Source: Sminthopsis crassicaudata (lineage: Eukaryota). From it: DNA of 64,000 nt. Below the pieces are notes generated by a model. The model ran no database searches. It saw only the letters and a list, made by a program, of their open reading frames with translations, and was not told the DNA's origin. The stretch lies in contig NC_133618.1 in assembly GCF_048593235.1 (NCBI RefSeq), forward strand, positions 29,112,478 through 29,176,477, in the 5' to 3' direction. The translations under genes and the position numbers were made by a program. This document shows positions 1 through 64,000 of this stretch, one piece after another. Every line of letters starts with the position of its first letter. The first letter of the stretch is position 1.

Positions 1-261
1 CAAAATCTGATAACCTTCTAGAAGCATTTATGATCATTTGATACAACTTGCTAGCTACCAAATCCAGTAATAACAAGACATAAATATGATTTAAAATTTT
101 CAACCCTAAAAAAGGTCACTGAGTCATGTATACCACTTTATATTATTTCTGATCATGATTCTCCTCACTTCTGGACCAAGCGCTATCATTCATCCTCTCC
201 AGATACTTGCTTATGTCTCTCAAGAATCCTCTTTTTTTGTTCCTATTTAAGGGTGAAATTA

Positions 262-1190
262 TATTTTTTATTAAAGATTTTTATTTTTAAAACATGTGCA
301 TGGATAATTTTCAACATTCACCCTTGCAAAACCTTGTGTTCCAAATTTTTTCTCCCTTCCTTCTCCCCATCCCCTTCCCTACACAGCAAGTCATCTAATA
401 TATGTTAAACATGCAATTCTTCTATACATATTTCTACAATTATTATACTGTACCAGAAAAATCAGATCAAAAAGAAAAAAATGAGAAAGAAAACAAAATG
501 CAAGCAAACAACAACAAAAAGAGTGAGAATGTTATGTTGTGGTCCATATTCAGTTCTCACGGTTCTCTCTCTGGCTGCAGATGGCTCTCTCATCACAAGA
601 TCATTGGAACTGGTCCAATCATCTTGTTGTTGAAAAGAGCCACATGCATCAGAACTGCTCATGGTATAAACTTGCTGTTCCCATTTACAGTAATCTCCTG
701 GTTCTGCTCCTTTTACTTAGCATGAGGTCTTGTAAGTCTCTACAGGCCTTTCTGAAATCCTCCTGCTGGTCATTTCTTACAGAACGATAATATTCCATAA
801 CCATATACCACAATTTACCCAACCATTCTCCAATTGATGGGCATCCCCAGAGTTTCCAGTTTATTGCCACTACAGAAAGTGCTGCCACAAACATTTTTGT
901 ACATATGGGTCCCCTTCCCTCCTTTAAGATCTCTTTGGGATACAGGCCCAGTAGTAACACTGCCGGATCAAAGGGGATGCACAGTTTGATAGCCCTTTGA
1001 GCATAGTTCCAAATTGCTCTCAGAATGGTTGGGTCCATTCGCAACTGCACCAACAATGTATCAGTGTCCCAATCTTCCCACATCTCCTCCAATATTCATC
1101 ATTATCTTTTCCTGTCATCTTAGCTATTCTAAGAGATGTATAGTGGTATTTCAGAGTTGTCTTAATTTGCATTTCTCTCCAAAGCACCTT
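262..1190 (-). mobile_element. L1 3' fragment (ORF2 C-terminus and 3' UTR)
   Basis: ORF 685..1092 reads WNYAQRAIKLCIPFDPAVLLLGLYPKE...KMFVAAL...CPSIGEWLGKLWYM (L1 ORF2 end); T-rich tail near 265. Confidence 0.9.
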
Positions 1191-1724
1191 TTCATAAATA
1201 ATAAATATAAATAATAAAAAACAAAATCTTTAGCTCTGAAAAAGGTCAATGAGTAATGTTTACTTCTTCACAATATTTCTGATCATGGCTTCTCCTCACC
1301 CCTGAATCAAAGCCCTATCATTCATCTTCCCCAGATACTTGCTTGTGTCTCTCAAGAATCCTCATCTTCTTTACTCCTATATAAGGGTGAAAGCTCTCTA
1401 AGGGAGGAGTTCTTTCTCTTCTTTTAAACTCTCTCTAGCCATGATAAGATTCTTTCTCTTTTCACAATTGCTTCTAAGAATGTCAGATTGTTAATGTCTA
1501 ATATTCCAAAATTAACTAAAAATATATTAACAGTCTCTATACTCTGCAAGACAGTTTTAGAAATTGTGTTACCCTGGAAAAGTGAACACTAGTGAGCAAG
1601 GAAGAAAAGAGAGGTCATAGGTTGTAAATGGCAGGAAGACACATAGCTACTGCAAAGAGAAAGTGAATTGGTGCCCAAAGGGAGGGAGATCTATCCCTAA
1701 ATGTGCAGTAATATTACAAAGAGA

Positions 1725-1935
1725 GTTAGTCAGCATGGAAGAAAGCGTTGCCTCCAGAGTGAGGAACATTTGAGTTCCAATTCTGCTTCAGACCTGAATT
1801 TGCTGGGGATGTCATTTAACTTTTCTCATCCTTAGGAAAAGTAGGACGATAATATCACCTCCTTCAGAGAATTGTTGCGACACTTAAGGAGATGGTTGTA
1901 AAGTGTTTCCCAAACCTGACATCTCTATATAAATT
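1725..1935 (+). mobile_element. Degenerate MIR-family SINE
   Basis: tRNA-like head (gcatggaagaaagcgttgcctccagagtgaggaacatttgagttccaattctg) and MIR-like tail (gagaattgttgcg...tgtaaagtgtttcc...ctctatataaat). Confidence 0.55.
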
Positions 1936-3284
1936 CTGGATTAGGCTAAACTCCTTCCTGTGATAAAAGGGAAGGCCCACCTGCTGTGCTTGGAATCTGG
2001 ACACGGGGAGTTGAAGAGACATGAATTTCGAGATGAAATGGGGAAGATTATGTTATGGGGACATGTAGTCATTGAGAGGAAAAAATCAACTCCATCCCTT
2101 CATTATGAGGTCTTTTACATGTATATCTACTCCTGCTCCTGTCTCAGAGGCTGCTTGCCCTTTGGTTATCTAAGGAATAAGGTCTGGGAGATGGGGAGAG
2201 GTCTCATAACTGTACCTCCTGTGGGACTAGCTGAATAAAATGTCTCTGAAGGATCGTTCATTTCTTGTACCCAGTAGCATGTGAGTCCTTCCTTTTGGCC
2301 TCTCTGTGAATCTCTAGAATTGTCTGGGACACAGGCAATACTGAATGAATTCTTTTGTCTGATTGGTTAGCTGATGAGTGATTAATCTAATTCTCTGATG
2401 ACTATTGTTCTCAACAATCTGGATGTTGCTGCTCTGTTGATTCTTATCCAGAGGTGATATATCTCTACCGGAAGAATAAAGGAGAACCTCATATTTTTAG
2501 GGACAGAAACAATCATAGACAGGACTTTTGCTACAAGGAGAGGCTCCCCAGCATGAAACGGGGGACCAGGAGAATGAACATATTTCAAGAGCATGAGAGT
2601 CACTGCAAGATTAAGTCCAGGTGGGACCTTAGTATATCAGGGGGACAAACTCGACGTGGAACTTGACCGATGTACGTAGTACTTCTGCCTCTACAATCAT
2701 CTTTTCCATGGGCTTCCTGTACTCTGATATGCAGAGATCTGTAAGAAGACCATGAACCTTCCGATTGTGAAGACCTTCAGATACCACAGGAGGGGAAAAG
2801 CTTGCAAAGCTAAGAAAAAAGATGCCATGAAGTGAAACTCATGACTCCTCGGGGGCCAAACAGGCCAGGGGCTTCCAAATTCAAAGAACAGACATGGGGG
2901 CCGGAATTCAACATTTCTTAGCAATGGCAGGTAAAACAGAAAGGAGATCTCAGGATCAACAGGGGTTAGAAGACCAAAAAAGTTTATTTTAGAAATAATG
3001 ATGGATCTCGCCAGCTCTTGGGATAATCTAATCTGAAATGAAATGGGGATATGGGCCCGATCTCTCTCCAGCACTTCACTGCCAAAAAGGATTCTCATTT
3101 TCTGTGTGAAATCCAAAGATCTGTGCTGTTGAGAGGGTCTCTGACCCCAATTTTTGTCATCTTTAAAATTGGGGTTGTTTCCACAGAGGTGATATAAGGG
3201 AAGCTCTTTATAAACCATAAAGCAACATCATTTTTAAAAACCAATAGCTCACCACAATAATTCAGAGAATCAGGTCAGAAAAAG

Positions 3285-3290
3285 TTTATT
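3285..3290 (-). terminator. Polyadenylation signal AATAAA, copy 1
   Basis: AATAAA about 550 nt after the stop. Homologous positions: 11455-11460, 30610-30615, 39515-39520, 48443-48448, 57586-57591; mutated to AAGAAA at 20415-20420. Confidence 0.65.
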
Positions 3291-3839
3291 AAAAGACAAA
3301 TAAACACACTGATGGAGTTTACGACACAACTAACCATAAAGACAACACCTGAAGGAGTTCCTAAGGAATAACACCATGGGAAGGAGACCACATAGAGAAT
3401 GGCTGTCCTCCGTCTTGCCAAAATAGAGGTAAAAGTAGGATTTCATAATTAAGGTTCAGGTTTGTTTTTCAGTTTCAAGTAATCAGTTTTTTTTCAATGA
3501 TCTCCTTGACTCCCTGCTTAAAAATTCTCATTTTAAAACTTGTCAAAATGCTTGAACTTCATCCCTTTTACATTTTAAAAGTAGTCTGACCATTTATGTT
3601 TATGTTACCTATCATTTGGAATAATTGTGGTCAATAAAATAAAAGTCCCCTGAGCAATATAGCATTGAGTGAGGTGCTTGGAGAGAGCTGGTGGATAACA
3701 AAGGGGGTGTGAATGGCTGCTATGAGGAAGTCAGATGGGAAGATGTTCTGGGATGGCAGAGAGATGATGGCCTTGGCCATCCTTGGCTGAGCCTGGCTCC
3801 AAGACAACAATTCCAACCTTTTCTCCTGTCTTGTCCCCT

Positions 3840-5917
3840 TTAAGCTTTGAACTTGCAGAGGTAGAGGTGCTTCTTCTGACAAGATGCATCTTTCCACTTC
3901 TGGAATCCTGCAGAGAGATGGTCTGGATTCAGTTGAGGGACAAGGTAGGACCGAGGGGCCTAGTCTGAGGACCGTGGCTTCCTGGCCACAGAGTCTCCGC
4001 TCATTCAAGATTGTCCTTGAGTCCCAAGAAGAACAGAGAATGAAGATGGGAAAAGGAGGGAAGTAGAGAACCAAGAAGGAGGGAAGCAGAAGAAAAGGAA
4101 GAAGGGGAAAGAGGTCAAGTGAAAGAAAAGTAAGATGGAAGAACACAAGGAGAAGAGGATGCAGAGGGGGAGGGTTGGAGCTCACCAGACTCAGGAGTCA
4201 GGCTCACACAGTGGTTAGGATCGGTCTTTGCTGGGAAACCCGTCTCCCAGGCCTGGTAGAGGTAAAGGGCGTTGCTGCTCCATTTCCACCTGCGATTCTG
4301 GGTGAGAGGGTTGGGAAGGAATATTAGGGAAGAGGGAGACCTCCCACATCTACCTATTTTATATAATAACTCCTTATAATAACAGACCAACTGCACCAAA
4401 CCAGGCTCATTCTGTTCCCTAAGTCTTCCATGGTGCTGTGACCCGGCTGCTGCTTCTGCCATTGGGCAGCTCCAGCCTGTTCTGCCCCATCACGTTCTCT
4501 CTGGAGACCCAGGCAGCGCCACCCTCCCTCCCTCTGCCAGAAACCCTCCCCTGTCTCCTGCCAGTCCCTCTTCTGCCTGGCTCTGGCCCCAGGCCCTGCC
4601 CTGAGCTCCCTGAGCCTCTTGGGGAGTCTGAGGCTGGGTCTCTTGGACTGTTCCTCAAATGCAAGATTTCCTTCTTGGGACCCTGGTCTCCATTAAGTGC
4701 AGGGCCTGGGAAGGCCTCTGGGGGATGATGAGAATTCACAGATCACACAGGACTCGCTCATTGCAAAGAATGGGCAGAGACATGGAAGTGAAACTGTGGG
4801 TTGGTGAGTCCCCAGGAGCCCTGGGAGAGATGCAATCCCCCTCTCACCCCAGAGACCCCACAGACCCTTCTCCCTGCCCCCACCTGCTGCCCCCTGGATT
4901 TCTCCTATTCTTCCTCATGCTTCTGCACTTTTAGGGTCTCGGACCCTCAGAACTCATAGGATCCTCCCCCCCCCATATCACTGTTCCCCTTCTTTCCAGG
5001 ACTCAGACAGGGACAGGACCTCGGTCATACCTTGTTGGGGTCGTGCAGCCCGATCCAGACTGGGCTCTGACCCACCCCGTTCTCCATGATCATGGTGGCC
5101 ACAAAGGCGGCTTCAGCCTCGTTGAGCAGGGAGCCCAGGTGGCCCGAGGGGTAGCTCTGGCACAGCAGCTGTGGAGGGCAGGGAGCAGGTAAATGTGTGG
5201 GGGAGGGAGCAAAGGAGGCAGGAGAAGGCTCCTGGGAGCCTCAGGGGACAGGGTGGTCAATAGAGGAGGAGAAAAGGCTAGAGGGACCATGGTGAGATGT
5301 AACATGGGATACAAGGATTGATATTGTGGGAAATGGGGGGTCCATGAAACACAAGAAAGGGTAATCAAAGCTCTGAAGTCACCTGAGAAGGGAAAGTCTG
5401 GGTGACAGGTGAGGGTTTAGGGACTCATGGTGGCCACACTGATGATCCCAAGGGACATTGGGAAAGGGAGACAGACCCTGCCCCCTCCCAGGGCCCTCTC
5501 CAGAACCCACCTCAGCAGTGTTCCAGGTCTCCTGGGGACCCAATACTCCATAGCAGTGGGAGCCATGGAAGCCAAAGCCCTGGGGGCAGGAGCTCCTGGC
5601 AGAGGGGGGTGCAGGGGCCTCCTGCTTGCCTGGGGAGGGAGGAGAGCAGTTTCAGGGGAGCACAGCTGAGGTTCCTGCTCCCTGCAATCAGTCCTTGAAC
5701 CCTAAAAGCTCCCAACCCCTTCTTCTCTGCCTCACTGTGCACCCTCCTTCCATCCAACCCCTTCCCTTTCCCTCTTACTGTGTCCAAGCCCCTGTTCTGG
5801 GCCCAGGTGGGCAGTCAGAGGGAGGCTGAGGGACCCACCTTGTGTCAGGCAGGGGAGCAGCAGGCAGGCGAGGAGCAGCCCTGAGATGCTGGGGGACATT
5901 GTGGCAGACAGAGTCAT
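3840..5917 (-). CDS. REG1/REG3-like: REG-family C-type lectin, copy 1 (spliced, 171 aa, intact)
   Basis: Coding exons 5917-5839, 5629-5511, 5168-5031, 4297-4186, 3907-3840, all GT-AG and in phase. Translation: MTLSATMSPSISGLLLACLLLPCLTQGKQEAPAPPSARSSCPQGFGFHGSHCYGVLGPQETWNTAELLCQSYPSGHLGSLLNEAEAAFVATMIMENGVGQSPVWIGLHDPNKNRRWKWSSNALYLYQAWETGFPAKTDPNHCVSLTPESGFQKWKDASCQKKHLYLCKFKA*. Signal peptide, six CTLD cysteines, WIGLHDP motif, and exon layout of REG genes. Confidence 0.95.
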
Positions 5918-6301
5918 CTCTGATTCTGGGAAGGAGAAAAGACCCAAGGACCCTGAGAAGGGACAAGGATAATGGCCAAGACCTCGGAAGCCCCAGGCTG
6001 CTGCTGTTCCCCTGGTCTCTGGGCCCAGGCTGGGACTGAGTTCCCTTCTCTCTCTCCTCCTTCTCCCCTTCCTGAGCCTTAGAATCTGCAGACTCACAGG
6101 GCAGGACAGAATCTGGGAGCCCTGGACAGAGGGGACTCTGGAGAAGATGTCCCCTTCAGGGTAGCTTAGGAAGGACCATCTCCTGGCCTTCCCCCCAAGG
6201 TAACGGCCTCCTAGAGTGGCTGCCGCCTCGCCCACCTGGGAAGGGACGGGCCTCTGGAGCTGCATGGACTTGATCTCCCAGCCCTTCTCTCCTTCACTTA
6301 C

Positions 6302-6702
6302 CTGGTGGAGGAAATCTTGTGTCTGAGTAGAGGAGGACAGAACCTTTATAGAGAGAGGGCCCATTATGGGGGCAAGGCCAAGGATGGAAGGAGGGCCCCA
6401 GCACAGGGGCTGGGGAGGGGCAGGGGCTTCCTGGAAGAGGGAGAGGTCTTCCACACACCCCAAACTGAGAGGAGCCATGACTGGTCAGTGCCCAAAGCTC
6501 GCCAGCTGCCTTGTTCCCACAGCCAGGGGAGATTTCTGGGAAGGTCGGTGATTGGGGGAAAAGGGAATACAAGGGAATGAGGGAACTTCCTGCTGGGAAA
6601 GGTGTAGTGCCAGAGACCTGGCCTTGGAGAAGGAGGGAATGCCAGTCAAGGGAGCCACGTTTTCCTGATAAAAACCCTCTGTCTTTCCATTAATTCCTGG
6701 AA
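6302..6702 (-). promoter_or_regulatory. Copy 1 promoter and non-coding exon 1
   Basis: TATAAA 6350-6345; exon 1 donor CAG|GTAAGT at 6302/6301; GAS motifs TTCCTGGAA 6428-6436 and 6694-6702, TTCTGGGAA 6534-6542; CAGCTG-N5-TTCCCAC 6503-6520; TGATAA 6666-6671. Confidence 0.8.
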
Positions 6703-7699
6703 TTCCCAGGACAAGAAAGGTTTCCAGGTCTTGGGAAGAGCTTCCCCACGATCCCCTGCACATCCTCCAGAGCTGATTCGGGCTTGCATTGACATAGTCA
6801 AGAAAGAATTAAGTTCCCTTCAGCTTCTATTAGAACAGCTTAAAGGGCAGAGGCAAGAATCAACAGGCTGGACAGAGTAGGGGCTTCCAAGATACACAAT
6901 AAGAAAATAGCATTAAATCTCCTGAACTCCGGTGTAGCCCCACAATATCCAGATACACATGATTACTCCTCATTCTGAACTCTCTCCCTTGTCTAAGAGT
7001 CTCAACAAGAGCTTTAAAATGTGCTCCCATCAGTGGGACTTGGGCAGTTGGCAACTGGTTCGATTCTCCTCATTCAAACGTCAGAACCCACTGGCTGACT
7101 CTTTGGGTTCCCATTGGGTGATTCAAAGTAGATGATCCAACAGAGGACACGGTCTAGTTTCAGCGCCGTTGTGTGTCTCACAATATATTTCCCAGAACAT
7201 CCCACAAAGACCATGCACAGAATGAGAGTGACCCTAATGGCACGGCCACATCACTTCTATTATTCTGGCCACTAGGTTTCCTAATCCAGGATGTTCCATT
7301 TGGCCTGGAATATTGTAATGTCCTATTGTGGGTCTGTCTGTCTCTACTCTCTCCCCATTCCTGTCTTTTCTCCCTTTGCCCACAAATATTTCCCCAAAGA
7401 CCAGATCTTTCCATGTCCCTTCCTTAAGAAACACTCACTCTATCCCACCATCTCCCAGGTCAAATACAAAATCCCATTAGAAGTTCCAAGGCCTCCTCAC
7501 CTTCATCCTCCTGCCTCCTGACATCTTATTTCACCTCACGTGGGTTTGGTCCAGAAATACTGTTCCCCTGTCTTATAAGAAGACACATCAGGCCATTTCC
7601 TCTGCTGTCTCTCAAGCCTAGAATGTTCTCCCTCCTTCCCTTCCCTTCTTTTAAGATCCAATAAACATCACATTTTCTGCTTTGCTCAACCCTTCTAAT

Positions 7700-9085
7700 C
7701 TTTTTTAAATGTTAATAGTATTTTATTTTTTGCAATTTTATGCAAAGATTCTTTTCAACATTCAATTTTGTTACATTTTGAGTTCCTATTTTTTTCTCCC
7801 ATTTTCTCTCGCCTCCCCCAGCCCCAAGACAAGAGCAATCTGATACAGGTTACATATGTATAACCATTTTTAATATATTTCCATGTGAATCATGTTTGGA
7901 AAGAAGAAAAATAAGCAAAAAAGGAAGATCTTGATCATGAAAATGAAAAAATAAAACCAAAAAAAAAAAAAAGAAAAAGATGAAAATGTTCCCTATTTCT
8001 TGTTTGGTCATAAATTCCCCCATTTCGCAAAGATCTGACATACAGACTTTCCCCTTCTCTCCTATTTTGCTTATAGTATCTTTATGTCTAAATCAGGCAC
8101 CCATTTTGACCTTATCTTGGTAGAGTGCGAGAATGGGTGTATCGATGCCTACTTTCTGACATACTATGTATTTCCAGTTTTCTCAAGAATTTTTGTGAAA
8201 TAGTGAGTTCTTATGGGAGAAACTGGAGTCTTTGTGTTTATCAAATAATAGATTACTTTAGTCATTGACTATTGTGTCTTGTGTCCCTGAGCTTCCATCT
8301 GCATTTAATCTCTATGTTCTTTTTGGAATGCAGATGGCATTTTTCATCCAAAGTTTATCGGAATTGTCTCGGGGATCATTGAAGTACCAAAAAAGAGCTA
8401 AATTTGTCAGAGCTGCTCATACCATCTTGCCATTACTGTTTACTGGTTTCTGTTCCCTTCACTCAGCACATAAATTTTTCCCGGCTTTTCTGACATCAGC
8501 CTGTTCATAATTTCCATTAGATTCATATAGTATAAGTTATTCGACCACTAATCAGTTGATGGGTATATGGATCCTAGGACATACAGTTTGATAGCCCTTC
8601 CAGCATAGATCCAAATTGTTCTCTAGAATGATTGGATCATTCAGTTCACAACTCCACTAACAATGTATTAGTACTCAGTTTCCTCACACCCCTCCTTTTA
8701 TCTTTCCTCTCTTATCTTTTCCTGTCATTTAACCATTCTGATAAGTGTGAAATGGTACCTTGTGTTGTTTTAATTTGTGTTTTCTCTAGTTAGTAGTTAT
8801 TTACAACATTTTTTCATGACTAGAAATGGCTTTAATTTCTTCATCTGAAAATTGTCTCTTCATATCCTTTGACCATATATCAGTTGGGGAATATCTTGTA
8901 CCATCATAAATTTGACCTATTTTTCTATATAATTTAGAAATGAGGCCCTTATCAGAAAGACTGCTTATAAATATTGCTTCTCAACTATCTGCTTCCCTTC
9001 TAATCTTGGCTGCATTGTTTTTGTTTATGTAAAATATTTTAATCTAATGTAATCAAAATTATGCACTTTGCATTTCATAATGTTG
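7700..9085 (-). mobile_element. Rearranged L1 fragments, spacer 1
   Basis: T-rich L1 tail at ~7700, L1 3' UTR and ORF2 pieces; a ~117-bp internal deletion near 8558 relative to the other spacers. Ends approximate. Confidence 0.7.
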
Positions 9086-9256
9086 AATTCAGAAATGAAA
9101 TAGGGGAGGTTTAGTTTGGGGGAGATTTTGAGAATCAATCATTGGAGAGAAAAAATCAGCTCTGTCCCTGCATTTTGAGAGTCTCTTCCTTGTATATCTG
9201 CTCCTGCTCCTTTCTCAGGTGCTGTTTGTCCTTGGATTACCTGAGGAATGAGGTCT

Positions 9257-11004
9257 TTCAGGAAAAGATGATGATAAATGTTGGAGGGGATATGGGAAAA
9301 CAAGGATTTGTTGGTGGAGTTGTGAACTGACACAATCATTCTGAAGAGAATTTAGAACTATTCCCAAAGAGCTATCACACTGTGCATGCCCATCATTCAG
9401 CAGTGTGTCTACCAGTCATGTGTCTCAAAGAAATCATAAAAAAGGGAAAAGGACCTATGTGTGCAAAAATGTTTGTAGCAGCCCTTTTTGTACTAGTGTG
9501 GAACTGGAAATTGAATGGATGCCCATCAGTTGAGGAATGGCTGAGTAAGTTATGGTATATGAATGTTATGGAATATTATTGTTGTATAAGAAATGACCAG
9601 GAGGAGGATGTCAGAGAGGCCTGATGAGATTTACACGAACTGATCCATAGTGAAGTGAGTAGAACCAAGAGACCATTGTACACAGCAACAGCAAGATTAT
9701 GTGGTGATCAACTCTGATGGATGTGGCTCTTTTCAACAGCGCGGTTATTCAGGCCAATTCCAATGGTCTTGTGATGGAGAGAGCCATCTGCACCCAGAGA
9801 GAGCACTGTAGAGACTGTGTGGATTGCAATGTAGTAATTTCATCTTTTTATGGTCATTTGTTGCTTTTTGTTTTCTTTCTCATTTTTCCTTTATTGATTT
9901 GATTTTTTTTTTTTGTTCAGACGACAAAAGTGGAAAAATGTATAGAATTGCACATGTTTAATACATATTGTATTTATTGCCATTTAGGGTGGATGTGGAT
10001 CAAGGGAGGGAGAAAAATTTGGAACACAAGGCATTGCAAGGGTGAATATTGAAAACTATCTTTACATATATTTTTAAAATAAAAAGATATTATTTTGAAA
10101 AAAAAAAAAAGAATGAGGTCTGAAATCATGTCTCCTATTAGACTAATTGTAGAAAACACCTTTGAAAGGAGCTTTCACAAAATCTAATCATTCTGGAGAG
10201 CAATCTGGAATTATGCCCAAAAGGTTATTAAAACGTCCATACCCTTTGACCCAGCCGTACTACTACTGGGCTTATATCCCAAAGAAATACTAAAAAAGGG
10301 AAAGGGACCAGTATGTGCCAAAATGTTTGTGGCAGCTCTTTTTATAGTGGCTAGAAACTGGAAAATGAATGGATGCTCATCAGTTGGAGAATGGTTGGGT
10401 AAATTATGGTATATGAATGTTATGGAATATTATTGTTCTGTAAGAAATGACCAACAGGAGGAATACAGAGAGGCCTAGAGAGACTTACATCAACTGATGC
10501 TGAGTGAAATGAGCAGAACCAGAAGATCATTATACACTTCAACAATGGTACTGTATGAGGATGTATTCTGATGGAAGTGGATATCTTCAACATAGAGAAG
10601 AGCTAATCCAATTCCAATTGATCAATGATGGACAGAATCAGCTATACCCAGAGAAGGAACACTGGGAAATAAGGGTAAACTGTGAGCAGTGTTTTTTTGT
10701 TTGTTTGTTTGTTTTGTTTCTCTTCCCAGATTATTTTTACCTTGAGAATACAATCCTTCCTTTGCAACAGCAACAACAACAAAATTCAGTTCTGCACATA
10801 TATATTGTACCTAGGATATACTATAAGATATTTAATATGTATGGGAATGCCTGCCATCTAGGGGAGGGGGTGGAGGGAAGGAGGGGAAAAACTCGGAACA
10901 GAAGGGAGTACAATGGATAATGTTATAAAAAAATTTACCTATGCATATGTACTGTCAAAGAAAATGTTATAATTACAAAAATTAATAAAAAAGAAAAAAA
11001 AAAA
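9257..11004 (+). mobile_element. Two adjacent 5'-truncated L1 insertions, spacer 1
   Basis: L1a 9257-10110 with TSD GAATGAGGTCT; L1b 10179-11004 with TSD GAAAGGAGCTTTCAC. Both carry the ORF2 C-terminus (KMFVAALF...WKxNGCPS.GEW), 3' UTR and A-tail. Confidence 0.9.
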
Positions 11005-12007
11005 GAAAGGAGCTTTCACCTTTTGTGTATGTTGAGCTATGCCCACTGACTCCCCCTTGAGAATGCAAGCCCTTTGCAGTTAAGAACCTACTTTCTTCCT
11101 TTCTTTTAATCCCTAATATTATTTGAGCCAGATGAAATGCTGAATAAATTTATTTGTTTTCTTGGTTAGCTGGTGAATGATTGGCTTAATTCTCTGAAGA
11201 TGTGTATTGGTCTCAACAACTCTGGAGTGGATTTTTACCCACAGGTAATAAAACTGTGTTCACAAAATTTGCCAAAAGGCTAAAAAAGGATCTTCCTATT
11301 TTCAGGGATAAGAAACTTAACTCTGAGCATCTCTAAAATTGAGGTTCTTTCCAGAATGTTACCATGAATGAAGTTTTTAAATACCATGAAGCATCATTGT
11401 ACATAAAAATCTGTGACTCATCAAAATAATTCAGTGATTCAGATGAAAAAGAAGTTTATTAAAAGACACAAAGTTATATGTGGAGTCTACAACAGAGCTA
11501 TCAATAAAGACAACAACATTTGGAAACAATATGAAGGAGAACACTCCCTCAGTCATACCTCTAAGGAGTGCACATAGAGAATTCCTGTCTTCTGTCTTCC
11601 CAAAATAGACGCAAAAGTAGCATTTTATCCATTGAGGGTTAGCTTAGTTTTTCAAGTTCAAGTAATCAGATTTTGTTCTTCAGTCACCTCCTTGACTCCA
11701 TGCTGCAGAATTTTCACCTTAGCAATGTTTGTCAAAAGAGTTAAACTTGAACTTTTCCATTTTTAAAAAATATTGTGACCATTTATGTTCAGGTTGCCTG
11801 TTAACTTAGGGCTCATTGTGGTTTGTAATATAAAAGTTCCCAAGGTACTGAGTGAGGTGCTTGGAGAAAGTTGGTGGATAACAAAGGGGATGTGAATGGT
11901 TGATGTGAGGAAGTCAGATGGGAAAAAAGATCTGGGAAGGCAGAGAGATTATGCTATGGCTATCATTAGCTGAGTCTGACTCTAAGACAACAGAATTCCA
12001 ATTCTTT

Positions 12008-12462
12008 TTTTAAAAAAATTATTATAGCTTTTTATTTACAAATTATATGCATGGGTAATTTTACAGCATTGACAATCGCCAAACCTTTTGTCCCAATTTT
12101 TCCCCTCCTTTCCTCACCCCTTCCCCCAGATGGCAGGTTGACCAATACATGTTAAATATGTTAAACTATATATTAAATACAATATTAGTATACATGTCCA
12201 AACAGTTATTTTGCTGTTCAAAAAGAAGAGGAGGGGTAGCTAGATGGTGCACTGGACAGAGCATCAGCCCTGAACTCAGGAGGACCTGAGTTCAAATCTG
12301 ACCTCAGACACTTAACACTTCCTAGCTGTGTGACCTTGAGCAAGTCACTTAATTCCAATTGCATCAGGAAAAAAAATAAAGAATTTGACTTTAAAATAGT
12401 GTACTATTAGCCTGTGAAGGAAATAAAAAATGCAGGCAGACAAAAATAGAGGGATTGGGAAG
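12008..12462 (-). mobile_element. L1 3'-UTR fragment in the copy 2 3' UTR, with a nested WSINE1-like SINE (+, 12233-12377)
   Basis: 16-bp TSD AGAATTCCAATTCTTT at 11992-12007 and 12463-12478; L1 AATAAA at 12036-12031; SINE with A/B-box head ggggtagctagatggtgca...gagttcaaatc. Confidence 0.88.
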
Positions 12463-12495
12463 AGAATTCCAATTCTTTGTCCTGTCTTGTCCCCT

Positions 12496-14717
12496 TTAAG
12501 CTCTGAACTTGCAGAGGTAGAGGTTCTTCTTCTGACAAGGTTCATCTTTCCACCTCTGGAATCCTGTGGAGAAATGGTCTAGGTTCAGCTGAGGCACAGG
12601 TTAGGGCAGGACATTCCCAGTTTGATGACTTTAGCTTCCCAGCCACAGGGTCTCCACTCATTCAATTGTCCTTGAGGTCCCCAGAAGAAAGGAGAATGAA
12701 GACAGGGAAAGGAGGGAAGTAGAAGACAAGGAAGGAAGGAGGCTGTACAAAAGAAAGAGGAGGGAAAAGGAAAGAAAACTAAGAAGAAGTTTGGGAATTG
12801 GACAAGAGAGGAAAGAAGATGATAAATTAGGGGGAAAGAAAAGAGAAAAGGCACAATGAGGAGAGCAAGAGAGAGGAGAGGAGTCACTCTCATATTCTTG
12901 GAAGGAGGTGCCCTCATTCCTCCAGGCTCTCACACAGCGCCAGGAGAAGAGAATGCTCTTGCAGAGAAGGAAGGGGTTGGAGCTCACCAGACTCAGGAGT
13001 CAGGCTCACACAGTGGTTAGGATTGCTCTTTGCTGGGAAGCCCGTCTCCCAGGCCTGGTAGAGGTAAAGGGCGTTGCTGCTCCATTTCCACCTGCGATTC
13101 TGGGGGAGAGGGTTGGGAAGGGGGCGGTTAGGGAAGAGGGAGACCCCCCCCCACATCTACCTCTTTTATATAATAACTCCTTATAATAACAGACCAACTG
13201 CACCAAACCAGGCTCATTCTGTTCCCTAAGTCTTCCATGGTGCTGTGACCTGGCTGCTGCTTCTGCCATTGGGCAGCTCCAGCCTGTTCTGCCCCATCAT
13301 GTTCTCTCTGGGAGACCCAGACAGAACCACCCTCCCTCCCTCTGCCAGAAACCCTCCCCTGTCTCCTGCCAGTCCCTCTTCTGCCTGGCTCTGGCCCCAG
13401 GCCCTGCCCTGAGCTCCCTGAGCCTCTTGGGGAGTCCGAGGCTGGGTCTCTTGGACTGTTCCTCAAATGCAAGATTTCCTTATTGGGACCCTGGTCTCCA
13501 TTAAGTGCAGGGCCTGGGAAGGCCTCTGGGGGATGATGAGAATTCACAGATCACACAGGACTCGCTCATTGCAAAGAATGGGCAGAGACATGGAAATGAA
13601 ACTGTGGGTTGGTGAGTCCCCAGGAGCCCTGGGAGAGATGCAATCCCCCTCTCGCCCCAGAGACCCCACAGACCCTTCTCCCTGCCCCCACCTCCTGCCC
13701 CCTGGATTTCTCCTATTCTTCCTCATGCTTCTGCACTTTTAGGGTCTCGGACCCTCAGAACTCATAGGATCCTACGCCCCCACACATCACTGTTCCCCTT
13801 CTTTCCAGGACTCAGACAGGGACGGCCTCTTGGTCATACCTTGTTGGGGTCGTGCAGCCCGATCCAGACTGGGCTCTGACCAACCCCATTCTCCATGATC
13901 ATGGTGGCCACAAAGGCGGCTTCAGCCTCGTTGAGCAGGGAGCCCAGGTGGCCCGAGGGGTAGCCCTGGCACAGCAGCTGTGGAGGGCAGGGAGCAGGGC
14001 TGGGTAAATGTGGGAGTCAGGAGCTAAGGAGGCAGAAGAAGGCTCCTGGGAGCTTCATAGGATAAGGTGGTCAATAGAGGAGGAGAAGAGGCTAAACGGA
14101 CCATGGTGAGATGTACCAGGGGTACAAAGATTGCTATTGTGGGAAGTGGGGGGTCCATGAAAAACCAAAAAAGGAGAGCAAAGCTCTGGAGTCACCTGAG
14201 AAGGGAAGGTCTGGGTGACACGTGAGGGCTTAGGGACTCATGGTGGCCACACTGATGACCCCAAGTGACATTGGGAAAGGGAGACAGACCCTGCCCCCTC
14301 CCAGGGCCCTCTCCAGAACCCACCTCGGCAGTGTTCCAGGTCTCCTGGGGACCCAATACTCCATAGCAGTGGGAGCCATGGAAGCCAAAGCCCTGGGGGC
14401 AGGAGCTCCTGGCAGAGGGGGGTGCAGGGGCCTCCTTCTGGCCTGGGGAGGGAGGAGAGCAGTTGAGGTTCCTGCTCCCTGCACCTCAGTCTTTGAATCC
14501 TACAGACCCCCAACCCCTCTCCTCTGTCCCACAGTGCCCACCCTGCTGCTGTCCAGCCCCTTCCCTTTCCCTCTTACTGTGTCCAAGCCCCTGTTCTGGG
14601 CCCAGGTGGGCAGTCAAAGGGAGGCCTGAGGGACCCACCTTGTGTCAGGCAGGGGAGCAGCAGGCAGGCGAGGAGCAGCCCTGAGACTCTGGGGGACATC
14701 ATGGCAGGCAGTGTCAT
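12496..14717 (-). CDS. REG1/REG3-like: REG-family C-type lectin, copy 2 (171 aa, intact)
   Basis: Exons 14717-14639, 14442-14324, 13977-13840, 13099-12988, 12563-12496. Prosegment QKEAPAPPSAR; exon 5 loop AWETGFPAKSNPNHC; C-terminus FQRWKDEPCQKKNLYLCKFRA*. Confidence 0.95.
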
Positions 14718-15111
14718 CTGATTCTGGGGAGGAGACAAGAGAACCCCTGATCTCCTGCCCAAGGACCCTGAGAAGGGACAAGGATAATGGCCAAGACCTC
14801 GGAAGCCCCAGGCTGCTGCTGTTCCCCTGGTCTCTGGGCCCCGGCTGGGACTGAGTTCCCTCTTCTCTCCTCCTTCTTCCCTTCCTGAGCCTCAGAAATC
14901 TTCAGACCAGGAGTAAGACAGAATCCGGGAGCCCTGGACAGGGTGGACTTGGGAGAAGATGTACCCTTCAGGGTAGCTTAGGAAGGACATATCCTGGCCT
15001 TCCCCCCAAGGTACCGGACTCCTGGAGCAGCTGCCGCCTCTCCCCCCGGGAAAGGAAGGGCCTCTGGATCTGCAGGGACCCCGTCTCCCAGCCCTTCTCT
15101 CCCTTACTTAC

Positions 15112-15554
15112 CTGGTGGAAGGAATCGTGTGTCGGAGGAGCAGAGGAGGACGGAACCTTTATAGGGAGAGGACCCATTATGGGGGCAGGGCTGGGGATGG
15201 AGGGAGGGCCCGAGCACAGGGGCTGGGAGGGGCAGGGGCTTCCTGGAACAGGGCGAGGTCTTCCTCAGTTTGGGGTCAGGAGCAGAGAGGAGCCCTGGGT
15301 TCTTCCCACAATGTGAGGTAGAGACCCATGGCTGCCTCCTGCCCCAAAGCTCGCCAGCTGCCACGTTCCCACAGCCAGGGGAGATTTCTGGGAAGGTTAG
15401 TGATTGGGGGAAAAGGGAACTCAAGGGAATGAGGGAACTTCCTGCCGGGAAAGGTGTAGTGTCAGAGACCTGGCCTTGGAGAAGGAGGGAATGCCAGTCA
15501 AGGGAGCCACGTTTTCCTGATAAAAACCCTCTGTCTTTCCATTAATTCCTGGAA
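15112..15554 (-). promoter_or_regulatory. Copy 2 promoter and non-coding exon 1
   Basis: TATAAA 15163-15158; donor at 15112/15111; GAS 15240-15248, 15386-15394, 15546-15554; E-box+RBPJ site 15355-15372. Confidence 0.8.
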
Positions 15555-16554
15555 TTCCCAGGACAAGAAAGGTTTCCAGGTCTTGGGAAGAGCTTCCCCA
15601 CGATCCCCTGCACATCCTCCAGAGCTGATTCGGGCTTGCATTGACATAGTCAAAAAAGAATTAAGTTCCCTTCAGCTTCTATTAGAACAGCTTAAAGGGC
15701 AGAGGCAAGAATCAACAGGCTGGACAGAGTGGGGGCTTCCAAGATACACAATAAGAAAATAGCATTAAATCTCCTGAACTCCGGTGTAGCCCCACAATAT
15801 CCAGATACACATGATTACTCCTCATTCTGAACTCTCTCCCTTGTCTAAGAGTCTCAACAAGAGCTTTAAAATGTGCTCCCATCAGTGGGACTTGGGCAGT
15901 TGGAAACTGGTTTGATTCTCCTCATTCAAACGTCAGAACCCACTGGCTGACTCTTTGGGTTCCCATTGGGTGATTCAAAGTAGATGATCCGACTGAGGAC
16001 ACGGTCTAGTTTCAGCGCCGTTGTGTGTCTCACAATATATTTCCCAGAACATCCCACAAAGACCATGCACAGAATGAGAGTGACCCTAATGTCACGGCCA
16101 CATCACTTCTATTATTCTGGCCACTAGGTTTCCTAATCCAAGATGTTCCATTTGGCCTGGAATATTGTAATGTCCTATTGTGGGTCTGTCTGTCTCTACT
16201 CTCTCCCCATTCCTGTCTTTCCTCCCTTTGTCCACAAATATTTCCCCAAAGACCAGGTCTTTCCATGTCCCTTCCTTAAGAAACAATCGCTCTATCCCAC
16301 CATCTCCCAGGTCAAATACAAAATCCCATTAGAAGTTCCAAGGCCTCCTCACCTTCATCCTCCTGCCTCCTGACATCTTATTTGACCTCACTTGGGCTTT
16401 GGTCCAGAAATACTGTTCTCCTGTCTTATAAGAAGACACATGAGGTCATTTCCTCTGCTGTCTCTCAAGCCTAGAATGTTCTCCCTCCTTCCCTTCCCTT
16501 CTTTTAAGATCCAATAAAAATCCCATCTTCTGCTTTGCTCCACCCTCCTAACTT

Positions 16555-18045
16555 TTTAAAATGTTAATAGTATATTATTTTTCCAATTTTATGCAAAGAT
16601 TCTTTTCAACATTCAATTTTGTTACATTTTGAGTTCCTAATTTTTTCTCCCATTTTCTCTTGCCTCCCCCATCCCCAAGACCCAAACAATCTGATACAGG
16701 TTACATATGTATAACCATTTTTAATATATTTCCATGTGAATCATGTTTGGAAAGAAAAATAAGCAAAAAAGGAAGATCTTGATCATGAAAATGAAAAAAT
16801 AAAACCAAAAAAAAAGGAAAAGATGAAAATGTTCCCTATTTCTTGTTTGGTCATAAATTCCCCCGTTTCGCAAAGATCTGACATACAGACTTTCCCCTTC
16901 TCTCCTATTTTGCTTATAGTATCTTTATGTCTAAATCAGGCACCCATTTTGACCTTATCTTGGTAGAGTGCGAGAATGGGTGTATCGATGCCTACTTTCT
17001 GACATACTATGTATTTCCAGTTTTCTCAAGAATTTTTGTAAAATAGTGAGTTCTTATGGGAGAAACTGGAGTCTTTGTGTTTATCAAATAATAGATTACT
17101 TTAGTCATTGACTATTGTGTCTTGTGTCCCTGAGCTTCCATCTGCATTTAATCTCTATGTTCTTTTTGGAATGCAGATGGCATTTTTCATCCAAAGTTTA
17201 TTGGAATTGCCTCGGGGATCATTGAAGTACCGAAAAAGAGCTAAATTTGTCAGAGCTGCTCACACCATCTTGCCATTACTGTTTACTGGTTTCTGTTCCC
17301 TTCACTCAGCACTTAAATTTTTCCCGGCTTTTCTGACATCAGCCTGTTCATAATTTCCATTAGATTCATATAGTATAAGTTATTCGACCACTAATCAGTT
17401 GATGGGTATATACTCAATTATCAGTTCTTTTGGAATTGGAATTGGAGGTGCTATAAGTATTTTTGTATATCAGGGTCCTTTACCCTCTTTTATGATAACT
17501 TGGGACATAGACCCAGCAGTGGCAGTATGGATCCTAGGACATACAGTTTGATAGCCCTTCCAGCATAGATCCAAATTGTTCTCTAGAATGATTGGATCAT
17601 TCAGTTCACAACTCCACTAACAATGTATTAGTACACAGTTTCCTCACACCCCTCCTTTTATCTTTCCTCTCTTATCTTTTCCTGTCATTTAACCATTCTG
17701 ATAAGTGTGAAATGGTACCTTGTGTTGTTTTAATTTGTGTTTTCTCTAGTTAGTAGTTATTTACAACATTTTTTCATGAGTAGAAATGGCTTTAATTTCT
17801 TCATCTGAAAATTGTCTCTTCATATCCTTTGACCATATATCAGTTGGGGAATATCTTGTACCATCATAAATTTGACCTATTTTTCTATATAATTTAGAAA
17901 TGAGGCCCTTATCAGAAAGACTGCTTATAAATATTGCTTCTCAACTATTGCTTCCCTTCTAATCTTGGCTGCATTGTTTTTGTTTATGTAAAATATTTTA
18001 ATCTAATGTAATCAAAATTATGCACTTTGCATTTCATAATGTTGA
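16555..18045 (-). mobile_element. Rearranged L1 fragments, spacer 2
   Basis: Paralog of 7700-9085. Confidence 0.7.
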
Positions 18046-18215
18046 ATTCAGAAATGAAATAGGGGAGGCTTAGTTTGGGGGACATTTTGGGAATCAATCA
18101 TTGGAGAGAAAAAATCAGCTCTGTCCCTGCATTTTGAGAGTCTCTTCCTTGTATATCTGCTCCTGCTCCTTTCTCAGGTGCTGTTAGTCCTTGGATTACC
18201 TAAGGAATGAGGTCT

Positions 18216-19964
18216 TTCAGGAAAAGATGATGATAAATGTTGGAGGGGATATGGGAAAACAAGGATTTGTTGGTGGAGTTGTGAACTGACACAATCATTC
18301 TAAAGAGAATTTAGAACTATTCCCAAAGAGCTATCACACTGTGCATGCCCATGATTCAGCAGTGTGTCTACCAGTCATGTGTCCCAAAGAAATCATAAAA
18401 AAGGGAAAAGGACCTATGTGTGCAAAAATGTTTGTAGCAGCCCTTTTTGTGCTGGTGTGGAACTGGAAATTGAATGGATGCCCATCAGTTGAGGAATGGC
18501 TGAGTAAGTTATGGTATATGAATGTTATGGAATATTATTGTTGTATAAGAAATGACCAGGAGGAGGATGTCAGAGAGGCCTGATGAGATTTACACAAACT
18601 GTTCCATAGTGAAGTGAGTAGAACCAAGAGACCATTGTACACAGCAACAGCAAGATTATGTAGTGATCAACTCTGATGGATGTGGCTCTTTTCAACAGCG
18701 CGGTTATTCAGGCCAATTCCAATGGTCTTGTGATGGAGAGAGCCATCTGCACCCAGAGAGAGCACTGTAGAGACTGTGTGGATTGCAATGTAGTAATTTC
18801 ATCTTTTTATGGTCATTTGTTGCTTTTTGTTTTCTTTCTCATTTTTCCTTTTTTGATTTGATTTTTTTTGTTCAGACAATAAAAGTGGAAATATGTATAG
18901 AATTGCACATGTTTAATCCATATTGGATTTATTGCCATTTAGGGTGGATGTGGATCAAGGGAGGGAGAAAAATTTAGAACACAAGGTTTTGCAAGGGTGA
19001 ATATTGAAAACTATCTTTACATATATTTTTAAAATAAAAAGGTATTATTTTGAAAAAAAAAAAGAATGAGGTCTGAAATCATGTCTCCTATTAGACTAAC
19101 TGTAGAAAACACCTTTGAAACGAGCTTTCACAAAATCTAACAATTCTGGAGAGCAATCTGGAATTATGCCCAAAAAGTTATCAAAACGTGCATACCCTTT
19201 GACTCAGCTGTACTATTACTGGGCTTATATCCCAAGGAAATACTAAAGAAGGGAAAGGGACCAGTATGTGCCAAAATGTTTGTGGCAGCTCTTTTTGTAG
19301 TGGCTAGAAACTGGGAAATGAATGGATGCTCATCAGTTGGAGAATGGTTGGGTACATTATGGTATATGAATGTTATGGAATATTAATTTTCTGTAAGAAA
19401 TGACCAACAGGAGGAAAACAGAGAGGCCTGGAGAGACTTACATCAACTGATGCTGAATGAAACGAGCAGAACCAGAAGATCATTATACACTTCAACAATG
19501 GTACTGTCTGAGGATGTATTCTGATGGAAGTGGATATCTTCAACATAGAGAAGAGCTAATCCAATTCAAATTGATCAATGATGGACAGAATCAGCTATAC
19601 CCAGAGAAGGAACACTGGGAAATAAGTGTAAACTGTGAGCATTGTTCTTTTTGTTTTTTTGTTTGTTTGTTTGTTTTGTTTCTCTTCCCAGATTATTTTT
19701 ACCTTGAGAATACAATCCTTCCTTTGCAACAGCAACAACAACAAAATTCAGTTCTGCACATATATATTGTACCTAGGATATACTATAAGATATTTAATAT
19801 GTATGGGAATGCCTGCCATCTAGGGGAGGGGGTGGAGGGAAGGAGGGGAAAAACTCGGAACAGAAGGGAGTACAATGGATAATGTTATAAAAAAATTTAC
19901 CTATGCATATGTACTGTCAAAGAAAATGTTATAATTACAAAAATTAATAAAAAAGAAAAAAAAA
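18216..19964 (+). mobile_element. Two L1 insertions, spacer 2
   Basis: L1a 18216-19063 and L1b 19132-19964; same TSDs. Confidence 0.9.
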
Positions 19965-20967
19965 GAAAGGAGCTTTCACCTTTTGTGTATGTTGAGCTAT
20001 GCCCACTGACTCTCTCTTCAGAATGCAAGCCCTTTGCAGTTAAGAACCTACTTTCTTCCTTTCTTTTAATCCCTAATATTATTTGAGCCAGATGAAATGC
20101 TGAATAAATTTATTTGTTTTCTTGGTTAGCTGGTGAATGATTGGCTTAATTCTCTGAAGATGTGTATTGGTCTCAACAACTCTGGAGTGGATTTTTACCC
20201 ACAGGTAATAAAACTGTGTTCACAAAATTTGCCAAAAGGCTAAAAAAGGATCTTCCTATTTTCAGGGATAAGAAACTTAACTCTGAGCATCTCTAAAATT
20301 GGGGTTCTTTCCAGAATGTTACCATGAATGAAGTTTTTAAATACCATGAAGCATCATTGTGCATAAAAATCTGTGACTCATCAAAATAATTCAGTGATTC
20401 AGATCAAAAAGAAGTTTCTTAAAAGACACAAAGTTATATGTGGAGTCTACAACAGAGCTATCGATAAAGACAACAACATTTGGAAACAATATGAAGGAGA
20501 ACACTCCCTCAGTCATATCTTTAAGGAGTGCACATAGAGAATTCCTGTCCTCTGTCTTCCCAAAATAGAGACAAAAGTAGAATTTCATCCATTGAGGGTT
20601 AGCTTAGTTTTTCAAGTTCAAGTAATCAGATTTTGTTCTTCAGTCACCTCCTTGACTCCATGCTGCAGAATTTTTACCTTAGCAATGTTTGTCAAAAGAG
20701 TTAAACTTGAACTTTTCCATTTTTAAAAAATATTGTGACCATTTATGTTCAGGTTGCCTGTTAACTTAGGGCCCATTGTGGTTTGTAATATAAAAGTTCC
20801 CAAGGCACTGAGTGAGGTGCTTGGAGAAAGTTGGTGGATAACAAAGGGGATGTGAATGGTTGATGTGAGGAAGTCAGATGGGAAAAAAGATCTGGGAAGG
20901 CAGAGAGATTATGCTATGGCTATCATTAGCTGAGTCTGACTCTAAGACAACAGAATTCCAATTCTTT

Positions 20968-21420
20968 TTTTTTTTAATTTATTATAGCTTTTTATTTACA
21001 AATTATATGCATGGGTAATTTTACAGCATTGACAATCACCAAACCTTTTGTCCCAATTTTCCCCCTCCTTTCCTCACCCTTCCCCCAGATGGCAGGTTGA
21101 CCAATACATGTTAAATATGTTAAACTATATATTAAATACAATATTAATATACATATCCAAATGGTTATTCTGCTGTTCAAAAGGAATTGGAGGGGTAGCT
21201 AGATGGTGCAGTGGATAGAGCATCAGCCCTGAACTCAGGAGGACCTGAGTTCAAATCTGACCTCAGACACTTAACACTTCCTAGCTATGTGACCTGGAGC
21301 AAGTCACTTAATTCCAATTGCATCAGGAAAAAAATAAAGAATTTAACTTTAAAATAGTGTACTATTAGCCTGTGAAGGAAATAAAAAATGCAGGCAGACA
21401 AAAATAGAGGGAATGGGAAG
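20968..21420 (-). mobile_element. L1 3'-UTR fragment with nested SINE (+, ~21192-21335), copy 3 3' UTR
   Basis: Same insert and TSD as in copy 2. Confidence 0.88.
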
Positions 21421-21453
21421 AGAATTCCGATTCTTTCTCCTGTCTTGTCCCCT

Positions 21454-23649
21454 TTAAGCTCTGAACTTGCAGAGGTAGAGGTTCTTCTTCTGACAAGGTT
21501 CATCTTTCCACCTCTGGAATCCTGTGGAGAAATGGTCTAGGTTCAGCTGAGGCATAGGTTAGGGCAGGACAGCCCCAATCTAAACACTGTGGCTTCCCGG
21601 CCACAGGGTCTCCACTCATTCAATATTGTCCTTGAGGTCCCCAGAAGAAAGGAGAATGAAGACAAGAAAAGGAGGGAGACTGTACAAAAGAAAGAGGAGG
21701 GAAAAGGAAAGAAAACTAAGAAGAAGTTCGGGAATTGGAGAAGAGAGGAAAGAAGATGATAAATTGGGGGGAAAGAAAAGAGAAAAGGCACAAAGAGGAG
21801 GGCAAGAGAGAGGAGAGGAGTCACTCTCATATTCTTGGAAGAAGGTGCCCTCATTCCTCCAGGCTCTCACACAGCGCCAGGAGAAGAGAATGCTTTTGCA
21901 GAGAAGGAAGGGGTTGGAGCTCACCAGACTCAGGAGTCAGGCTCACACAATAGTTAGGATTGGTCTTTGCTGGGAAGCCCGTCCCCCAGGCCTGGTAGAG
22001 GTAAAGGGCGTTGCTGCTCCATTTCCACCTGCGATTCTGGGGGAAAGGATTGGGAAGGAGGCGGTTAGGGAAGAGGGAGACCCCCCACATCAACCTCTTT
22101 TATATAATAACTCCTTATAATAACAGACCAACTGCACCACACCCGGCTCATTCTGTTCCCTATGTCTTCCATGGTGTTGTGACCCGGCTGCTGCTTCTGC
22201 CATTGGGCAGCTCCAGCCTGTTCTGCCCCATCACGTTCTCTCTGGGAGACCCAGACAGAACCACCCTCCCTCCCTCTGCCAGAAACCCTCCCCTGTCTCC
22301 TGCCAGTCCCTCTTCTGCCTGGCTCTGGCCCCAGGCCCTGCCCTGAGCTCCCTGAGCCTCTTGGGGAGTCCGAGGCTGGGTCTCTTGGACTGTTCCTCAA
22401 ATGCAAGATTTCCTTCTTGGGACCCTGGTCTCCATTAAGTGCAGGGCCTGGGAAGGCCTCTGGGGGATGATGAGAATTCACAGATCACACAGGACTCGCT
22501 CATTGCAAAGAATGGGCAGAGACATGGAAGTGAAACTGTGGGTTGGTGAGTCCCCAGGAGCCCTGGGAGAGATGCAATCCCCCTCTCACCCCAGAGACCC
22601 CACAGACCCTTCTCCCTGCCCCCACCTGCTGCCCCCTGGATTTCTCCTATTCTTCCTCATGCTTCTGCTCTGTTAGGGCCTCGGACCCGCAGAACTCATA
22701 TCATCCTCCCCCCCACATCACTGTTCCCCTTCTTTCCAGGACTCAGACAGGGACAGGCCCTCGGTCATACCTTGTTGGGGTCATGCAGCCCGATCCAGAC
22801 TGGGCTCTGACCCACCCCGTTCTCCATGATCATGGTGGCCACAAAGGCAGCCTCAGCCTCGTTGAGCAGGGAGCCCAGGTGGCCCGAGGGGTAGCCCTGG
22901 CACAGCAGCTGTGGAGGCAGGGAGCAGGGCTGGGTAAATGTGGGCGTCAGGAGCTAAGGAGGCAGAAGAAGGCTCCTGGGAGCTTCATAGGATAAGGGTG
23001 GTCAATAGAGGAGGAGAAGAGGCTAAAGTGACCATGGTGAGATGTACCAGGGGTACAAAGATTGCTATTGAGGGAAGTGGGGGGTCCATGAAACACCAAA
23101 AAAGGAGAGCAAAGCTCTGGAGTCACCTGAGAAGGGAAGGTCTGGGTGACAGGTGAGGGCTTAGGGACTCATGGTGGCCACACTGATGACCCCAAGTGAC
23201 ATTGGGAAAGGGAGACAGACCACACATCCTCCCAGGGCCCTCTCCAGAACCCACCTCGGCAGTGTTCCAGGTCTCCTGGGGACCCAATACTCCATAGCAG
23301 TGGGAGCCATGGAAGCCAAAGCCCTGGGGGCAAGAGCTCCTGGCAGAGGGGGGTGCAGGGGCCTCCTGCTGGCCTGGAGAGTGAGGAGAGCAGTTGATGT
23401 TCCTGCTCCCTGCACCTCAGTCTTTGAATCCTACAGACCCCCAACCCCTTCTTCTCTGTCCCACAGTGCCCACCCTGCTGCTGTCCAGCCCCTTCCCTTT
23501 CCCTCTTACTGTGTCCAAGCCCCTGTTCTGGGCCCAGGTGGGCAGTCAGAGGGAGGTCTGGGGGACCCACCTTGTGTCAGGCAGGGGAGCAGCAGGCAGG
23601 CGAGGAGCAGCCCTGAGACTCTGGGGGACATCATGGCAGGCAGTGTCAT
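21454..23649 (-). CDS. REG1/REG3-like: REG-family C-type lectin, copy 3 (171 aa, intact)
   Basis: Exons 23649-23571, 23373-23255, 22908-22771, 22036-21925, 21521-21454. Prosegment QQEAPAPPSAR; loop AWGTGFPAKTNPNYC. Confidence 0.95.
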
Positions 23650-24026
23650 CTGATTCTGGGGAGGAGACAAGAGAACCCCTGATCTCCTGCCCAAGGACCC
23701 TGAGAAGGGACAAGGATAATGGCCAAGACCTCGGAAGCCCCAGGCTGCTGCTGTTCCCCTGGTCTCTGGGCCCAGGCTGGGACTGAGTTCCCTTCTCTCT
23801 CTCCTCCTTCTCCCCTTCCTGAGCCTTAGAATCTGCAGACCAGGAGTAAGACAGAATCCGGGAGCCCTGGACAGGGTGGACTTGGGAGAAGATGTCCCCT
23901 TCAGGGTAGCTTAGGAAGGACATCTCCTGGCCTTCCCCCCAAGATACCGGCCTCCTCCCCTGGGAAGGGAAGGGCCTCTGGAGTCTGCAGGGACCCCGTC
24001 TCCCAGACCTTCTCTCCCTCACTTAC

Positions 24027-24466
24027 CTGGTGGAAGGAATCGTGTGTCTGAGCAGAGAAGGACAGAGCCTTTATAGGGAGAGGACCCATTATGGGGGCAG
24101 GGCTGGGGATGGAGTGATGGCCCGAGCACAGGGGCTGGGAGGGGCAGGGGCTTCCTGGAAGAGGGCGAGATCTTCCTCAGTTTGAGGTCAGGAGCAGAGA
24201 GGAGCCCTGGGTTCTTCCCACAATGTGAGGTAGAGACCCATGGCTGCCTCCTGCCCCAAAGCTCGCCAGCTGCCACGTTCCCACAGCCAGGGGAGATTTC
24301 TGGGAAGGTTAGTGATTGGGGGAAGAGGGAACTCACGGGAATGAGGGAACTTCCTGCTGGGAAAGGTGTAGTGTCAGACACCTGGCCTTGGAGAAGGAGG
24401 GAATGCCAGTCAAGGGAGCCACGTTTTCCTGATAAAAACCCTCTGTCTTTCCATTAATTCCTGGAA
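24027..24466 (-). promoter_or_regulatory. Copy 3 promoter and non-coding exon 1
   Basis: TATAAA 24075-24070; donor at 24027/24026; GAS 24152-24160 and 24458-24466; E-box+RBPJ site 24267-24284. Confidence 0.8.
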
Positions 24467-24513
24467 TTCCCGGGACAAGAAAGGTTTCCAGGTCTTGGGA
24501 AGAGCTTCCCCAC

Positions 24514-51664: not shown

Positions 51665-52018
51665 CTCTGATTCTGGGGAGTAGACAAGAGAAATCCTTAT
51701 CTCCCACCCAAGGACCATGGGGAGAAGGGACAAGGACAATGGTCGAGACCTCAGGAGCCCCGGGCTGCTGCTGGTCTCCTGGTCTCTGGGCCCAGGCTGG
51801 GTCTGAGATCCCTCCTTTCTCCTTCTCCCCTTCCGGGGTCTCAGGGAGTATGTAAATCTGGGTGCAGGACAGAATCTGGATGGTCCAGTGAACAGCTTTC
51901 CTTCTATCATAATATATTAGAAATGACCATCTAATGGCATCTCCCTCCAAGATGGGAAGGAAATCGTCTCAGGAGCCTGTAGGGACCTGATCTCCCAGAC
52001 CTTATCTCCTTTACTTAC

Positions 52019-52429
52019 CAGACTGGTAGACTGAAGGGATAATGGATCTGACCAGAAGAGGATAGAACCTTTATAGAGAGAGGACCCAAGTGGGTGTAGA
52101 TATTGGGAGGAGCTTAAAAGAAGGAGACTTGGCAGGGACAGGGGGATGGAGGGAGGGTTAGAACACAGGTGCTGTGGGGGACAGGGGGATTCCTGGAAGA
52201 GGTGAGGTCTTCCTCCGCCTGGGTTCAGGAGCAGATCAGACCACTGCTTTCTTCCCATAATATGAGGTAGAGGCATATGACTGGCTCCTGCCCCAAAGCA
52301 CACCAGCTGCTATATTCCCATAGCCATGGGACACCTTGATGTTGTTTGATCATTGAAGGAAGAGGAAAGAATCATGGGATTGAGTGAGCCTTCTGCAGGG
52401 TTTGGATGGAAAAGACCAAGTTCTGGGAA
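52019..52429 (-). promoter_or_regulatory. Copy 6 divergent promoter and non-coding exon 1
   Basis: TATAAA 52075-52070; donor CTG|GTAAGT at 52019/52018; GAS TTCCTGGAA 52190-52198 and TTCTGGGAA 52421-52429; CAGCTG-N5-TTCCCA 52304-52320, retained although flanking sequence is diverged. Confidence 0.75.
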
Positions 52430-52727
52430 AGGTGTAGTGTCAGAGACTTTGGCTTTGGAGGAGGGAATTCCAGTCAGTGGACCAGAGGGAACTTGACTGG
52501 ATCTTCTAACTTCCTATAATTACTGAAATTCCCCAGACAAGAAAGATTTTCAGGTTCTTGGGAAGGGCCTCTCATTCTCTAGAGTGTATTTGGGGTCCAT
52601 TGACACAATCTATAGAGAACAGAGTTTTCTGTAGCTTCTTTTAGGAGAAAACTGCTGCCTAAGGAGAGAGATAAGAGGATGTAAGCAGAACCAAGTGGTA
52701 AATCTCCCAAAATCAAAAGAAAATTGA

Positions 52728-55649
52728 GGGTGGAGAGGACACATGCTTCTTTCTGATCTTCTCCCACAAACCCTCAACTAATTACCAAACCCAGCCTCTG
52801 AATTAGCTCTGGACTGGCAGAATCCACGAATATTGAGAGTGCAGCAAATTACCAGCAGAAGATAATTTCAAATAACACTAGAAAAGGTCTGTTTTGATTG
52901 GGCACAGGAGGAGGTGGCCAGACACAGGCAGGCAAGAAGAGCACAGGGACCAGCACATACTGTACAGACCTGAGGTGGTGCAGTTTCCATGGGGTGGTGC
53001 AGACTCCATGCTGTGGGGAATCTACAGGGAGGATTCTATAGCAGTGTTGGCTATTCTCCCATGGTTGCAAGCCAGCAGATCATCAGACTAGTTATAAGAC
53101 ATCCAACACAAACACACAAGTAAAGAGTGAACCCCAAAGCACCAGAATTTTGAGGGGCCTGGCCACACCCACCCAGCACCAGAAGTAAACACTGACCCAG
53201 TATAGTCATTGCTGCTTGTAGAGGAAGCTTGGAGAACCTCCCTTGTCCTAAAAGTAAATCTTAACTTTAAAAAAAAATGAGTAAAGAGGCAAAGAGAACT
53301 CTGACCATAGATAGTTTTATGATGGAGAACAGATTTCAGACCCTGAGGAGACTAAAAGCAGATTGTCTCCAGATGAAGCCCCAAAAGGTGGTATAACCTA
53401 TTCCCCATAACACAAGGCTCTTCTAGAAGAAATTAAAAGGATATTAAAAGAGAGCTAGAAGAAAAATGGGGAAAGGAAATGAAAACTTTGCAAGAGGGTT
53501 TGGAAAAAGCATACAATCCATTAAAAATAGATTTGATAAAATGGGAAAAGAAAACAACTCCATGAAAAACAATCTGTGAAATGGAAAAGGAAAATAACTC
53601 CCAGGAAAACAGAATTTGTGAAATGGGAAAAAAAATTCCATAAAACAAAACAACTCATTTAAAAACTCAATTGGGAAAATAAATAAACAAATAAACAAAC
53701 AAATGAATGAAAAAATAAAATACACTAAAACAAAAAAATGTGGCACAAAAAAACCAAACAAAAACTAAAAATAAAAACTCAATTGGACAAATACAAAAAG
53801 AAGCAAAAAAAGTAAATGAAGAAAATAATTCACTAAAAATCGGAACTGAATAAATGAAAATGTATGACTCAATGAGACATCAAGAATCAGTCAAGCAAAA
53901 CCAAAAGAAAAAAAGAAAAAAAATTAGGAAAAAATGTAAAATTCCTAATTGGGAAAACAACTGACCTAGAAAATAGATCTAGGAGAGACAATGTAAGCAT
54001 TTTTGGAGTCCCTAAAACCATGATGAACAAAAGAGCCTAGACACTATTTTCCAGGAAATCATCAAAGAGAACTTCTCTGATGTCATAGAATCAGAAGGTA
54101 AAATAGCCATTGAAAGAATTCACCAAACACTTCCTGAAACAGACCCTAAAATTAAAATCCCAAGGAATATCATGGCTAAATTTCAGAACTATTGGATCAA
54201 GGAAAAATATTATAAGTAGCCAGAAAAACACAATTCAAATACCAAGGAGCCACAATAAGGATTACCCAGGATCTAGCAGCTTCCACCTTAAAGGATCAAA
54301 GGGCCTGGAATCTGATATTCCAAAAGACAAAGGAACTTGGAATGCAGCTAAGAATAAACTACCCTGATAAACTGAGCATTTTCTTCTAGGGAAGAAGATG
54401 GGCATTCAATGAAACAGGTGAATTACATTTATTTCTGATGAAAAGACCAAAGCTAAACAAAAAGTTTGACTTCCAAATATTGGACTCAAGAGAAGTATAA
54501 AAAGGTAAAAAAGAACTCTTGAGAACTGTATTTCTGTTATGGGTATACATAAAGAGTCCATGTATAATTTGATTTTACTGTTATAATATAAAAAAGGAAC
54601 TTGAGGTGGAAAGAGAATTGTATCACAAAAAAGGGAAAGTGGAGTTAAAATGAGGGAAATTATATTTCGCCAAGAGGCAAAGGAAATCTATTATATTTGG
54701 GGAAAGAAGGGAGGGGGATGAACATTGTATGGATCTTACTCTCATCAGATTTAGCTCAAAGAGAAAATACTAGACATATTTGGTTTACAGAGAAACTTCT
54801 CTCACCTTATTGAAAAGTGGGAGGGGAAAGGCAAAAAGGGAAGGAATAGGCTAAATAGAAGGGAAAACAGAAATAGTAGGGGAAAGGTATAAGAAAGGGA
54901 GAGGGATTTTGAAGGGGGATGGATTCTAAAGAGAGAAGGCTTCTTAAGGCAAGTGGTGCTTATAAGCTAAATACTGGGGAGGAGGGGAAGTGGAAAAGAA
55001 AAGAGAAAAGTATAATCTGGGGATAATAAGATGGCAGGAAATACAGAATTTGTAGTTTTAACTGTAAATGTGAATGGGGTGAACTCTCCTATAAAGTGAA
55101 AGCACATAGCAGATTGGATTAAAAACCAGAATCCAATTGTTCAGGAGTGAAGAGAGCCATCTACACCCAGAGAGAGAACTATCGGAATTGAGTGTGGATT
55201 ACAACATAGGATTTTCATTCTTTCTGTTATTGTTTGCTTGCATTTTTGTTTTCTGTCCCAGGTTTTTTTTTCTTTCTAGATCTGATTTTTTTTTGTGCAT
55301 CAAGATATCTGTATGGATATGTATACGTATATTGGATTTAAGATATATTTTACATGTATTAGAATACTTCCCATCTAGAGGAGAGGATGGGGGGAAGGAG
55401 GGGAAAATTTGGAACAGAAGGTTTTGCAAGGGTCAGTGTTGAAAAATTACCAATGCATATGTTTTGTAAATAAAAAGCTATAATAAAAAAGGAAAAGAAA
55501 GAAAAATAGTGTTTCTAAAATATCAACATTTTAGAATTTTTCAATTTTAGACACAATTACTAAGTTGTGCTTTCAGAGGAAAAAAGGAGTTATCACAATT
55601 TACAATTAATAAAAATCCAAATTAATAAATTACTTTATAAATTGTCAAA
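52728..55649 (+). mobile_element. L1 with 5' UTR, decayed ORF1, ORF2 almost fully deleted, 3' UTR and probable 3' transduction
   Basis: ORF1 from ATG 53277 (FQEIIKENF...IERIH...PRNIMAKFQ); ORF2 start 55031 (MAGNTEFVVLTVNVNGVNSPIK) joined at ~55135 to the 3' UTR; 13-bp TSD AAAAGAAAATTGA at 52715-52727 and 55650-55662. Confidence 0.85.
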
Positions 55650-57585
55650 AAAAGAAAATTGAATAAATAGCCCCAAATCTCAACTCAGGTGGAGACCCTC
55701 AGCATTCATCTACTGCCTGTCTACTTTTGATTCCCAACTCCCTTCTTTTTAGAAAATTCTCTGCTAGAGATTTAAAATGTGTTCCTGTTAGCAAGACTTG
55801 GGCAATTGGAAATTGGTTTGCTTTCCACAAATCCACAACTTTGGACCACACTGGCAAGTTCTTGGAGTACCCAGTGGGTGATATTTTTTGGATTATCCCC
55901 AGTAGACCATGCATGATCTAATTTAAACATCCTGGTCTACCTGGATACAGTTCCCAGAAGAGCCCAAAATGTGACCCCATCCTGAGGTCACTGGCATCAT
56001 TCCTGCCTTTGTTCTGGTCACTAGACATGGCCATCCAGCATGTTGACAATTAGCCTGCAATATTGTATTAACCTGCTGCTGAGTCTGCTTGTCTATACCT
56101 TCTTCCAACTCTAGTCTCTCCTCCATTTAACCGCAAATGCAAAAAAAAACAATCTTTCCATGTCAAATCCCTTCTTATAAATTTCAGTGGAGCTCTATAG
56201 CCTCCAAAATCAAATACAAAATTCTCTGTCAGAAGACTTTCCTGTTCTGAGAAGAGTGAAGGAAGACCATTTCAGTCCAAGAACCATCTGTTAGTGGAGC
56301 AATATTTACTAGAAGTGAAACAAACCAGGTGGGAATACCATGATGACATCACTAAGAGATATCCCTGGCCTTATACCTTTGGAGGCTTAAATTACTCATC
56401 AATCATGGTCCTAATTTCACCATTCCTGGCCCACAAGGATACCCCTCTATAAGTTCGTCCTTGCTTAGGCTGAAACCAGTTCAATTTCTAGAGAGGAAAC
56501 TCAGCAGTTGACTTTTGGACATTAAAAAAAAAATCTCTTCCCTTTTATGAATGATCTCTTCATTGTGTTCCTGTTGCTGTTATGTCTATATGGGGAAGAC
56601 TTTTCCCCAAATAAAGACGAAAATGTTTACTTGCTCCTCTTCTTACTATGTGGTCTCTTCAAAGGTCTTTCTTCTACTAGTAATTATGCAAGAGCACATA
56701 AATTATGGTTTTAGTGAATATAGACTCATAAAACACATGGAACCATAGATTTCCTTCTTTAGGGGACCTGCCCTAAAATTGGGGTGTACTTCCAACATCA
56801 CACTTAGGTGATAGAAGATGTATTCAGAAAGAGCAGTCATCTTCTCAACCAGGACAATAGGACACACCTCAAGGGCATTTGGCTCACTCTGAGACTAAAT
56901 CCAGGTGGAAGCTTAGAATATCAAGAGATCAAACTGAATGTGTAACTTTATCAATGTACAAACTGCTTCTTCTGAGAGGAGGACCTGCCTCAACAATCAG
57001 CTTCTCCACATGGTCCTTCCGACACGTATAGAGATTGAGAAGAGAATAAAAACTCCAGATGTGTCAATCCCAGAAGCCTCCATCAGGACAAAGTTGGGAA
57101 GACCAAGCAAAGATGGCGTAAAGCCAAATACAAGACTTTTTATAGGTCAAGCAGGCCAGGGACTTCTGGATGCAAAACACCAGATGCTGGGGCAGGAGCC
57201 CAAAAGGTTCCATGGTGACCACAGGCTCAAATGAAGTAAATCTCAGTGACAACAGGGATTAGGACACATTGAGAGAGGGCCAAAAAAGTGAGTTTTGTAA
57301 AGAAAGATCCAATGAAAGGGACCAATCTCACTTGAATTTAAATGAGGTTATGGGTCCTGCCTCTCTAATACTTGTTTCAGGGAAAGATTACATGACCAGA
57401 TGTGAAATCCAAAGATAGAGGTTCAAGTCCTCCTAACTGTGATGCTGGGAATGTCTCTCACCTCCACTTTCCTCATCGCTAAAATTGGAGATGGTATTAA
57501 AGGTGGAAATGAGCAATGTTTTTATAAACCATGAAGCACCATCATGCTTAAAAAAAAGAATTCAGAGTATCAGGTCAGAAAGTAG

Positions 57586-57591
57586 TTTATT
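57586..57591 (-). terminator. Polyadenylation signal AATAAA, copy 7
   Basis: Homologous to the copy 1 signal and kept in the diverged 3' UTR about 600 nt after the stop. Confidence 0.65.
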
Positions 57592-58190
57592 CAAAGACAC
57601 ATAACTATTTGAAATGTCTACAACAGAACGATCCACAAACAGAGCACCATGGGAAGGAATCTGAAGAAGAGCTTCCCTGAGTCATTTGATTATGAGAAGA
57701 TCACAACAGAGACCACAGTCCCTACCATTCCCACAACACAGGAAAAGGCAGAAATTCATCCCCTAAATCTAACTTGGATTTCAAATTTCAAGGGATGACA
57801 TTTTTGTCTTGAACGCTCTCTTTGACGCCTTGGTTAAGAACTCTCACATTCACAAGATTTCTGAAAGGAACTAAAACTGGAACTTTTCCACTTTTTAACA
57901 ACAATGTGACCATTTATATTCAGGGTCTGTATCAACTTTGAGCTACTTGTGGTATGGAAGATAAAAAGCACTTGAGCAGGTAGTGCTGAGTGCAGTGGAG
58001 GGTGAATGGAAGAACAGGAACAGGAGAAGTGGTGAGAGTGGTCAGATAACAGAAGGGAGGGTGGTCTGGTGAGGAAGGATGATGGAAAGAAGATGCTCTG
58101 GGAGGGCAAAGAGATTATGGCCACAGCCCTCCTGGGCTGTATTTGGATGCAAGCACCCGAATTTTGGGCTCTTCTTCTGTCTGCTCCCCT

Positions 58191-60403
58191 TTAAGCTCTG
58201 AACTTGCAGAGGTAGAGGTTCTTCTTCCGACAATCTTCATTTTTCCACTTCTGGAATCCTGTGGAAAGATGGTCTGGGTTCAGTTGAGGGGACAGCTTAG
58301 AGCAAGAGATCCATGGTCTGATGATTGTGGCTTCCTGGCCACAGGGTCTCCTCATTCAAGATAGTTCTCAAGATAACAAGAAGAAAGGAGAATGAAGATA
58401 GGAAAAAGGGAAATAGAAGACAAGGAAGAAGGGAAGCAGAAGAAGAGGAAGAGGAGGAAAAAGGAAAGAAAGCTAAGATGGATGAAGGTTGGGAATTAGA
58501 GGAGAGGGAAGAAGATGATAAATTAGGGGGAAAGAAAAGAGAAAGGATAAAAAGAAGGGAGGGCAAGAGAAAGGAGAGGAGTCACTCTCACATTCTTGGA
58601 AGGAAGTGCCCCCATGCCCCCAGGCTTTCAGACAGCCCAAGGAGAAGAGGATGCTCCTGTGCAGCTGGCAGAGGGGGAGGGTTGGCGCTCACCAGACTCA
58701 GTAGTCAGGCTCACACAGTAGTTGGGTTGGCTGTTCGTTGGGAAGCCCGACTCCCAGGCCTGGTAGAGGTAAAGGGCATTGCTGCTCCATTTCCACCTGC
58801 GATTCTGGGAGAGAAGGTTGGGAAGGGGGCAGTTAGGGAAGAGTGGGACCCCCCACCTGCCTCTTTTATATAATAACTCGTTATAATAAACAGACCAACT
58901 GCACATGAACTTTTCTTTAGCCCAGACCTCCCAAACCAGGCTCATTCTGTTCCCTAAGTCTTCCCTGGTGCTGTGACCCCAGCTGCCATTGGGCAGCACC
59001 ACCCTATTCTGCTCCATAACGTTCTCTCTGGGAGACCCAGACAGTGCCACCCTCCCTCCTTCTGCCAGAAACCCTCCCTTGTCTCCTGCCCCAGACCCTC
59101 CTCTAAGGGGTCTCTTGGGGAGACTTAGGCCCAGATTGCCTTGGGCTCTTCCCCCATGCAAGGTTTCCTTATTGTGACCTTGTCTCCATGAGGGTCGTGA
59201 CTGAGAAGTCCCCTCAGGGAGATGCTGGGAACTCAACCCAGACATGGGCAGAAAATAATTTCCCATTGAACCAAAGGGATGGGCAGTGATGGTGGACTCA
59301 GATGGGGGATAGGTAAGTATTAAAAACCTGGGGGGTGGAAGTGTAGGCTTCCTCTGGCCCAGGACCCAACCCTCCAAGCTCCTGCCCCTTTTCTACTCAC
59401 TGGCTTCCCTAGTTCTAGTGCTTTTCTTAGAGTCCTGGACCTACGAGACTGGTAGGAACCACCTCCTCATCAGCTCCACACACACTGTTGTTCCCCTTCT
59501 CCCCAGTCTCAGACAGGGACAGGCCCTCGGTCATACCTTGTTGGGGTCGTGCAGACCGATCCAGACTGGGTTCTGACCAACCCCGTTCTCCATGATCATG
59601 GTGGCCACAAAGGTAGCCTCAGCCTCATTGAGCAGGGAGCCCAGGTGGCCTGAGGGGTAGCCCTGGCACAGCAGCTGTGGAGGGCAGGGAGCAGGTAAAT
59701 GTGTGGGGGAGGGAGCAAAGGAGGCAGGAGAAGGCTCCTGGGAGCCTCAGGGGACAGGGTGGTCAATAGAGGTAGAAAAGAGGTTAAAGGGACCATGGTG
59801 AGATGGCTATGGGGCACAGGGATTACTTTTGTGGGAAGTGGGGGTAAGAAACACCAGAAAGGGGGAGCAAAGCTCTGGAGTCACCTGAAAAGGGAAGGTC
59901 TGGGTGACAGGTGAGGGCTTACAGACTCATGGTGGCCACACTGATGTCGCCAAGGACATGGGGATAAGGAGACAGATCCCTCCCCCTCCCACAGCCTCTC
60001 CAGAACCCACCTCAGCAGTGTTCCAGGTTTCCTGAGGACCCAATACTCCATAGCAGTGGGAGCCATGGAAGCCAAAGCCCTGGGGGCAGGAGCTCCTGGC
60101 AGAGGGGGGTGCAGGGGCCTCCTGCTTGCCTGGGAAGGGAGGAGAGCAGTTGAGGTTCCTGCTCCCTGCACATCAGTCCTTGAACCCTACAAGCTCCCAA
60201 CCCCTTCTTCTCTGTCCCACAGTGCCCACCCTGCTGCTGTCCAGTCCCTTCCCTTTCCCTCTTACTGTGTCCAAGCCCTTTCTAGGCCCAGGTGGGCAGT
60301 CAGAGGGAAGCCTGAGGGACCCACCTTGTGTCAGGCAGGGGAGCAGCAGGCAGATGAGGAGCAGCCCTGAGACTCTGGGGGACATCATGGCAGGCAGCAT
60401 CAT
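58191..60403 (-). CDS. REG1/REG3-like: REG-family C-type lectin, copy 7 (171 aa, intact, most divergent lectin domain)
   Basis: Exons 60403-60325, 60129-60011, 59674-59537, 58804-58693, 58258-58191. Loop AWESGFPTNSQPNYCVSLTTESG; C-terminus FQKWKNEDCRKKNLYLCKFRA*. Confidence 0.95.
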
Positions 60404-60797
60404 CTGATTCTGGGGAGGAGACAAGAGAAACTCTGATCCCCCGCCCAAGGGGGTCCCCAAGAGGGGACGAGCATAATGTCCAAGACCTCAGAAGCCTGGC
60501 TGCTGCTGTTCTCCTGGTGTCTGGGCCCAGGCTGGGACTGAGTTCCCTCCTCTCTTCTCCTTCTCCCCTTCCTGAGCTTTAGAATCCACAAACTCCTGGA
60601 GCAGGACAGAAGCTGGGAGCCCTGGACAGGGGGGACTCGGGAGATGTCCCCTTCAGGGTAGCTTAGGAAGTATATATCCTGGCCTTCCCTCCAAGGTAAC
60701 AGCCTCCTAGAGCAGCTGCTGCCTCTCCCATCTGGGAAGGGAAGGGCCTCTGGAGCTGCAGGGACCCCATCTCCCAGACCTTCTCTCCCTCACTTAC

Positions 60798-61030
60798 CTG
60801 GTGGAAGGAATCGTGTGTCTGAGCAGAAGAGGATGGAACCTTTATAGGGAGAGGACCTGTTATGGGGGCAGGGCTGGGGATGGAGGGAGGGCACAGGGGC
60901 TGGGGAAGGGCAGGGGCTTTCTGGAAGAGGGTGAGGTCTTCCACACCCCAAACTGAGAGGAGCCATGGCTGGCCAGTACCCAAAGCTCACCAGCTGCCTC
61001 GTTCCCACAGCCAGGGGAGATTTCTGGGAA
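60798..61030 (-). promoter_or_regulatory. Copy 7 promoter and non-coding exon 1
   Basis: TATAAA 60846-60841; donor at 60798/60797; proximal GAS altered (TTTCTGGAA 60918-60926); TTCTGGGAA 61022-61030; E-box+RBPJ site 60991-61008. Confidence 0.78.
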
Positions 61031-61186
61031 GGTCGGTGATTGGGGAAAGAGAGAATTCATGGGAAGGAGGGAACTTCTTGCCGGGAAAGGTGTAGTGTCA
61101 GAGACCTGGCCTTGGAGAAGGAGGGAATGCCAGTCAAGGAGTCACGTTTTCCTAATAAAACCCTATGTCTTTCCATTAATTCTTGA

Positions 61187-62010
61187 AATTCAAATTTAGA
61201 TTTAAATTTTCCATATAAGACTGCAATATTTGAACAAACTTCTAAGATCTTATACCCAGAATAAATTTAACATGTGCCAATTAATAGAAACTATCTCCTA
61301 CAATTTAAGAATCAGAATTCCAATTTAAACATACAAGGTGGCAGAACACTGTCCTTTTCAAGTCTGTCCATCCAATTCAACCCTTCTGCAGTTAGGATTG
61401 AGGGAAAGGGGATGCAGGATGGCTGAGCCACTAAGACATAGCCTTTTGCCCACTTGGGGTCCTGAGAGGAGGATTTCTATTTCCTTAAATAAATTTCCAT
61501 TTTGGGGGAAGAAAACAAGACAATTCTTAAAACTGAGATAGATCAGATTTTAAAATTGACTGCAGTTCATGAGATTCCCTAAATTCTAATTAAATGTTCT
61601 AGGAAAACTAAATTGCCATTTGATTATTTTCCAATACCCATAAATCATTTCTCTTTTATAAGCCAGGAACAGTTAAAGTGCCAATTTTTACTGACAGGGC
61701 CTTCAGAATCTGACTCGAGATTCTTTGCCTGCTGCTCTTTGCCTGAGATTTTAAGGTAGCAATGAATTTTTTGTCTGTTTGTTTATTTTGTTTTCCTAAA
61801 GTTCCCAAACTCTTAAATCTTCTGACAGTGCAAATAGATTACAATTTGCACATCCCTTTAGTGAGTTTTGATTAGAGCTTCTTTAAAATTACTTTTACTA
61901 TCATATCTTCTCTTTTTGCTGAGATGCAGACCCAGACAAAAATAACAAGCAAGAAGACTCTCCCATCTTTGCCAAAAGTCTAGGACAATTAGAGCAAAAC
62001 AAAACTCCCA
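61187..62010 (-). mobile_element. Probable ERV internal (non-coding) sequence continuing past the L1
   Basis: Homology to the REG upstream region stops abruptly at ~61186. Sequence either side of the L1 shares a TSD-like aaaactccc/aaacctccc, implying continuity with the ERV leader. Family identity unverified. Confidence 0.45.
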
Positions 62011-62640
62011 AAATGTTTGTGGCAGCCCTTCTCATAGTGGCTAGAAGCTGGAAGATGAATGGATGTCCGTCAATTGGAGAATGGTTGGGTAAATTACAGT
62101 ATATGAATGTTATGGAATATGATTGTTCTGTAAGAAATGACCAATAGGATGAATACAGAGAGGCTTGGAGAGACTTACATCAACTGATGCTGAGTGAAAG
62201 GAGCAGAACCAGAAGATCATTATACACTTCAACAATGATACTGTACGAGGATGTATGCTGATGGAAGTGGATTTCTTCAACATAGAGAAGAGCTAATCCA
62301 ATTCCAATTGATTAATGATGGACAGAACCAGCTACATCCAGAAAAGGAACACTGGGAAATGAGTGTAAACTGTTATTTTTACCTTCTGAATCTAATTCTT
62401 CCTGTGCAACAAGAAATTCGGTTCTACACACATATATTGTATCTAGAATATACTGTAATATATTTAACATGTATAAGACTGTCTGCCATCTGGGGGAGGG
62501 GGTTGGGGGAGGAAGGGAAAAAATCTGAACAGAAGTGCAAGGGATAATGTTGTAAAAAATTACCCATGCATATGTACTGTCAAAAAAAGTTATAATTATA
62601 AAATTAAATAAAAATTAAATAAACAAACAAACAAAAAAAA
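62011..62640 (+). mobile_element. 5'-truncated L1 3' fragment
   Basis: KMFVAALLIVARSWKMNGCPSIGEWLGK-type ORF2 end, 3' UTR and A-rich tail. Confidence 0.88.
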
Positions 62641-64000
62641 CCTCCCTAAACCAATCACACAACAATAAATACAGACCAAAGGCAATCTTCTGATGTCTCA
62701 GGAGGGCTGTGAGGGGAGAGTTCAGTGTCACACCCAACAATCTTTCCCCCCCAGTGACCAGACCAGGCTCCACAGGGACCAAATGCAGGACTGGATCGGA
62801 GCTGGGATGGTACTTGAATGATCCTGCTTCAGTCTGGGGGCCCTGGAACATCTCAGGGGCTGGCTCTCCGAGTCTGGGCAGGGTCGGGTCTTTCCCATAT
62901 CCAAGCCAAGTCCTGAAGTCTCAGCGGTAACCGGGAACGTGCTATCTCACTGGGGCCTCCAAAATGTTGTACCCAGAACAACAGTGAGTGAGACCCATCA
63001 AATTTCAAGTGGACTTTATTTGCCAGTGGCTGCAAGGGGCGTAGTGAGACCCAAATCAAGCAGCCCCCAACAGCGGGAGCCAAGGGTTTATAAAGGCTAA
63101 ATCCACAAGCTAGAGGGTCGTTAATTGTGTGAGCATGAAGATGCAGAAGCAGAAATGAGCAGTTTCTTAGGTCTTTTGGTCACTTGGGATGACCAGTGAT
63201 TTCCAACTTTCCTTTCTCCTGCCTCCCTAGTTCTCCCAATGATCCAAAACAATTCCTTCCAGCCTTGCAATGTTTCCTGGGACTCAGACTCCCTTCTGAA
63301 AGCAGAGCCGCTAGCCAAGAATTTCCTTCCCATCACAACCCCAGAATCCAAATCATTCACTGAAACAGAAAGGAGTAGAGAGGGTCCTCCCTGCCATGGC
63401 TTTGCTATCCAGTTTCAAGGACCTTTATGTTCGTCTCCAAGACAGAGCTAGGAAAATATACTTCTTTCTCCACAAGGTCCAATCCCTGAACTTTCAGAAC
63501 TGAGGAGCCTCTAAAGACAATCCCTAAAGATGGCTGTTACAGAAGGCTTCCATTTTTAGATTCTGAGATTTTTTTCTGATACAGGAATCCCCTCATTAAA
63601 GGAACATTATCCTTCAACACCTCTCCACAGCCAATCGGGCAAGCCCAAGTCCCTTTCTGCTGTGTTTATCGAGAGGGTCTTGGCCCATGTAATTTCTTGT
63701 AAAAGTCTATTATTGATGATGCTCATCTCAAGTTAAGGGGTGAGAAAGCTGTGGATGAGCACATGGAATAACATCCAGGAACTTCCACCCGAACCAGACA
63801 TCAGTAGTTCCTGAAAGCAGGAAACTTCATGCACAAGCTTAGCTTCCCTCATAATAGGACCCAGGTCTGCTGTGTATTGTCCTTCGGTTTTTGAACAGGG
63901 AGAGGGAAAGAAAAAACTTTTAAAACAGCCTGAGAGCACCTTTCACAGGCAGACAGAGAGACACGCCCCCTGTGATGAGAGTCCATTCTCCCTAGAGCCC
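62641..64000 (-). mobile_element. ERV1-like 5' LTR, tRNA-Thr primer-binding site and leader
   Basis: Minus strand: TATAAA 63092-63087, AATAAA 63020-63015, LTR end CA at 62966-62965, TTT, then PBS TGGAGGCCCCAGTGAGAT 62961-62944 (complementary to a tRNA-Thr 3' end as recalled). The LTR 5' boundary was not located. Confidence 0.75.

Follow-up and report, generated by a model that had tools for sequence, protein, structure and literature searches.

Seven intact REG-family lectin genes in tandem in the fat-tailed dunnart, and their probable place on a marsupial branch of the family

The array and the surrounding REG locus

The 64-kb stretch of DNA analysed here, which we refer to as the window, carries on its minus strand seven REG-type genes in tandem (G1 to G7), each with five coding exons of 79, 119, 138, 112 and 68 nt. 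A BLAST search with the five coding exons of a single copy returned exactly 35 full-length matches free of indels, which fall five to a unit and lie without exception on the minus strand, and splicing of each copy yields a 516-nt coding sequence and a stop-free protein of 171 aa, every one distinct from the others. The exon lengths and the seven stop-free reading frames of the original prediction are reproduced in this manner, and the canonical splice sites, TATA boxes and polyA signals that it described are likewise present in every copy. All acceptors are AG and all donors GT; a TATAAAGG box is conserved 412-448 nt 5' of the ATG in 7/7 copies, followed about 40 nt further on, again in all seven, by a GTAAGT donor that marks a short non-coding exon 1; and a polyA signal (AATAAA or ATTAAA) lies 457-599 nt past each of the seven stop codons. 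REG genes have six exons, of which the first is non-coding, and a TATA promoter, and the window genes match this structure with their five coding exons, non-coding exon 1 and TATA box. That they are transcribed, in which tissue, and from the predicted promoters to the predicted polyA sites, we infer. The features are as follows, with types assigned by the DNA comparison described below.

3285-6350, minus strand: G1, type B; 171 aa, identical to XP_074141094; TATA box at 6350, AATAAA at 3290
5917-5839, 5629-5511, 5168-5031, 4297-4186, 3907-3840, minus strand: coding exons of G1
12031-15163, minus strand: G2, type C; 171 aa, identical to XP_074141095; TATA box at 15163, AATAAA at 12036
to near 15112, minus strand: predicted non-coding exon 1 of G2, ending at its GTAAGT donor
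14717-14639, 14442-14324, 13977-13840, 13099-12988, 12563-12496, minus strand: coding exons of G2
20991-24075, minus strand: G3, type C; 171 aa, identical to XP_074141096; TATA box at 24075
23649-23571, 23373-23255, 22908-22771, 22036-21925, 21521-21454, minus strand: coding exons of G3
31131-34277, minus strand: G4, type C; 171 aa, identical to XP_074141097; TATA box at 34277
33834-33756, 33559-33441, 33093-32956, 32197-32086, 31661-31594, minus strand: coding exons of G4
40089-43197, minus strand: G5, type C; 171 aa, identical to XP_074141098; TATA box at 43197
42749-42671, 42474-42356, 42008-41871, 41134-41023, 40620-40553, minus strand: coding exons of G5
49018-52075, minus strand: G6, type C; 171 aa, identical to XP_074141099; TATA box at 52075
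51664-51586, 51399-51281, 50935-50798, 50063-49952, 49549-49482, minus strand: coding exons of G6
57586-60846, minus strand: G7, type D; 171 aa, identical to XP_074141100; TATA box at 60846
60403-60325, 60129-60011, 59674-59537, 58804-58693, 58258-58191, minus strand: coding exons of G7
6351-49481, no strand: repeated AT-rich spacers, G1 to G6 (35-37% GC, LINE-like fragments, 95-100% identical between units)

The span originally reported for the array, 3840 to 60846, runs from the stop codon of G1 to the TATA box of G7. Exon 1 of G6 is unlike exon 1 of the other copies, and the G6-G7 spacer bears no relation to those between G1 and G6. A tblastn search over the 64-kb window found no REG exons or pseudogenes beyond the 35, and an Rfam scan of the same sequence found no RNA families; the sole array reported for the window by Tandem Repeats Finder is a small 41-bp repeat at 53501-53635.

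The seven proteins correspond exactly, and in the same order, to XP_074141094 to XP_074141100 in the RefSeq annotation of Sminthopsis crassicaudata, which bears out the marsupial host originally proposed. The window lies at about 29.112-29.176 Mb of CM109182.1, a chromosome of the fat-tailed dunnart. Seven exact matches to independently predicted proteins put the finding of seven genes far beyond chance. By the same token the array is not hidden, as had been claimed: the genes are already correctly modelled, and as such the annotation needs no rescue. The count of seven belongs to the window alone, since the dunnart REG locus holds at least 16 REG-like gene models over about 190 kb in two segmentally duplicated blocks, including eleven models of the window kind with 171 aa and a twelfth modelled at 232 aa. 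A CLEC4F/CD207-like lectin gene (385 aa) neighbours this cluster; the human REG cluster lies at 2p12 with LRRTM4 and CTNNA2 on either side (PMC9650133). Our search of the literature on marsupial or dunnart REG, lithostathine, regenerating islet-derived proteins and REG evolution found no description of a marsupial REG expansion.

The encoded proteins and their place in the REG family

Lectin_C is the sole Pfam domain match in all seven proteins (residues 59-169, 64-66 bits against a cutoff of 22.6). Searches with single exons had given Lectin_C matches below threshold only, together with a spurious Defensin_4 match (E = 0.013), and are superseded by the full-length protein search. When full-length protein was compared with the PDB using phmmer, the best single-domain match was lithostathine (163.6 bits, gapless, residues 34-170 to 7-143), followed by PAP/REG3A (115-122.5 bits) and REG4 (101 bits); the multi-CTLD receptors (yolk sac IgY receptor, Lymphocyte antigen 75 and PLA2 receptor) reach comparable scores only through summed domains. 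An AlphaFold model (mean pLDDT 71.5, with conserved core blocks at 86-95 and the long loop 113-133 below 50) retrieved the lithostathine structures 1QDD and 1LIT first, at 49-51% identity, and then REG3A; lithostathine and REG3A make up the top six of this fold search, other C-type lectins come next, and REG4 stands at rank 14. All database relatives of the proteins are named lithostathine or regenerating islet-derived protein. The identification of the genes as REG-family, and the prediction's proposed check that their best matches be REG rather than non-REG lectins, thus hold up among single-domain matches, and these comparisons support the view that the products are REG-family C-type lectins of group VII, predicted to be secreted.

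A putative hydrophobic leader of about 27 residues (…GLLLACLLLPCLTQG) aligns with the leaders of annotated REG precursors, and in G1, G2 and G7 an Arg-terminated pro-segment of 11 residues precedes a domain of 133 aa, a length shared with the eutherian REG1 rows of our alignment bar one row of 134. The pro-segment is in register with residues 7-38 of pro-PAP and lithostathine, the P-P-S-A-R of the window proteins aligning with L-P-S-A-R and L-P-Q-A-R, respectively. Of the six cysteines of the long-form CTLD, which account for three disulfides, C41, C52, C69 and C142 are unchanged throughout a 42-sequence REG alignment; conservation of C159 and C167 is at least 90%. The EPN or QPD triplet, which together with WND serves to ligate Ca2+ and sugar, is absent from the long-loop region of the window proteins, and the WND position reads WKD or WKN, like other REG proteins; judged by EPN/QPD plus WND, the window proteins would not be classed as classical Ca2+-dependent carbohydrate-binding CTLDs.

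Lithostathine/REG1A (pancreatic stone protein, pancreatic thread protein; 1QDD, 1LIT) is the closest single-domain solved relative, sharing with the window proteins the 11-residue Arg-ended pro-segment, the 133-residue domain, the six cysteines and a KNRRW(H/K)WSS loop without insertion, which reads HDPNKNRRWKW in every window protein. The REG1 pro-segment is acidic, however, whereas that of the window proteins (QKEAPAPPSAR) is neutral to basic, and REG1 groups with eutherian REG3 rather than with the window clade, where copy number is far higher. The RefSeq names of the seven ("lithostathine-1-alpha-like" or "lithostathine-like") might be taken to suggest REG1 orthology, which the tree contradicts: eutherian REG1 and REG3 form a clade (support 99/94) with the window genes outside, inside a marsupial-only clade of 37 rows (support 95/69). 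Constraining the window clade to join REG1 costs 26 lnL units (p-AU 0.003), for a test group chosen after the tree had been inspected and on a tree rooted with two long-branched amphibian REG4 sequences and modestly sampled for eutherians. On this tree REG1 orthology of the window genes is rejected, and they would appear to constitute a marsupial-only REG branch that split before, or apart from, the division of eutherian REG1 and REG3. The KNRRW loop is common to the window proteins and amphibian REG4, which makes it a retained ancestral state and not evidence of REG1 orthology.

The original prediction drew an analogy with bactericidal REG3 proteins, and it could be argued that the array is a REG3-like arsenal of peptidoglycan-binding, pore-forming gut lectins expanded for defence, possibly of immunologically naive young. 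REG3A, REG3G and Reg3b (HIP/PAP; 1UV0, 4MTH, 2GO0) share the family, the fold and a pro-segment with a trypsin-type Arg site with the window proteins. Furthermore, the segment encoded by exon 2, which covers the pro-segment and the start of the domain, scores 25.1 bits against pro-PAP/REG3A and 21 against lithostathine; the secreted forms are mildly basic (pI about 8.3); changes cluster in the C-terminal loops (pN/pS 0.75-1.6, from small counts), as would be expected of a pathogen-facing surface; and antimicrobial peptide families are known to have expanded in marsupials (for example, PMC12006171). However, the eutherian REG3 rows among those listed carry five extra loop residues (…GYEPNAGGW… in one row, and sequences such as EPYADGW and EQPNGGGW elsewhere), and this loop-1 insertion with its EPN is missing from all copies. 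The EPN motif is the peptidoglycan-recognition element of Reg3 (PMC12530498). Over the full length the lithostathine score stands far above that of REG3A, and the window clade falls outside eutherian REG3. The REG3 analogy is weakened accordingly, and we consider a REG3-like arsenal unlikely.

Duplication history and selection on the copies

The preferred reading of a REG1-type lectin array grown in tandem and kept by selection draws on comparison of the copies themselves. Self-BLAST of the window resolves tandem units of about 9 kb, of which the inner ones are 94-98% identical and the two edge units about 87-91%. Comparison of the DNA distinguishes four types, with the pairs 093/101, G1/102 and G7/104 at 98-99%; G1 has its closest paralogue in block 2, where the 232-aa model matches it at 97.9% across the gene, and the type C copies G2-G6 diverge from one another by 2-5%. 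Blocks 1 and 2 are collinear and 97-98% identical, with five type C copies in block 1 and a single copy in block 2. The duplicated segment spans at least about 80 kb, from A to at least E (F' lay past the sequence read), at a repeat offset of about 108 kb.

Among other dasyurids, devil XP_031805536 and XP_012396338 and Antechinus XP_051838856 to XP_051838858 have the same 171/170-aa architecture and fall in the clade of the window genes (100/99). Orthologues in devil and Antechinus were found for types A and D by position and phylogeny, those of G7 (type D) being one-to-one (devil XP_031805536, Antechinus XP_051838857), and a devil gene is sister to dunnart types B and C together. The orthologue count called for originally gives three or four annotated genes of the window kind in devil and three in Antechinus against twelve in dunnart. 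These data support an origin of G1-G6 in the dunnart lineage relative to the devil and Antechinus genes sampled, for a sample in which some 57 kb of devil sequence, separating the orthologues of D and A, lay outside the sequence read and further devil copies there could make part of the B/C expansion older. The recent lineage-specific expansion originally envisaged consequently stands for G1-G6, but not for G7, which is older.

It is reasonable to postulate that an ancestral dasyurid set comprised types A, B/C and D together with the more distantly related E and F, and that the array grew from it through unequal crossing-over of a roughly 9-kb unit. B/C would have given rise, in the dunnart lineage, to B (G1) and C, and C to the five copies G2-G6, while D (G7) presumably stayed single. 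Residues 94, 130 and 141 show all four combinations of variants in G2-G5, a mosaic that indicates exchange (gene conversion) among copies. Given uncertain rates and this evident conversion, we express the duplications as relative branch lengths and not in years.

Across the seven genes, all 57 indel runs lie in introns (P = 6e-7), and 10.7% of exon columns vary, compared with 28.8% of intron columns (p = 3e-18). The same contrast is seen among type C copies alone, where none of 17 indel runs falls in an exon (P = 0.012) and variable columns amount to 4.7% in exons and 8.1% in introns (p = 0.007). Taken together, these patterns argue that selection has kept the copies intact, as had been proposed. 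Within the protein, pN/pS rises from 0.14 over residues 28-112 to 0.75 over residues 113-171, from small underlying counts, which suggests constraint on the N-terminal half of the domain and faster change in the C-terminal loops.

One might nonetheless suppose that most of G2-G6 are silent or redundant by-products of crossing-over, intact by virtue of recency and of conversion from one or two expressed copies. The small distances among the type C copies, the 95-100% identity of the spacers and the mosaic of variants are what this supposition would lead one to expect; against it stand the placement of all 17 type C indel runs outside exons, exons about half as variable as introns, and the integrity of the TATA box, exon-1 donor and every splice site in each copy. 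As conversion would homogenise introns and exons alike, it leaves the contrast between them unexplained, and we judge redundancy of this kind quite improbable. Last, 9-kb tandem units with identities of 95-98% are hard to assemble and blocks 1 and 2 are 97-98% identical, but an artefact of over-expanded repeats or of two haplotypes laid in tandem is very improbable, as N is absent from the window and every fetched flank, every unit has private substitutions and indels (in one these include an 863-bp foldback insertion), and the blocks are unlike in structure and diverge by 2-3%, well above the allelic divergence expected in a mammal, for which reason we regarded tandem-laid haplotypes in particular as unlikely.

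Proposed nature of the array and its significance

The best overall explanation, to which we assign a probability of roughly 0.8, is that these are intact genes of a marsupial REG branch, multiplied in tandem and maintained by selection, which encode a REG1-type secreted lectin. Each gene, with six exons and a TATA promoter, would give a predicted secreted product of about 16 kDa comprising a signal peptide, a pro-segment of 11 residues whose last is Arg, and one 133-residue C-type lectin-like domain with six cysteines. By analogy with the family, the protein would be secreted into the lumen from pancreas or gut epithelium, where trypsin would take off the pro-segment at the site read from the alignment, and the processed domain may then work as a surface-binding, REG1-type lectin, independent of Ca and aggregating or fibril-forming. 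Extra copies would raise the dose and might add some diversity of the binding loops. A role for the array in the defence of marsupial young, also raised in the original prediction, is speculation.

Tandem REG clusters of variable copy number are found in other lineages, the rodent cluster (Reg1, Reg2, Reg3a/b/g/d) and other eutherian clusters, in which REG3 lies in one cluster with the other REG genes, resembling that of dunnart in this respect. The family has five human and seven mouse members (PMC12530498), and the dog carries two REG3 genes and lacks REG1 (PMC9650133). The dunnart cluster differs in its size (at least 16 models), in its derivation from a marsupial-only clade, and in its construction from a unit of about 9 kb present in five to six repeats and from a block that occurs twice. 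A bolder reading, which we advance tentatively and think possible though doubtful, is that this cluster, with 16 genes or more across some 190 kb, is perhaps the largest REG cluster so far seen in a mammal, and that the marsupial-only lineage from which it is mostly derived, predating the eutherian REG1/REG3 split, has recently been amplified under selection for dose and for diversity of the C-terminal binding loops, to give lumenal, trypsin-activated antimicrobial or aggregating lectins whose recognition would be unlike the EPN mode of REG3.

The array is a clean example of tandem amplification, by unit and by block, under purifying selection. Its comparative value lies in an apparently marsupial-only REG lineage that retains an ancestral loop and that, in the dunnart, an emerging laboratory marsupial, has multiplied well past the numbers annotated in devil and Antechinus. 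Should expression prove to lie in gut, pancreas or milk, the genes would represent a lectin arm beside the expansions of marsupial antimicrobial peptides such as the cathelicidins, and would offer a natural series of closely related variants with which to probe the ligands of REG1-type lectins.

Seven intact genes in the window

The window contains no N bases, and its GC content alternates between 57-59% and 35-37% with a period of ~9 kb. Self-BLAST resolved tandem units, the inner ones 94-98% identical and the two edge ones about 87-91%, and a motif scan located seven minus-strand copies of the exon encoding 'WIGLHDPNK'. When the five coding exons defined from a full reading of one unit were searched across the window, exactly 35 full-length, gap-free matches were obtained, and no REG exons beyond these were found in the window by tblastn. 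Once spliced, each of the seven copies (G1-G7) has a CDS of 516 nt that encodes 171 aa, with AG/GT at all introns and no two proteins identical. Exon matching, splicing and tblastn thus agree with the original prediction of seven genes, down to its exon lengths and end coordinates. The genes are intact and are accompanied by promoter-like and polyA-like signals: a conserved TATAAAGG lies 5' of every ATG with a GTAAGT donor about 40 nt further on, which together indicate a short non-coding first exon, and AATAAA or ATTAAA occurs 457-599 nt past each stop codon. A variant leader (MTLS.TMSP..; G6 leader exon and exon 1 at window 51586-52075) is common to G1 and G6 and distinct from the one in G2-G5 and G7. 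G6 also has a non-coding exon 1 unlike that of any other copy, and these differences suggest piecemeal exchange between copies at their 5' ends.

The array had been described as hidden, and in this respect the description does not stand. Comparison of the 46-aa exon 3 with a representative library, followed by cluster look-ups of the matches, led to full proteins, and all seven are exact matches to the S. crassicaudata RefSeq entries XP_074141094 to XP_074141100, consecutive accessions in the order of the genes, named 'lithostathine-1-alpha-like' or 'lithostathine-like' by automated annotation. The genes are located on CM109182.1 (GCA_048593235.1), where the record coordinate equals the window coordinate + 29,112,477. 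The array is a real, correctly read tandem set of an ordinary gene-family kind, and is already annotated.

The wider locus and its history

The flanks were fetched and scanned, giving continuous, gap-free coverage of 29.070-29.259 Mb of CM109182.1. The "array of seven" holds inside the window, but the locus carries at least 16 REG-like gene models, including several classes (types A-F) and two segmentally duplicated stretches (blocks 1 and 2).

Features in locus order on CM109182.1, all genes on one strand; primes denote block 2 copies.
About 29.070-29.076 Mb (L006:16750-22829), REG strand: 385-aa C-type lectin gene, read as CLEC4F/CD207-like, adjoining the REG cluster
Second: 176-aa REG gene XP_074141092
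Third: degenerate REG remnants
Fourth, just before G1: type A gene XP_074141093
Next: G1 (type B), then G2-G6 (type C), then G7 (type D)
After G7, stop codon 748 bp past the window end: type E, 209-aa REG gene
Next: type F, 178-aa REG gene
About 29,195,655-29,197,511 (L012:5030-6886), between the 178-aa gene and block 2: uncalled REG-like copy
Next: second set of REG remnants
Next, opening the block 2 gene order: A', XP_074141101
Next: B', 232-aa model
Next: C', XP_074141103
Next: D', XP_074141104
Last: E', 209 aa

The uncalled copy matches coding exons 2-5 and is absent from the called genes; it could be either a pseudogene or a gene whose model was not recorded. Whole-gene alignment, introns included, defines four DNA types: A (XP_074141093 and XP_074141101, 98.9% identity), B (G1 and the 232-aa model, 97.9%), C (G2-G6 and XP_074141103, 95-98%) and D (G7 and XP_074141104, 98.7%), with 76-92% identity between types. 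Blocks 1 and 2, including their spacers, align collinearly with 97-98% identity over 15-20 kb. The locus therefore holds two copies of a segment that extends from type A to type E at least; block 1 has five type C copies and block 2 has one. Directly downstream of type A, degenerate REG exon remnants occur in both dunnart blocks (L001:16261-19261, L002:16250-19235) and in the devil (L009:15904-19311); they are an old pseudogene marking the array end, and support positional orthology.

An 863-bp foldback insertion (window 24514-25376) occurs only in the spacer upstream of G3, with two 283-nt arms (24514-24796 and 25094-25376) that are 96% complementary and 297 nt apart. Unit 3 owes the greater part of its additional length to this insertion, which, being private, is evidence that the units are separate stretches of DNA as opposed to copies made in assembly. 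GC content is 57-59% in gene bodies (e.g. 12500-15200) versus 35-37% in spacers (e.g. 16000-21000), and in units 2-5 introns are 3.6% diverged versus 2.0% for the AT-rich spacers. The introns remain the more diverged when CpG sites are excluded; the GC-rich genes may mutate faster or undergo biased gene conversion. An ORF fragment in the repeated spacer (window 18341-18583, plus strand, with equivalent sites in other units) by our reading resembles the C-terminal part of a LINE-1 ORF2 protein, and the spacers appear largely transposon-derived. The unique G6-G7 spacer holds a small tandem repeat (53501-53635; 41-bp unit, 3.3 copies).

In a DNA tree of the dunnart genes and those devil and Antechinus genes that were fetched, type A has a devil orthologue (XP_012396338; 100/100), and type D has orthologues in devil (XP_031805536) and Antechinus (XP_051838857; 100/100); both of these, like G7, have the E-type gene as neighbour. 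All dunnart B and C copies together form a clade (94/96) whose sister is a third devil gene (100/100 with that gene included). From these placements G7 is old; the lineage-specific expansion originally proposed applies to G1-G6, which, relative to the devil and Antechinus genes sampled, arose in the dunnart lineage, a picture that further devil copies within ~57 kb of the devil locus could change. Path lengths in the same tree are about 0.10 substitutions per site between dunnart and devil orthologues and about equal from B to C, against 0.02-0.05 among type C copies and 0.011-0.022 within block pairs; the order would be an early B/C split, later amplification of C and, latest, block duplication. 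Among G2-G5, residues 94, 130 and 141 occur in all four combinations, a mosaic indicative of gene conversion, and as such these duplication ages are minimum ages.

Family placement and protein architecture

The prediction of a REG-family C-type lectin was borne out. Pfam assigns one Lectin_C domain (64-66 bits), and no other, to all seven proteins, and among solved structures the full-length query is best matched by human lithostathine (163.6 bits; gapless, residues 34-170 to 7-143), ahead of pro-PAP/REG3A (122.5 bits) and REG4 (101 bits); multi-CTLD receptors rank high only through summed domain scores. The AlphaFold model has a mean pLDDT of 71.5 (86-95 in conserved core blocks, <50 in the leader, pro-segment and long loop 113-133), and its fold matches are led by 1QDD and 1LIT, followed by REG3A, other C-type lectins and REG4. 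The exon-2 product is in register with residues 7-38 of pro-PAP and lithostathine, P-x-A-R motif included, and the predicted leader is followed by an 11-residue pro-segment with a terminal Arg and a 133-residue domain. This domain length is that of eutherian REG1 (133 in all rows but one, at 134), whereas REG3 has 138. A 42-sequence REG alignment conserves six cysteines and places a 5-residue loop insertion in eutherian REG3 alone, with an EPN triplet in one row shown and variants of it, EPY and QPN for example, in others. 'KNRRW' is common to the window proteins, eutherian REG1 and amphibian REG4 in this alignment, and its presence in the last argues that the REG1-like look of the window proteins is ancestral.

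With amphibian REG4 as the root, a maximum-likelihood tree of 60 REG proteins has eutherian REG1 and REG3 as sister clades (99/94), and a few marsupial genes, the dunnart 176-aa gene among them, lie on their side of the tree. The window genes fall in a separate marsupial-only clade of 37 members (95/69); the log-likelihood drops by 26 units when it is forced to join eutherian REG1 (p-AU 0.003, for a group defined after the tree was seen). These results support a REG lineage that lacks EPN and branched off before REG1 and REG3 separated. The window genes belong to the REG family and, their RefSeq names notwithstanding, are not orthologues of REG1. Nor are they REG3-type, and the suggested likeness to REG3 fails on both the loop and the tree.

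Constraint and probable role

All 57 distinct indel runs among the seven genes are intronic (P = 6e-7 under random placement), and variable columns make up 10.7% of exon versus 28.8% of intron positions (p = 3e-18). Among the young type C copies alone, the 17 indel runs likewise fall outside exons (P = 0.012), and 4.7% of exon columns vary versus 8.1% of intron columns (p = 0.007). The copies have been kept intact, as proposed, under purifying selection. Over the whole CDS dN/dS is 0.16-0.77. Regional pN/pS, on small counts, rises from 0.14 in residues 28-112 to 0.75 in residues 113-171, with 1.7 in the leader, a pattern that fits a constrained core with faster-changing C-terminal loops. Gene conversion alone would not give this exon/intron and regional contrast.

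By analogy with the family, the proteins would be secreted into the gut or pancreatic lumen, where trypsin would remove the pro-segment, and the processed domain may act by Ca-independent binding, aggregation or fibril formation in the manner of REG1; high copy number would then provide dose and loop diversity. A review (PMC12530498) deals both with trypsin activation and with what EPN does in Reg3. With the defining REG3 motif missing from the window proteins, we consider a bactericidal role like that of REG3 unlikely.

REG copy number turns over among eutherians, with five members in human and seven in mouse (PMC12530498), and two REG3 genes and no REG1 in dog (PMC9650133). We found no papers on marsupial REG or lithostathine genes in the literature searched, and the REG expansion in the dunnart, apparently unpublished, is of modest interest.

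What the first reader, a model, noticed from the sequence alone, without database searches (positions are those of the whole stretch)
12496..14717. Protein looks like a REG3/REG1 mosaic, possibly a pre-split ancestral-type REG lacking the EPN loop
Seen: signal peptide M-x-LPAMMSPRVSGLLLACLLLPCLTQG and prosegment APAPPSAR|SSCP; exon 4/5 junction WIGLHDPNK|NRRWKWSS; 46-codon exon 4. From memory: REG3A starts MLPPMALPSVSWMLLSCLMLLSQVQG, mouse Reg3g has APSSR|SSCP and ends CKFKA (as copy 1 does), while REG1A has WIGLHDPKK|NRRWHWSS. REG3's peptidoglycan-binding EPN lies in a GTEPNGEG insertion absent here, and the canonical CTLD EPN/QPD position reads GFPA. Inference: an N-terminally REG3-like, loop-wise REG1-like lineage that could show which function (bactericidal or lithostathine-like) is ancestral.
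Basis: partly seen in the sequence, partly recalled or inferred. Interest (0 to 1): 0.72.

Follow-up and report, generated by a model that had tools for sequence, protein, structure and literature searches.

The report
Marsupial REG lectin gene, tandem array
This is one of seven intact, near-identical copies of a secreted gut/pancreas-type lectin gene (REG family) in the fat-tailed dunnart. It looks like a blend of placental REG1 and REG3 because it keeps old features that each placental type later changed, so it is an ordinary family member with a modest evolutionary message.

Summary
On the minus strand, 12496-14717 holds five coding exons with AG/GT borders. A TATA box and a short non-coding exon 1 lie upstream.

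The gene is identical to Sminthopsis crassicaudata RefSeq XP_074141095.1, "lithostathine-1-alpha-like". It is copy 2 of seven intact copies in the window. The scan had already noted this array and similar REG genes just upstream.

It passes every REG-family test tried. It lacks the REG3 five-residue EPN insertion, as do all 30-odd marsupial REGs retrieved, a gecko relative and mannose-receptor-family lectin domains. The short loop is therefore ancestral and the REG3 loop derived.

The leader is closer to REG3 (38% against 27% identity). Exon 5 is closer to REG1 (53% against 35%). This fits retained ancestral states, not recombination.

Maximum-likelihood trees place marsupial REGs outside a REG1+REG3 clade (support 97-99/94-97), which favours the "pre-split" reading. 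AU tests (p 0.24-0.34) and quartet mapping cannot reject a sister relation to REG1. No REG4 or monotreme sequence could be obtained.

This is a new member of a known kind, of moderate-to-low interest.

The parts
15158..15163 (-). TATAAA box of copy 2
   Evidence: A conserved CTCCCTATAAAGG motif lies 411-448 nt upstream of the ATG in all seven copies.
15112..15135 (-). Inferred short non-coding exon 1. The start is approximate. It ends at a CAG|GTAAGT donor.
   Evidence: Sequence reading. It fits the six-exon REG gene plan (PMC6817481). No RNA evidence was obtained.
14639..14723 (-). Exon 2: 6 nt of 5' UTR, the ATG at 14717, and the signal peptide (residues 1-26 plus the first base of G27)
   Evidence: Acceptor AG at 14725-14724, donor GT.
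14324..14442 (-). Exon 3: the prosegment QKEAPAPPSAR, the trypsin-type site R38|S39, and the start of the lectin domain
13840..13977 (-). Exon 4, 46 codons, ending ..VWIGLHDPNK
12988..13099 (-). Exon 5: NRRWKWSS.., the short loop without the REG3 insertion, and GFPA at the canonical EPN position
12496..12563 (-). Exon 6 coding part, ending ..LYLCKFRA and a stop codon. The end of the 3' UTR was not determined.
3840..5917 (-). Copy 1 coding span (= XP_074141094.1), intact, ends CKFKA
21454..23649 (-). Copy 3 coding span (= XP_074141096.1), intact
31594..33834 (-). Copy 4 coding span (= XP_074141097.1), intact
40553..42749 (-). Copy 5 coding span (= XP_074141098.1), intact
49482..51664 (-). Copy 6 coding span (= XP_074141099.1), intact
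58191..60403 (-). Copy 7 coding span (= XP_074141100.1), intact, the most divergent copy

Best explanation
The locus is an intact six-exon REG-family gene of the fat-tailed dunnart. The REG family consists of free, secreted C-type lectin-like domains. RefSeq already predicts this gene as 'lithostathine-1-alpha-like'. It is copy 2 of a young tandem array with units of about 9 kb, seven copies in the window and at least eleven annotated in the genome.

Inferred mode of action: the 171-aa precursor loses a 27-residue signal peptide. The secreted proprotein carries an 11-residue prosegment that ends in Arg38. Trypsin in pancreatic juice or the gut lumen cuts there. This releases a 133-residue, three-disulfide lectin-like domain that binds its targets without calcium and probably self-assembles or aggregates microbes, as REG1 and REG3 proteins do. 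It cannot use the REG3 EPN loop for peptidoglycan binding, because it lacks that loop.

The 'REG3 head / REG1 loop' look is not a recombinant. The gene belongs to a marsupial-only set of REG lineages that kept ancestral character states. Eutherian REG1 later changed its leader. Eutherian REG3 later gained the five-residue EPN insertion and diverged across exon 5.

The most likely history (about 0.55) is that eutherian REG1 and REG3 split from each other after the marsupial-eutherian divergence, so marsupial REGs are co-orthologues of both.

Shown here: gene structure, intactness, family membership, absence of the loop, the outgroup state of the loop, and exclusion from both eutherian clades. 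Inferred: secretion, tryptic activation, binding function and the order of the splits.
For: Gene model and splice sites. TATA box and exon 1. All seven copies are identical to consecutive RefSeq proteins XP_074141094-100 of S. crassicaudata.

Family: Pfam Lectin_C. PDB phmmer gives human lithostathine 1LIT 163 bits without gaps, REG3A 1UV0 122 bits with a five-residue length difference, and REG4 2KV3 101 bits. The AlphaFold2 model has mean pLDDT 74.8 with a confident core. Foldseek ranks 1QDD/1LIT first, then 4MTH/1UV0. The six cysteines are invariant across 74 REGs. The Arg of the trypsin site is kept in 24 of 27 marsupial, 16 of 21 REG1 and 22 of 26 REG3 sequences. Tryptic processing and the six-exon, 2-3 kb gene plan of REGs come from PMC6817481.

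Loop: every marsupial REG has the short KNRRW-type loop, eutherian REG3 proteins have five extra residues with EPN, and gecko and mannose-receptor-family lectin domains have the short loop. The role of the EPN loop in peptidoglycan binding comes from PMC6817481 and PMC12530498.

Per-exon identity.

Trees: REG1 clade 100/98, REG3 clade 100/99, REG1+REG3 clade 99/95, 97/97 without exon 5, 98/94 with gecko outgroup only. Marsupial paralogue groups each span American and Australian species.

Selection among the seven copies: pN/pS is 0.12 for residues 28-129, so the core is under constraint.
Against: The order of the splits is not settled. AU tests do not reject marsupial+REG1 (delta lnL 2.0, p 0.34; with gecko only 6.6, p 0.30) or marsupial+REG3 (6.0, p 0.24). 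Quartet mapping under LG+F+G4 prefers (REG1,marsupial) at 50% against 37%, and the answer depends on the outgroup: gecko gives 56-67% for (REG1,REG3), while the distant mannose-receptor domains favour (REG1,marsupial).

Outgroups are few and on long branches. REG4, monotreme and further sauropsid sequences are missing.

Absence of a REG3-type gene in marsupials rests on truncated hit lists (120 of 357 shown).

The model's long-loop region (residues 111-135) has low confidence.
Confidence: 0.7

Rival explanations
1. Simple REG1-side orthology. REG3 split off before the marsupial-eutherian divergence. The marsupial REGs are the sister group (co-orthologues) of eutherian REG1 only, and marsupials lost or never kept a REG3-type gene.
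For: Overall similarity is higher to REG1: 163 against 122 bits and 49% against 43% identity over the mature protein. The loop length is identical to REG1. Quartet mapping gives 50-54% for (REG1,marsupial) overall, and exons 3, 4 and 6 lean that way. AU tests do not reject it (p 0.34 and 0.30). NCBI names these genes lithostathine-like.
Against: Full maximum-likelihood trees under the site-heterogeneous model always recover REG1+REG3 with support of 97-99/94-97, also without exon 5 and with the nearer outgroup only. The quartet preference comes mainly from the very distant mannose-receptor outgroups, which is the pattern expected from long-branch attraction to the long REG3 stem. The similarity to REG1 in exon 5 is a shared ancestral state, also seen in outgroups. 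This reading needs an extra loss of REG3 in marsupials. The REG1 leader, the Thr5 glycosylation site and five of six residues of the human REG1A acidic patch are not shared.
Confidence: 0.33
2. A REG3-side lineage: sister to eutherian REG3, keeping its leader, and either having lost the EPN insertion or having branched off before REG3 gained it.
For: The leader is 38% identical to REG3 against 27% to REG1 and has the REG3 length and the ML.P.M..PS motif. AU does not reject marsupial+REG3 (p 0.24). Exon 5 quartets tie between (REG1,REG3) at 41% and (REG3,marsupial) at 40%.
Against: It has the lowest likelihood of the three groupings (delta lnL 6.0). Only 12% of quartets support it overall, and 3-8% with the gecko outgroup for exons 3, 4, 3+4+6 and the whole mature protein. 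The leader cannot be rooted because the outgroup domains have none. Exon 5 is 35% identical to REG3 against 53% to REG1.
Confidence: 0.07
3. A true mosaic made by recombination or gene conversion between a REG3-like and a REG1-like parent gene.
For: Similarity switches along the gene: leader towards REG3, exon 5 towards REG1. Tandem arrays like this one do undergo conversion, as the patchwork of shared variants among copies 2-6 shows.
Against: The same combination is present in all four or more deep marsupial paralogue groups across ten species. No REG3-type donor was found in any marsupial. In exon-wise trees the marsupial sequences form their own clade and do not nest in REG1 or REG3. The 'REG1-like' loop is also the outgroup state.
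Confidence: 0.03

Closest known systems
Eutherian REG1 (lithostathine / pancreatic stone protein; human REG1A, PDB 1LIT and 1QDD)
   Same: Best sequence and fold match: 163 bits, gap-free over residues 34-170, about 50% identity, Foldseek rank 1. Same loop length and KNRRW motif. Same six-exon plan, the Arg trypsin site before xxCP, and six cysteines.
   Different: It is not nested in the REG1 clade. The leader is 27 residues of REG3 type instead of the 22-residue MAQT.. type. Thr5 is replaced by Pro. Only E33 of the acidic patch E30, D31, E33, D37, D72, D73 is kept. It is amplified to seven or more near-identical copies.
Eutherian REG3 (HIP/PAP, RegIII-gamma; human REG3A, PDB 1UV0 and 4MTH)
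   Same: Leader length and motif. A prosegment ending in Arg that trypsin removes in REG3. The same fold (Foldseek E about 1e-14, 42-43% identity).
   Different: It lacks the five-residue insertion that carries the EPN motif used for peptidoglycan binding (PMC6817481). Exon 5 is only 35% identical. It lies outside the REG3 clade, which has 100/99 support.
REG4 (human, PDB 2KV3)
   Same: A secreted single lectin-like domain. No five-residue insertion is evident: 131 query residues align to 129 chain residues.
   Different: More distant (101 bits). REG4 genes have seven exons and lie on another chromosome (PMC6817481). This gene has six exons and sits in a REG cluster.
Other marsupial 'lithostathine-like' RefSeq predictions (Antechinus, Sarcophilus, Dromiciops, Vombatus, Monodelphis and others)
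   Same: 61-96% identity, the same loop, leader and prosegment. Direct orthologues and paralogues. The dasyurid array copies form one clade at 100/98.
   Different: Nothing of kind. This copy differs from its neighbours at 3-16 of 171 residues.

Membership tests
REG family (secreted free C-type lectin-like domain) | Single C-type lectin-like domain of about 16 kDa behind a signal peptide | tested here: met
   Pfam Lectin_C covers residues 59-169, E 5.9e-18. The top single-domain PDB matches are REG1A, REG3A and REG4. There is a hydrophobic 27-residue leader aligned to REG leaders.
REG family (secreted free C-type lectin-like domain) | Six-exon gene spanning 2-3 kb with a non-coding exon 1 | tested here: met
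   Five coding exons with AG/GT borders, plus a TATA box and a short exon 1 with a GTAAGT donor. The span is about 2.6 kb. The criterion is from PMC6817481. Exon 1 has no RNA support.
REG family (secreted free C-type lectin-like domain) | Trypsin-sensitive Arg near the N-terminus, just before xxCP | tested here: met
   ..PPSAR38|SSCP. The column is Arg in 24 of 27 marsupial, 16 of 21 REG1 and 22 of 26 REG3 sequences. Actual cleavage was not tested.
REG family (secreted free C-type lectin-like domain) | Six conserved cysteines (three disulfides) and no canonical calcium/sugar motif | tested here: met
   C41, C52, C69, C142, C159 and C167 are invariant in 74 sequences. GFPA and WKD stand where gecko has GEPN and WND and mannose-receptor-family domains have GEPN/GEPT.
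REG family (secreted free C-type lectin-like domain) | Expressed and secreted in pancreas or gut | not testable with these tools
REG3 subfamily | Five-residue loop insertion carrying EPN (peptidoglycan binding) | tested here: not met
   The loop reads DPNKNRRWKW. REG3 proteins read DPTxGxEPNxGGWEW.
REG3 subfamily | Groups with the REG3 clade in a tree | tested here: not met
   The REG3 clade (100/99) excludes all marsupial sequences. A sister position is not rejected by AU (p 0.24) but is the least supported grouping.
REG1 subfamily | Short KNRRW loop | tested here: met
   The feature is also the outgroup state, so it does not define the subfamily.
REG1 subfamily | Groups with the REG1 clade in a tree | tested here: inconclusive
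   It is never nested in REG1 (100/98). Maximum-likelihood trees put REG1 with REG3 (97-99/94-97). A sister position is not rejected (AU p 0.30-0.34), and quartets give 50%.
REG1 subfamily | REG1-type 22-residue leader, Thr5 O-glycan site and acidic surface patch of human lithostathine | tested here: not met
   The leader is 27% identical and four to five residues longer. Thr5 is Pro. Only one of six acidic residues is kept. The residues are taken from PMC6817481.
REG4 | Seven exons, separate locus, closest similarity to REG4 | tested here: not met
   Six exons. 101 bits to REG4 against 163 bits to REG1A. The gene lies in a REG tandem cluster.

The most novel reading that the evidence does not exclude
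Marsupial REG genes descend from the still undivided REG1/REG3 ancestor, so the peptidoglycan-binding EPN loop of REG3 is a eutherian invention. Dasyurid marsupials instead amplified a short-loop REG into an array of eleven or more genes. The copies are constrained in the core (pN/pS 0.12) but vary freely on the canonical ligand-binding face (pN/pS about 1.1, residues 130-171). This would be an alternative route to a diversified set of gut lectins.
Probability: 0.35. Interest if true: 0.5.

Novelty: new member of a known kind. Interest (0 to 1): 0.33.

Why it matters
REG3 lectins are central to keeping gut bacteria away from the epithelium in mice and humans, and their peptidoglycan binding depends on the EPN loop. 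All marsupial REGs retrieved, together with the outgroups, have the short loop. This dates the EPN loop to the eutherian stem and means marsupials must do this job differently or with other surfaces.

The dunnart array offers natural variants for testing what a short-loop REG binds: seven or more near-identical genes that differ mainly on the canonical binding face.

The gene itself is an ordinary REG-family member that RefSeq already predicts. The deeper claim, that it predates the REG1/REG3 split, is favoured here but not proven.

Tried and rejected
1. Outgroups. The third homologous-protein search, seeded with the gecko domain, found nothing. The exhaustive representative search was swamped by multi-domain lectins. 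No REG4, monotreme or further sauropsid REG could therefore be added.

3. Likelihood mapping with LG+C20 failed on a thread error and then timed out. It was rerun with LG+F+G4 and LG+G4.

4. Pseudogene or dead copies: rejected. All seven open reading frames, splice sites and TATA boxes are intact, and core pN/pS is 0.12.

5. Recombinant mosaic: rejected as the main reading (see rivals).

6. Literature. Seven searches found no paper on marsupial REG genes in the held library.

7. The human lithostathine PDB chain (P0221) was left out of the trees.

Full report
**What is there.**
The finding lies on the minus strand. Reading it and splicing it gives five coding exons: 14717-14639, 14442-14324, 13977-13840, 13099-12988 and 12563-12496. 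All internal borders are AG/GT, and the reading frame is 171 codons.

A TATAAA box at 15163-15158 is followed by a short exon that ends CAG|GTAAGT at 15112. The acceptor lies 6 nt before the ATG. This adds a non-coding exon 1, so the gene has the six-exon, roughly 2.6 kb plan described for REG genes (PMC6817481).

**Identity and surroundings.**
A tblastn and blastn of the gene against the window found seven copies, all on the minus strand and 8.7-10.1 kb apart. All seven are intact, with the same exon lengths and splice sites. They differ at 2-22 of 171 residues.

The whole unit of about 9 kb, spacers included, is 95-98% identical among copies 1-6. Copy 7 is more divergent.

The seven proteins are identical to the consecutive RefSeq predictions XP_074141094 to XP_074141100 of Sminthopsis crassicaudata. 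The finding's gene is XP_074141095.1, "lithostathine-1-alpha-like". Further members (XP_074141093, 101, 103, 104) and a more distant paralogue (XP_074141092) show that the array runs beyond the window.

Earlier notes of this scan describe the same array and similar REG genes just upstream.

**Family membership.**
- Pfam finds one Lectin_C domain.
- Against solved structures, human lithostathine (REG1A, 1LIT) aligns without a gap over residues 34-170 at 163 bits. REG3A (1UV0) scores 122 bits with a five-residue length difference. REG4 scores 101 bits.
- An AlphaFold2 model (mean pLDDT 74.8) has a confident core and low confidence in residues 111-135. Foldseek ranks 1QDD/1LIT first and REG3A structures next.
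- The six cysteines are invariant in an alignment of 74 REGs.
- The Arg before xxCP, where trypsin removes the prosegment of REG1 and REG3 (PMC6817481, PMC12530498), is kept.
- The canonical calcium/sugar motifs are gone: GFPA and WKD stand where gecko and mannose-receptor-family domains have GEPN, and where gecko has WND.

The gene is therefore a REG-family member by every feature I could test.

**The loop.**
Every marsupial REG where the scan could read the loop has the short loop of the KNRRW type, like eutherian REG1. This covers at least four old paralogue groups in ten species. Eutherian REG3 proteins carry five extra residues, usually with E-P-N, wherever the scan could read them.

The gecko relative P0099 and the second lectin domain of mannose-receptor-family proteins also have the short loop. 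REG4 shows no five-residue excess.

The short loop is therefore the ancestral state, and the REG3 EPN loop is derived. That loop mediates peptidoglycan binding (PMC6817481, PMC12530498).

**The 'mosaic'.**
Identity of copy 2 to 21 REG1 and 26 REG3 proteins, exon by exon:

| Exon | Identity to REG1 | Identity to REG3 |
|---|---|---|
| 2 (leader) | 27% | 38% |
| 3 | 40% | 36% |
| 4 | 54% | 50% |
| 5 | 53% | 35% |
| 6 | 44% | 45% |

However, REG1 and REG3 are themselves only 34% identical in exon 5, and the outgroups share the short loop, so REG3 is the one that diverged there. REG1 is the one with the shorter, different leader.

All marsupial paralogue groups show the same combination, and no marsupial REG3-type donor was seen. 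The pattern is retention of ancestral states, not recombination.

**Phylogeny.**
The main tree had 83 sequences and 170-175 columns, run with IQ-TREE under LG+C20+F+G4 (PMSF). The gecko domains and three mannose-receptor-family domains served as outgroups.

| Analysis | Result |
|---|---|
| Full data | REG1 100/98; REG3 100/99; REG1+REG3 99/95; marsupials outside |
| Without exon 5 | REG1+REG3 97/97 |
| Gecko outgroup only | REG1+REG3 98/94 |
| Exon 5 alone (42 columns) | Marsupials form their own clade (98/94); REG1 unresolved |

The order of the three groups is not secure, for three reasons:
- AU tests do not reject marsupial+REG1 (delta lnL 2.0, p 0.34; gecko only 6.6, p 0.30) or marsupial+REG3 (6.0, p 0.24).
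- Four-cluster likelihood mapping under LG+F+G4 gives 37% for (REG1,REG3), 50% for (REG1,marsupial) and 12% for (REG3,marsupial).
- With the gecko as outgroup that mapping gives 56-67% for (REG1,REG3). The distant mannose-receptor domains pull it to (REG1,marsupial), as long-branch attraction to the long REG3 stem would.

I put the pre-split reading at about 0.55, a REG1-side sister position at about 0.33, and a REG3-side position at about 0.07.

**Function.**
By homology, the product is secreted, activated by tryptic removal of an 11-residue prosegment, and acts as a calcium-independent lectin-like protein that self-assembles or aggregates targets.

It cannot bind peptidoglycan in the REG3 way. 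It also does not share the acidic patch or the Thr5 glycan site reported for human lithostathine: only E33 of six acidic residues is kept (residues from PMC6817481). The processed domain is near neutral, with pI about 7.6.

Among the seven copies, residues 28-129 are under strong constraint (pN/pS 0.12). The leader (1.74) and residues 130-171 (1.12) vary freely. Variable sites number 15 of 42 in residues 130-171, against 4 of 91 in the rest of the mature domain (Fisher p 6e-6). Residues 130-171 cover the positions of the canonical EPN and WND motifs. The copies therefore differ mainly on the classical ligand-binding face. The counts are small and the pairs are not independent, so this is a lead and not a demonstration of positive selection.

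**Known or new.**
The gene is already predicted in RefSeq, and the family is well known. Seven searches of the held literature found no description of marsupial REG genes. I class it as a new member of a known kind.

The useful message is that the REG3 EPN loop is a eutherian novelty and that marsupials carry expanded short-loop REGs. Whether these predate the REG1/REG3 split remains open.

**Limits.**
- No REG4 or monotreme sequences were obtained.
- Hit lists were truncated, so the absence of a marsupial REG3-type gene is provisional.

Noticed in passing
window 12496-49481 (copies 2-6): The array has a higher-order pattern. The spacing from copy 2 to 3 and from copy 4 to 5 is 8958 and 8959 bases. 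Copies 2 and 4 share E130/H141, while copies 3, 5 and 6 share G130/Y141. M94/V94 splits the copies differently. This suggests duplication of two-gene blocks plus gene conversion. In the RefSeq set, XP_074141093 pairs with 101, copy 6 with 103 and copy 7 with 104.
   Followed up: partly
window 24514-25376 and 29892-30471: Two stretches in the copy 3 to copy 4 spacer have no counterpart in the copy 2 unit. They make this spacer about 1.2 kb longer. The first coincides with the LTR foldback element noted earlier by the scan.
   Followed up: partly
window 51845-58190: The spacer between copies 6 and 7 has no megablast match to the standard unit. It shows strong AT skew at 52-56 kb and no open reading frame of 120 aa or more. 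It is probably decayed repeat insertions.
   Followed up: partly
proteins P0190, P0198, P0202, P0206, P0209, P0211: REG1-clade proteins occur in Afrotheria (Echinops, Chrysochloris) and Xenarthra (Tamandua), inside a 100/98 clade. None of the Laurasiatherian hits was of REG1 type. REG1 is therefore older than Euarchontoglires and was probably lost in Laurasiatheria, contrary to one speculation in PMC9650133.
   Followed up: partly
proteins P0225, P0226, P0228, P0234, P0238, P0257 and others: Many Laurasiatherian proteins named 'lithostathine-like' by NCBI carry the REG3-type EPN insertion. The sampled ones (such as P0225, P0234, P0238, P0257) fall in the REG3 clade. The automatic names are not a guide to subfamily.
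   Followed up: yes
protein P0099 (Gekko kuhli): This gecko protein has two lectin domains with the REG-like WIALHDP..W.W motif and a short loop. It still keeps the canonical EPN and WND sugar/calcium motifs. It looks like a sauropsid relative from before the loss of the canonical site.
   Followed up: partly
protein P0116 (Trichosurus vulpecula): This possum protein is named 'REG3-beta-like' but lacks the EPN insertion. It sits on a long branch, weakly attached as sister to REG1+REG3 (45/82). It may be a further old marsupial REG lineage.
   Followed up: no
proteins P0012, P0019, P0126: Some database models of marsupial REGs contain extra in-frame stretches at exon borders. They look like retained intron sequence or shifted splice sites, not real insertions.
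   Followed up: no
They lie about 140 bases downstream of the stop codon of copy 2. I worked beside them and sent none of their letters to search tools afterwards.
   Followed up: no
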